DNA of 50,935 nucleotides, from the NCBI GenBank assembly GCA_038143065.1, contig JAYQLI010000010.1, forward strand, positions 1 through 50,935, written 5' to 3'. The translations under genes were made by a program, and so were the position numbers. Origin of the DNA: Rhodospirillales bacterium (GTDB lineage: Bacteria > Pseudomonadota > Alphaproteobacteria > Bin95). Positions 1 through 50,935 of the stretch are shown here, in pieces. Position 1 is the first letter of the stretch. Every line of letters begins with the position of its first letter. The notes under the pieces are model-generated. The model was given only the letters and a program-made list of their open reading frames with translations. It made no database searches and was not told where the DNA came from.

Positions 1-274
1 AAACATCCATCCCTCCTTGATCTTTCGACTGGACTTCTTTTGCCGTATAGCTGTGTGTAACTGCGCCCGAAGAGTGTCGGGCTCTGCTCGGTACGAGATG
101 ATTGTGTAGACTGGACAATGAGACTTGAAATCTGGATGGTTTAGAGGCTGCCTCGCGTGAAGCGCTAATGTCTGAGTGGCGAGAGGTTGTGGGCCGCCCT
201 CCCCCAAAGCACTTAAGTAAGCCTCTGATGGTGCAGATTTTGAGCCACGCCTATCAGCTGGATTATGTTGGCGG
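1..274 (+). repeat. Repeat unit copy 1: conserved leader plus 5' fragment of a DUF2924-type gene, cut by IS6
   Basis: Aligns by eye with 12943-13215 (aaacatccatccctccttgatctttcgactggactt...gcctatcagctggattatgttggcgg) and more loosely with 46253-46479. Encodes LDGLEAASREALMSEWREVVGRPPPKHLSKPLMVQILSHAYQ. Confidence 0.85.
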
Positions 275-1091
275 GGTGCTGTCAGACTAACGAGCCCAAG
301 CATCAGGATTCATTCGACGCCCATTTCTATGAGGTCACTAAAGAGCGCCACTCGGTGAGAGCAGCGTCACGGTTTAGTTTGAATGTGCTACGTTTTGAGA
401 GTGACCTTTGTGAGTTGAACAGATTGTGATACGAGGCATGAATTGAGGCGAATTTCTGTAGACTGTGCATTCGTCTAAATCGAAGCATGGCCCTTTCTCG
501 TCGTCGAAAGGGTAAATGTGAATTCTCAACTCTGTTGTTTGCCCATCGCTTAGTAACATGCTTTCTCAAACAGCCCAGTTCTCTGGCTGCTGCACCGTAG
601 GACCCAAGCTTATCAGTAACGATTTCGTTGGGTGATCCATAGCGCCACATGGCTTTTTCTTCATGAACTTTAAAGCAGCTTTTTTGTCTCTCTTTTTGGT
701 GACATAGCTTTCTAGCACCTCACCTTCATGATCGACTGCACGCCATAGGTAATGTCTTTCACCATTTATCTTCACAAAGACTTCATCCAAGTGCCATTTC
801 CAATTACTGGACTGCATGCCCCCTGCTCTGCGCTTCTTGATCTGGCTTGCGAACTGAGAACCAAATCTATGCCACCAGTACCGAACAGATTCATAGCTCA
901 CATCGACACCGCGTTCATGCAGAAGGTCTTCTACATTTCTCAGTGAGAGTGGGAACCTCACATACAGCATAACTGCAAGTTGGATGATCTCAGGGCTAGT
1001 TTTGAAATAGCGGAAGGATAAAGGATTAGGCATGGCTAAAAAGCTATGTTCCCTATCGAAATCAGGCAAGGCGATTTAATCTGACAGTGCC
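275..1091 (-). mobile_element. IS6-family insertion sequence, copy 1
   Basis: Terminal inverted repeats ggtgctgtcagactaa (275-290) and ttaatctgacagtgcc (1076-1091) enclose an IS6-type transposase. No flanking target duplication is visible. Confidence 0.9.
327..1033 (-). CDS. IS6-family DDE transposase (frameshift near 655)
   Basis: ORFs 566..1069 and 327..650 join: YVRFPLSLRNVEDLLHERG, WHLDEVFVKINGERHYLWRAVD, IVTDKL, NNRVENSH. The break lies in a T-run. Confidence 0.9.
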
Positions 1092-1135
1092 TAGCTGGGT
1101 AGCCAATTTGTTATGCCAATCGTGGACAACGTGGA

Positions 1136-1151
1136 TTATTCTGACAGAGCC
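1136..1151. repeat. Orphan IS6-type terminal inverted repeat
   Basis: ttattctgacagagcc differs by one base from the end of IS6 copy 3 (ttattctgacagaacc, 47265-47280) and lies 60 bp beyond the end of copy 1. Confidence 0.7.
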
Positions 1152-1284
1152 CACATTTTGATAAATTGGAATCTAACATCACCTAACTAGCAAAATCATT
1201 TAAATAACAAAGTAATTTTTTCTTTTGTTTAATCGTTTTGAGTATAATATCTGAACACATGATCTATAAATTCTGGGACTGAAT

Positions 1285-1932
1285 TTGACAAAAGTATTGA
1301 CGTTTGCAAGCAGCAAAGGCGGGACTGGTAAGTCGACTCTATGCGTTAATTTGTCCGCTTACTTTGCCAAACTAGGCAAACAAGTTATGATTTTGGATGT
1401 CGATCCACAAAGGTCATCCTACGAGTGGATAACAGAAAGCTCAGAAAGTATTTTGAGTGACGTTTCAGCTATTCATTTAACTGATGAAAGTGAGATAGAG
1501 GCTATTATAGAAGCGACCGACTGCGATTTAGTTTGTATTGATTTACAGGAGTATTGATAATTCTCCTTTGTTCGCGTTAGCTATTGCAGATTTAATATTG
1601 GTGCCATGCCGCCCTTCAAGAGATGAAGACATTGTTGGGTTAGGTTGGATAATAAAGCTGAACGAATCTTGCAAACTTCAGTCAAGTACCCAACGGCTGA
1701 AGCAGAGATAAAGGTTATTTTGAATGCAGTAAATGCGCGTTCTGTGGTCTACCAGCACATCATGCAGCAAATTAAGAATGATGATATCTTTGTTATAAGT
1801 TCTCCCATTTCTCAGACCGTGTCATTCGCCGAGGCGAACATAAACCGAGTTTCTGTTTTTGAAATGAGTGGCAAAGCCAAAAAAATGATTTCACAAGTAG
1901 GCGAAGAAATCAGCAGTTACTTATTTAAATGA
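1285..1932 (+). CDS. ParA/MinD-family ATPase (frameshifted near 1550-1640)
   Basis: Deviant Walker A KGGTGKST, ILDVDPQ and CIDL. An intervening frame gives ADLILVPCRPS. The C-terminal part is in ORF 1645..1932. Confidence 0.85.
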
Positions 1933-1989
1933 CGCGTGACATAATAGTAGAGAATAGCACATAGTAAACTTTGCAGGAAGTTCAAAACA

Positions 1990-3329
1990 ATGGGAAAAAA
2001 GTTAAAAGATATTTCTCCCAAAGACGCCGTCATTGCCCAAAGTTCTGACACTGGAAGAGAAAATACAAAAAGTGCAGATAAAAAAAAGGGTTTTGACAAT
2101 CGGTCAAAAGCTCCCCAAAATTTATCGGATATTAAAACGGAAGGATCGCAGGAAAGTGTACAACACTCATCTCAGTCTCAAGAAAACAAGATAGATTATA
2201 ATCAAAAAGAAGCGGCTCTTATAATTGATAAAAAGTCAAGCGCAATTGATGTCAGCGAAGAACTAAACGTTGAACCTCATTCAAAATCCAACAATTTTAT
2301 AGGTACAAAAACCAATGAAATTTTAAGATCGGACTCGTTTAAGAATCTTACCAAAGCTATCTCTTACGATGAACTTTTTACATTTAATCGGGGAGGATTT
2401 CAGTTTGGAATTCCAGTGCAAAACGTAAAAGAAGTTATTCGCACTAATTTGAAATTAACACTTTGCCAGTAGATATGCCTGGGTGTATCGGATCGATAAT
2501 TTACAGAGACAAATTGATTCCCGTATACGAATGCCTAAAATTTGCTCTAGAAGTAGCCACTGATCAAGAGTGTGAATTATCTAAACCTTCATCGCTAATT
2601 CTAGTTAAGATCGACGAAATTGAAGTTTGTTTTACAATTGACCGCCATATTGACGTAATATCAGTTCGAACAGGAAAACAAGAGCTCTTTACAGAGTATC
2701 ACTCTCAGAGAAAGTACGATTATATAAAGCAGACGCTTGGTTACAAGAACTCTAACCTCTTGATTTTATCATTGGAAAGGGTTTGGGCTGATGTCAAAAT
2801 TAATCGACTTAATCAAAGTATCGTGGACCTTACAAAACCGCTTAGTGACAACAAAGCGTCAAAAAGCTTTAAACTTAAAAAGAGTTCATATATGCTCCGA
2901 GTAAATGCCTTTCATTTTGTGGTTGAAATTGCAAAAGTAGTGGAGATTATCCAAGGTTTTGATGTCACGCCAGTATACGGGCAAAGTAAATTTGTGCGGG
3001 GTTTAATAAATCTACGTGGACAGGTTTTGGCGTGTATAGATATTTCAACATATCTCGGCTGCAACGGCTTAATTCTTGATGAGCGCAACAAGTATCTGGT
3101 CCTAAAGTACGAAAATCAAGAATTCGCGTTATGCATTGATGAAGTTTTTGGAATGCAAGCGCATGACCTTAACGGGTTTTCGAATTCATCACAGGTCTTA
3201 TCTGAGGAAATTGCAGAATTGTTTCCCAGTTTAAGTGAAACCAACGCTCAAACGATACTCCAGCTTTCAGTAGAGAGCATAATTCAATCTAGTTATTTAG
3301 AGCCTTTTCATAAAGACAAATTAAATTAA
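1990..3329 (+). CDS. cheW: Tandem CheW-domain protein with a hydrophilic low-complexity N-terminal extension (frameshift near 2462)
   Basis: CheW-like 1: FGIPVQNVKEVI...PGCIGSIIYRDKLIPV. CheW-like 2: IAKVVEII...FVRGLINLRGQVLACID...FALCIDEVFG. Confidence 0.8.
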
Positions 3330-3486
3330 ATTTTGGCGAGCCAACCGGGCACTTACCAATCACAAGATCTAAACAAAATGGTTAGCTCAAATTGATAGTA
3401 AGGTTTATCTAAAGATTCGAGAAATACATCCTAGTTGACAATTGATTTTAATAGTCCGCCGTATAGAAAAATGCTACACTGATCTC

Positions 3487-6400
3487 ATGAAAAAGTATGA
3501 TCACGAAATTTTGCAAATTCGGGAAGAAAAGTTTGAAGAAGAAAATTCTTTGGTTGATGAGATCTATCAAAGTGAACTTGAAGATTTTTTACAGTACATT
3601 TCAATAACGGCTCTAGAAGTAATTAAGATTGTAAAATCTCAACATGATGAGCCAGAGGAAAAATACTCTGAGGCATATCAAAAGTGTTATCTCTGTTTAG
3701 GTATGTCTAGAGTTTTCAAGATAAATAAATTAACGCGCATCCTAGAAATTTTAGAGTTTGTTATAGACTACGGAAGGTTGAATTTAGATTTTTCTAAATA
3801 CTCAATGATTTACCTTATTGAACTAATACTCGACGCTTCTAATACAATCTTGAACGAATTTATTGAGAATGGAACATCCAAATTCAAATTAGACGACATC
3901 ATCTCTGAATGTGAAACATATCTGCAGACGCCGCTAAATCAGCACAACTTGGAAATCGCCTCGTATTATGAAAAAAATGAGGATGAAGTTTTAGATAGTA
4001 CATTGAAGGAAGGCTCCTCTTCAACAAAATCTTCGAACTTCACAAATGAAACTTACGATTTGCAGGAAGAAATCTTACCACCAAAACAATTCGAAGAAGC
4101 GATAGAATTACTTGAGTTTTCTCCGGAGAAGGCTGCTTTAGTTAATGAATTTTGTGCCGAGGCGTCAGATAACTTAGACCAAGTGGAACTGGCACTTATC
4201 GAGTTGGAAGGAAGTGAGAGCCCAACCGCGATTGTTAATCAAATATTTAGAAGTGTTCACACAGTCAAAGGTGGGGCAAGACTGCTGGAAGTTCGAAAAA
4301 TTGAGGCTTTAGCGCACCAAATGGAAAGTCTTCTAGATGACATACGAAGTAATAAAATGTCAGTCAGCGAAAATCTTATTGATATTCTAATGGAAGGTAA
4401 CTCAACGCTTCTGGAGATGATCAAAAAAGTTAGTAGATTCGATGGAATTGACACTAACGTAAATGACCTGATGCATCAGATCTATCTTGCACGGGAAGGG
4501 TGAAAAAGAACGGCCTGACATTTCTGGAATTCAGGAGCAAGTTTCAGACGTTTCGCAAGTAAAAAACCTCGAAGAAAAAATAACTGAAGCCAAACAAACC
4601 TCCGAAAAGTTTTCTAGCGTTTCTACCGAAGAAAATATCCGTGTTCCCGCTGGTAAACTAGAAGAAGTACTCAATACTGCATCACAAGTTTTTATTACGC
4701 GTATAAGATTACAAAACGATACTCAACTTTTAGAAACTGCCATTTCAAAGATGGAGAGATTAACGCGATCTGCAAAGTTAGATAAAGTAGCAGACAGTTT
4801 GATTGGCCTAAATGAGAAATGCGCCGAATTAAGACTTCAACTTATCTCGTTAAGTTCATTGAAAAGCCATGCTTCTGAAAAATCATTGGGAATTGTAAAC
4901 GAAATTTCAGATATTCTAACGAGTAAAAATTTTAAAAATTTGTCTGATTTACCAGCTGAAGCTCGGTTAACCTTGTTGCGCGTTGAAGATATAAGAAAAC
5001 AATTACAAAAAAATGTAGATGAGTTAGAAGGTTTAAGCGGTCGATTACAAACTGGAGCTATGGGTTTCAGAATGGTGCCGGTAGGGCAACTGTTAAACAG
5101 GTTTCCGGCACAAGTAAGAGAACTATCTAGAAAAATTGGCAAAAAAAACTAAACTTTCTATCTTTGGAGCAGACACAGAATTAGATAAAATTTTGATTAA
5201 TCAATTAGCTGATCCACTTGTTCACATTTTGCGCAATTCAATAGACCATGGCCTTGAAGAAGCTGATATACGCAAAAAGCTTGGTAAAAATGAAATTGGT
5301 GAGTTAAAGATTCGTGCATTTTACCAAGGATCAAATGCAATAATCGAAATTTCAGATGATGGAGCAGGAATAAACATAAACAAAGTTTTGGCGGCAGCGA
5401 TAAAACAAAATTTAATTACAGAAGAAGAGGCCAACGGGCTAAATGAACGCGATGCGATAGAATTTGTTTTTGCCCCCGGACTCTCAACCGCAAAAACTGT
5501 GACAGAACTTTCTGGCCGCGGCGTCGGAATGGACGTTGTTAAAACAGCTGTTTCCGCCGTACAAGGCTCAGTAAGAATTGAGAGCCAAAAAAGGGGGTGG
5601 GAACCACAGTTTCAATTAAACTGCCTCTAACTCTAGCAATTGTTGGAATATTATTAGTGGCTGAAAACGGCCACCAGTTCGCTTTTCCGTTTTAAATGTA
5701 ATTGAAGTGCTTTCGATAAAAACAAACGACCTTAAAAAGGTTGGTGATAGCTTGGTTCTCAATTATCGAGGATCAACACTTAATATAAACTCTCTTTCAA
5801 AGTTTTTGGGATTTACGCCAAGTTCATTCGATGAAAGTGAATACTCAGTTGTTGTCATTACAGACGGTGAACGCAAACTTGGTATCATCGTTAACAAAAT
5901 TATGGGAAGGCAAGACGTCCTAACAAAACAGTTTGGGTCTCTTCTAGATCGAATTGAATATATGATGGGTTGTACCATCCTGTCCGATGGAAGTTTAATT
6001 TTAATTTTAAACGTTTGGGAGTTGCTTTCGACAAAACAGGCAAAGCAATTGCAAATTCAAGACCCAATAAAACAGAGTGATGTAGTAACTCAACGATCTG
6101 CGCACAAAATATTAGTCGTCGATGACTCGCCCATGCAAAGAAATCGAATTGGCGCAATTTTGGACCAAGCAGGATATTTATTTGAAACTGCTACAGACGG
6201 ACACGACGCCCTCGAAAAAACTCGATTGACGGAATTTTCTGCATTTTGCGTTGATATAATTATGCCTCTGATAGATGGTTATGAGTTCATCGAGCGACTA
6301 CGCGATGAAGAAGGTTACACAGACGCGACGGTATTTATGATTACTGGAAAAAATATTGAAGAGGGTGCTGAAAAGCGACGGTTATTTGCGCTTCAAGTGG

Positions 6401-6495
6401 ATAAAGTTTTTGAAAAACCGGTTCCTGCAAAAGAGTTTATCGTCGAACTAGATAAAAAGTTGCTGGTCACCGATGCTTGTAAGGGCGCACAATGA
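3487..6495 (+). CDS. cheA: Hybrid CheA histidine kinase (Hpt, dimerisation, HATPase, CheW, C-terminal receiver), split by frameshifts near 4500, 5145, 5590 and 5690
   Basis: IFRSVHTVKGGA (Hpt His), IRVPAGKLE, RMVPV, DPLVHILRNSIDHGLE, SDDGAGI, FAPGLSTA..VTELSGRGVGMDVV, LPLTLAI, GCTILSDG, and receiver ILVVDDS...VDIIMP...KP. Confidence 0.92.
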
Positions 6496-8535
6496 TTAAA
6501 AAAATTCGCAAGCAAGCGTCTCCGAAATAGAAATTCCACAATTGAATTTTGTGGTTTGCATAGAAAACCAGCTTTATAAAAACTATTTAACCAAAGCGCT
6601 CAAAACGTTCTCAAGCTATAATGTTTTATTCATTGATAAAACAACTATAGCGAACGCGGTTGCCGAGAATTCAAACGTCATCCTCATATTACAGTCAGAC
6701 GACGCTGAATACCAACTAATTGAAATTGCAAGTAAACTAAAAAGAGTTTTTTCTAATGAAATTAAAATTATATTTCTCTCTCTTGATTATATTTTAGAGC
6801 CGGAAATTTCGGCAGTAGTAGATAAATTTTTGCAATTTCCACTGCTTGCAGAAGATTTAGTAGATGCCGCGATACAGATCGTTTCACCAAATAATAAAGT
6901 CCTTTTAATTGACGACTCCAAATTAGTGCATACAACCATAGTCGGCGACCTGGATAAGGCTGGTTTCCAAGTGTTTCAAGCTTTTGATGGAGAAGAAGGT
7001 TTTAACAAAGCATCAGAGGTTCATCCAGGCGTAATAATATGTGATATAGAAATGCCAAAGATGAACGGATATGAGACCTGTAAGGCTATCAGAGAGAATA
7101 AAGACTTAGTTGGCACGCATATCATAATGTCAAGTACGTTGGGTTCAGCAGCTGACCAAAAAAAGGGCTTTGAAGTTGGTGTTGACGAATACATTACAAA
7201 GCCCGTTGATATTCCAGAACTAATTGAACGGATAAGTAAGGTTTTTAGTAAGGCAAGTTCTGGTAGAGAAAACATAATTTTGCTGGATAAAGGCACAAGA
7301 TCCATCAAGGATATGAAAATCTCGTTGACCAAGCAGGGCTTTAACGTTCGAGAAACAGACTCATAAAATCTGCAATAAAATCCCTTAATCGTTTATCGGG
7401 CGACTTGGTGATTTCTGAAATTGAACCCAAAGACGGCTCCATAATTGATCTTTTTCATGAATTGAGTTTTTTGGATAAAAGCAAAGCTCCAGATATCCTG
7501 GTAATTGTCGAAGCCGACGACAGATCGGATGCAAGAATGGCAATAAATGCTGGAGCTGCGGGGGTAATTACTAAGCCCTTCACCATGGACGCACTACTTG
7601 CACAAGTAGAACGCTCTTTAGCTGACCGGCGTTCAAGAAAAGAAAAAGAACAACTGGGTCGCTACGTGTCCAAAGCCTCAATGCGAATGGCAATCGAAAA
7701 GGCTATACTTGATAATGACGATAAGCAAGCAAGAGCTGACAGAAAGTCTGCTAGTGTTTTTTTTAGCGACATTGCTAACTTTACTGATAGATGCGAACGT
7801 TACAACGCAAAAGAAATTGTAGAACAAATTAACTTACTTTTCGAAGTCATGACCCGAGTGATAATGAAAAATCATGGTGATATTGACAAATTCATTGGTG
7901 ACGCCTGCATGGCATTTTGGCTGGATGAAGCAAGTATCTCTTCAAGTGATGCAGTACTAAAAAGTATATTAGAGATGCAGGAACAAATTGAAGTTATGAA
8001 CTCCGAGCATCCTATTTTATCGCAAGATCCTATTTTGGTCCGTATGGGTGCAAATAAAGGAGAGGTTATCTTGTGTGATATTGGTGCCGCTGATGCTAGA
8101 GTGGATTTAACAATAATTGGTGACTGTGTGAATGTCGCTGCGAGGCTCGAGTCGGCATCGAAACAATATGGTTTGACCAACTTAATAAGTGAAGAAACTG
8201 TCAAAGGTAATGAAAAAAAATATCTTTGTCGAATTGTTGATAAGGTTCGTGTCAAAGGAAAAATAGAACCTTTAATTTGCTATGAGCTTTTATCCGTATC
8301 TGGGTCTGCAAGTAAAAAACAGTTGGAATTAAAAAATTTATTCGAGATGGGCTTTAGAGACTACCAAAACGGAGAATTTAGAACAGGTCTTGCTAAATTC
8401 CAACAATCCAAAAAACTTGAACTTGATTTAAATTCTGACATCAATCCATCATCAGTATATATTGATAGGTGCCAATACTTGATTAACAATCCACCCAAAG
8501 ATTGGGATGGCATTTGGTCTCTTACAGAGAAATAA
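6492..8535 (+). CDS. Multi-receiver class III adenylate cyclase (frameshifts near 6540 and 7365; exact start uncertain)
   Basis: A canonical receiver (LIDDS...ICDIEMP...ITKP) is flanked by two degenerate receivers. Cyclase motifs: FFSDIANFT, DKFIGDACMA, RVDLTIIGDCVNVAARLES. C-terminal WDGIWSLTEK tail. Confidence 0.85.
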
Positions 8536-8537
8536 CG

Positions 8538-9374
8538 ATGACGAAAGATGTTAATTTATGTGAAAATTATCCGCTCATAAAAAGAAAATTTCTTTCACAA
8601 TTTGGTCTGATTCTTCCAGAAAGCTTGGAAGCTTCACATAAGAGGAAACTATCAGAGCTCAAAAAAAATGGGCCCAAGAAACAATCACAATTTAGTGGGG
8701 TAATTTGTGATAATGAAGCTTTAGACGAATATTTACTTGCGTTAGTTGAAATTTTCACGGTAAACCACACGTCGTTTTTCAGAATAAAAAAACAATTCGA
8801 ATTTCTAAAAAATATTGTTCTGCCTACTTTGACAAAACAATTCGTCAAAAATAATAAGAAATTCAAACTCAGGTTCTGGAGTGCCGCAGCGGCTTCTGGA
8901 GAAGAAGCATACTCAATCATGCTGACTGTTTCTGACTTTGTGAAAGATTGCAATTTGGACTTAAATACTTCAATTCTTGCAACAGATATCGACATCACAT
9001 CACTAGAAACGGCAGCGAAAGGAACGTACAAAAATCATAAAATTGAAGGAAAGTTAGATCCTCAGCACTTCGAAAACTTGATAGAGCAAGCTGAGGGGAG
9101 CCATCAATTCTCGGATGAAATTCGTCAGAAAGTCGAAACCAAGTTTTTAAATTTAAATTCTAAAAACTATAACCTTAACGATAAATTCCACGTGATTTTT
9201 TGTAGAAATATTTTGTTTTATCTATCTGATGATAGCCGGGTCCGATTAACAAAGAACTTGCTGCAGCAATTGGAAGGAGGAGGTTATCTTTTTTTAGGTA
9301 CTAGTGAGACGCGATTAATTCATAGTCCAAACTTGGTGCAGGTTGGGCCCGCAATTTACAAGAAGAGGCAATAA
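8538..9374 (+). CDS. cheR: Chemotaxis methyltransferase CheR
   Basis: TVNHTSFFR, WSAAAASGEEAYSI, ATDID, IFCRNILFY, GGYLFLGTSE. Confidence 0.92.
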   Translation: MTKDVNLCENYPLIKRKFLSQFGLILPESLEASHKRKLSELKKNGPKKQSQFSGVICDNEALDEYLLALVEIFTVNHTSFFRIKKQFEFLKNIVLPTLTKQFVKNNKKFKLRFWSAAAASGEEAYSIMLTVSDFVKDCNLDLNTSILATDIDITSLETAAKGTYKNHKIEGKLDPQHFENLIEQAEGSHQFSDEIRQKVETKFLNLNSKNYNLNDKFHVIFCRNILFYLSDDSRVRLTKNLLQQLEGGGYLFLGTSETRLIHSPNLVQVGPAIYKKRQ

Positions 9375-9381
9375 ATTCACT

Positions 9382-10474
9382 ATGCGGCGTCAAATCAAAC
9401 TTTTAATAATTGAGCCAAATGTATTGATTAGGAAAACTCTACACAATTTTTTTGCAGATCTAAGTGGATTTAAAGTTATTGGTCAGGTTCATGACGCTCA
9501 AATCGCGCTTTCAAAGGCATCTTTAAATTTTCCGGACATAATCATCTTTGATGTAGTAGGTAACGACGAAAATGAGATAGCCACATTGAAAAATTTGCTC
9601 GCTGACTTGAGCATACCAGTAATTTTTTTTTCAAATATGCGCGAAGAAAAGATCGCTAAAAACGCAGCTCGGTTAGGTTGCATTGATTGGTCCATAGTTA
9701 AAAAACCTACGACAAATGTTAAAAACGGAACAATTTTAGCTCTACCACAACTTAAAAAAGTGTTGAAACAGCTGCATCTGCGTTCGACCATGCGTCTCGA
9801 AAATTTCAAATCAACTTTCAATTCAACAAAAAAATGTTTGTTGACAACATCAACGGCTGGGCCTGATGCGAAAAGTCAGGGCCATAGAATGTTTAACGCT
9901 ATGTCACCTAAATTAATTGCAATTGGGGCGTCCACCGGTGGCGCGGCGGCTTTATTGAAGATCCTGTCTTCATTACCAACGCATATGCCGGGCATTGTAG
10001 TGGTGATTCATATGCCGGCTAACTTCACAAACTCTTTCGCAGCTAGGCTTAATCAACTTTGCGAGATAAAAGTTTTGGAAGCACGAGACGAGCAAGAAAT
10101 AATGGCAGGGCAAGCAATAATAGCTCCCGGAAATCGACATGTCCGAGTGAAAAAATGGTAACAAAGTGTATACTGAATTGGGAAGCTCAGATCCAGTCGG
10201 GGGATTTTGCCCATCTGTGGATGTTTTGTTTAAATCAGTCGCTATGAACGTGGGCGAAGCGTCAAGTGGAGTTATTTTGACCGGCATGGGCAAAGACGGC
10301 ACAGAAGGTATGGGGCAAATTATGCGTTATGGAGGTTTGACTATTGCCCAAGATCGTGGATCTTCGGCAGTCTATGGTATGCCAAAGTCTGCAATCGCTG
10401 CCGGGTTTGTGAAAGAAATAATTCCTTTAAATGAAATAGCAAAACGCTTGATTAAAGAATTTTCAATATCGTGA
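9382..10474 (+). CDS. cheB: Chemotaxis methylesterase CheB with N-terminal receiver (frameshift in A-run near 10155)
   Basis: Catalytic motifs IGASTGG, VIHMP, PSVDVLF, ILTGMGKDG, AQD...VYGMP. Confidence 0.92.
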
Positions 10475-10576
10475 GGCAGTTTGAACCCCTCTCTGCTCTG
10501 GCAACAAAGTTTCGACTTCAAAGAAAAAAACATTTAAACTATAGCGCTCGTTTTAATTTTTTCAGTGTTGAAGCTG

Positions 10577-12768
10577 TCAAGTTTTAAAGAATGAAACTTG
10601 GTTTTCGATCCGGCTTACGATTTCAGCTAAATCCCTAGAAGTGTGAGCTAAATTCTCAGAAACTGATTGGCTTCCATTTGCAGTAGAATCTAAGTTTTCC
10701 ATAGCATTTTTGATTTCTCTCACGGCACCAGCTTGTTCTTCAGTCGCAGCGGCAATTTCGTTTATCAAATCGGCTGTTTTTTGGATATCGGGGGACACTG
10801 TTTCCACTAAATTACCTGCGTCTTCTGCAATCTTAACTCTATTCGCTGCTAGTTCACCAATTTCTTGAGCGGATTTTTGACTTTGCTCTGCAAGGCTTCG
10901 TACAGCTTCCGCGACCACAGCAAACCCAGCCCCAGCCTCGCCTACACGGGCTGCTTCAATCATAGCATTTAGCGCAAGTAAATCAGTTTGGTTGGCAAAG
11001 TCTTCAATTAAATTTACTCGGCTAGCAATTTCTTTCATAGCCAAAACTGTTTCCTTGACTGCATCACTTCCTTGCGTGGTGATAACCGCAGCATTAGAAG
11101 CAAGCTCATTTGTAGAATTTGCATTTTCCGAGTTTTGAGTAATAGAAACGCTTATTTGGGTAAGAGCAGAGCTAGTTTCTTCAATAGATTGGGCTTGAGA
11201 ATTCGAACTATCATGTACTTTTTCAGCATCAGTGCTCACTTTATTCGACGCTGTTGATAAGTTTTCCACTGCACCTTTAATATCTGACATTATATCTTGA
11301 ATACGTTCGATAAAACCGTTCAAAGCTGCCGCGGTTTTTCCTATTTCGCTTTCTCCAAAATCCGGCAGCCTTATTGTTAAATCACCATCTCCGTCACGCA
11401 GGTTATCCACCGCGGTTAGCATCTGATTAATAGGTTTTGAAATAGCTATCCTGGTAAATATTACTATGATTGATGCTACTGATATCAATGCAACAACGGC
11501 GAGAATAGCAATTGTATTCCTTAGCGAAACAACTGAAGCAAACGCTTCACCTTGGCTGATTTCAGTGATTATCGCCCAGTCCACATCCTGAATTTCTAGA
11601 GGTTTAAATGCAGAAAGGACCGGTGACCCAACATAATCTAATGCCGCTCTGGCATCAGTTATTCCCGAAATAGCATTCTGGACCGAATTAGTAGTAATTT
11701 TTTGTCTGCCTATTGCACTCCCTGTTTTTTCAATTTCTGCTATGATATCTTCGTCCATAGCTGTACTTTTCAATAAATCTAAGTAGGCTGTAGAATTTTC
11801 AATGAATGCTCGCAACTCGTTTTTGATTGTGTAATCGGCGCCAACCATGAAAGACTGTCCAGTTTTTCCTAAGCCAGATCCCTCCCAATTATTTCCGCTT
11901 GTCATAACCAAGTTGATTGCATCAATTGGCATTTGAAATATGACTACGCCAATTAAAGTCTGTTCATCAAATATTGGAGAAGATATGAAAGAGGCAGGGG
12001 CATTGTAAGATGGATGATACGGCGCGAAGTCTGTCAACTTAACGAATTGCTTTTCTTGAGCTTTTCTTGCGGCATCAAACACTGCGGCAAAATTTGTTTT
12101 TGAATATGCGCCTGAGGTTAAGGATGTTCCATAGTCTGCTTCTTTGAAAACTGAATAAACAATATTGCCATTATAAGGCTCGACGAGAAATATATCGTAA
12201 AGCCAAATTGTTCTAAATAGTTTTTGATAATTGGATGATACTCGGCGTGAAATTTAGTATAGGTACTAACATCGTCGGCCGCATTAAGTTCATGCTTTGA
12301 ACCTAATGAGTTTTCGTTTGAAGAAATATACAAGTCCTGCAATAATTGCACTTTGGGATCTTTGGGAAAATAATCTTTGAAATTTGCGGTATAACCCAAA
12401 TTTTCGGATAATTTTGGCAAATACTGCTCTTTGTAGTAACTTTCCAGGCGACTTTTGTATCCCCGGCTTTGAGCAGAAGTTAGCCCAATTTCAATCTCGA
12501 CTGTTTCGAATGCATCGGCAAAATCCTTCATGGCATTTACTACCATTTTATTTTCAGAAAAAGTCTCTATCTGAGCTCTAATTTGTTTAAAATAATTTTC
12601 AATTTGTTTAGCTTGCATTTCCCTTACTGCAGTTAACTTAGAAAAAGATTCTTTTTCGAGAGCAATTTGAGATGATCTGATGCTCAAGACAGAAATAATG
12701 GCGATTGCGGCTAGTAAGATGGGAGTGTAATTACCGATACTTTTACGCCAACGTTCAGGTTCTTCCAT
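10577..12768 (-). CDS. Methyl-accepting chemotaxis protein (TM, large periplasmic Cache-like domain, TM, HAMP, signalling domain); frameshift near 12200
   Basis: [34 protein letters not shown]; HAMP KPINQM...GDLTIRL...EIG; two hydrophobic helices; periplasmic [20 protein letters not shown]. Confidence 0.92.
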
Positions 12769-12942
12769 TTTTGCATGACTTTATCCTTTTAGTGCGCGGC
12801 GTACTTTATATGCTTGTGATAGGTTAGTGTTTATTTCACCTCTCCGTCAATAATCATCACCATTATCAATCCATTTATTGGAAGGGGAGAATTAAAATCT
12901 AACAAGTTAAGTTTTTAACGATTCTCTCAGCCCAACTAGCCT

Positions 12943-13364
12943 AAACATCCATCCCTCCTTGATCTTTCGACTGGACTTTTCTTGCACCGTATAGCTGTGT
13001 AACTGCGCCCGAAGAGTGTCGGGCTCTGCTCGGTGCGAGATGATTGTACGGAGTGGATGATGAGACTTGATCTGGATGGTTTGGCGGCTGCCTCGCGCGA
13101 GGCGCTGATGTCTGAATGGCGAGCGGTTGTGGGCCAACCACCTCCAAAGCACTTAAGTAAGCCTCTGATGGTGCAGATTTTGAACCACGCCTATCAGCTG
13201 GATTATGTTGGCGGATATACAAAGCGTTTGGATAGTCGCCTCAAGAGCGCAGCGCGGCGCGATGTGGTTCGGCCTGCCTTTAAACCCGGAAGCCGCTTTG
13301 TGCGCGAGTATCATGGGATCACCCATGTGGTTGAGGTGGGAGATGACGGGCGCTTTATGTGGAA
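12943..13364 (+). repeat. Repeat unit copy 2: leader plus a longer DUF2924-type fragment, cut by IS6
   Basis: Direct repeat of 1-274 that extends further into the gene. Confidence 0.85.
13057..13364 (+). pseudogene. DUF2924-type protein, C-terminally truncated by IS6
   Basis: LDGLAAASREALMSEWRAVVGQPPPKHLSKPLMVQILNHAYQ...KPGSRFVREYHGITHVVEV..DGRFMW matches my recollection of DUF2924 (PGxRLVREWxGxxHxVxV). The conserved SLSxIAxxITGxxWxG end is missing. Confidence 0.75.
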
Positions 13365-14096
13365 GGTGCTGTCAGACAAACCAGCCCAAGCATCAGTGTT
13401 TAATTGGTGGCTATTTCTATGAGGTCACTAAAGAGCGCCACTCGGTGAGAGCAGCGTCACGGTTTAGTTTGAATGTACTACGTTTTGAGAGTGACCTTTG
13501 CGAATTGAATAGATTGTGAAACGAGGCATGGATTGAGGCGAACTTCTGTAGACTGTGCATTCGTCTAAATCGAAGCATGGCCCTTTCCCGTCGTCGACAT
13601 GGTAAATGTGAATTCTCTACTCTGTTATTTGCCCATCGCTTAGTAACTTGCTTTTCTGCACAGCCTAACTCTCGTGCTGCCGCGCTTTAGGGTCGAAGCT
13701 TATCTGTAACGATCTCGTTTGGTGATCCATAGCGCCGCATGGCTTTCTTCATGAACTTTAAAGCTGCTTTTTTGTCTCTCTTTTTGGTGACATAGATTTC
13801 TAACACCTCACCTTCATGATCGACTGCACGCCATAGGTAATGTCTTTCACCATTTATCTTCACAAAGACTTCATCTAGGTGCCATTTCCAATTACTGGAC
13901 TGCATGCCCCTGCCCTGCGCTTCTTGATCTGGCTTGCGAACTGAGAACCAAATCTATGCCACCAGTACCGAACAGATTCATAGCTCACATCGACACCGCG
14001 TTCATGCAGAAGGTCTTCTACATTTCTCAGTGAGTGGAAACCTCACATACAGCATAATGGCAAGTTGAATGATCTCAGGGCTGGTTTTGAAATAGC
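13365..14096 (-). mobile_element. IS6-family element copy 2, lacking the transposase 5' end and second inverted repeat
   Basis: Starts with ggtgctgtcagacaaa. Similarity to copy 1 stops after ttttgaaatagc (14096). The transposase is fragmented. Confidence 0.88.
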
Positions 14097-14632
14097 AGCA
14101 TCGACAGCACGCATGAAGGTGCCGCAAGTGCGATATGCACATATTGCTTCAATATAAGATGTTTTTTATCCGCGGAGATAGATGCATTGAAGCGCGGGAA
14201 TTTGAGCAAACATTCGGCGAGCGCTCTGAGATGAAAGGCCAATGCGGTTAACTTAACACCGCGCTGTTGAGCTTCAGATTTCACTCTTTCGCGAAATGCT
14301 TCAATGGCACTGATCTCGACATAATCATGGTGCGTGACTTGAGGAATCATCGCATTTGCAGCTGAAAGATTCGCTTCTGCGACCTGCTCAATGCGGGTCA
14401 AGGATTCTACGCTTATGGGTCCGAATTGCGCGTGGTCAATCGCCCAATATTCTGCCGTATTTGCCACGGCTGACGCAACACTGATGCCTAGATTTGTGTT
14501 TGGCGTTGCGCAAAAGTGGTCAATATCCTCTTTACCCAGCACGCTCCGTTTAAGCGAGGTTGCAACGTCAACTAACGTCACATTTTTTTCAGCCGCATAA
14601 GCCCGCACGCTTGGTGATGCCTGAACCTCCAT
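14097..14632 (-). pseudogene. 2-oxoacid dehydrogenase E2 acyltransferase without lipoyl domain, truncated at the IS6 junction
   Basis: Begins with a subunit-binding motif (ASPSVRAYA), then IPQVTHHD and FPRFNASI...YVHIAL. The frame then runs into IS6 sequence before the catalytic DHRxxDG. Confidence 0.8.
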
Positions 14633-14641
14633 TAAATTACT

Positions 14642-16068
14642 CTACCAACTGGCTGATATATATTGGGTTTCCATAAACTCATGCATGCCTTCATGCCCCC
14701 CCTCGCGGCCGAGACCAGATTGCTTTGTGCCGCCAAAAGGCGCAGCTGGGTCAGATACCAACCCGCGGTTCAAGCCGACCATTCCATAATCCAGCCGTTC
14801 ACAAACTTGCAAAGCCCGTTTCATATCTTCCGAGAACACATAGGCCACCAGTCCATATTCGGTATCATTGGCGCGGCGAATAACATCCTCTTGATCGTTG
14901 AAAACTTGAAGCGCAGCAACAGGCCCAAAAATTTCATCCCCCACGCAATCTGCAGTTTCTGGAACGCCCGACAATACTGTGGGCGGGTAGAAAAATCCTT
15001 TTCCCGTGGGTAACACGCCCCCAAGTTCCACTTTGGCGCCTTTTGCAACCGCGTCCTGCACAAATGCATCCACCTTATTGCGGGTATCTGAATTGACCAA
15101 CGGGCCTACATCTATGCCTGCCTCTAAACCATTGCCGATTTTCAACTCCGCCATGGCAGATGTGAACTTTTCGGTAAAGGCTGGCGCAATACTTGAATGC
15201 ACATAAATTCGATTTGCCGCTGTACAGGCCTCGCCCAAATTGCGCATTTTTGCCAGCATCACGCCTTCCACCGCCACATCAAGATTAGCATCCTCAAAAA
15301 CAATCGCAGGAGCATTCCCCCCAATTCCATAGCCGGTTTCAAGATTTGGTCAGCGGCAGAATGCAGCAACTTACGCCCCACTTCAGTCGACCCTGTAAAA
15401 CTGACTACCCGCACGCGCGGATCGTGTAACATGTGATCAACCAGCACGCCGGTGTTGCGGGATGGAAGAACGTTGACCACCCCTTTGGGCACCCCAGCTT
15501 CTTCTAGAAGCGGCATAAGCGCCAGCATTGTTAAAGGCGTTTCCGATGCTGGCTTTATAATGACCGCGCAACCGGCCGCCAAAGCAGGGGCAATTTTACG
15601 CGTTCCCATAGCCGCAGGGTAATTCCAAGGAGTCACCAAAACCGCAATCCCGGCTGGCTTATGCTGAACAATGATCCGCGCCCCTGAAGCGGGCGCATGG
15701 GAAATCAGACCGTCTACGCGCACCGCCTCTTCGGCAAACCAGCGAAAAAACTCGGCAGCATAGTTGGCTTCTCCCATCGCATCGGCATTTGCCTTGCCAT
15801 TTTCTAGCGTGATTAAACGTGCAAATTCTGGCAATCGCGCCGTCATTAATTCCCAAGCTTTGCGCAAAACTTCCGAACGATCCCGCGGCGATCGTGCAGC
15901 CCATTCTTGCATGGCGATGGAAGCCGCATTTAATGCCAAATCGGCATCAAAAATATCCGCAGAGGCAACCGATGCAATCACATCCTCTGTTGCAGGGTTC
16001 ATCACATCAAAGCGCTGGGCGGACTGGCTTGGCACCCAATTCCCATCAATATAAAGGTTAGTTTGCAT
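14642..16068 (-). CDS. NAD-dependent succinate-semialdehyde dehydrogenase-like aldehyde dehydrogenase (frameshift in C-run near 15320)
   Basis: TPWNYP, IKPASETP, SFTGSTEVG, MELGG, RNLGEACTAANR, EIFGPV, APFGGTKQSGLGREGG. Confidence 0.88.
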
Positions 16069-16087
16069 GACGATAGTCTCCATTCCC

Positions 16088-17440
16088 TTAAAGAAGCTGT
16101 CTCAACGGATCCTCTAAACGCGCTGCAAAATCTGATATAAACGCCACGGCTGCGAAGTCAGACATAGCATTGGCAGAAAATTCAAAGGATATCAGATAAT
16201 CCGTGGCTGTTTTTTGGACGGTGATGCTGGGATAGCTGTGATCCAAGTGCAGAGCAGTAATTAAACTTTTACTCAGGGTTCGAATTATAAAATTGGGTGG
16301 ATTTTGGGTATTGCATTGCACCGCACGCGACAGGCGCTGCGTGTCTAAGTTTTCATAAATTCCAATTGGCGTTAAAAGCTCTGCGACTTCAACGATCACC
16401 GCTGCATGTGTTTGATTTTGATTGCGCCAAGCAGCAGAGGCAAAACTGGCCCAGACCAAATAGTCATATATCTCAATATCCGCCTGCTCTTTTAACTTTG
16501 CGAGAAAGCTTTCTACACCAATGACGGGAATAGCCGCATTAATGCGCTTATTATTTCCTAAGACAGATTTTTCTGTGTTTAGTTGAGGCAAGTCATCAAA
16601 GCGCTCAAGATCAGCAACGTGATACGGCTGGGCATATCCAGCCTTTGCCAAAAGGCTCAAATCTAAGTCATTTTCCAAGGCCAAACGCCGCGCTTTTGGT
16701 GAGGCCAAAATTTTCCCTGAACCTGCCACTACATCCGTTGTTTGGCTTCCCGGTTGTATAAAGCGGGGTTTTAAACCAGATGTCATTGCAACCGAGGTCG
16801 GTGTCTCGGCTGGAACTATAATAGGCTTTGGAAGCGGCTGCCGAGGCGCGGCAATACCCGAAGGTTTAACATTCGAAAGGGTCGCAATAACAGAACCTAC
16901 CGGAACCTCTTGACCAGCGCCCACGAATAAATTGGCTACAAAGCCAGCTTTTCCCGCAGGCACTTCCATAGTGGCTTTATCCGTTTCTACTTCAAGCAGA
17001 ATATCATCAACATCAATTTCCTCACCAACCTGTTTATGCCAGGCGATCACACGCCCAGTTTCCTGTGCCATACCAAGGGCTGGCATAACTATCTGCGATG
17101 TCACATCTATATTTGCAGGGATTGCCTCTGTTGATGTAGCACCATGCGGGGCAACCCCACTGGGCTTCTCTGTTTGGCTTATTTGCGTGCTTAACACCTC
17201 TTCAGGATCCAAAATCACCGCAACCACCTGCCCTACCGGCACACTCTCTCCGGCAGCTGCTTTTACATCGCTCAATACCCCCGCAGCAGATGACTCAACT
17301 TCCATAACAGCCTTATCTGTTTCAACTTCCATCAAGGCATCACCCAGCGAAACCTGATCCCCTGGTTTTTTCAACCAAGATAGGATTACGCCGGTTTCTT
17401 GTGCCATCCCCAAGGCGGGCATGATCACGTCATGCGGCAT
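16088..17440 (-). CDS. E2-like lipoyl carrier: two lipoyl domains, subunit-binding domain, degenerate acyltransferase domain
   Basis: EVETDKA occurs twice, plus ILASPKARRLA. The C-terminus (ISFEFSANAMSDFAAVAFISDFAARLEDP) lacks DHRxxDG. Confidence 0.85.
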   Translation of the reverse strand: MPHDVIMPALGMAQETGVILSWLKKPGDQVSLGDALMEVETDKAVMEVESSAAGVLSDVKAAAGESVPVGQVVAVILDPEEVLSTQISQTEKPSGVAPHGATSTEAIPANIDVTSQIVMPALGMAQETGRVIAWHKQVGEEIDVDDILLEVETDKATMEVPAGKAGFVANLFVGAGQEVPVGSVIATLSNVKPSGIAAPRQPLPKPIIVPAETPTSVAMTSGLKPRFIQPGSQTTDVVAGSGKILASPKARRLALENDLDLSLLAKAGYAQPYHVADLERFDDLPQLNTEKSVLGNNKRINAAIPVIGVESFLAKLKEQADIEIYDYLVWASFASAAWRNQNQTHAAVIVEVAELLTPIGIYENLDTQRLSRAVQCNTQNPPNFIIRTLSKSLITALHLDHSYPSITVQKTATDYLISFEFSANAMSDFAAVAFISDFAARLEDPLRQLL

Positions 17441-18423
17441 GGATCAACTCGCCTGAGCATAGTTTTCTTGCCATTTCAGCCACGCCGGCAGGGGTTGGAA
17501 CCGTCAAATCCTCAAGCACTGGAGAAAACGGCACCGGCACATCCATTGCCCCCATCCGCATGACTGGAGCATCTAAATGATAGAATGCCTTTTCGGTCAG
17601 TCGGCTGGCAATTTCTCCGGTAATTCCATAGCTCTGATGGCCTTCATCTATCACGATTGCTCGGCTGGTTTTTTCACCGAAGCGATCAAGGTTTCTTCAT
17701 CAAGGGGTACGATCGTGCGCGGATCAATCACCTCGGCGCTGATGTCCTGTTCTGCCAATATATCAGCGGCTTGTTCGGCGACTTGAACCATCGATGAGGT
17801 TGCGATCAGGGTGATATCAGTGCCCACTCGCTTTATATTTGCCACCCCAAACGGAATAAGAAACTCTTCCTCAGGCACCAGCGCCTTATCATTATACATG
17901 AGCTTATCTTCAAAAATCACCACCGGATTATTGTCCCGGATAGCGGTTTTCAAAAGCCCTTTCGCCTCATAGGCCGATGACGGAAGAGCCACTTTTAAGC
18001 CAGGAATGTGCGCCACCAAAGCATGTAAAGATTGACTATGCTGCGCAGCAGACCGACGGGTGGCGCCCAAATTGGTGCGTAGCACCAATGGTACATTGAG
18101 CTTGCCCCCGACATATAATGGGTTTTTGCCGCTTGGTTGCATAATTGATCCATGATTAAAAATAGAAAATCGCCAAACATCAAATCTACGATTGGTCTGC
18201 TGCCCGTCATCGCAGCACCGACCGCTATGCCCATAAACCCGGGCTCAGCAATCGGAGTATCAACAATGCGATCCGTCCCAAATTCTTCGACAAGACCAGA
18301 AAGTATTTTGAACGGAGTGCCCGCTTCAGCAACGTCTTCCCCAAGCAAAAAAATCGTTTCATCGCGCCGCATCTCTTCGGCAATCGCCTCATTAACAGCC
18401 TTAGAAAGGGTGATTTCACGCAT
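17430..18423 (-). CDS. TPP-dependent dehydrogenase E1 beta subunit (AcoB/PdhB-like), frameshifted near 18105 and 17675
   Basis: LLGEDVA, DTPIAE, AAQHSQS, IPGLKV, EVIDPRTIVPLD, LDAPV. Confidence 0.9.
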
Positions 18424-19423
18424 GCTCTTCTCCCATCTGCGGCGTGGCTGCAAAAACATGCAAACCCACCTCTGTTTCGCTGGGATAGGCAGCGTTCAAA
18501 GCATATTCCACCGCGTCTGAAGCCTCGGTTTTAATCTCCGATTGCAAGGCGTTTAACTCGTCTTCAGAAGCAATTCCTTGCGACGATAACCAGGCCCCAA
18601 AATTTTTGATCGGGTCACGGTTGTTTTTCCACTCGGCTTCTTCTTCCTTTGAACGGTAATATTCTCGGTTAATATCGCCAACATGATGCCCATGATAGCG
18701 ATAGGTCAGCAGTTCCATAAAAAATGGGCCCTCGCCTTTCCGGCAGCGTTCAGCCAGACGCTGCGTGCACTCATTCACCGCCAATACGTCTTGGCCATCC
18801 ACCTGCAAGGCCTCAATTCCGAAAGCCTCTGCTCGCGCTGTGATATCGCCAGCCAGCGTTTCTTCAACCTTGGTGTATTCGCCATAGAGATTGTTTTCGC
18901 AGGCATAAATCACCGGAAGCTTCCACAGCGCGGCCATATTCATGACCTCATACATCAAGCCTTGCGCTGTAGCCCCATCACCAAAAAAACACACAACAAT
19001 ATCAGAAGTTCCTAAGCGCTTAGCCGACAAAGCAGCACCCGTCGCGATGCCCATTGAGCCCCCCACAATGGCATTTGCTCCTAAATTGCCATTTGATTGG
19101 TCGGCAATATGCATCGATCCGCCTTTGCCACGGCAATAGCCCTCTTCTTTGCCCAAAAGCTCACAAAACATCAGCTTCAGATCCGCACCTTTGGCCAGAC
19201 AATGGCCGTGCCCACGATGGGTTGACGTGATCTTATCGCTGGTTGTTAACGCTTCACAGATCCCAACAGCTACCGCTTCTTGCCCTGAATACATATGCGT
19301 AAGACCTGGCATTTTGGCAGATAGATATAATTGATTTGCGTTATCTTCAAAGGCCCGAATACGCATCATCTGCATATACATTCGCATATATTCTGCAGAA
19401 TTTGTTTGGTTTTTTTTAGACAT
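18416..19423 (-). CDS. TPP-dependent dehydrogenase E1 alpha subunit (AcoA/PdhA-like)
   Basis: GQEAVAVG, STHRGHGH, GKGGSMH, GDGA...ENN TPP motif, TYRYHGHH. Confidence 0.92.
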   Translation of the reverse strand: MSKKNQTNSAEYMRMYMQMMRIRAFEDNANQLYLSAKMPGLTHMYSGQEAVAVGICEALTTSDKITSTHRGHGHCLAKGADLKLMFCELLGKEEGYCRGKGGSMHIADQSNGNLGANAIVGGSMGIATGAALSAKRLGTSDIVVCFFGDGATAQGLMYEVMNMAALWKLPVIYACENNLYGEYTKVEETLAGDITARAEAFGIEALQVDGQDVLAVNECTQRLAERCRKGEGPFFMELLTYRYHGHHVGDINREYYRSKEEEAEWKNNRDPIKNFGAWLSSQGIASEDELNALQSEIKTEASDAVEYALNAAYPSETEVGLHVFAATPQMGEEHA

Positions 19424-19481
19424 TATATTCCGTACTCATGATTTGAACTGCATGTGCAAACTACGCTACACGCCAAATTGT

Positions 19482-20786
19482 TTAATAGCGGTTGGCAATC
19501 GGCAGCTCTTCGGCAGGAAATAAACTAATCACTTCGCAGCCCGTATCCGTCACCACGACCTCTTCTTCGATACGTGCGGCTGAATAGCCGTCAGTGGCAG
19601 GACAATAGGTTTCAAGCGCAAACACCATGCCCGTTTTTATTTCCATTGGATGATCCATACTGACCGCCCTGCTGATAATAGGGCGCTCATGCAAGGCCAG
19701 ACCAAGACCATGCCCAAATTGCAACCCAAAAGCCGCGTCTTCATTTGGAAAGCCCAAGCTTTCGGCCGTTGGCCAAACCTCGGCCACTTTATCTGTGCTC
19801 ACGCCCGGCTTGATCATTTGGATCGACGCCTCGAGCCATTCACGCGCCTTGATATAGGCATCGTTTTGAGACGGCGTTGCTCGTCCAACATTGAAGGTTC
19901 TGTAATAACAGGTGCGATATCCCTGATAACTTTGCAAAATATCGAAAAATGCCTGATCGCCAGGACGGATCAGTCGGTCTGTGAAATTATGAGGATGCGG
20001 ATTACACCGTTCTCCTGAGATGGCATTGATCGCCTCGACATCATCAGAGCCCATTTCATACAGCATTTTATTTGACAAGGCGACGATGTCATTTTCACGA
20101 ACACCTGGTTTCAGTTCCTCATAGATCATATGGTAAACACCATCCACCATGCTCGCCGCTTGCGTGAGAAGTTGAATTTCATCCCAATTCTTAATCTCGC
20201 GCGCGGCCAGCATGATCTGTTGGCCATCAATCACATTAATGCCTTCTTCTTGAAGCGCGTGAAACATAGCCGTTTCCGCATAATCGACCCCAACGGGCAT
20301 ATCTGCCATTCCTGCATCTTTGATCAATCCAGCGATTTGCTTGGCGTATTTCTTCATCAACCCAAACTCGGGCGGAATCGTCCCCCGCATACCGACCACA
20401 CCGGCCAGACAATGATCTGGTTCCAACCAGTCAGAATATTTTTGGTGATGCACTGCAGCGGACCCGAAATCCCACACATATGGGCTATCATCACCTGTTA
20501 AGAGGCAAAAACGGCACATTTTATCGCGTTCCCATTCGCCGATTTTAGTCGCCGAAACATAGCGGATATTGTTCACGTCAAAGAGTAATAGCGTGCCCGC
20601 ATTAGAGGCTTTCAAAGCTTGGCGCGTGCGACTTAGGCGGTAGCGACGCAACCGATCATGATCAACGCGCCGCTCAAAATCAACCGATGTGTGCCCCCAG
20701 GCTGGTAAACGACCCTCCCAGCGCCAATTTGGTTCAAGATCAGCTGGCGTTAACACGTTAGGATGTAAGGCATTGGGCGTTGTCAT
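19482..20786 (-). CDS. M24-family (Xaa-Pro peptidase/creatinase fold) hydrolase
   Basis: LLFDVNNIRY N-domain; FFDI..SYQGYRTCYYRTF, FGHGLGLALHE.P, FALETY, RIEEEVVVT. Confidence 0.85.
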   Translation of the reverse strand: MTTPNALHPNVLTPADLEPNWRWEGRLPAWGHTSVDFERRVDHDRLRRYRLSRTRQALKASNAGTLLLFDVNNIRYVSATKIGEWERDKMCRFCLLTGDDSPYVWDFGSAAVHHQKYSDWLEPDHCLAGVVGMRGTIPPEFGLMKKYAKQIAGLIKDAGMADMPVGVDYAETAMFHALQEEGINVIDGQQIMLAAREIKNWDEIQLLTQAASMVDGVYHMIYEELKPGVRENDIVALSNKMLYEMGSDDVEAINAISGERCNPHPHNFTDRLIRPGDQAFFDILQSYQGYRTCYYRTFNVGRATPSQNDAYIKAREWLEASIQMIKPGVSTDKVAEVWPTAESLGFPNEDAAFGLQFGHGLGLALHERPIISRAVSMDHPMEIKTGMVFALETYCPATDGYSAARIEEEVVVTDTGCEVISLFPAEELPIANRY

Positions 20787-20828
20787 TTAATATCTCCTCG
20801 AGCAGCTCGATTTTGGATTTTCATGTGA

Positions 20829-22561
20829 TCAGTAATGCCCGTTTTCGCGCATGAGGCGATCGGCACGGTTTTGTGAATTTTGTAGCGCTGTCGCAAGCGT
20901 TTTGTCTCCCAACAAAGCATCATGCATTTCTTCTCCTATCATCGCAATTAAGCGCGTAATCTCCGGCACTGGCGGGCGTGGCCACATTTGCAAAACCCCA
21001 GTTCGCGCCATCTCATCCACAATCGAAATCAACGGTGAGATCTTTTGAACTTCAGGGTCCTGACTGACGCTAAACCGCGGGCTTACCAAGCTTCCGTTCT
21101 CTATATAAAGTTTGACGGTTTGTGCTGATGTTAGCGATGTCAAAGCTGTCCAAATTGGATCAAACCGCGCTGGGTCAACATTTGCAGGAATGGCCAGCGC
21201 GTATCCTCCGATTGGCGCAATAGACCGTCCCTTTGGGCCTGCCGGAAGCGGTAGATATTCTGTTTTTTCAAACGCTGGCGATGTTGTATCCAGTTCAAAT
21301 AATGGTGCGAGCAAAGTCGCGCAATGCGGCATGGCGCAATTGCCTTCAGCATATGAAGCCGCACGGTCAAACCAAGACATGTTTAAAATGCCACGCGGCG
21401 AATAATCGATGAGTTCTTTGAAATACTCCGCCGCCTCCCACGCCGCGTCGGAATCGAACATGGGACGGAAATTCTCTCCTTCCACATGCTCTCCGTCAAA
21501 CCCATCTGCAGAAGGCGATAAATTTAAAACAGGTTGTCCAAAGGCCGCCATGACGAATAAAAATGAATGTCCCAAAGGCGTGCCGCGTCCAGCATTCCAT
21601 GCCATTCCCGTCATCCCATTGAATGGCGAATGTATTTTTTTGGCCGCAGAAAGCGTATCGGCAATTTTTAGAGGCGGGGTTAAACCAAACTCGGCAAACA
21701 CATCGCTGCGATAGACCAAGAGTTCAGGCGTTGTTTGAACCGGCAAACCATATTGCCCCCCCTTATAGCGGGCGCTGGCCAAAGCTTTGGGGTGAAAGTC
21801 ATGGGTGTCAAATCGCTCGGCCTTAATAAATGAATCCAACGGAAGAAAATGGCCAGCTTGAGCCATTTCACCGAACCAAGGCAAATCGCAGGCAACAATA
21901 TCATATCTTGATTTGGTAAGGCTGGCATTTTCTAATATTTCCTCGCGCAAGCGATCAATCGACAAGGCGCGGCTTTTGATAGACAAACCAAAGATTTTTT
22001 CAAATTGTCGCTTTAAGGCCTGCATCGCCATGAACGTCGGATCGGCATGTTCCAATAACCTGAGATTACCGCTGAGCGGCAACTTGGCGCTCATTATCGA
22101 AGGCGGGGGTAAAACTTTTCCAGTGGAATAAGAGGAACCAAAATAATAATCAGACGCATCTTTTGAGCCCGCAAGTCCCCAGGTACTTTGCAACGCCGCC
22201 CGCGCCCGTCTGGCAAATTCTTGCCATTCACTCAACAGTTTTTCAGTTGGATGCAACGAAAATGATTTACCGCTGGATGTGCGCGGCCGTCGCAGCAAAA
22301 GCCCCCGGTTCTCAATTGCCTCAACCGCGCGAATGGCCGTGCCATAACTCATTCCAGAGGCACCGATTAAAGACGAGGTCGTAGATGTTTTACCCGAGAG
22401 ATGATCCCGTAGAAGCGTTCCAAGAATGCGGGTTTCGCTATAGCCTTTCTTGATAGACAATGAGCGTTCCATTTCCATGTCAAATTGCTCGACAAAATCA
22501 AGAAAGCTTTCCAATTCCGCGTTTGCAACTCCAGATCTTGGTCGGATATCTGTTGTTTCAT
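20829..22561 (-). CDS. Winged-helix-like N-terminus fused to a sugar-type solute-binding fold; probable cytoplasmic transcriptional regulator
   Basis: N-terminal TTSSLIGASGMSYGTAIRAVEAIENRGLLLRRPR..SGKSFSLHPT, then YDIVACDLPW, YGLP...LLVYRSDVF and GGYALAI. No signal peptide. Start is either TTG 22514 or ATG 22561 with a frameshift. Confidence 0.72.
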
Positions 22562-22692
22562 ATGGCCCTTCCGGTGCGTCGCGATGCCGGCTGCGCGGAG
22601 ATGTTATGCGGCGTATATTCGAGTTTGATGCCGGCAGGGCTGACCCTCAGATTCCTGGTTATAGCCAGTCTGCAGGATACCACATAAAATTA

Positions 22693-22716
22693 CCAAATTG
22701 GATTAATCCAATTTGG
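22693..22716. promoter_or_regulatory. Perfect 24-bp palindrome, candidate operator
   Basis: ccaaattggattaatccaatttgg lies upstream of the regulator gene and contains two WCCA-N3-TGGA boxes. Confidence 0.6.
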
Positions 22717-22720
22717 ATAT

Positions 22721-23758
22721 TTATGGCGGGGGCTTAAATGCGTTTTTGCGCACGAGTAAATCCAATCGGCGAATATCAACGTCAGAGAGTAATTGCTTGC
22801 GCCTCTCATGTCCTTCAAACAAACGGCTACCAGTTTGGAACATGATCACAACCATCAATAAAATGCCTAAATAAAGCTGGAGCATAAAGGCCGGCGTCAC
22901 GTTGAAAACCAATCCTGTATTTAAGAAATTTACCGTTAACGTTCCAATCGCTGCCCCGACAACGCCGCCTTTGCCGCCAAGAATCGACACGCCGCCAATA
23001 AAAGCAGCCACCGTGCCAGCCAGTAAAAGATATTGTAAACCCAAGGCCTGAGCCGTGCCCGAGCGCAAACCAATGATGCACCCTCCCAAGCCAGCGCATA
23101 ACCCGGAAATAGCAAATACAATGATCATTGGGCGCTTCAAATCAATCCCCGCAGCGACGGCCTCTTTGCGCGCCCCGCCAATCGCATAAATCTCACGGCC
23201 GTAGCGGGTAAAGGTCATAAACAAACCAACGACAATAAACATTGCAATCACCAAAAGACTGGCAGGTGAAAAATAAACAAACATTTTGGTGGAGATAAAG
23301 TCTGGCACGCGGAAATCAGTCAACATCACTGTCTTCTCTTGCGCCGCAAATAATGCCACCCCGCGCAATAACATTAAGGTTCCAACCGTCAGCACGATAG
23401 CCCTTACCCGCAAATATGCAATAAAATAGCCCTGTATCGCGCCCACAAGCGTGGAGATAAGAATGGCAATCACCAGGGCGGTAACCGCTCCTAAACTATC
23501 TGTAAAACGCACGACAATAACCGCAGCCAAGGCCGCGTTAGACCCAATCGACAAATCAATTTCACCGGCGATAATGCACAATGTCAGCGCCAGCCCCACA
23601 AGGCCCAATACCGCAAACCGTTCCATAATAGCATAGCCGGTTCGGTGCGTGGCGAAGAATTCATTCGTCAACGCGAAATAAGAATAGACACAAATCGCCA
23701 ATAAGACTGCAAACGCCAAATCAGGATTTTTAACAATCCAATGTTTAATATTTTTCAT
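22721..23758 (-). CDS. Monosaccharide-type (RbsC-like) ABC permease
   Basis: GEIDLSIGS, TRYGREIYAIGG..EAVAAGI, FIGGVSILGGKG; many TM segments. Confidence 0.9.
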   Translation of the reverse strand: MKNIKHWIVKNPDLAFAVLLAICVYSYFALTNEFFATHRTGYAIMERFAVLGLVGLALTLCIIAGEIDLSIGSNAALAAVIVVRFTDSLGAVTALVIAILISTLVGAIQGYFIAYLRVRAIVLTVGTLMLLRGVALFAAQEKTVMLTDFRVPDFISTKMFVYFSPASLLVIAMFIVVGLFMTFTRYGREIYAIGGARKEAVAAGIDLKRPMIIVFAISGLCAGLGGCIIGLRSGTAQALGLQYLLLAGTVAAFIGGVSILGGKGGVVGAAIGTLTVNFLNTGLVFNVTPAFMLQLYLGILLMVVIMFQTGSRLFEGHERRKQLLSDVDIRRLDLLVRKNAFKPPP

Positions 23759-23767
23759 AAGCCTATC

Positions 23768-24776
23768 CTATTCTTGCGACCGGCTGCCACGACGCACAAG
23801 CGCAAACACCATAATTGAAAAAACAATCATCAATCCAACGGCCAATACCCTTGGGCCGGAATTAAACCCATGCAGCACCATCATATTATCTACAGAAGAG
23901 ATGAAAACTGCGCCCAAACTCGAACGAATGGTTGATCCATACCCCCCATAATGGAATTCCCCCGACCATAACCGTCGCGATCACCATAATCGTCATATCC
24001 CCGCTCGACCCAAATTCAGATGAAAAGTAATTCACTTGAGCGCTTGACACTTGCGCCGAAAATGCGATCGCCACAAAAGCCGCGCAGACTGATGCAATCA
24101 CACAAGTCTTAATAGCCATACCAAAATTTTCATGCCCAGTAGCACGCCCCGCCGCGCGGTTAGCACCAATCAAATACACCTGCCGACCAAAATTTGTGAA
24201 CCTTAAGGTTAACTCGGCTACAATCGCTATGAGAATAAAGGCAATGGTTATATTGGGAAGGCCTAAGAAAGATCCTGTGCCAAGCCATTCTGCCCCGTGC
24301 GGTCGGCGAAAAGACACAACCAGATTGTCGCTCCAATAGGCGCCAAGACCATATAGCAATCCAGCGGCTCCAAGCGTTACAACAATCGGATTTCCGCCAA
24401 GCCCGATAAGCACGCCCTGGGCACTGCCTGTGAGGATCGCAATGACCATTGTAAACAAAAAGGAAATCTCAAAGCCGTAGCCTGCCGACATCGAAGTTGC
24501 AAAAGCAATGATGCTAAGCGCAGCGGTTTCCTTGAGCGACAACAGGAAAAAATTCCCCGATAGGGTTACAAAGGTCAACCCAATCGCCATGATGCCCACC
24601 AAAGCGGCATCTCTCACGATTGTTTTAAGGTTAAAAACAGTCAAAAAGTTTGGCGCTGTTGCCATTCCAACAAAGAAGATGACCAAAAAAAGCACCACCA
24701 GAGCGACCACCAATCCAGAATAATTCTGAACTAAACCCTCAAACTTTGCGGTCATACCACGAGAAGCGCTGCGCAT
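23768..24776 (-). CDS. Monosaccharide-type ABC permease (frameshift near 23945)
   Basis: TNFGRQVYLIGANRAAGRATG, VMVGG; hydrophobic throughout. Confidence 0.85.
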
Positions 24777-26297
24777 TAGGACACCACCTTTATCTGCTTG
24801 TCTTCATCCCCAAAAGGATGGGTTATTTGTTGCAAAACATTGGTCGGTGTGATGTCGCTTAACGCCAATTCACCCACCTGCATCCCGCGATAAAAACTAA
24901 TCACTCGATCTGCCAGACCGGTAACCTCTTGAATATCCGTAGACGCGAAAACAACCGCGGCACCATCATTTGCTAAATCGCGCAGCTTTGCATAAATCTC
25001 GGCGCGGGCACCAACATCCACACCGCGTGTTGGCTCATTCACCAAGATAATTTTAGGCTTGATCGCCAGCCATTTCCCCAACGCGACTTTTTGCTGATTT
25101 CCCCCCGATAGAACGCCTGCTTCATTATCAAGTCGGGTCACATCTACTGTAAATTTTGTACCATTTGATAGAGCGAGATCGCGTTCGGCTTTCAAATCAA
25201 TTATGCCGCGATTTGAAATTGCCCCCAAAGCGGGCGAGGTCAGGTTTTCTATTATTGGACGTCCAAGAAACAAACCATCCAATTTTCGATCATCCGAGCA
25301 ATATGCTATGCCGCGGGCGATTGCCTCTTTTGGCGATTTGGCCAGAAAACTCTCGCCATTATAAATAATGCGCCCGCTGCGTGATTGTCGCGCGCCTGAG
25401 ATCGCGGCTAAAACATCGCCTGACCCAGATCCAAGCTGCCCTGCCAAGCCCAAGATTTCGCCAGGATATACGGCAAAGTTAAACGGCTCTAAAGTCCCAT
25501 CGGGCCAAACATCGCGATCCTCTAACAGGGGCTTTGTACGCAGAATTTCGGGGTGGGCAGGAAACATGTTTGCAAGCTCGCGGCCCAACATCAATTCCAC
25601 CAAGGAGGGACACATCAAGCTCTTTTGCAGTGCGCGCTTCTTGGCTTTGACCGTCGCGCAAGACGGTAATCCGATCACAAATTTTGAAGATTTCATCCAT
25701 GCGGTGGCTGACGTAGATAATCGACTTACCGCGTTGGGCCAACCGCTGAACCATCGCAAGAATACGAATGGAATCGCTTTCTCCCAACGCCGCCGTTGGC
25801 TCATCTAAGATTAAAATCTGCGGCTGTTGCGCAAGCAGTCGCGCCACTTCAACCAATTGTTGTTCTCCAACCGACAAGCGTTCAACAGGTATATAAGGAT
25901 CTACATCTTCAAGCCCAACCTCTTTGAGAAACGGGCTTGCTTTGCGCGCCAAACTGCTTTTTGTGGCAAAAACCGGAGCGTGCTCTCCAGAAATAAAAAC
26001 GTTTTCAGCCACGCTCATTGCAGGTATCAAGCTCAGCTCTTGTTGTGCGATGGCGACACCCGCCCGCTCAGCTTTAAGAGGGCTTGAAAACCGTCGGCTT
26101 TCCCCGTTTAGGCTGAAATCACCAGTATATCCATCGTCAAATCCACTGATAATTTTTACCAAAGTTGATTTGCCAGCCCCGTTTTCTCCAACCAAACCCA
26201 TTATTTCGCCGGCTTCGATTTCGAAATCAACGGCCTTTAAGGCGTGAATTGCGCCAAATGAGCGTGAAACACCGGATAATTTCAATAATGCGGTCAT
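24776..26297 (-). CDS. RbsA-like ABC ATPase with two nucleotide-binding domains (frameshift near 25610)
   Basis: GENGAGKST, LILDEPT, LSGGNQQKVALGKWL, EPTRGVDVGA. Confidence 0.9.
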
Positions 26298-26320
26298 TTA
26301 TTTATTCCGTTTAAAATGGA

Positions 26321-26351
26321 TATCTCTGCCGGATTGTTGCCGGCAGAGATA
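26321..26351 (-). terminator. Stem-loop between the SBP and ATPase genes (attenuating or mRNA-stabilising)
   Basis: tatctctgccgg-attgttg-ccggcagagata is a perfect 12-bp inverted repeat just after the SBP stop. Confidence 0.6.
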
Positions 26352-26365
26352 CAGTTTTGTGACTA

Positions 26366-27391
26366 TTAGTCTGCCCAAGCGCCCGAGCATAGCTCTTCGA
26401 TTGTATAGAGCTTACCATCATAACCACGCAGCGCCGTGGTTTCGATCGTATCTTTGGTCACTGAGGGGTTTGGCGTGAAATTAATGTAATTGGCCAGTTT
26501 ACCTGTGTTCAGATATTCTTCTACCATTTTGATCGCCAATTGCCCTTCATGAAGCGGAGATTGCAGCGTTGTTCCAAACTGCTTACCTTCTTCGATCAGC
26601 TGTTTGTCACCATTACAGACCGTTCCAACAGCAATCACATCTTCGCCCATGACCATGCCAGCTTCTTCCAAAGCCTTGATACCGCCTGTCAAGATCGCAT
26701 CATCCATTCCATAAACGAAATCAATACTTTGCCCTTGCAAAGCCGCGATCATTTTCGCCGCGCCTTTGTAACCATTTGCTTGACCAAAGCCTTCATCCAC
26801 ATCGCCGATGATTTTCAAATCTGAGCCAGCGATGGCTTCTTTAAAGGCATTGATAGACAGGCCATAACCGCCATAAGAATGGGGGTATGACAAGGCAAGA
26901 ACGTTAAAGCCTGTTCCACCCGCTGCTTTTTTCGCTGCCGCTGCTTCACGCATCATATAACCGGCATTGCGCGCGCGCAAACGATCATCTGGACCTGCAT
27001 ATCCAAAAATATACTGTTTGTCCTGCTCGTTTGGCAGCTGGTTTATTTTCAAAACAGGTACGCCTGTTTTGGCCAAAGCGCGCAGCGAACCCAAACCTGC
27101 CACTGCATCAGAAGGCCACCAGATGAATACATCAGGCAATTGGCCAGTTGCCAAAACCTGTTGCACTTGTTGATCCTGTTCGGCTTGGTTGTATTGATTT
27201 TCATAAACTTTGATATCGAAGCCTTTAAGAGCTGCGGTTTCTTTAATCCCTTTAATGAAACGGCCAACATAAGCCTCCCCTGCGGGTCCGTTAAAAGAAA
27301 CAATGGATGCAGCCAGCACTGATGTGGCCATGCCGCCCAGTGCGACGCCTGCCGCAACCGCAACCGCGGCCACCTTATTTAAATAAGACAT
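26366..27391 (-). CDS. Sugar-type ABC periplasmic binding protein (RbsB-like fold)
   Basis: Signal peptide MSYLNKVAAVAVAAGVALGGMATSVLA; VYGMDDAILTGGIKALEEAG; TTLQSP..EG. Confidence 0.85.
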   Translation of the reverse strand: MSYLNKVAAVAVAAGVALGGMATSVLAASIVSFNGPAGEAYVGRFIKGIKETAALKGFDIKVYENQYNQAEQDQQVQQVLATGQLPDVFIWWPSDAVAGLGSLRALAKTGVPVLKINQLPNEQDKQYIFGYAGPDDRLRARNAGYMMREAAAAKKAAGGTGFNVLALSYPHSYGGYGLSINAFKEAIAGSDLKIIGDVDEGFGQANGYKGAAKMIAALQGQSIDFVYGMDDAILTGGIKALEEAGMVMGEDVIAVGTVCNGDKQLIEEGKQFGTTLQSPLHEGQLAIKMVEEYLNTGKLANYINFTPNPSVTKDTIETTALRGYDGKLYTIEELCSGAWAD

Positions 27392-27468
27392 GTTCGTCCT
27401 CCCAAAATGTTTTGCTACTTTCGCAGCTCTTTTAAACCAACAGCCAAAAGCCAAAATTCAGAACCATA

Positions 27469-27505
27469 AATTAGTCCAGTATGGATCAATTAAATTCATT
27501 TTGGA
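27469..27505. promoter_or_regulatory. Candidate operator boxes in the divergent SBP/SDR intergenic region
   Basis: tccagtatgga (27475-27485) and ttcattttgga (27495-27505) resemble the boxes at 22692-22717. Confidence 0.5.
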
Positions 27506-27602
27506 TGCATTCGAATTTTGCAGCGCGAAACCTTTTGACAATGATGGACCAGTAATTGGAACTGATTAGCAAATACACAAAGTGCATTGGGAGGCTTTTA
27601 CC

Positions 27603-28409
27603 ATGGACCCGCAAAGATTAGCAGGAAAAAACATATTAATTACCGGCGCAGCACGCGGCATGGGCGCGACCAACGCGGAACATTTTGCGCAACAGGGCGC
27701 AAATGTTTGCCTCGGAGATTTAGACATTGATTTAGCCAATAAAATGGCAGAAACCATCAATGCGCGCGGCAATGGAAAAGCGATTGCGGTTCAAATGGAT
27801 GTTACCAAACGCGAAGACAATGTGGCCGCCGTGGCCGCAACCGTGGATGCCTTTGGCATGATCAATATCGGCCTGTTCAACGCAGGTCTTAATAAGCCAA
27901 GGTTTTTTATGGATATTGATGAAGACAATTGGGATATGATCATGTCGGTCAACACAAAGGCGATGTGGCTTGGTATGCAAGAAACAGCCCGCCAAATGAT
28001 TAAACAGGGTCCGCAAGAACACGTATATAAATTGATCAATGTTGGCAGCATTGCCTCCCGCAAGCCATTGGTGGATGTGACCGTCTATTGCACTTCAAAA
28101 TATGGATGTTTGGCGTTAACGCATTGCGGTGCCGTCTCGTTGGCGGAACATAATATTACCGTGAACGGGTATGCTCCTGGCGTGGTTGTTACGCCTCTTT
28201 GGGAACAGCTTGACAAAGATTTAGTTGAAATTGGTTTCAAAGAGCGGGCAGGGCAAGCTTACGAAGATATCACCAATAATGAGCTTGTAATCAAACGCGT
28301 CTCCTACCCCGATGATGTGAAAGGCACAGCTGCATTTTTGGCCAGCCATGACAGCGATTATATGACCGGTCAAATGCTGCATATCGATGGCGGTTGGTGC
28401 ATTCAATAA
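27603..28409 (+). CDS. Short-chain dehydrogenase/reductase (polyol/acetoin dehydrogenase-like)
   Basis: TGAARGMG, NAG, YCTSK, PGVVVTPLW, TGQ..HIDGG. Confidence 0.9.
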   Translation: MDPQRLAGKNILITGAARGMGATNAEHFAQQGANVCLGDLDIDLANKMAETINARGNGKAIAVQMDVTKREDNVAAVAATVDAFGMINIGLFNAGLNKPRFFMDIDEDNWDMIMSVNTKAMWLGMQETARQMIKQGPQEHVYKLINVGSIASRKPLVDVTVYCTSKYGCLALTHCGAVSLAEHNITVNGYAPGVVVTPLWEQLDKDLVEIGFKERAGQAYEDITNNELVIKRVSYPDDVKGTAAFLASHDSDYMTGQMLHIDGGWCIQ

Positions 28410-28445
28410 AAATGCAGTTGAGCCGATAATTGAAAGTAGTAGAAT

Positions 28446-29312
28446 ATGAAATTAGGGGTGGCAGGCCTGGGCCGCATGGGCGTTCCCATGGCCAAAAATC
28501 TGATCAATGCTGGTTTCGATATTCAAGTCTGGAACCGCAACCCTGAGCGCAGCGCATCTTTTGCGACTGAAATGCAGTGCCAGATCGCTCAAACACCGGA
28601 AGCCTTAGCCTCTGCTTGCGATATCGTTATTACAATGCTTGCCGATGATGCCGCCTCTCAGGACGTCTATCTGGGTGAGGCGGGCTTATTAAAAGGCAAA
28701 AAAGCCAAAGTGTTCATCGAGATGAGCACTGTCAGCCCGAATTGGATCAACCGATTACAAAGCCAATCAAGCCGTGCTGCTATCATAGACGCGCCGGTTT
28801 CCGGCGCCACCCAAGCCGCTCAAGCGGGCAAATTGATGATTATGGTGGGTGGGTCAGAGGAAATAGCACAGCCTTTGCTACCAATTTTTGACGCTTTGGG
28901 CGAAAAAACGATCATTCTTGGCAAGCAATCTGCGGGTGCGACAATGAAGCTTGCGATCAATTCGGTGATACACAGCTTGAATCAGGCTGCCGCAGAGTCG
29001 CTTAACCTCGCCCAAGCCGCAGGCATTGAGCTTCCATTGGCCTTTGAAGCGTTGGAATCTTCGGCTGCTTGCGCGCCCATGTTACGCTATCGCAAACCAC
29101 TTTATTTGGATGAGCAGGCGCATCAAGTTACGTTCACCGTTGGCTTAGCAGCCAAGGATGTAGATCTTGCCACACGCTTGGCGCAGACCTTGGATGTTCA
29201 AATGCCGCAAGCAGAATTGAACTTAGGTATTTTGAATCAGGCTAGCCAAAATGGCTATGCCCACCGCGATATGGCCTCAGTAATCAGCTATCTGAAAAAG
29301 GAACACACATGA
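28446..29312 (+). CDS. Beta-hydroxyacid dehydrogenase (3-hydroxyisobutyrate dehydrogenase family)
   Basis: GLGRMG.PMA.NL, EMSTVSP, DAPVSG, MKLAIN, KDVDLA. Confidence 0.9.
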   Translation: MKLGVAGLGRMGVPMAKNLINAGFDIQVWNRNPERSASFATEMQCQIAQTPEALASACDIVITMLADDAASQDVYLGEAGLLKGKKAKVFIEMSTVSPNWINRLQSQSSRAAIIDAPVSGATQAAQAGKLMIMVGGSEEIAQPLLPIFDALGEKTIILGKQSAGATMKLAINSVIHSLNQAAAESLNLAQAAGIELPLAFEALESSAACAPMLRYRKPLYLDEQAHQVTFTVGLAAKDVDLATRLAQTLDVQMPQAELNLGILNQASQNGYAHRDMASVISYLKKEHT

Positions 29313-30020
29313 AGGCGGTTTTATTCGTAGGCGGCTGGCAAGGCCATAAGCCAATCGATTTTGCACAGTGGTGCTCTGACTTATTGATGGCGGACGGATA
29401 TGACGTTAAAATCTACGATACGCTAGTGCCTCTAGAGCAGCCCGAAACTTTATCTGATGTGAATGTCATCATACCCATTTGGTCAAGCGCGCGATCTTCT
29501 CATCAGCCCGAATTTGGGAATATGACAAAAAAAACAAGAGGATGGACTACTAAAATTGATTGCCTCGGGCTGCGGCTTGGCCGGATGGCATGGTCATATG
29601 GGGGATGCCTTCCGCGATCGCCCAACCTATCACTTTTTGATCGGGGGGCAATTTGTTGCCCATCCTCCAGGCTGGCCCGATAATCCTATTCCATCGGATG
29701 ATTTCGTTTCTTATGACGTAACAATTACCCGGCCCAATGACCCGATCGTAAAAGGTATCAAAAGTTTCGAGCTTTTTTCCGAACAGTATTTTATGTTGAC
29801 CGATGCCTCAAATGAAGTGTTGGCCACCACAACTTTTTCAGGCGATCATTTATGGTGGATCGAAGGCACTGTCGTTCCAGTAGTTTGGAAACGCAGATGG
29901 GATAAAGGTCGCATTTTCTATTGTTCAATCGGGCATCGCCTTGAGGATTTGAAAGTGCCAGATGTGACAGAAATCGTAAAACGTGGAATTTCTTGGGCTG
30001 CGCGAAAACTTGATGATTGA
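29309..30020 (+). CDS. ThuA-like domain protein (frameshift in A-run near 29530)
   Basis: GGWQGHKP, GLAGWHG, GGQFVAHP, SEQY, PVVWKRRWDKGRIFYCSIGH. Confidence 0.8.
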
Positions 30021-30127
30021 TGCTTTATGGAAAAAGAAAAGCTATAAGGTCGCCGATAAAACAGTTCCTAATACCACAGAGAACGCGCTGTTATTGCTTG
30101 ATCTTTCCTTCAGTCAAAACACATCAT

Positions 30128-30156
30128 TTGGAGAATGAACGGATTTATGATACAAT
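30128..30156 (+). promoter_or_regulatory. Sigma70-like promoter for the candidate sRNA
   Basis: TTGGAG (30128-30133), a 17-bp spacer, and TACAAT (30151-30156) preceded by TGn. Confidence 0.55.
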
Positions 30157-30159
30157 ATA

Positions 30160-30247
30160 TTGGGGCGGCACTCCTCCCATGCAAGCCCCAACAAACTGCC
30201 CGAGTGTCAAAGTTTCCTCATGGCTTCGATGCACGGGCTTTTTCTTT
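30160..30247 (+). ncRNA. Candidate two-hairpin small RNA with a CUCCUCCC loop (cuckoo/alpha-r14/CcsR-like)
   Basis: Hairpin 1 is ttggggc-g-gca-ctcctccca-tgc-aa-gccccaa. Hairpin 2 is gcccg...tttcctca...cgggc followed by a T-tract. A promoter lies immediately upstream. Confidence 0.6.
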
Positions 30248-30543
30248 AATTTTACTTTTAAACTTAGTTTGTCTGCAAACATCAAGACGGTTCACGGTAA
30301 AGGTAACGTAAAGCACCGGATCACAAGCGTTAAAAGTGACTAAAGCATATAATTTACGGGCCACTAATAAAGAACCATTCGCTAAAAGCAGTGTCACGGT
30401 TAAACTTTAAGTTAATGCACGAGTGGAAATGTACCCCCCAATAAATCTAAACCGCAAAAGCTAGAGGCCCTAGTCAAATGCGCATGGACCATGATCCTGC
30501 CCCCCGGTCTATATTCCCGCGGTTCGGCTTTAGATATTGGCCT

Positions 30544-30579
30544 AAAACAGTCATTCGATCAAAGTGCAGCGAATGGCTG
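30544..30579 (+). repeat. Hairpin-forming boundary repeat, copy A
   Basis: cagtcattcg-N12-cgaatggctg; gtgcagcgaatggct is identical at 37269-37283. Confidence 0.6.
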
Positions 30580-30580
30580 C

Positions 30581-32405
30581 GACATCGGTTCCACCACGTC
30601 CGATCACCAGCGCATGGCCGATCCCCGGTTTGTGGCTGATGCCGGCGATGAACTCAGCCCGGGGGCAGACACCATGCGTTCGATCAGGAACTGACTCGTG
30701 TCGAGGCGGACGTCATATCGGGTGACAGAGGCCTGAATTGCGCTGATGGCGTGGTCTAAACCTGCTGCGTCTTTGATATTCAGATGTACCGCCCCGGCCT
30801 GGTTTTTATGTGCAAGATCAGCATTAAGCAGTTTGACCGCCAGCGGATAGCCAAGAAGGTCTGCAGCAGCAATAATCTCCTCAACAGTGTCGGTCGCGTA
30901 GATCGGAACCGGAATGCCATGCTCTGCAAGCAAAGCCTTGCCCTCAGCCTCGTTCAGGGTGGTCAGCGGCGAATGAACGGCTGGTGTGGGCAACAGACGG
31001 CTCTCAGGGTCGGCCAGAACCTGCGCGCGTAAAACCGGATAGCGCGCCAGGGCGCGGAACGCGCTCAGCGTGTCGTCCAACCCTTGCAGCGTGACCACGC
31101 CTGCATCCGGCCAGCCGGAGCCGCAGATTAGCAGGCAAACCATCGGGGAAAACACTGGCGCAATCACCACGGGGCATTCCATGCGGTCGTTCAGCTGGAT
31201 CAACCCTTCAAGCGTCGACCACCAGACTTCGGCCACCTCCGGCTCACGCGGCCAGTCAACGAAATAAACAAGCAGATCACAGCGATCATCCATCAGGATA
31301 CCCATGCCATTATCGAGGTGTCCGGTGTGGACATCGCCGCCCAGGGCAGGTTCCAGTCGAGCGGGTTCATCAGAGAAACCAGCTCTAGGACGGTCTGGGC
31401 AATGCATTGCGTTGCGCCCAGTGGGTGAACTCAACCGACATCGCGCCCCTTTTCCCGATCATCGCGGCATAGCCGCGGAAGTTACCGCAGCAACAATACG
31501 GTTGCCTTTGGGGGGCTTGGGACTGCCCAGCAGTTTGAGCGCCTCAATCAGGGCCTGGGTGAGTTTGCTTCGACAATGGCCAACCGACGGAAAAGGGCTG
31601 ACCAGATTTCGTTGTCTACCGCCAGGGTGCCGGAGTGGCTTTGCGCCAGTTCAGCACTTTCCTGCGTGCCACCAGCCTTAAGCACCACAAGGGCAGCACC
31701 CTGTTTCACCGCACGCAGGGCGGCGGCGCTGAACGCGGCGATGTCCACGATCCCTTCCAGATAAAGCCCGATGGCACGCACGCGGGGGTCATCCAGCATA
31801 GCGTCGATGTAATCGGCCATTGAGAACGGCCTGATTGCCCATCGAAATGACATAGCCCAGCGGCAGGGCCTGTTCGACATTGGTCACCGAATAAGCGCCA
31901 TAACCTGACTGGCTGATCAGGGCGACACCATCGCCCGCAACAGGCGAAAACACGTTGTCCCGCCCCAAACGGCCATGCCATCAAACATGTTCATCACGCC
32001 CAGACAGTTCGGACCAACAAGCGCCAGGTCGCCCGCAGCCTCGGCCAACCGGGCCTGAAGGGCCGCGCCGTCCGCGCCTGTCTCGGAGAACTCGCCGACG
32101 AGAGAGACCGCCCCACCTGCACCCATCGAAAAGAGCTCTGCCACTGTATCAATCGTGCGTTCGCGCGATACGGCGATCAGGGCGGCGTCCGGAGGTTCGG
32201 GCAGATCGGCAAGGCTTGGCACGCAAGCCACACCAGCAAGTTCAGTGTATTTCGGATGCACTGCCCAGATTTGCCCGGTAAAGTCGGATTTTCGAGTGGC
32301 ATTGATACAGTCTTCAACCGCCCTGCCGCCGACAAAAGCGATGTGACGCGGTTTCAGGAGCCGCTTGAGGTTTTCGCGGCGAGCGCTGCAGGCGTTGTCC
32401 TTCAT
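30581..32405 (-). pseudogene. ADP-forming acyl-CoA ligase family protein (CoA-binding plus ATP-grasp), many frameshifts, C-terminally truncated
   Basis: LLKPRHIAFVGG, LVGPNCLG, GLYLEG, SHSGTLA, LNEAEGKALL, YPLAVKL...HKNQAGAV.L, LIERMV. The frame ends at LVIGRGGTDV directly against the boundary repeat. Confidence 0.8.
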
Positions 32406-33535
32406 TCTGTGAACTCCATGACCTCAAGGCCGCGAGGAATGCGTTTGTCAGCGTCAAAGAAAGGTAGTGAATGCAGGGCAAGCGGATGCTCATTACCGTC
32501 TCGACCCTTCACTGTGAAAGTATTGGCCGACATGGCCGCAGGTGTTTCGAAGAGGACATACCCGATCCCGTGCCGAGGGTTGGCGACGGCTCAAACGCTT
32601 TTACACGGCCAACTGCTACGCCGTTCGCATAACGGGCTCCCCCCACTTGATATCATTCGCCTCAGTCACGAAACCGGAAAAGCGTGGAGCACGTTCGGCG
32701 GCCTGCAAGGCGTCCTTCCGACGAAGTCATGACCAAAATCTACAAAGTCGCCCAGCTTCAGGTCAAACGGTGTCGTGTCCCAGCCCATGTCGGTGCCGTA
32801 GTTCATGATCCCCGCCTCGATCCGGCGCGGGTTCATGGAGTAGGTTGATAAGACCTCCATCCCATGCGGCGCGCCTGCCTCTAGCAGGTGGGACCATAGA
32901 GCGATTCCATCGACATTCGGGTCCATGTTGTAGACCTCAAAGCCCAGCTCGGCGGTCCAGCCCGTCCGGCTGATCAGAACGGGCTGACCGCCCATGGTAA
33001 CCTGTCTTGAGTGGTAATATTTGAACCCTTCTCGGTCCCCGCCATCAACACAGGCATCTAGTATCGCGAGGCTGGTTGGCCCTTGGATCTGAATTGCCCA
33101 GGCGCCCGGATCTCGAATTTCTAAGTCATAGCCAGGTTTCAATGCTTGGAGCCAAGTGAACACGTCACGATCCGCGTGGACATACCAAAACCAATCTTCA
33201 GCCAGCCGGAACACAACACCATCACAAGCAATGCCACCACCATGGTGGCACATAAGACCATAGCGCCCACGATCCACCGCCATTATGCTGACAGGCCGCG
33301 TGAACAAATAGTCAAGGAACTCCGCCGCATCCGCCCCCGAATTTCCAGCGGGACCTCGGCACATCGAAAATGCCTGCCTTGGTGCGCAACACCCGGTACT
33401 CTTCGGACGATGGGCGCTCAAATGTTACGGGCGTCAGCCGCCCTTCGTGGTCGCCATAAGCGGTGGTCAGGTCGCGCGTCGCCTGAACCATGGTGAACGC
33501 ACAGCGCGAGATTATGGGCAATACCGTTCGGCCAT
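32402..33535 (-). CDS. GcvT/DmdA-superfamily aminomethyltransferase (frameshifted)
   Basis: EYRVLRTKAGIFDVP, IQIQGP.S, ISRTGWTAELGFEVY, RRIEAGIMNYG.D, LPFFDADKRIPRG. Confidence 0.82.
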
Positions 33536-33641
33536 ATCCCGGCTCCTTTTGTTGTTGGTGTTAGTGGGTCAGCCGGGCATGAAATTGGCCAGTAATCGGC
33601 AGTTTTGAAGGGCGGGCGAGGTCGATGCCGGCTAATGATAG

Positions 33642-34260
33642 CTACTTCACCCCCGCCAATTGAAAACCACGTTGGCCATCCCACCGATTGCTTGAGATGG
33701 CATCGAGCAAAAACGCGGCGACATCTTCTTTCGTAATGGGCCGTGCGAATGTGCCATCGCCATGAAAACACGGTATTTCCCGTTTCCGGGTTTTTCCTTC
33801 AGGGCGGCGGGGCGGACCAACACATATGGGACTTCTCCCTCACGCGATATGCGGGCATCCGCCCGTTCATAATCCGCGAAACTCGAACGCCCACCGATCA
33901 TTTGCAGCATCTGTTTGACGACCCATGACGTGCCGCCACACCCAATGCTGCTGACAAACAGGCATTTTGGCGGATTGGGTTGCGCGGCGGCTGTTTGCAA
34001 AATCATTGCGTCGGCCGCTTTTTCCATGATCAACACACCTTTGACATTGCCAAGGCAACTGACAACGACATCGTCACCGAGAATGACCTTCGCGACATCG
34101 CTAGGGCTGGTGACGTCGCCTTGAGCGCAGAGAGATTTGTATGTTCGGTGAGTTTTTCGGGCGTTCTAACCAGGGCTACGACCTCGCATGACCGGCGGCA
34201 AGCGCCTTGTTAGAAAATGGCCACCAACCGCACCAGTCGCGCCAAAAAGTGCAATTTCAT
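33642..34260 (-). CDS. NAD(P)H-binding atypical SDR / flavin reductase-like protein (frameshifted)
   Basis: IALFGATGAVG, VVSCLG, YVLVRPAAL, ITKEDVAAF. Confidence 0.7.
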
Positions 34261-34289
34261 GTCTCGCCTCCTGTCTGGATGTTTGCCTG

Positions 34290-35935
34290 TTAACCCGGTA
34301 GGGCGCGGCTGATAATGGCGTCGAGGTCCAGCCCCTTGGGCAGGGTCCCGAATGCGCCGCGATAGCGTGGGGCGAGACGCGAGGCGCAGAAGGCATCGGC
34401 AACGGCGCTGTCGCCGTGGCAGGTCAGCAGCGCCCTTGTAAGGTCAGCGCCATCATCTCGGTCACCATGCGCATGCGGGTTTCCAGCCCGTCCGGATCCG
34501 CCAGTTCATCGCGCAGATCATCGATTGCACGGTCAGATTAGGATGGTTTCCGCGCGCCTTCTCCAGTTCCGCCATGAAGGCCGGGATCGCCTCGGTTCAC
34601 GCCCCATGGCCCGCAGCACGTCCAGCCCCATGACGTTGCCCGACCCTTCCCAGATCGAGTTGAGCGGCGCTTCGCGGTAAAGCCGGGGCATGATGCTCTC
34701 TTCGACATAGCCCGGACCGCCATGACATTCGAGCGCCTCGACCACCAGGCTCGGGCAGCGTTTGGTATTCCAGTATTTCGCTACTGCCGTGCCAATGCGG
34801 GCCAGCGCCGCCTCGGTCGGGTCATCGGCGTTGTCCATCGCGCGCGCCATCCGCAAACCCGAGCGCCAGCGCCGCCTCGACCTCGACCGCCATGTCGGCC
34901 AGAACATTCTGCATCAGTGGCTGCTGGATCAGGCGTTTCTGAAAGACCGAGCGGTGCGATGTATGATGCAACGCCTGCACCAAAGCCTGCCGCATGATTC
35001 CGGCCGAGGACATAGCACAATAAAGCCGGTTGCCAGTGACCATCTCAATGATCGTGCGGATGCCACGGCCTTCCTCGCCGACCATCACACCGTATGTGTC
35101 CTGAAACTCCATTTCGGTCGACGCGTTGGAGTGATTGCCCAGTTTGTCTTTCATCCGCTGGATAAACAGAGTGTTGCGCGTGCCATCGGGTCGCCATCGG
35201 GGCACGAGGAAGCAGGAAATTCCCATAACTTCGGTATTGGCCAGTACCAGAAATGCATCACACATCGGGGCCGAGCAGAAGAATTTGTGCCCGGTCAGCA
35301 GGTAGCCGTCACCGATCGGTCGGGCCACTGTCGAATTGGCGCACATCCGACCCGCCCTGTTTCTCGGTCATGAACATGCCGATCATGGCGCCGGTCTTTT
35401 CAGCCGCCGGAATGTCGCGCCTGTCATATTGCGTTGACAGAAGGCGCGGCATCCATTCCTCCGCCAAATACGGTGCCATGCGAAGCGACGGCACAACGGA
35501 ATAGGTCATCGCCATCGGACACATCACGCCGCCCTCGGGCTGGCTGAACATATAGGTTAGAACAGACTGGCCTACATGTCCTGCATTGTCCTCGTTATGC
35601 CAGGCGAAATTATGCACCTTATTGGAAATCGCGAGATGCATCAGGTCATGATAAGCGGGATGAAACTCTACCGCGTTGATCCGCATGCCATAGCGATCAA
35701 AGGCGCGCAATTCCGGCCCATGTCGGTTGGCTTGGTTCGCTTTCTCAAAGGTCTCATCCAGCCCGGTGAGATGTCCGACATGGGCAAAATGCCCGGCATG
35801 AATGGCCCCGCCCATGTGTGATGCCCAGTGTCTCAGCGCACGATCATTCCCCCACAAGTCCTGATCGCCCATGTGTGGTGGCATGTTGATGACCTCATGG
35901 GTCGGCAAATGCGAAATCGGATCGCGTGGTGTCAT
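34290..35935 (-). CDS. AidB-like acyl-CoA dehydrogenase (frameshifted)
   Basis: THEVINMPP, VEFHPAYHDLM, CPMAMTY, MTEKQGGSDV, GHKFFCSAPMCD, KDKLGNHSNAS.E, EALECHGG.GYVEE, REAPLNSIWEGSGNV. Confidence 0.88.
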
Positions 35936-36029
35936 GATGTCTCTCCCTGCAGTGAGAGTAGATGTCCAAACCGGTCAGCGGCAAACCCAATTTCTTGATC
36001 TCTGTGTTCAGATCAGATTAAACAGAAAC

Positions 36030-36906
36030 ATGCGATTTCGAGCCTTCGACAGTCTCAACATCTTCCGTACCGTTGCCGAGAAAATGAGTTTCACGGCGGC
36101 AGGGGATGCCTTGAACATGTCCAAGGGCGCGGTGAGCTACCAGATCGCGAAGCTGGAGGACGAATTGGGCGTGCGCCTGTTCGAGCGCCGCCACACTCAT
36201 ATCTGCCTGACGACGGAAGGCACGCGCCTGAAAGATGCAGCGGCACGGCACCTGAGTCATATCGAGACCGTAATGGACGAGATAAGATCAACCGTTGAAG
36301 AACCACTGTGCGTGGGCGCCCACAGCTGGTTCATCGCTCGGTGGCTCGGCCCGAGGCTGTCCGACTTCACCCGCGCCAATCCCGATATTTCGCTCAGGTC
36401 GAACCGATCAATACCAAGGCCGATCTGCAGAACCGCGCCCTCGATCTGTCGATCTTCTGGTGCGATCCTTCAGCCGAGGACATGGACGTTGAAGTGCTGT
36501 TCAAATCCAATACCAGGCCTTTGGCCAGCCCGGAAATCGCAGCCCGGGCCGAAGCACTAGGCTTGGAGACCGCTGTTCGGGAAATTCCGCTCTTGCCGGA
36601 TGCATCCGGCATGGCAGCCTGGCGCGACTGGCATGACATCGCGGGACTGACATTCGCGCCGAAAAAGAACGCACTTTCGCTGCCGGACGCCAACAGCCGC
36701 CTTCAGGCCGTCATTGCTGGAAATGGATTGGGGATGCAGGATGCGTTTGCAGAGCCAGAGATCGAAAGCGGTCATCTCGTCTGGATCTCGGATCTTGCGC
36801 TGACAAACTTCGCTTACTGTATCTCGCTGCCAACAAAGGGGAACATTTCGGCAGCCGCAGAACTCTTCAGAGACTGGATAAGGGCGCAGGACTTCTGGAA
36901 ACCTGA
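36030..36906 (+). CDS. LysR-family regulator (GcvA-like), frameshift near 36400; 3' end approximate
   Basis: SFTAAGDALNMSKGAVSYQIAKLEDELGVRLFER, WLGPRLSDFTRANPDI; divergent from the acyl-CoA dehydrogenase operon. Confidence 0.88.
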
Positions 36907-36971
36907 ACGAATGCTTCCGGCTGTGAAACCTCCGAGCTATTCGTCCGTGTCGAACGAGGTTAGGTGCCACC

Positions 36972-36997
36972 AAAGCAGTCGTCGGTTCAATGCGCAG
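36972..36997 (+). repeat. Boundary repeat, partial copy B
   Basis: aaagcagtcgtcggttcaatgcgcag matches 30544-30569 at 19 of 26 positions without gaps. Confidence 0.45.
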
Positions 36998-37238
36998 AAA
37001 GAAAGGCCGGTCATTTCTCGGCCAACACAATGTGCCAGCTGTTCTTGGACATATACAAAGCAATTGGCCTCAAGGACGCCTCAAGTCATTCAGGTCGTAG
37101 GACCTATATTACCCGTTTGGCCAACAAGGGTGTAGGCGTGCGATTGCGGCGCTTGCAGGGCATTCACATATATCCACAACACAGAGATATATCGATGTGA
37201 ACTCTGACCAGTTGAGCGAAGCAGTGGAGCTACTTTAG
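36998..37238 (+). pseudogene. Tyrosine recombinase C-terminal fragment
   Basis: GHFSANTMCQLFLDIYKAIGLKDASSHSGRRTYIT (H-x-x-R); after a frameshift, LAGHSHISTTQRYIDVN (second His and catalytic Tyr). No N-terminal half. Confidence 0.85.
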
Positions 37239-37248
37239 CAATCAGGCC

Positions 37249-37284
37249 TTAGCGGACTGTAGGGCAAGGTGCAGCGAATGGCTA
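37249..37284 (+). repeat. Boundary repeat, copy C
   Basis: ttagcggactgtagggcaaggtgcagcgaatggcta keeps the same register as copy A and starts 10 bp after the recombinase stop. Confidence 0.55.
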
Positions 37285-37498
37285 CTAGGAGCCCAACCTG
37301 TGAGTTCTTTTTTGCCGCGTGCGCTCGCAGCGGAAAAACTGCCGCTCATGCATGGATCAGAGTACTGCCGCGTGACGAGAAGAGACGCCATTCATTTGGA
37401 GCGCATCAGGTTTCCTTATACAATACTCGAGCGGCAAGGTTTTGTTGTAATTTGACATGCCAATGCGAACGTTTGGTTCCAAATAATTTGTGGATTTG

Positions 37499-38342
37499 TC
37501 AATCAAAGAGCTTGTTGCGGGTCCAGTCGAAGGTCCCGGTGTCTCGTTCCTGCACCGCCTGCTTCCAACCGACTTGCTCCACGCGGGCTTTGAAGTTTAT
37601 GCCTTCGGGCGAATGGCGAGTGATGCCGTCGAACACGGTGGCAAGGCGCTGCGTCTCGTTGATTTTCTCTTCGACCGCCGCGTTGATCACCATCTTCTGC
37701 ATGGCCAGTTGGTTGATCGGCACGGATGCCATACGGACGGCCAGCGCTTCGACCTCGGCATCAAGCTGATTGTCAGGCACGGATTTAAGCACCAACCCCA
37801 TCTCGGCGGCTTCGACGCCGGTTATTTTGTCACCCGTGAACATCATGCGCTTGGCCTTTTCAGGCCGAGCCGATGCACCCACATTGCAGTTGTCGGACAG
37901 CCCCAAACGCGGGTGGGCATGTAGCCGATCTGTGCCGTGTCCCCCATGATCGTGAGATCGGCACACAGCGCGATGTCCGAGCCGCCCGCAACGGCGAAGC
38001 CATGCACCTTGCAGATCACCGGTTTCATCGCCCGGAAGAGCGACATGAAAGCCTGCGTGTTAGCCCACATGCACTGGAAATCCTGCATCGGGTCCCAGGG
38101 CATGTCCTGCACCACCTTGTTGGAACCATTGCGCTTGGCGTAATGGGTAAGATCGTAGCCCGCGCAAAGGCATTTCCTGCGCCAGACAAAACTATCACAT
38201 GTATGTCACGATCATGGTCGGCCTGTGCAACTGCTGCCGCTAGTTCGCAAGGCAGATCATCGTCGATGGCATTCATTACCTCAGGTCGGTTCAGGGTGAT
38301 CCGCCCGATCCGGCCATCTTTCTCGAACAGAACCTTTTCCAT
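37499..38342 (-). CDS. Enoyl-CoA hydratase/crotonase family protein (frameshifted)
   Basis: ITLNRPEVMNAI, KPVICKVHGFAVAGGSDIALCAD, MFTGDKITGVEAAEMGLV. Confidence 0.85.
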
Positions 38343-38344
38343 AC

Positions 38345-39781
38345 TTACCCCCAATCGCTAACGGCCTTGACCTCAAGGAACTCCTCAAGACCCCAGGCAC
38401 CACCTTCACGGCCATTGCCCGACTGCTTCATACCGCCAAAAGGCGAGCCCGCGCCGCTGAATTTGCCGTTCATCTCGACCATACCAGATCTTAGCTGTCG
38501 CGCCACGCGACGAGCTCGTGCCTTGTTCGAGGTCTGTACATAATTCGTAAGACCATAGGACGTGTCGTTCGCCAAGTTGATTGCCTCTTCTTCGCAGTCA
38601 AAGGGTGTTATACATAGCACAGGGCCCGAAGATTTCTTCCCTCCAAATCGTCATATCTTGCGTGACGTCGGCAAAGATTGTGGGACGCACAAAGTAACCG
38701 TGTTCAGCCCGTCGGGACGACCAGACCACCCGCAATCAATTTGGCACCTCATCTATGCCACGCTTGATCAGGAATTGGATCTTGTTCAACTGTACTTTAG
38801 ATACAACCGGACCGATCTGACGGCCCTCAATATTTGCTGGACCGCCCTCTGTTTTCTCCGCCACTGTACGGGCTGTTTCAACGGCATGCTCGTATATCGC
38901 GCGGTCGACCAACATCCTGGTTGGTGCGTTGCAGGACTGGCCCGAATTGTTTAAGCAGTGCCGAACGCCTCGCGTGACGGCCTTTTCATCGGCATCAGCA
39001 AATATGATGTTGGCTCCTTTGCCTCCCAGTTCGAGGCTAACGCGTTTCACGGTATCTGCCGCAGCCTTGCTGATCGCCGACCCCAGCTCGGGCGTTGAAC
39101 CCGGTGAAGCTGACCATGTCCACGTCCGGGTGCGCGGTGAGATGCGCTCCAACACCGGCACCATCACCGTTCACCAGATTAAATATCCCAGGCGGAAAAT
39201 CTGCCTCATCAATCATTTCAGCCAACAGAATGGCGCTGAGCGGGGACAGTTCCGAGGGTTTCAGCACTACCGTGCAGCCCGCGGCCAGCGCCGGGGCGAC
39301 CTTCAGCATCACCTGGTTCATCGGCCAGTTCCATGGGGTGATCAGGGCACAGACACCGGGACGGGTCGTGTATAATCATATCGCCGGGTGCGTGATCGCC
39401 CAAAGGACGTTCAAAGACAAAAGCTTTGGCTGTCCGAATAGTGTTTTTCAGATGTCCTGCTCCAGAGCCGACCTGTGCGGTCTTTGCCAGTGTGATAGGC
39501 GCTCCCATTTCTCTGCTGATAGCCTGCGCCATGTCTTCGGCCCGTGTCTTATAGACTTCCATCAACCGCTCCAATGCGGCGATCTTTTCCGAAGGGTTGG
39601 TTGCCGCCCAGCTTGGAAAGGCGTCCTTAGCCGCAGCGACGGCCATGTCGACATCAGCGACGCCACCCAAAGTGATCGTGGCAATCTTTTTTTCTGTGGA
39701 CGGGTTCTCCACCGGCATTTCGCGCCCGTCGATCGAGATGACCCATTGGCCGTTGATATAGTGTTTGGTTGTGTCTTGCAT
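38345..39781 (-). CDS. Aldehyde dehydrogenase (frameshifted)
   Basis: [54 protein letters not shown]. Confidence 0.88.
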
Positions 39782-39796
39782 GGTGATTCCTGTTAG

Positions 39797-41401
39797 TCAG
39801 AGTTCAGTATATTCCCCGGCGACAAAACGATCGCGGAGAACAAATTTCTGGATTTTGCCTGAGCCGGTTAGGGGGAACTCCTCGACCTGCACCCAAACAT
39901 TCGGCGTTTTTTGTGGTGACATATTTGCGCGGCAATGCGCGTGCAGCGTACCCTTGTCGAGCAGTCCTGTGCTCCGGATGAACGCGCCTATAACCTCTCC
40001 CCATTTTGGGTCTGGCAGGCCAACGACAGCGACCTCGGCCACGCTTGCGTGTTCCAACAGGCAGTTTTCAATTTCAGCGGGAAAATGGTTCTCGCCTCCG
40101 CGGATGATCATTTCTTTCACACGACCCGTGACTGTGACGTAGCCTCGTTTATCCATTCGACCAAGATCGCCGGTGTGCAGCCAACCCATTGCGTCTATGG
40201 TCTCGGATGTGGCCTTCAGGTTGTCGTTGTATTCCAGCATGACGCAGGGGCCGCGGGCACAGATTTCCCCGACCTCTCCTACGACGACGGCGCAATTGTT
40301 ATCGACACTGCGAATTGAGACCTCAGTCTGAGCTACCGGCTGGCCTGCCGTGTTGCAGATGTCGTCAATGGTGTCGTCTAGATGATGTTGTGTGATCACC
40401 GGACAATGCTCGGTCTGGCCATAGAGGGTGGAAAACCTGGCACCCATCAAGTTCTGTACCCTGCGCACCAATTCGGGCGCCACCATTGAGCCGCCGCAGC
40501 TGACGAGCTTCAGAGCCGACATGTCTCGTGGACGCGCATTTTGTGCATCGAGCAAGGCCACCACCATGGTCGGCACGCCAAGGATGATGTCAGCGCCGCT
40601 CGCTTCCAACTGGTCAAGCACGACATCCGGGTCAAACAGGCTGACCAACACCATTCGGCACCCCGCCTGAAGGCATCCAAGCGTGACCATCCCGCAGCCC
40701 GAGGTGTGAAACATCGGCATGATGTTGACCCAGGTGGTCGCCTCGGTTGTCCCGCAGCGACCCGCGTAGAACCGGGCGTTGTTGACCAGTCCGCGATGGC
40801 TCAGGACTGCCCCTTTGGGAAAACCGGTGGTGCCGGAGGTATACTGGATCATCGCCGCGTCGCCTAGATCGGCATTGGGCAAAGCAATCGGGCGGGAGCC
40901 TTGTGTGTAAAGCGCTACGCTTTCCATGTCCGTGACTTCGCGAACCGATGGGATGCTCGCGGCGACTTCAGTCCCAATTTGGCTCATGGGGTTGCCGCGG
41001 AATTCTTTGACAAGGAAAAGTGCAACCGCGCCGGATTGTTCCAGCACGTAGGCTAGTTCGCGTGCCTGAAAGGCCGGGTTAGCAGTCACCAGTACTAGAC
41101 CGGATAGGGCACTGGCATATTCCAATAGGACCCATTCTGGGCTGTTGGGCGACCAAACTACTACCCTTTCGCCAGGCGCAAACCGTGTGGAGAGCGCCAT
41201 GGCTAGTCTCTCAGCATTTTGCATAAGTTCGGCATAGGTCCAGCGGCGCCCCTTGGTGCCGTTCTGTTTGACTTCGACCAAGGCCTCCGCTTCTGGTCGT
41301 GCCGCCGCGACCTCGCGCAGCAATGCTCCGATGGTGATGTCTCGCGTTTCTATGTCGGACTGAGGCTGAGCATGGGAGGTGGTGAGGTCTAAGTCATACA
41401 T
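39797..41401 (-). CDS. AMP-forming acyl-CoA synthetase
   Basis: YTSGTTGFPKG, YGQTE, WLHTGDLG, GRVKEMIIRGGEN, TGSGKIQK. The likely start is MYDLDL at 41401. Confidence 0.92.
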   Translation of the reverse strand: MYDLDLTTSHAQPQSDIETRDITIGALLREVAAARPEAEALVEVKQNGTKGRRWTYAELMQNAERLAMALSTRFAPGERVVVWSPNSPEWVLLEYASALSGLVLVTANPAFQARELAYVLEQSGAVALFLVKEFRGNPMSQIGTEVAASIPSVREVTDMESVALYTQGSRPIALPNADLGDAAMIQYTSGTTGFPKGAVLSHRGLVNNARFYAGRCGTTEATTWVNIMPMFHTSGCGMVTLGCLQAGCRMVLVSLFDPDVVLDQLEASGADIILGVPTMVVALLDAQNARPRDMSALKLVSCGGSMVAPELVRRVQNLMGARFSTLYGQTEHCPVITQHHLDDTIDDICNTAGQPVAQTEVSIRSVDNNCAVVVGEVGEICARGPCVMLEYNDNLKATSETIDAMGWLHTGDLGRMDKRGYVTVTGRVKEMIIRGGENHFPAEIENCLLEHASVAEVAVVGLPDPKWGEVIGAFIRSTGLLDKGTLHAHCRANMSPQKTPNVWVQVEEFPLTGSGKIQKFVLRDRFVAGEYTEL

Positions 41402-42184
41402 CGCTGAAATCGCCTCCTCGACCCTTGCCATTGGAGAAGCGGGCTGCACCCTCAATACCAATGCTGACTTCATCTTTGCTGCCCTTCCATTCCTGCTGCA
41501 GCGCTTCACGCATTGAGAGCCCATGTTGGGTCCGCACCGAACGTCTATCTGCGCGCATGCAGCTTTGCGGGAAACGGGCGATGTCATGGGCAAGGGCTTC
41601 GGCTTTGGCACGTGAGTTGCCTTCGGGCACGACGTATTCGCACAGGCCAATCCGGAGCGCCTCATCCGCATCGATGCGGCGCCCGGTCAAGATCAGGTCC
41701 ATTGCGCGGCCTTCACCCACCAAACGCGGAAGACGTACCGTACCTCCGTCGATGAGTGGAATACCCCAACGGCGGCAGTAGACACCCATGAAGGCGTTTT
41801 CTTCCATCACCCGGATATCGCACCAAAGCGCAAGTTCCATACCACCTGCCACGGCAGGCCCCGATACTGCGGCGATCACGGGTTTGCTGAGTTCCAACCT
41901 GCTGGGCCCCATGGCCGCCATCGGTGGCTCACCCTCATTCGGAAAGTCAAACGGATCAAGCGCTTCGGCACCAGCAAGGAGGCTGCATGCTTCAAATCCC
42001 AGCCAGCACAAAAAGCACCGCCTTCGCCCCAAAAAACAGCAACGCTTGCTGTTTCATCTGCATCAAAGGACTGGAATGCTTCAAATAGTGCCTTGGCGCT
42101 TTCGGGGTCCATGGCATTACGCGCCTCTGGTCGAGAATGTATTACGGTCCAGACGGGGCCGTCCTTTTCAATTCGTACACTCAT
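41394..42184 (-). CDS. Enoyl-CoA hydratase/crotonase family protein (frameshifted near 41980-42030)
   Basis: RPEARNAMD, AFCAGWDLK, KPVIAAVSGPAVAGGMELALWCD, DGGTVRLPRLVG. Confidence 0.88.
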
Positions 42185-43795
42185 TGCAGAACCTCTCCAT
42201 AGTTGCCTGCAATGAATTTATCACGAATGGCAAATTTCTGTACTTTACCGGAGCCTGTCAGAGGAAAGTCCGGCACATGCACCCAGACAGATGGCGTTTT
42301 TTGTGCGGACAGAAGCGCCCTGCAGTGGGTACGCAAATCGGCTACGTCAAGCGGTTGGTCGGACAGGATGAATGCCGCGATCACCTCTCCCCATTTCTCG
42401 TCCGGTAAGCCGACTACGGCGACTTGTGCCACATGCCTGTGGGTCACCAAAGCCGCTTCGATTTCAGCTGGAAAATGGTTTTCGCCGCCGCGAATGATCA
42501 TGTCCTTAACACGACCCGTCACTCGCACGAACCCTTGGGCGTCCATTGTGCCCAAGTCTCCGGTATGGAGCCATCCGTCGCTATCAATGGCCGCGGCGGT
42601 TGCTTCTGGATTTTCGTTATAGCCGATCATCACTGCATAGGATCGCGCGCAAATCTCGCCCACGTCCCCTATTGGAAGAACCTGATTATCTTCAGGTGAA
42701 CGGATTGAAACCTCTGTCCACGGCAGCGGCTGGCCGGCTGTCTCCACGATCTGCTCAAGTGTCGCTTCAATGGGGTTTAGACAGATCATTGGGCTGTGTT
42801 CAGTTTGTCCAAATGCGCTAAGAAGATGACATCCCAAACGGTCCCGAACCCGGCGGACGAGATCGGGTGGCACCGGAGCGCCGCCGGTTGTTATGACCTT
42901 AAGCGAGGACATATCGCGCGGTATTTTTTCTAGAGAGTCTAGAAGATTAAACAGCATGGTGGGCACTGCAAAACAGGTTGTAACGCCCTGTTCCTCAATT
43001 AAGCGTGCAAAGACATCTGCATCGAACCTCTTTATTAGTAGCATTTTACATGCAGCTTGGAAGGCACCCTAAGGCCCCGGTCGCACAGCCTGCAGTATGA
43101 AATAGAGGCATGAAGTTAGCCCAGACCGAATGCGGACCAACTTGCTTACGTGTGCAGAACAGGCGTGCGTTGTTTACTAAATTCTTATGGCTGAGTACCG
43201 CGCCCTTTGGAAATCCCGTTGTTCCCGATGTGTATTGGATCTGCGCGGCATCATCTGGCTGAACATCTGGCAGCACTTTTGGCCGTTCCCCAGTGGCGTA
43301 GAGCGCATCCTCGTTTTCCAAGTTGATGATCTCGCGCAACGCTGTGTTGCCGCTTATCGCCTGGTGTGCAATTTCAGCCATAGGGTTACCCCTAAACTCA
43401 TCAACCATAAATAGGGCGACTGCTCCAGACTGTTCCAGAACATATTTGAGTTCAGAGACCTGAAAGGATGGATTGGCTGTCACGAGAACTAAACCCGCTA
43501 GACCACAGGCATATTCTATGAAAATCCACTGCGGGATATTGGGCGCCCAGACGACGACCTTCTCGCCTGCCTCAAAACGCGAAGAAAGCGCTTCAGCTAG
43601 GTGCTCGGCTTGTTCTAGCAGCTCTCCGTAGGTCCACGATTGGCCACAATCACCGTTGTCTGCGATATCCACCATCGCAACAGCGTCAGGGTAGCTGGCC
43701 GCAGTCTTACGCAGCAAGTCTCCAACCGTAATGTTTAGGACTTCAGCATCGCTCTGCGCGGGGAAGTGCGAAAGGTTGAGCTTCACATGGTACAT
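42181..43795 (-). CDS. AMP-forming acyl-CoA synthetase, paralog of 39797-41401 (frameshift near 43055)
   Basis: YTSGTTGFPKG, FGQTE, WLHTGDLG, IIRGGENHFPAEIE, TGSGKVQK. Confidence 0.9.
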
Positions 43796-43797
43796 GT

Positions 43798-45017
43798 CTA
43801 TTCGGCCGCGATCGGGTTGGTTGGGATATCCACCAGTTTGCCCCTAGGGATCAAGCGGTCAGCGTCATACATTGGCAGAGTACAGAGCTCGCCTTCTTGA
43901 ATAGAACCGTCTGCACAGAGCACATTTACCTTGGTGCCGGGTCCTATGGCGGGGTCGTCCATACGAACAATGCAAACACCGCAATTTTGGTATGGTGAAT
44001 ATCCTGACGAGCAAACGCGTCCAACAACAGTTTCGCCCACCCACATTACGCGACCCAATTGAGAAACACCCCCCATTACACGCATACCCCAGGTTTTTGA
44101 TGATTTATCTGCAACCTCTAATGCTTTGCGTCCGATGAAATCACGATTGTCGAAGTCGACAAAATTCCCAAGTCCAGCTTCGAAAGGAGTGGTTTCCGCC
44201 CCAAAGTCCGATCCTGCATTTAATAAGCCAGCCTCAATCCGACGTGCGCGGAATACCGGTGTCCCGGTGAGTAAGATATGGAACGCCGAACCGACCTCCA
44301 TGATCCTGTCGCCAATGGCCGCAATATCTGTGTCTGGAAGTAAGTATACTTCCCAGCCAAGTTCGTTAGTAAAGCCTGAACGGCTGATCCAACAAGTCTG
44401 ACCAGCAATAGAAACCTCGGCGCAGTCGAAATAGCGGAATGGATCTGGCATTGGTCTGTCGAGAACAGCGGCAAGTAGCTCCAGTGAACGTGGGCCCTGT
44501 ATCTGACTTACCCAGACATTCGGATCATGGATTTTTACATCCAACCCTTCGGCATGTGCTTTGTACCAGCTGAAAAGATCGCCGTCTGCCTGTGCCATCC
44601 AAAAACGATCTTCAGATAATCGCAGCAATACCCCGTCTGTGATCATCCCCCATCATGATAGCATGCGAATTGATATGAGCACCGTCCTGGTTTGACCTTT
44701 GATACATTACGAGTGAACACTTTGTTCAAAAGTGTTTCAGCATCTGGTCCGCTTATCTCAATTGGTAACTCACCTGTGTGACGAAAAATAACATTCGTAC
44801 GTACCGCCCAATACATTTCATCGTCTGACGCAGTGCTTAGTGCTTCGGGTGTTAGTCGAGAGTTGTAAAGCGTATATTCTGGATCATGTGGCAGCTCCAT
44901 GTAACTCAGTGGGTGTGCTGGCATTGTACGCGCAAGTTCGCGCGGGCGCGCGCCCTTGTTCAGCAAAGCCTTGGCAACGAAACGATAGTGGGAGAGGTCG
45001 GTTGTCATGTTATTCAC
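43798..45017 (-). CDS. GcvT/DmdA-superfamily aminomethyltransferase (frameshift in C-run near 44648)
   Basis: EISGPDA, DGVLLRL, QIQGPRS, ISRSGFTNELGWEVY, RRIEAGLLNAG.D, LPMYDADRLIPRG. Confidence 0.85.
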
Positions 45018-45160
45018 CGTTCAGAGTTGTTAGACGCCTACGGGTAATCTTCGAAAAAGATAGATGATTACCACGCATAAAAAAATACATATTTGGTTTT
45101 GTGGCCTTGGCGCAAATCTAATGATTTGCACAAATCGTTCGAAAAAATTAGACAGTATTA

Positions 45161-46045
45161 ATGCGCTTTCGTTCTTATGATTCTCTCAAGATTTTCGATA
45201 CCGTTGCCCGCAGTCTGTCGATGACCAAGGCAGCGGACGAAGTGCATCAATCGAAAGGGTCGATCAGTTACCAGGTGGGCAAGCTTGAAGCCGACCTCGG
45301 ATTTCGCCTGTTTGAGCGTGCGCACGCTACACTGGAACTCACAGAGGAAGGGCGCAGGTTGTGGCATGTGTCCCAAACGGCCCTGAGTCAGATCGATCGT
45401 GAAATCGAAGACTTGCGTGGCACTACCTCCGGTGCCGTGACTATTGGTGCATTGACCTACTTCTCGTCACGCTGGCTGTCGCCAAGGCTCACCCGCTTCT
45501 TCGAGGCCAATCCCGGTATCAGCCTACGGATCGAACCGCTCAACTCCGTTGACATGATGAGATCCTTGAAAATCGACATGGCTGTACTTTGGGGAATTGG
45601 CGGCTGGGAGGGTCATAAAAGCGAACTTCTTCTTTCCCTGCCTGCCGTTCCAACCGCAAACCGCGTACTTGCAGAGCAGGTAAAGCAGCTTGGGTTGGCT
45701 GAGGCGGTCAGACAGCTTCCGCTCTTGGGAGACAGCTCCGGCGATGCGGGTTGGCGCGCCTGGCACAAAGCCGCGGGGTTACCTTACGCGCCCAGCCGGG
45801 CCAGCTTAACGATCCCGGACTCGAACAGCCGCGTTCAGGCGGTGGTGGATGGCCAGGGGATCGCCCTGTGGGATGATTTGGTTGCGTCTGAATTTGGGAA
45901 TGGAACGCTTGTTAGATTATCTGATGTCAGAGTTGAAAACGCGGGTTACTTTCTCGTTTTTACGGATCAGCCGATGTCTCAAAGCGCAGAGGCATTCCTG
46001 GACTGGTTGGTGGTTGAAAACGATCGCAGCGAGATGCCGGCCTAA
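45161..46045 (+). CDS. LysR-family regulator (GcvA-like), intact
   Basis: SMTKAADEVHQSKGSISYQVGKLEADLGFRLFER, WLSPRLTRF..ANPGI; divergent from the catabolic operon. Confidence 0.92.
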   Translation: MRFRSYDSLKIFDTVARSLSMTKAADEVHQSKGSISYQVGKLEADLGFRLFERAHATLELTEEGRRLWHVSQTALSQIDREIEDLRGTTSGAVTIGALTYFSSRWLSPRLTRFFEANPGISLRIEPLNSVDMMRSLKIDMAVLWGIGGWEGHKSELLLSLPAVPTANRVLAEQVKQLGLAEAVRQLPLLGDSSGDAGWRAWHKAAGLPYAPSRASLTIPDSNSRVQAVVDGQGIALWDDLVASEFGNGTLVRLSDVRVENAGYFLVFTDQPMSQSAEAFLDWLVVENDRSEMPA

Positions 46046-46252
46046 AATCCTGCGGGTGTGCGGCGCTTGAACGGCTGGTTTGGAGAAATCTGGCCCGTTG
46101 CGAGTCCCGTGCCGTATCTGCGAAGGATTTCTGCGTCCGCAATAGCTGCAACTGCAGTCAAACAGCAGCGCGTTGGCTCATTGTCCAAGCAGAGCTACAA
46201 CACACATCTAAGATTATGACTTTCGGCAGAGCTCTGCTGTTGAAACTTTTCC

Positions 46253-46479
46253 ACTGGACTTCTTGTTCTCCAAGCCTGTGTGTAGCTGTGTGCCGAATAG
46301 TTTCGAGCTCTGCTCAGTACAAGATGATTGTACGGAGTGGATTAGATGATGAGACTTGATCTGGATGGTTTAGAGGCTGCCTCGCGTGAAGCCACTAATT
46401 TGGCGAGAGGTAGTCACCTCCCCCAAAGCACCAGCAAACCCTGGTGGTGCAGATCCTCAGCCATACCTATCAGCTGGAC
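46253..46479 (+). repeat. Repeat unit copy 3: leader plus degenerate DUF2924-type fragment, cut by IS6
   Basis: Similarity to copies 1 and 2 begins at actggactt and includes atgagacttgatctggatggtttagaggctgcctcgcgtgaagc. Confidence 0.8.
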
Positions 46480-47280
46480 GGTGCTGTCAGACTAAGTAGC
46501 CCAAACATCAGTAATCTATTGAGGGTAAGTCCACAAAAGAACGCCACTCGCTGAGAGCGGCGTCGCATTTTTGAAAGTGCTACGTTTTGAAAGTGACCTC
46601 TGTGAGTTGAAAAAGATTGTGAAACGAGGCGTGGATTGCAGCGAACTTTTGTAGACTGTGCATTCGTCTAAACCGAAGCATGGCCCTTTCTCGTCGTCGA
46701 AACGGTAAGTGTGAATTCTCAACTCTGTTATTTGCCCATCGTTTGGTAACTTGCTTTTCTGAACAGCCTAGCTCTTTTACTGCTGCACCGTAGGAGAGAA
46801 GCTTATCTGTGACGATCTCATTTGGTGATCCATAGCGCCATCGCTTTTTTCATGAACTTTAAAGCAGCTTTTTTGTCTCTTTTTTTTGGTAACGTAGCTT
46901 TCTAGCACCTCGCCCTCATGATCGACTGCACGCCAGAGGTAATGTCTTTCCCCATTTATTTTCACAAAGACTTCATCCAGGTGCCATTTCCAATTACTGG
47001 AGTGAATACCCCTGCCCTGCGCTTTTTGATCTGGTTTGCAAACTGAGAACCAAATCTATGCCACCAGTACCGAACGATTCATAGCTCACATCCACGCCTC
47101 GTTCATGCAGGAGGTCTTCAACATTCCTCAGTGAGAGCGGAAACCTAACATACAGCATAACTGCAAGTTGGATGATCTCAGGGCTGGTTTGAAATAGCGA
47201 AAGCATACTGGATTGGGCATGGCTAAATGGCTATTTCGCCGTTATCAATGTCAGGCAAGGCGGTTTATTCTGACAGAACC
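46480..47280 (-). mobile_element. IS6-family element copy 3 with fragmented transposase
   Basis: Inverted repeats ggtgctgtcagactaa (46480-46495) and ttattctgacagaacc (47265-47280); same transposase motifs as copy 1. Confidence 0.88.
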
Positions 47281-47399
47281 ATAAAAACTGTATGAGCGGG
47301 CTGAGCAATCAGCCCTCAACCTTCTCTTCGTGAGCAGCGCCCCCGCCTGCGTCGCGAGCGTCATCAGTAATGCTATCAGGAATGTGCGCATGGTTTAAA

Positions 47400-47840
47400 T
47401 TAGCGATCTTCAAGGCTCGTCAATAGTGTCATTAGCCGTTCTTCTACAGCCTCTTCAAACGTTCTCTAATACAGCCATCATCTTTAACCCAATCTAATTT
47501 ATAATTTGTGTAAATCTCTCCTTTGGGCTTCAATCACCAGATCATCAAAAGTACTAAAGTCATAGTAACCATTCCCGGAAAGACTCGGCCTTGCTAAAAA
47601 ACACGGCATCCGCAGTTACCACAAAAGTGCGACGTAACGGGCATCCTGCCTGCCGGTAAATTCATAGGTAGAAGTATCGCCTTCTATGATAATTTCATCT
47701 TCGGAGTAAAATGCTGCAACGGCGAAGGTGCCAGTCAATCTTCTACACCTTTCACAATTACATTTTCCTACCATCATAGGGTCTAAGTCACTTTTGAATT
47801 TTATGGCACCACAATAGCGGCCACCCGTTTGTTTACTCAT
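47400..47840 (-). CDS. GFA/CENP-V-family zinc-binding protein (frameshifted)
   Basis: TGG.YCGAIKF, KCNCERCRRLTG and a later CG; C-terminal EIYTNYKLDWV. Confidence 0.7.
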
Positions 47841-47875
47841 TTCAAACACTCCGCTGATTTGCCCCAGCTAGCCCC

Positions 47876-48725
47876 CTATATTCGTCCATTGATTTTTGGT
47901 TTCTCTAATAGGGTTTCTGGGGCGGGTGGGCGCATGTTTAATGCGTGATGAGGTCTGATCTGGTTGTATTGCCTAAGCCAAACATTGATAGCGACCTGGG
48001 CTTGTCGTGTGGTGTGGAACCATTCTGCGTTGAGGACTTCTTTTCGCAAGGTGCCGTTAAAGCGTTCGTTGTATCCATTTTCCCAAGGCGAGCCCGGATA
48101 GATTTGCATTGGTTTGATACCGATCCTCTTCAGCCATTCCTGTAGATGCGTGGCAATGAACTCGGGTCCGTTGTCAGAGCGAATGAACTCTGGCTTACCA
48201 TGTTTAATCAGCAGTGGGTGCAATGTCGTCCAAAACGTCGTTCGCATTCATTTTGGGTCGCACTGCCACGCAGAGCGCTTCACGGGTATATTCATCTAGA
48301 ACCGTGAGCATTTTATAGCTGCGCCCATTGCTAAGCTTATCGTGCACAAAGTCGATCGCCCAAATATGGTTGGGGTGTGTGGGCCGCAACCTGATGATGG
48401 AGCTGTCTTTATGATAAAGCCGTTTGCGCTTCTTGTGCCGGCGCGGCAGCTGTAAACCTTCTTCGTTCCATAAGCGCTCGATCCTCTTGTGGTTAACACG
48501 CCAGCCTTCCATGCGCAGCAGGGCTGTGACTTTCCTATAACCATACCACCCATATTGCTTGGCCAGCCGGATCATCGCCAAGCGTAGTGCGCTGTCATCT
48601 ACTGGTTTGGCTTGATAGCGCAGAGTTGAGCGGGCTACATCCAGAACAGCGCAAGCACGCCGCTCAGAAATATCCAGCTTTTGACGCGTATGAATAACAG
48701 CCTGACGAAGCTGAGCCCGCGTCAG
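47876..48725 (-). CDS. IS3-family transposase OrfB (extra frameshift near 48235)
   Basis: SERRAC, YGYRKV, WAIDF, SDNGPEF, PWENGYNERFNGTLRKE. Confidence 0.88.
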
Positions 48726-49009
48726 GCCCGCGGCTTTAGATGATCAAGGCTCTCCTTCAGGATCAATTTGTCTAACTGCAAGTCAGCGACGATCTTCTTC
48801 AAGCGCTCGTTTTCTTTCTTGAGCGATTTCATCTCAGAAACCTGCGAACGAGAAAGGCCTCCAAATTTCTTACGCCAGTAATAATAACTCTTATCTGAAA
48901 TTCCAGCTTTGCGACACGCATTCACAACGTCCAAACCATCGTGCAAATGAACATCAATCTCGCGTAATAACTTCAACACATCTTCATCAGAATATCGCTT
49001 TCGAGCCAT
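48722..49009 (-). CDS. IS3-family transposase OrfA
   Basis: RKRYSDE, CRKAGIS..SYYYWRKKFGG, LKKENERLKKIVADLQLD. Confidence 0.9.
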   Translation of the reverse strand: MARKRYSDEDVLKLLREIDVHLHDGLDVVNACRKAGISDKSYYYWRKKFGGLSRSQVSEMKSLKKENERLKKIVADLQLDKLILKESLDHLKPRA

Positions 49010-49476
49010 GTTTCCTTACTCCCTTTAACAAAATATGCTGGCACAGTTCTAGGGGGCTAAGACACAACCGCATAGCCAGATCGGCATGCTAATCCTCTAG
49101 CGATAGATCAGCGGTGCCAAACGGGATCAGCTCATAGCCACCTTGCGCGCACCCTATAACGCTCAGAGGGACGCGACAGCGCGGCGCTGTGCGGCCATTC
49201 TGCCAGATGACGCTGGCCACCTATCCAGATTTGAATGCCGTTCTGCAGGCTTGCTCCACGCCCCTGCCGGGATGCTGTTACCTTGGGAGCGATATTTGTT
49301 TTCAATCTACAAAGGGCCACCGTGCATCGCTGCACAATAGATCGCCCAAATGATCAGCCTCGCGCCGTTGCTCTGGTTACGCTCGAACGTAAAGCCTGTC
49401 GCTCGCCAAGCCGCTTTACCTTGCGCGCTCATGATAACCGCCTTTGCGCTGATTGCTGCGCCCTCGCTCCGATGCA

Positions 49477-49668
49477 CTACCCACGGGCTGACCTAGCCTC
49501 TTGCTCGAACGCTTCGATCTCCTGCAAGCACCAACGCGACCAGCGCGGCGTGATCTTAACGGGACGCGGGAATTGGGGATTGTTGCGCGCTTGGGTCCAG
49601 ACCCATTGGCGGGTGCTGCCAAATCGTGTGCCAACTTCTCTGTCGGTAAGCCAAATTTTATCTGTCAT
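49477..49668 (-). CDS. AlpA-family regulator/excisionase
   Basis: 63 aa; LTDREV...STRQWVW...FPRPVKITPRWSRWCLQEIEAF. Confidence 0.85.
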   Translation of the reverse strand: MTDKIWLTDREVGTRFGSTRQWVWTQARNNPQFPRPVKITPRWSRWCLQEIEAFEQEARSARG

Positions 49669-49719
49669 CTTATTCCTCAGATTTACTTAAGATGACGGTA
49701 AATCTTCGGATCGTCTCAC

Positions 49720-50132
49720 AGCCCCGCAAGCCCCTAGTTGCGAAAGAAGAGTAAAGAATTAAATTTTTTGTTGTTCCCAAGGGTATGTAACCCTTACCTT
49801 TGTTCAAGTAAGCGGTGAGTAGAATGTGAGCGATCAAATGAATTATGCAAGAGGACATAAGCCTTAATTTTAGATCGGCAGACGATTTGGAAATTTTTCA
49901 TCACAAATGGGATAATTGGCCTGAAAATATGCCAATTGCCATAAGCAGAAATTTGTAAAAACAGCAGAAAATTCGACTTTAATGGTAGCGGTGTATGAAA
50001 CTGAGGAAATTGCCGAAAGAGCGCGCAAAATTGTTGAAAATTTTTTCCAAATGGAAACGCAACGCATCCATGACATAATTGAATTTCATGGTGAAGTAAT
50101 GAAATAAAAGCCCCGCAAACCCCTAGGTGCGA
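49720..50132 (+). repeat. 24-bp imperfect direct repeats (49720-49743 and 50109-50132)
   Basis: agccccgcaagcccctagttgcga versus agccccgcaaacccctaggtgcga, 2 mismatches. Confidence 0.75.
49838..50107 (+). CDS. Small hypothetical protein of about 90 aa (needs two frameshifts; absent from the ORF track)
   Basis: Reconstructed MNYAR..ISLNFRSADDLEIF...FVKTAENSTLMVAVYETEEIAERARKIVENFF...IHDIIEFHGEVMK; ends just before the second direct repeat. Confidence 0.4.
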
Positions 50133-50557
50133 TGCGGGTAGCTAAGAGTTCACCGCAGCTTGAAAAATAAATTACTGATCACTATCCTATAACCAAGCCC
50201 CAGTTCGGCATCAGTTGCAGCCTTAAACGGATGTGCGGAATTGGGCAGGGCATTATGCTCCTTGGACACAAGGCCGGTTTGGTTTCTTTTGGCGGTCACG
50301 GATAATCTGTGATTTTAACTAAAAGGAGAACCATGGGCTTTACTTATGGAGCAGCGTGATGAAATTAAATTTACTGCTGAAACTGGGCTGGGCAATCCAA
50401 GCTTTGAAGTTTGGTTTAGAAAATGGCTACTTAGTTCAGCAATAAAAAAGCCCCGCAGAGCATATCTGTGGGGGCTGTAAGAACAGTATCTGAAGGCAGG
50501 TAGCAACCGAGATACTTTCGTCTTGCAAAGTTTAGGCGTTGAGAACAAAAGTAGAAC

Positions 50558-50811
50558 ATGACGCTGCTTTGGTCAATACGAAATAATCACATCGTTCTGA
50601 ATTGTAGGTGCGGACACGTCGGAATTATCGCCGTGCAGGAGCTTATTGATGTGCTGGGGAAGATGTTGAGCTGGACGTGGTTGAGCGTTCTGCGCGGTGC
50701 AGCAACTGCGGGTTCAAGCGAATATCAAGCGTGCAAATTATTTACGTTGGCGCGAGCGAATATGCGCTGCTGGGTGCAGATACCAAGCCAGAGGATGATG
50801 GGGCTGAATAA
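50558..50811 (+). CDS. Small Cys-rich (zinc-ribbon-like) hypothetical protein (frameshift near 50658)
   Basis: LNCRCGH, then in the shifted frame ARCSNCGFK...IIYVG, ending at TAA 50809-50811. Confidence 0.5.
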
Positions 50812-50861
50812 ATCCTGCAAACAAAACATTTTGATTATGTCTTTTGTGCAACAAAATAAAA

Positions 50862-50884
50862 GAGTACCTGAAGGAGTACCTGAA
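50862..50884. repeat. Tandem 11-bp direct repeat, candidate integrase arm-type binding sites
   Basis: gagtacctgaa at 50862-50872 and 50874-50884, followed by an AT-rich stretch to the window end. Confidence 0.5.
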
Positions 50885-50935
50885 ACAGATTTTATAGAGT
50901 TTTTTGTAATAAAATCAGTATTTTAAGGGGGTAAA

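Follow-up and report, generated by a model that had tools for sequence, protein, structure and literature searches.

The three direct repeats in the window, i.e. the entire stretch of 50,935 nucleotides of contig JAYQLI010000010.1 from a Rhodospirillales bacterium that was analysed, are probably scars at which an IS6-type insertion sequence met an unrelated serine-recombinase element; the multi-gene blocks between them are, in this same reading, segments of the flexible genome that were strung together by IS6 in an array that is inert today. Repeat search and a three-way alignment located three direct copies of one unit, composed of a non-coding head, the 5' part of a DUF2924 gene and an IS6 copy, at 1-1091, 12920-14096 and 46192-47280. 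The alignment comprised 1374 columns with a mean column identity of 80 %. Pairwise identities were 92 % (copies 1 and 2) and 86 % (copies 2 and 3) for the IS6 part, 90 % and 76 % for the DUF2924/leader part, and each copy differed by 8–24 % from the other two and from all further copies of this genome. The original prediction of three diverged units in the same orientation was thus borne out, and all three were located, only that copy 2 begins at 12920, not at 12943. The apparent start of copy 1 at base 1 results from the contig beginning inside the repeat. The sequence ACTGGACTT is common to all copies and the similarity of copy 3 begins about there, in agreement with the prediction. The conserved sequence of the DUF2924-recombinase element family starts at ACTGGACTT as well. 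To its left stand several different sequences: an IS6-like head, a tRNA-Phe 3' fragment (C48, C11 and the HIMB11 locus L036) or other heads (copy 3 and L086; L037).

The element stub of copy 1 (1..274, plus strand) retained the IS6-like head in its final 27 nt only, then a leader that contains the palindrome GCCCGA-N6-TCGGGC, and the 5' portion of DUF2924, to which PF11149 gave a weak match at 132-305. In copy 2 the stub (12920..13364, plus strand) comprises the IS6-like head at 12920-12969, the leader and a DUF2924 5' part whose ORF at 13033-13422 runs into the IS6 and was assigned to DUF2924 by Pfam (E 8.6e-13). The stub of copy 3 (46192..46479, plus strand) has an alternative head of about 60 nt (46192-46252), in common with the metagenome locus L086, followed by the leader and a DUF2924 remnant. 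The IS6 copies lie on the minus strand and were delimited by alignment and PF13610. Copy 1 (275..1091) has both inverted repeats and a broken transposase frame, and a solo IS6-type right inverted repeat (1135..1151, minus strand) was found 44 nt past it by end-motif search. Copy 2 (13365..14096), which adjoins a truncated E2 acyltransferase gene, has an intact left repeat and lacks about 80 nt at the right end including the inverted repeat; this truncation points to at least one further event there that was not of the IS6 type. Copy 3 (46480..47280) has both inverted repeats and a heavily decayed transposase gene.

The affiliation to IS6 was supported by the IS6-type DDE domain PF13610 at 566-1069 (E 5.7e-21), 13687-13905 (E 3e-29) and 46777-46965 (E 5.3e-10), by plasmid look-alikes annotated as 'IS6 family transposase', by a length of about 0.8 kb (817 and 801 nt for copies 1 and 3) and by short terminal inverted repeats starting with GG. 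The left end reads GGTGCTGTCAGAC..., the right end GGCACTGTCAGAT or GGTTCTGTCAGAA on the reverse strand. Left ends begin at 275, 13365 and 46480, and a search with GGTGCTGTCAGAC yielded 6 matches at up to three mismatches against 0.18 expected, a number reached in 0 of 100 shuffles. A single intact transposase frame of about 230 aa is absent from the three copies, the longest stop-free stretches being 169, 89 and 92 aa. With the C32 copy and its 222-aa frame as reference, copy 1 contains at least two frame changes and one stop, copy 2 four in-frame stops and a frame change, and copy 3 five stops in each aligned frame. Homopolymer errors in the assembly, the cause of the frame breaks in block 2 described below, may account for some of these breaks; the in-frame stops remain. 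A protein with Resolvase and Recombinase domains was absent from the window. The assembly, 97.6 % complete, holds no complete DUF2924 and no cognate recombinase, the sole trace of the latter being a C-terminal remnant of 45 aa at C48:9844-9978. The IS6 array is now inert, its transposase genes being decayed and no cognate recombinase remaining.

Intact versions of the truncated element are present in genomes of the Roseobacter group and in marine metagenomes. The element is a compact unit of 2,465 bp with a head, a leader, a DUF2924 gene (152 aa, E 2.9e-27), an overlapping gene for a large serine recombinase of 535 aa and a non-coding tail that ends with ...GTGGTGGC|GG. The recombinase at L031:6420-8027 carries the domains Resolvase (PF00239, E 2.8e-38) and Recombinase (PF07508, E 1.6e-08); no zinc-ribbon family was listed for it at E <= 0.001. 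Five copies in CP179201.1 match L031:5886-8350 at 87–98 % identity within unrelated flanks. The supposition that the window units are recombinase-less derivatives of a DUF2924-recombinase element, joined to an IS6, was supported by the intact versions, which the prediction had proposed to look for and which exist in relatives but not in this genome. All 13 right junctions that were read fall into two classes, a tRNA 3' tip or an IS6 left repeat. The tail abuts the IS6 left repeat from its first G in six loci (L031, L032, L034, L169, L174 and the degenerate L176), a full tRNA-Ser(GGA) in four (L035, L080, L081, L082) and tRNA-like 3' fragments in three (L033, L180, L106). TGGCGG is found at both element ends in L033 and L035, and G039 has an empty tRNA-Ser site. 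Defined ends with a short core at both junctions, together with an empty site, occur in the relatives only, whereas the window keeps head sides only. The two loci with both ends readable, L033 and L035, present a sharp 2,465-bp unit without cargo; this cargo-free status holds for these two, the left flanks of L031, L032, L034 and L040 being without TGGC. In the element family, the recombinase module adjoins the target, and cargo, if any, would precede DUF2924 and would not lie downstream of the IS6.

In the window, the deletion of the recombinase extends as far as the IS6 end. One and the same end of IS6 truncates DUF2924 at a different point in each copy, as predicted: after ...GTTGGCGG in copy 1, ...ATGTGGAA in copy 2 and ...CAGCTGGAC in copy 3. 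In coordinates of the 2,465-bp unit, this IS6 end was found at 2465 (no loss), 2396 (G037:2860146), ~515 (C48), 447 (copy 2 and L037), ~297 (copy 1), ~290 (copy 3) and 224 (L040), a series that fits an erosion from the IS6 end. We infer that intramolecular transposition of the IS6/IS26 type, i.e. adjacent deletion, removed the gene of the recombinase together with the distal part of DUF2924; each deletion would have stopped exactly at the intact IS6 end and reached a different depth in DUF2924. A simple IS6 insertion is expected to produce an 8-bp target duplication, of which there was no trace, again as predicted: the 8-nt flanks GTTGGCGG/TAGCTGGG (copy 1) and AGCTGGAC/ATAAAAAC (copy 3) differ, and so do those at L031 and L040. 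The lack of such duplications is expected after cointegrate or adjacent-deletion events of the IS6/IS26 type.

Copies 1 and 2 are cut just after ATGTTGGCGG and ATGTGGAA, which are similar to the tail end ATGTGGTGGCGG of the unit; such positions would suit deletions made by the recombinase. An authorship of the recombinase instead of IS6 is rather unlikely. The tail|IS6 junction, a mimic of the joined ends of the element, would have recombined with look-alike sites inside DUF2924, and the enzyme would have deleted its own gene. Besides the two resembling motifs, this is favoured by the cut position of copy 2, which recurs in HIMB11 L037 in a stub of another subfamily (77 % versus 88 % to C48), and by the L037 junction ...GGAATGGTGCTG, which equals the product of a crossover at GG. 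However, the motif match was spotted after the fact on two to three junctions, copy 1 carries two G in excess of those predicted by a crossover at GG, and the cut points of copy 3, L040, L170 and C48 are without a clear look-alike. The complete IS6 end at every junction is predicted by IS6-made deletions as well. The stubs of copy 2 and L037 are only 77 % alike, their IS6 91 %, and over 15 pairs of six composites the similarities of stub and IS6 were uncorrelated (r = -0.06). The shared cut and the missing correlation indicate that the cut points may not be random deletion ends, or that IS6 bodies were swapped.

Block 1 (1092..12919, GC ~0.38) encodes a ParA-like protein, a Che-type chemosensory cluster (CheW, CheA parts, receiver domains, a receiver-cyclase, CheR, CheB and MCP) and an ORF of 216 aa of no assigned family; matches were obtained in 0 of 9 same-genus genomes. 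Block 2 (14122..30014, GC ~0.49) carries genes for a 2-oxoacid dehydrogenase, an aldehyde dehydrogenase, an M24 peptidase, an ABC transporter and dehydrogenases. It has a copy with 96 % identity at C17:9134-25020, which is free of IS6 and of the unit and continues past the IS6 boundary at 14122. Block 3 (30551..46191, GC ~0.57) includes genes for a CoA-ligase, a GCV_T aminomethyltransferase, an acyl-CoA dehydrogenase, an AMP-binding enzyme, an enoyl-CoA hydratase and a LysR regulator. The join of blocks 2 and 3 (30015..30550) is a GC step from 0.42 to 0.58; at ~30.0-30.5 kb neither an IS6 end, a DUF2924 stub nor a shared repeat was detected, thus not every join carries a unit. The units had been predicted at the joins of compositionally different blocks, which holds for two of the three internal joins but not for this one.

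The blocks had been interpreted as recombinase-less modules of end site, DUF2924 stub, IS6 and cargo, stacked in tandem and exchanged by a serine recombinase in trans like giant integron cassettes. We consider this quite improbable. The co-oriented units at two of three internal joins would agree with it, the different sequences left of ACTGGACTT are the pattern a recombination site would give, and blocks 1 and 2 differ in their abundance in the wild (see below). Against it, this genome has no cognate recombinase that could act in trans, and the stubs keep the head side only, the tail side needed for excision-type recombination being absent from the window. Cargo as part of the module is contradicted by the intact relative, which in L033 and L035 is a unit of 2,465 bp between two TGGCGG motifs, and the cassette array by the join without a unit and by the unit-free C17 copy of block 2 that overruns the boundary. 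Module shuffling, which relatives were predicted to exhibit, could not be seen, since none of the 9 same-genus genomes and of the 3 genomes with the unit contained the blocks as such, and no shuffled arrangement occurred there. Integrons likewise have co-oriented units separated by a repeated sequence; unlike them, the window has no IntI-type integrase, attI, attC at cassette ends or promoter logic, its blocks are multi-gene segments of 12–16 kb, and one join is without a repeat. Among the 75 ORFs, Pfam revealed no integrase domain except transposase cores of the IS3 and IS6 types. Sites of the attC type were absent, and the repeat search detected no inverted repeat pairs of at least 40 nt in the window.

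In four runs of four studies, metagenome depth was ~10/25/4/7 for block 1 versus 135/128/77/22 for block 2, determined on assembled contigs, not on raw reads, and with the source sample possibly among the runs. In wild metagenomes block 2 thus reached 3–19 times the depth of block 1, which was rare; an independent variation of both blocks in wild populations is supported. The same difference could arise from an assembly chimera, in which blocks of different strains or organisms were joined via the repeat. The GC content of block 1, 0.38 against ~0.47 for the genome, and its missing matches in the 9 same-genus genomes would also fit a chimera, the bin has a contamination of 5.5 %, the 16S-like copies on C39 and C49 share no more than 89 % and 84 % identity with the main 16S, and a 6.7-kb wild contig of X12 continues leftwards unlike the window at 14122. 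Yet the divergence of the copies by 8–24 % renders each a unique sequence that an assembler can cross, and 19 runs of 11 studies contained 53–78 % of the words sampled from the region 11500-15500, which includes unit 2 and both flanks. A real strain-specific insertion would also cause unequal depth. The chance of a chimera is accordingly very small.

For the reading of the repeats as IS6 scars, the orientation of the IS6 copies is of interest. Within each of the 8 contigs that have at least two IS6 loci, all loci share one orientation (28 of 28 over these contigs, 3 of 3 in the window). In G037 the plus strand carries all copies of the unit from 2.33 to 2.99 Mb, and hand counting of IS6 matches at 2.2–3.0 Mb gave mostly plus (~17 vs 6). 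Only 4 of ~14 type-A IS6 left ends of this genome bear a stub, also by hand count, which weighs against this reading. We infer that the blocks are not part of the repeats; they would have been strung by co-oriented IS6 as in cointegrate or translocatable-unit arrays of the IS26 type. Directly oriented arrays and translocatable units of the IS26 family are described in PMC4196232 (Harmer, Moran and Hall 2014) and PMC7885326, pseudo-compound transposons, translocatable units and adjacent deletions of IS26/IS6-family elements in PMC4196232 and PMC7986276 (Varani et al. 2021). The window shares with them direct IS6-family copies that flank unrelated segments, no target duplications and neighbour genes cut exactly at an intact IS end. 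It differs in its copies, which are 76–92 % alike over the unit and 86–92 % over the IS, not identical at the reacting ends, in its decayed transposase genes, and in its setting, the flexible genome of a marine alphaproteobacterium instead of resistance plasmids. A further difference is that each IS6 of the window is joined, always at the same end, to a stub that derives from one particular second element. The array in the window can be a product of IS26-type reactions, not one active now.

Transposons with large serine recombinases are known, namely Tn4451 with TnpX and Tn5397 with TndX. Phage integrases of the A118/Bxb1/phiC31 type, which are large serine recombinases, are treated in Rutherford et al. 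2013 (PMC3783163). The intact relative resembles such elements in a protein with Resolvase and Recombinase domains, in its sharp ends and in a short core that recurs at both junctions (GG or TGGCGG). In the tRNA-Ser site the motif CAGAC is located 5 bp nearer to the core than in the element head; this agrees weakly, on a match of only five bases, with the displacement by 5 bp that PMC3783163 describes for the zinc-ribbon motif of attB and attP. Unlike such elements, the unit measures only 2.5 kb, is without cargo and contains DUF2924 as a constant partner gene; it targets a tRNA 3' tip and IS6 ends, and the window keeps no recombinase. In phage WO and Symbioviridae, the gene pair of DUF2924 and large serine recombinase is an integration module in Alphaproteobacteria. 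There the module belongs to a prophage of 65 kb, whereas here it is a stand-alone unit of 2.5 kb; the passages of PMC9203015 on these phages do not mention DUF2924.

The element head of ~50 nt agrees with an IS6 end in 25 of 34 bases, a likeness that suggests a docking of the element at such ends. The location of one mobile element at a constant site within the terminal repeat of a second is also known from IS4321/IS5075 of the IS1111 group, which target Tn21-type terminal repeats. PMC11187229 likewise deals with insertion sequences directed at the termini of other mobile elements. Unlike in IS4321/IS5075, not a DEDD transposase with guide RNA but a serine recombinase or the IS6 transposase would do the targeting here. 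Either the recombinase would accept the IS6 end in place of the similar head of its own element, or the IS6 transposase would treat the excised circle as a translocatable unit. We propose tentatively that the mimicry of IS6 ends in the head may allow the 2.5-kb element to dock exactly at the outermost base of an IS6 end. It would then reside both at tRNA-Ser tips and at IS6 ends and could travel between replicons on IS6 arrays, and IS6 would erode it to the stubs.

Contig C10, which the window presents in full, is one of 52 contigs of the 4.63-Mb assembly and contained three direct copies of one composite repeat, located at 1-1091, 12920-14096 and 46192-47280; copy 1 begins at base 1 because the contig starts 23 nt inside the repeat. 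In each copy, a head and leader without coding sequence are followed by the 5' portion of a plus-strand DUF2924 gene (Pfam PF11149) and by an IS6-family insertion sequence with a minus-strand transposase gene (PF13610). Between copies, the IS6 parts were 92 % and 86 % identical and the element stubs (head, leader and DUF2924 5' part) 90 % and 76 %. The IS6 left end, GGTGCTGTCAGAC, starts at positions 275, 13365 and 46480 and interrupts DUF2924 at three different points, and comparison of the flanks revealed no 8-bp target duplications at the window IS6 copies. The co-oriented, diverged repeats of the original prediction, cut differently by the same IS6 end without target duplication, are thus real. 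The motif noted there at the left edge, ACTGGACTT, is the point where strong conservation begins in both subfamilies seen (27 copies aligned; copy 3 filtered out). The IS6 of copy 2 has lost its right end, and all three window transposase genes carry stops and frame changes; an open transposase frame of 222 aa was kept by one copy, on C32. The leader also bears, 5' of DUF2924, a palindrome GCCCGA-N6-TCGGGC (68-85, 13010-13027 and 46294-46311, in copy 3 in the form GCCGA...TCGAGC), present in all related loci with an invariant stem and a variable loop (27 copies, both subfamilies); it may serve as protein-binding site or regulatory hairpin. An IS3-family element (HTH_Tnp_1, HTH_21 and rve domains) lies at 47868-49072 and has copies of 90-95 % identity on C12 (two) and C23.

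The intact form of the truncated part was found in relatives. A search with the copy 2 peptide against one genome per species yielded 11 loci, six in the complete chromosome of Rhodobacteraceae bacterium nBUS_22 (CP179201.1) and two in strain HIMB11. Five nBUS_22 copies share exactly the 2,465 bp of locus L031:5886-8350 at 87-98 % identity, with unrelated flanking DNA on both sides. In this unit, a head starting GGTTCTCTCAGAC and the leader precede DUF2924 (152 aa), which overlaps the gene of a 535-aa protein carrying Resolvase and Recombinase domains; the tail ends ...GTGGTGGC followed by GG. Next to this GG core, in the predicted circular joint, the head would read TTCTCTCAGAC. In marine metagenomes, 572 stretches encode a relative of the unit, the best 80 of which were kept. 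Large serine recombinases partnered with DUF2924 are known from phage WO, and the window repeats are remnants of an element of this kind. The DUF2924 partner is not known to have a role, and the literature matches on DUF2924 were all on Wolbachia. The proposal of recombinase-less derivatives beside IS6 is borne out by the intact unit in relatives, while no intact DUF2924-recombinase locus turned up in this genome: the genome search found no complete DUF2924, the cognate recombinase is represented by a 45-aa remnant only, and another Recombinase-domain match, on C44, had no similarity to the unit recombinase at E <= 0.001.

The same IS6 end meets the unit at position 2465 (no loss), 2396 (G037:2860146, nBUS_22), ~515 (C48), 447 (copy 2 and HIMB11 locus L037), 297 (copy 1), 290 (copy 3) and 224 (L040). 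Intramolecular transposition of the IS6/IS26 type, i.e. adjacent deletion, keeps a complete IS6 end and produces no target duplication. The series of cut points, with a complete IS6 end and without target duplication, matches such a process, and judged by what is known of the family, adjacent deletion by IS6 would have trimmed the unit to different depths. A live rival are deletions made by the recombinase at look-alike sites within DUF2924. Stub and adjacent-IS6 similarities are uncorrelated (r = -0.06, 15 pairs), which counts against a simple IS6 deletion and leaves a co-duplication of stub and IS6 as one piece unsupported by the identity matrices. The cut position common to copy 2 and HIMB11 L037 recurs in stubs of different subfamilies, and the cuts of copies 1 and 2 (window 265-274 and 13355-13364) follow directly after ATGTTGGCGG and ATGTGGAA, both resembling the tail end ATGTGGTGGCGG; ATGTTGGCGG and ATGTGGAATGG are internal DUF2924 look-alikes and candidate recombination sites. 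Therefore, recombinase-made deletions stay in competition with adjacent deletion by IS6, and the two are not separable because both leave a complete IS6 end. At C11:22734 and C48:10805 of the same genome the IS6 left end is preceded by no more of the unit than the final letters of its tail, GTGGC or TGGC, which may be the remains of completely eroded units. Wild contigs also contain short joints of IS6 parts (side 21-38 nt), among them an IS6 right end joined through GTGGC to an IS6 left end, which may be such remains too; these joints were not used as evidence since the IS6 depth of 12,000-27,000 allows an origin anywhere in the samples.

Thirteen right-hand junctions of the unit were readable; two candidates per genome were scored in 401 genomes. 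A complete tRNA-Ser(GGA) adjoins, with its 3' tip, four of them (L035, L080, L081 and L082) and short tRNA-like 3' fragments three (L033, L180 and L106). TGGCGG is present at both ends of L033 and L035, and the empty tRNA-Ser site is present in genome G039; the unit at the tRNA tip in those copies is an insertion without cargo. At the remaining six junctions the tail is followed by the IS6 left inverted repeat from its first G: L031, L032, L034 and L169 in nBUS_22, L174 in G273 and a degenerate case, L176, in G338. The IS6 bodies behind the identical tail-IS6 junction differ, L031 being ~70 % identical to L032 and L169 over 110 nt with unit tails 89-96 % alike, an indication that unit and IS6 came together more than once or that the IS6 was swapped. 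Of 34 bases of the unit head, 25 agree with the IS6 left end, a value reached in none of 100,000 shuffles. It is thus possible that the serine-recombinase element docks on IS6 ends. In PMC3783163, attB and attP of serine integrases are described as differing by a 5-bp shift; a similar offset is seen for CAGAC, which in the tRNA-Ser site is 5 bp closer to the GG core than it is in the unit head, weak evidence as a five-base match. Two other readings were considered and rejected. The head as a decayed tRNA-Ser 3' half agrees in length and end letters, but its sequence is much closer to the IS6 end. tRNA-Phe as attachment site was suggested by a fragment of it next to the leader on C48 and C11, which is one old event common to C48, C11b and HIMB11 L036; against it also stand the IS6-like head in most copies and the tail at tRNA-Ser. 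Locus L176 (G338:C69, 1427-1665) holds a unit tail of ~165 nt ending ...ATGGTGGCGG before its degenerate IS6-like end, and TGGCGG with the head-like TCTTGCCAGAC ~225 nt 5' of this tail; it may be a miniature derivative without recombinase. Among the papers listed, neither a head copy of the IS6 end nor exact docking at IS6 ends was found described, which is no proof of absence in print.

The DNA between the repeats has a GC content of ~0.38 (1.1-12.9 kb), ~0.49 (14.1-30.0 kb) and ~0.57 (30.5-46.2 kb). The claim that the units sit at compositional joins holds for the joins at copies 2 and 3 and fails at the step of ~30.0-30.5 kb between blocks 2 and 3, where neither a stub nor an IS6 end within three mismatches was present. 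Block 2 (14122-30014, 15.9 kb) has a 96 % copy on C17:9134-25020 with 565 substitutions and 11 indel events; C17 carries no IS6, and its copy runs past 14122 into the remainder of the E2 gene, which in the window is truncated by the IS6. Together with the genome searches and the depths given below, the unitless GC step and this copy say that the blocks are not cassettes. The original prediction was partly right, in the recombinase-less derivative beside IS6, and wrong in its central point, cargo modules arrayed as in an integron. As blocks, these segments were not found in nine same-genus genomes or three unit-bearing genomes, searches in these 12 genomes giving only gene-level matches of 64-90 % over short distances. 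Four metagenome runs, each from a different study, gave a depth of ~10, 25, 4 and 7 for block 1 and ~135, 128, 77 and 22 for block 2; wild block-1 contigs end at 12915, just short of the head, and one 6.7-kb wild contig extends left from 14122, unlike the window. In nature, the two blocks thus vary independently of each other, which fits a strain-specific, IS6-bounded insertion. As to gene content, the low-GC region 1285-12082 (0.38) is a Che-type chemosensory cluster that begins with a ParA-like gene and includes a receiver-adenylate/guanylate cyclase gene at 7405-8535; it is absent from the nine same-genus genomes and rare in wild samples. The high-GC block encodes at 32666-45017, by Pfam domains, three GCV_T-family aminomethyltransferase stretches, AMP-binding CoA ligases, an AidB-like acyl-CoA dehydrogenase and an enoyl-CoA hydratase fragment, a gene set that presumably resembles the DMSP demethylation genes of roseobacters.

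The unequal depth also leaves room for a small chance that contig C10 is chimeric. Against a chimera, every repeat copy differs by at least 8 % from all other copies in the genome, and is thus unique sequence through which an assembler can pass, and 19 runs from 11 studies, among which the source sample may be included, hold 53-78 % of the words of 11500-15500. Unit 2 was bridged by none of the wild contigs listed, an outcome without weight because contigs break at repeats. Nearly every gene of the window appears broken, and long open frames are scarce on the small contigs. Mass gene decay, a pseudogene graveyard, was considered and is countered by the nature of the breaks: each of the 11 indels that separate block 2 from its C17 copy falls into a homopolymer or GC-dinucleotide run, different genes are broken in each copy, and wild contigs supply the missing base at 15316, 17668 and 18104 and are without one base at 5141 and 6012. 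Therefore the frame breaks of block 2 and C17 are assembly errors, and the cargo genes are probably intact in nature; credible decay is limited to the IS6 transposase genes with their in-frame stops. 16S rRNA-like sequences at C39:28707-30197 and C49:1470-2931 share only 89 % and 84 % identity with the two 16S copies of the 2.86-Mb contig C35; foreign contigs in the bin, or rRNA remnants that were acquired, may be their source.

IS6 loci are co-oriented within every contig with at least two of them (28 loci on C10, C11, C12, C28, C38, C42, C45 and C48). The IS26-family literature (PMC4196232, PMC7885326) names directly oriented copies between unrelated segments as the mark of cointegrate and translocatable-unit reactions. 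The co-orientation therefore belongs to the IS6 copies and not to a cassette system, and the window resembles an IS26-type array that is old and no longer active. All nBUS_22 unit copies from 2.33 to 2.99 Mb lie on the plus strand, and IS6 matches in this genome are mostly plus at 2.2-3.0 Mb (~17 versus 6, hand count) and mostly minus at 1.2-1.35 Mb; IS6 orientation may be linked to replication direction. Many partial copies of the tRNA-Phe 3' part are spread over the small contigs C2, C3, C5, C7, C8, C9, C11, C12, C33, C46 and C48, and an integrase-like open frame comes after the sole intact tRNA-Phe (C35:2571672-2571747), a pattern that suggests repeated integration of islands at tRNA-Phe.

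For users of this assembly, most broken reading frames have to be seen as homopolymer errors rather than gene decay. The tempting idea of an integron of giant cassettes is removed as unsupported and gives way to a testable picture: in an alphaproteobacterium abundant in estuaries and along coasts, IS6 copies of one orientation would stitch the flexible genome together, a second, small element having been caught time and again at one and the same end of IS6. The interest is moderate and lies chiefly in the possible docking of the serine-recombinase element on IS6 ends. If true, one mobile element would use the terminal repeat of another as landing site and vehicle, which would be of interest for the site choice of serine integrases and for IS26-type arrays outside clinical plasmids.

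Follow-up and report, generated by a model that had tools for sequence, protein, structure and literature searches.

Results

Features of the Locus

The window, a stretch of 50,935 nucleotides from a Rhodospirillales bacterium taken at its full length, carries three copies of a short repeat (A, B, and C), lying at the cut end of an acetate-CoA ligase family gene, at the start of a tyrosine recombinase remnant, and just behind that remnant (Table 1). A first-pass annotation had described them as same-register copies of a hairpin repeat, with A abutting the ligase cut, B the point where the recombinase loses its N-half, and C following the recombinase stop, and all of these positions were confirmed; at B the first ∼109 of 188 codons are missing, and C begins a few bases beyond the stop at 37238. 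The rise in GC content seen after copy A is also real, from 0.44 (29501–30500) to 0.587 (30501–31500). The sequence GTGCAGCGAATGGCT is, as had been claimed, identical in copies A (30544) and C (37249), and with up to 3 mismatches these are its only matches in the window, with 2.0 expected by chance at that laxity; taken alone, the count of two is no proof. The genome-built profile recovers A and C with E values of 2e-07 and 1.4e-08, respectively, and misses B, which a broader profile finds weakly (E = 0.83). The arm and spacer of copy B score 23.4 bits at 36972 in exact register, whereas both strands of the 2.86-Mb main contig stay below 20 bits throughout for these elements, and we therefore take B to be a genuine truncated copy. 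All three copies are genuine, C being whole and A and B cut. Their location had been given correctly, but the unit exceeds the 36 nt originally assigned to it, and the crossover core lies just outside that stretch.

Table 1. Positions of sites and genes in the window
Feature	Position	Strand	Description
Site A	30538..30580	+	First core variant 30538-30543; inner arm 30544-30555; 16-nt spacer 30556-30571 ending GCAGCG
Site A, second arm		+	Only the first 9 of its 12 nt present; GAGCCC core missing
Acetate-CoA ligase family gene	30580..32405	-	Carries frameshifts; truncated near residue 614 of 700
Rest of high-GC segment between A and B	32666..36910	.	Boundaries approximate (frameshifts)
Aminomethyltransferase-like, NAD-binding, and AidB-like acyl-CoA dehydrogenase genes	within 32666..36910	-	
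LysR regulator	within 32666..36910	+	
Site B	36966..37013	+	Inner arm 36972-36983 and spacer in register; without core
Site B, second-arm-like 12-mer	37002-37013	+	2 nt out of register; overlaps recombinase codons
Recombinase remnant	37002..37238	+	C-terminal part (codons ∼110-188) of a tyrosine recombinase of 188 aa that has the catalytic domain only
Site C, complete	37243..37306	+	First core CAGGCC 37243-37248; arm 37249-37260; spacer 37261-37276
Site C, right part		+	Arm 37277-37288; crossover core GAGCCC 37289-37294; degenerate cargo-side arm 37295-37306
Catabolic cargo following site C	37307..46045	.	Enoyl-CoA hydratases, aldehyde dehydrogenase, AMP-binding ligases, aminomethyltransferase-like gene, LysR; presumably one cassette
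Possible decayed fourth site cluster	46020..46190	+	Holds GTCCGC core; weak, read by eye; half-unit score 9.1; no HMM match

A Site Family in Rhodobacteraceae

The copies belong to a family of sites with a 46-bp period, each unit consisting of an arm, a 16-nt spacer, a second arm, and a 6-nt core that is mostly GAGCCC. The profile scan of roseobacter genomes that the first-pass annotation had proposed places sites in 173 of 301 sampled Rhodobacteraceae genomes, with up to 58 copies per genome (G170). In G170, compound sites of 114–115 bp with four cores in fixed order form same-strand arrays that separate blocks of 1–3 kb or more; the four recurrent cores are GTCCGC, CCGCCC, CGGCCC, and GAGCCC. 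Distal site clusters are intergenic, only 8 of 76 falling inside ORFs compared with 72% of random places, and the main contig of 2.86 Mb, which may belong to another organism, has no site at E < 0.05. Clustering of the 929 ORFs that lie no more than 1.5 kb from a site brought out no dominant partner gene and no recurrent RAYT or transposase family of the kind linked to REP/BIME or MITE elements; five of these ORFs are tyrosine-recombinase-like. In the published literature covered, mostly open-access, neither the site nor the recombinase family is described, although the families of PMC3414803 may include a match.

The description as a hairpin repeat holds insofar as the unit is palindromic at the consensus level. 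Its arms, however, show no covariation (complementarity 0.577, compared with 0.579 in shuffled pairings, n = 152), which gives no support for a unit acting as a hairpin, and on this ground a hairpin or single-stranded DNA model was rejected. Because the arms do not covary, we read them as predicted double-stranded binding sites rather than attC-like hairpins. Canonical attC sites carry the boxes RYYYAAC...GTTRRRY, which occur in 0 of 190 units and at none of A, B, and C, so that the initial view of the copies as something other than canonical attC sites stands. Rfam covariance models gave 0 matches at E ≤ 5 in the window between 29500 and 38500.

Related Loci Diverge at the Core

To locate the point of divergence we used 52 pairs, picked for ≥88% identity up to the core, from 20 of 34 loci that have GAGCCC 40–75 nt past the stop. 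Identity is 0.94 before the core and 0.41, 0.28, 0.29, 0.25, and 0.25 after it, and in 0 of the 52 pairs does similarity continue past the core; among 210 switch pairs, 67 diverge at the 188-aa recombinase stop itself. At site C, similarity to L155, L148, G268, and G235 stops at 37295–37296. Since related loci turn unrelated right after the core, the sites have the appearance of crossover points at the ends of gene cassettes. The same modules are found between sites in different settings (for example, C31 5343–11778 in L164 and C8 2881–10355 in C12), and in G235 two islands are 95% alike on both flanks yet hold ∼11.6 and 1.7 kb of different cargo from the site onward. A homolog of the AidB-like gene is present in four genomes, with a site within the fetched region in one only.

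The suggested enrichment at synteny breakpoints was found. Of the 76 distal clusters 40 are informative, and homology stops in all 40, with 247 stops against 9 read-throughs; of 1477 control gaps 349 are informative, and it stops in 136 of these, with 333 against 388, although the whole-gap control is also stop-rich (280/448; 773 stops and 306 read-throughs) and the pairs are not independent, many sharing the end of the 413-aa integrase gene. The sites, strongly linked to breakpoints, are very likely, as had been proposed, gene-capture recombination sites of a non-attC type, and a random spread unconnected with breakpoints is not what the distal clusters show. The truncation of genes at the junctions, on the other hand, had been taken as typical and is not, given that elsewhere the switch falls at the core and the sites lie between genes; the truncated genes of the window are atypical for the site family.

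Candidate Recombinases

By inspecting short PF00589 matches in site-rich genomes we found a family of 207-aa proteins (PF00589 E = 1.9e-17 for G229:C1:2845706) that is present in 107 of the 301 genomes. Sites occur in 86 of these 107 and in 87 of the 194 others (odds ratio 5.0, p = 1.5e-9, uncorrected for kinship). Among the 30 best loci, which are the best matches to one query picked for its adjoining site, a core lies at a fixed distance upstream in 19, downstream in 16, and on both sides in 14, with a core-to-core span of 853–857 bp in the latter. Two GAGCCC cores that face outward thus flank the gene in a unit of 856 bp, and the loci L296 and L297 are 97% alike inside this unit and 20–42% alike outside both cores. 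The full 46-nt unit scores above background downstream of the gene in 13 of 30 loci and upstream in 2 of 30, where mainly the core and outer arm are found. The PDB holds no close relative of the protein (best E = 2.6e-05). Eight viral loci of the family were also retrieved. We consider the 207-aa recombinase, which is absent from the window and from G000 at E ≤ 1e-6, the likely candidate enzyme.

We thus favor, as probable though well short of certain, a reading in which A, B, and C are attachment sites of a Rhodobacteraceae gene-cassette system in which strands are exchanged at the core by the 207-aa enzyme acting in trans. Each site would be a run of predicted 12-bp protein-binding arms around 6-bp cores with the 46-bp period, and exchange, most likely at the core and chiefly at GAGCCC, would join the conserved left part to any cassette that starts with a degenerate right arm. 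The catalytic-domain-only recombinase would travel as its own 856-bp cassette, and we infer its catalysis, its identity as the enzyme, and the circular intermediates that cassettes would pass through. The 188-aa gene would be a member of the island, with a cargo slot between it and the convergent 413-aa integrase gene; C may follow the 188-aa stop because this slot is often filled with such cassettes, and would be a normal junction. B could have arisen by fusion of a site with a similar 12-mer that lies within the 188-aa gene, and A could be a deletion or assembly join beginning 3 nt before the core.

A less probable reading, to which we give a minor share, keeps the crossover sites and assigns them to one or more other enzymes, whether the 413-aa integrase, a recombinase of the host, or relatives of the 207-aa protein too diverged for the query to find. 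No 207-aa gene is found at E ≤ 1e-30 in 87 of the 173 site-bearing genomes, including 6 of the 20 richest, and five of those six, among them G170, had no full-length copy when rechecked at 1e-6. Many different integrases lie near sites in G229 and G069, and the 413-aa gene, present in 85 of 160 loci, often has a CCGCCC-core site at its stop. However, arrays may persist after a mobile enzyme is gone, as is the case for CALINs (PMC8618304), no recombinase family other than the 207-aa one recurs beside sites, and bracketing by cores at fixed distances was found for the 207-aa gene only. Xer-type inner arms, for which the available text of PMC5790767 gives the consensus ATAA-6-TTAT, occur in 0 of 190 units.

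The adjoining recombinase itself had been proposed as the enzyme, and C would then be its attI-like primary site, but this is improbable on our data. The 188-aa family is of the Phage_integrase catalytic type (PF00589 E = 1.8e-27), and its intact form normally partners the 413-aa island integrase. A site begins within 60 bp past its stop in 45 of 155 loci, on the same strand in 41 (51 of 153 loci by a more tolerant score), and G268 has 14 sites and 9 family matches with no 207-aa gene at E ≤ 1e-30. The expected link to intact homologs thus exists directly behind the stop, but not at the level of genomes: the family was found in 19 of 301 (at most 11 candidates per genome scored), and sites occur in 12 of these 19 compared with 161 of the 282 others (odds ratio 1.3, p = 0.64). 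Moreover, about two thirds of the loci lack an adjoining site, sites adjoin the stop of the 413-aa gene too, a palindrome unrelated to the sites and particular to the family lies ∼150 bp upstream of the gene in 110 of 123 loci, and in empty islands (L029, L032, L035, L054, and L072) the 188-aa stop overlaps the 413-aa integrase stop and there is no site. The 188-aa recombinase is probably a bystander. A search for the remnant in 40 relatives of G000 gave distant matches only, in three. Most improbable is that the sites are passive repeats of a REP or MITE kind, accumulating in islands and promoting rearrangement by homology or folding with no dedicated recombinase, for although the copy numbers, intergenic positions, consensus-level palindrome, and imprecise junctions A and B would suit it, the copies are too divergent for homologous recombination and yet switch base-precisely at the core, and the missing covariation, the Rfam result, and the site-free main contig also speak against it.

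Junctions A and B

Apart from how the sites are explained, there is a nearly even chance that junction A is an assembly or read chimera, and the ligase truncation may be an assembly artefact. In contigs of the short-read runs X3, X10, and X14 the ligase runs on past 30580 with other DNA, and in an X3 contig site A continues from 30580 into a canonical core. The cut lies 3 nt before the core with an overlap of 1 nt, and none of the short-read pieces listed spans it. Against the short-read contigs, 30580–32839 has 28 gaps and 18 substitutions, compared with 0–1 gap per kb in pieces left of A. However, the piece tables list only part of the pieces, rare variants tend to be lost from contigs, and the strain in the runs is a related one (∼96–99% alike), so that a strain-specific deletion is equally possible. 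Junction B is bridged by X3 record 27 (35357–37094).

The order to which G000 belongs has no close copy of the A–C segment. In the family sample at E ≤ 1e-60 (two candidates scored per genome) only the AidB-like gene and the recombinase tail were matched, so that the sample did not yield the intact arrangement around A. For the continuation of site A, a 20-nt piece has no match in G000 or in loci L010–L169. C17, a 96% copy of window positions 14122–30014, diverges at 30014, where there is no site, and hence is uninformative on junction A. Among the joints listed for the contigs of four runs, none links sites as a circular or excised form would, contigs being prone to drop rare forms. Depth in the short-read contigs differs among the three segments, which fits modularity, depth not being copy number.

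Discussion

With a site family in over half of the sampled Rhodobacteraceae, a base-precise switch, and a candidate enzyme, these data offer a possible answer to how the variable islands of abundant marine bacteria assemble. Tentatively, and rather against the odds, the system might be a roseobacter functional counterpart of integrons, in which a mini-recombinase cassette of 856 bp that moves itself, together with compound sites whose four cores stand in fixed order (GTCCGC, CCGCCC, CGGCCC, and GAGCCC) and pair only like with like, would allow ordered addition, excision, and replacement of cassettes from a pool shared by unrelated islands and plasmids. A recombinase of 207 aa that naturally accepts several different cores could also serve as a compact tool for cassette exchange. 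The window would be a damaged example of the system that lacks its likely enzyme.

According to the available text of PMC4889954 and PMC8618304, integrons and CALINs likewise have same-strand arrays whose sites separate small blocks of genes, a tyrosine recombinase, orphan arrays that lack an enzyme nearby, and the same modules across hosts, and interchangeable blocks in same-strand arrays are present here too, in the G170 arrays and the shared modules. The IntI model TIGR02249, however, scores 31.5 bits with the 188-aa and 23.5 bits with the 207-aa family against a cut-off of 265. In contrast to integrons, cassettes here can be multi-gene (up to ∼11 kb) and in either orientation, the probable enzyme forms a cassette of its own, and the sites lack structural covariation. 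In the part of the survey available in PMC4889954, 243 genomes of Alphaproteobacteria had no integron, In0, or CALIN, an absence that its authors termed extremely puzzling.

The pdif modules of Acinetobacter plasmids, as set out in the available text of PMC5790767, are similar in their double-stranded arm-core-arm sites with a 6-bp centre, which bound gene modules and are served by an enzyme in trans; judged from sequence, the site family has this arm-6-arm layout at module ends. Unlike pdif sites, the sites here have 12-bp arms arranged in tandem, a period of 46 bp, and four recurrent cores, and the candidate enzyme is mobile rather than the host XerC/D. FimB and FimE are short tyrosine invertases that work a single promoter switch. 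They share with the candidate enzyme a length of ∼190–210 aa and a catalytic domain only, and the inverted cores around the 207-aa gene form a layout that would allow inversion, but with the FimB/FimE model NF007371, whose cut-off is 222, the scores are 16.6 and 20.2 bits, and the sites here are multi-copy and bound exchangeable cargo. Finally, the inverted repeats at variable loci of phage P2 are reportedly (Nilsson et al., 2004) short recombination-type sites, to which, to our knowledge, no enzyme has been assigned; by description, the sites of this family resemble them as short recombination-type sites at variable loci.

Anatomy and distribution of the site

The first-pass annotation had placed three copies (A, B, and C) of a short hairpin repeat in the window, at gene-truncating junctions around a tyrosine recombinase remnant, and had read them as recombination sites of a gene-capture system. 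All three are where it put them, with a 15-mer identical in A and C, and the surroundings are also as described: the ligase is cut at ~residue 614 of 700 at A, after which GC content rises from 0.44 to 0.59, and ~codons 110-188 of the recombinase remain at B. A profile iterated from 7 seeds recovered A and C in a search of the contigs of the window's own assembly (G000), where at E<0.05 it detects 25 copies, every one on small contigs. B is a half unit only, whose arm and spacer in register outscore all positions of the 2.86-Mb main contig (C35).

Coordinates of repeat copies and other features in the window and on contig C47 of the same assembly
Feature	Position	Observation
Copy A	30544-30579	profile E 2e-07
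Copy B	36972-36997	half unit, 23.4 bits
Copy C	37249-37284	profile E 1.4e-08
Arm-like 12-mer at B	37002-37013	fits arm consensus; one base off native recombinase sequence
Weak half-unit match	49942-49975	16.3 bits (16 reached at 4 C35 positions); probably chance or a decayed site
DUF2924/IS6 remnants	1-1090, 12940-14096, 46250-47276	three related ~1-kb remnants, 82-92% alike; contain DUF2924 and IS6-family transposase fragments; further copies numerous on other small contigs
Chemotaxis-type cluster	1990-12768	CheW, Hpt, CheR, CheB, MCP, adenylate/guanylate cyclase; GC ~35-43%; between two DUF2924/IS6 remnants
Non-coding stretch	30143-30214	70 bp; in other contexts too in three sequencing runs (loose ends both sides); no Rfam match
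IS3-family element	47868-49065	frameshifted; 90-95% copies on contigs C12 and C23 and in genome G268
188-aa/413-aa tail-to-tail island	C47:41160-42953	
188-aa upstream palindrome	C47:41014	consensus AAAACCTCATAGAA-6-TTGTATGAGATTTT

Across 81 distinct units the site has a repeat period of 46 bp and consists, in order, of a 12-bp arm (AWAGCGGACMTT), 16 nt of spacer with a GCAGCG end, the inverted 12-bp arm, a 6-bp core, and a degenerate arm; the core is GAGCCC in 34 units, CCGCCC in 9, and GTCCGC in 3. Covariation is absent from the inner arms, whose complementarity is 0.577 compared with 0.579 expected from the consensus alone (n=152), which favors double-stranded binding over attC-like folding; the unit sequences thus point to arms that serve as double-stranded protein-binding sites. 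None of 190 units contains attC boxes, in keeping with the earlier view that these are not canonical attC sites, and none contains Xer arms; the site has no match in Rfam.

When roseobacter genomes were scanned, the unit pattern was present in 173 of 301 genomes sampled from one family (that of G053), at up to 58 matches per genome, with 3 control matches in total; it also occurs in 7/250 genomes across the class and in 6/36 of G000's order. The site family is a real, widespread feature. The comparison genome G170 carries same-strand arrays of compound sites of 114-115 bp, with four cores in fixed order and gene blocks between them.

Homology switches at the core

Loci that are near-identical as far as GAGCCC turn unrelated directly past the core, with 0 of 52 pairs continuing. 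A broader sample comprises 210 switching pairs: 49 of them diverge 57-65 nt past the recombinase stop (the GAGCCC core), 23 diverge 12-14 nt past it (the first core), and 67 diverge at the stop itself. Similarity of the window to two recombinase loci (L155 and L148) and two genomes (G268 and G235) ends at 37295-37296. Synteny breakpoints are enriched at sites distant from the recombinase, where 247 homology stops compare with 9 read-throughs, against 333 and 388 in intergenic controls, or 773 and 306 if the whole gap is allowed (pairs not independent). Shared modules recur between sites in differing settings, and in G235 a single island is present in two copies whose cargo, beginning at the site, differs. 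The comparative evidence backs the proposed role in gene capture and makes it very probable that a site-specific cassette system uses these sites for crossover.

Truncations at A and B

Gene truncation, which the first-pass annotation noted at the junctions, is not the system's normal outcome: C is a normal junction, and A and B are atypical. The 12-mer just beyond B is arm-like and nearly native to the gene, so B is a site fused to a look-alike within the recombinase gene, via mis-targeted recombination or microhomology. This junction is bridged by record 27 of sequencing run X3, and record 5 of run X10 stops 24-37 nt beyond it. The join at A falls 3 nt short of the core, and its two sides overlap by 1 nt. 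The ligase continues past A in contigs from runs X3, X10, and X14, where the loose end encodes the next residues of P0121, and site A continues into GAGCCC in an X3 contig. None of the pieces listed among the short-read contigs spans the A join, and alignment to these contigs shows 28 gaps in the window over the 2.26 kb following A. A strain-specific deletion and an artefact are about evenly matched as explanations of A.

The neighboring recombinase and a candidate enzyme

The 188-aa family, whose remnant lies between B and C, comprises a catalytic domain only and has 2279 homologs at E<=1e-20. The site was originally linked to it because a site follows the 188-aa stop, as is the case in 45 of 155 loci; that adjacency stands, but the gene is present in only 19 of 301 genomes, shows no association with sites (odds ratio 1.3, p 0.64), and has a conserved palindrome of its own, unlike the site, which in 110 of 123 loci (from L010-L169) lies ~150 bp upstream. 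The 188-aa gene is probably a bystander rather than the enzyme. Related loci diverge most often just left of its palindrome, which may be an operator or mark the end of an element in the island family that the gene forms with a 413-aa integrase. The latter is close by in 85 of 160 loci, nearly always convergent. In empty islands (L029, L032, L035, L054, and L072) the two stops overlap and there is no site; sites adjoin the 413-aa stop as well, and the interval between the stops looks like a cargo slot. Filled forms hold up to ~8.8 kb between the two recombinases, and a single genome can contribute up to 9 loci.

Another short family, with 207 aa and only 26% identity to the first, occurs in 107 of 301 genomes and on 378 plasmid records. 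It is associated with sites, which are found in 86 of the 107 genomes with the gene and in 87 of the 194 without it. Being flanked on both sides by its own sites usually marks a gene as encoding the cognate enzyme. Among the 30 best loci (L287-L316), 19 have a core at a fixed distance upstream, 16 have one at a fixed distance downstream, and 14 have both; the paired cores face outward and enclose 853-857 bp. Similarity between related copies ends at each of the two cores, and the type found at C is among the outer arms that flank the unit. Other results weigh against this family as the enzyme: a full unit above background lies beside the gene in only 13 of these 30 loci downstream and in 2 upstream, and with this query the gene was absent from half of the site-bearing genomes, including G170, and was not found in G000. 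If the crossover-site reading holds, the 207-aa family is likely to be the enzyme; the two propositions jointly are somewhat favored. By general tyrosine-recombinase chemistry, like cores would exchange with like cores, circular forms would arise, and the 856-bp unit would invert. By eye, that unit also contains a short, conserved inverted repeat ahead of the ribosome-binding site, and past the stop it has a hairpin resembling a terminator.

Assembly and host

The G000 assembly is frameshift-rich. The small contigs have no near-identical run of at least 800 bp in common with the main contig. Long matches to the main contig occur on C39 and C49 alone; these are 84-89% alike and, from their size and double placement, look like rRNA operons. 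Several small contigs are strain variants of one another (C17 is 96% alike to window positions 14122-30014), so G000 is probably a composite bin. Given this and the closest named relatives of the window recombinase, which are mostly Rhodobacteraceae, the host of the window is uncertain and is probably a roseobacter.

Comparison with known systems

A search limited to the open literature found no description of the site or family, and the system is apparently undescribed there. A published survey of 243 alphaproteobacterial genomes detected no integron, In0, or CALIN in them (PMC4889954). Membership tests place the site system outside the integrons and outside the pdif modules, yet it appears to function much as integron cassettes or pdif modules do.
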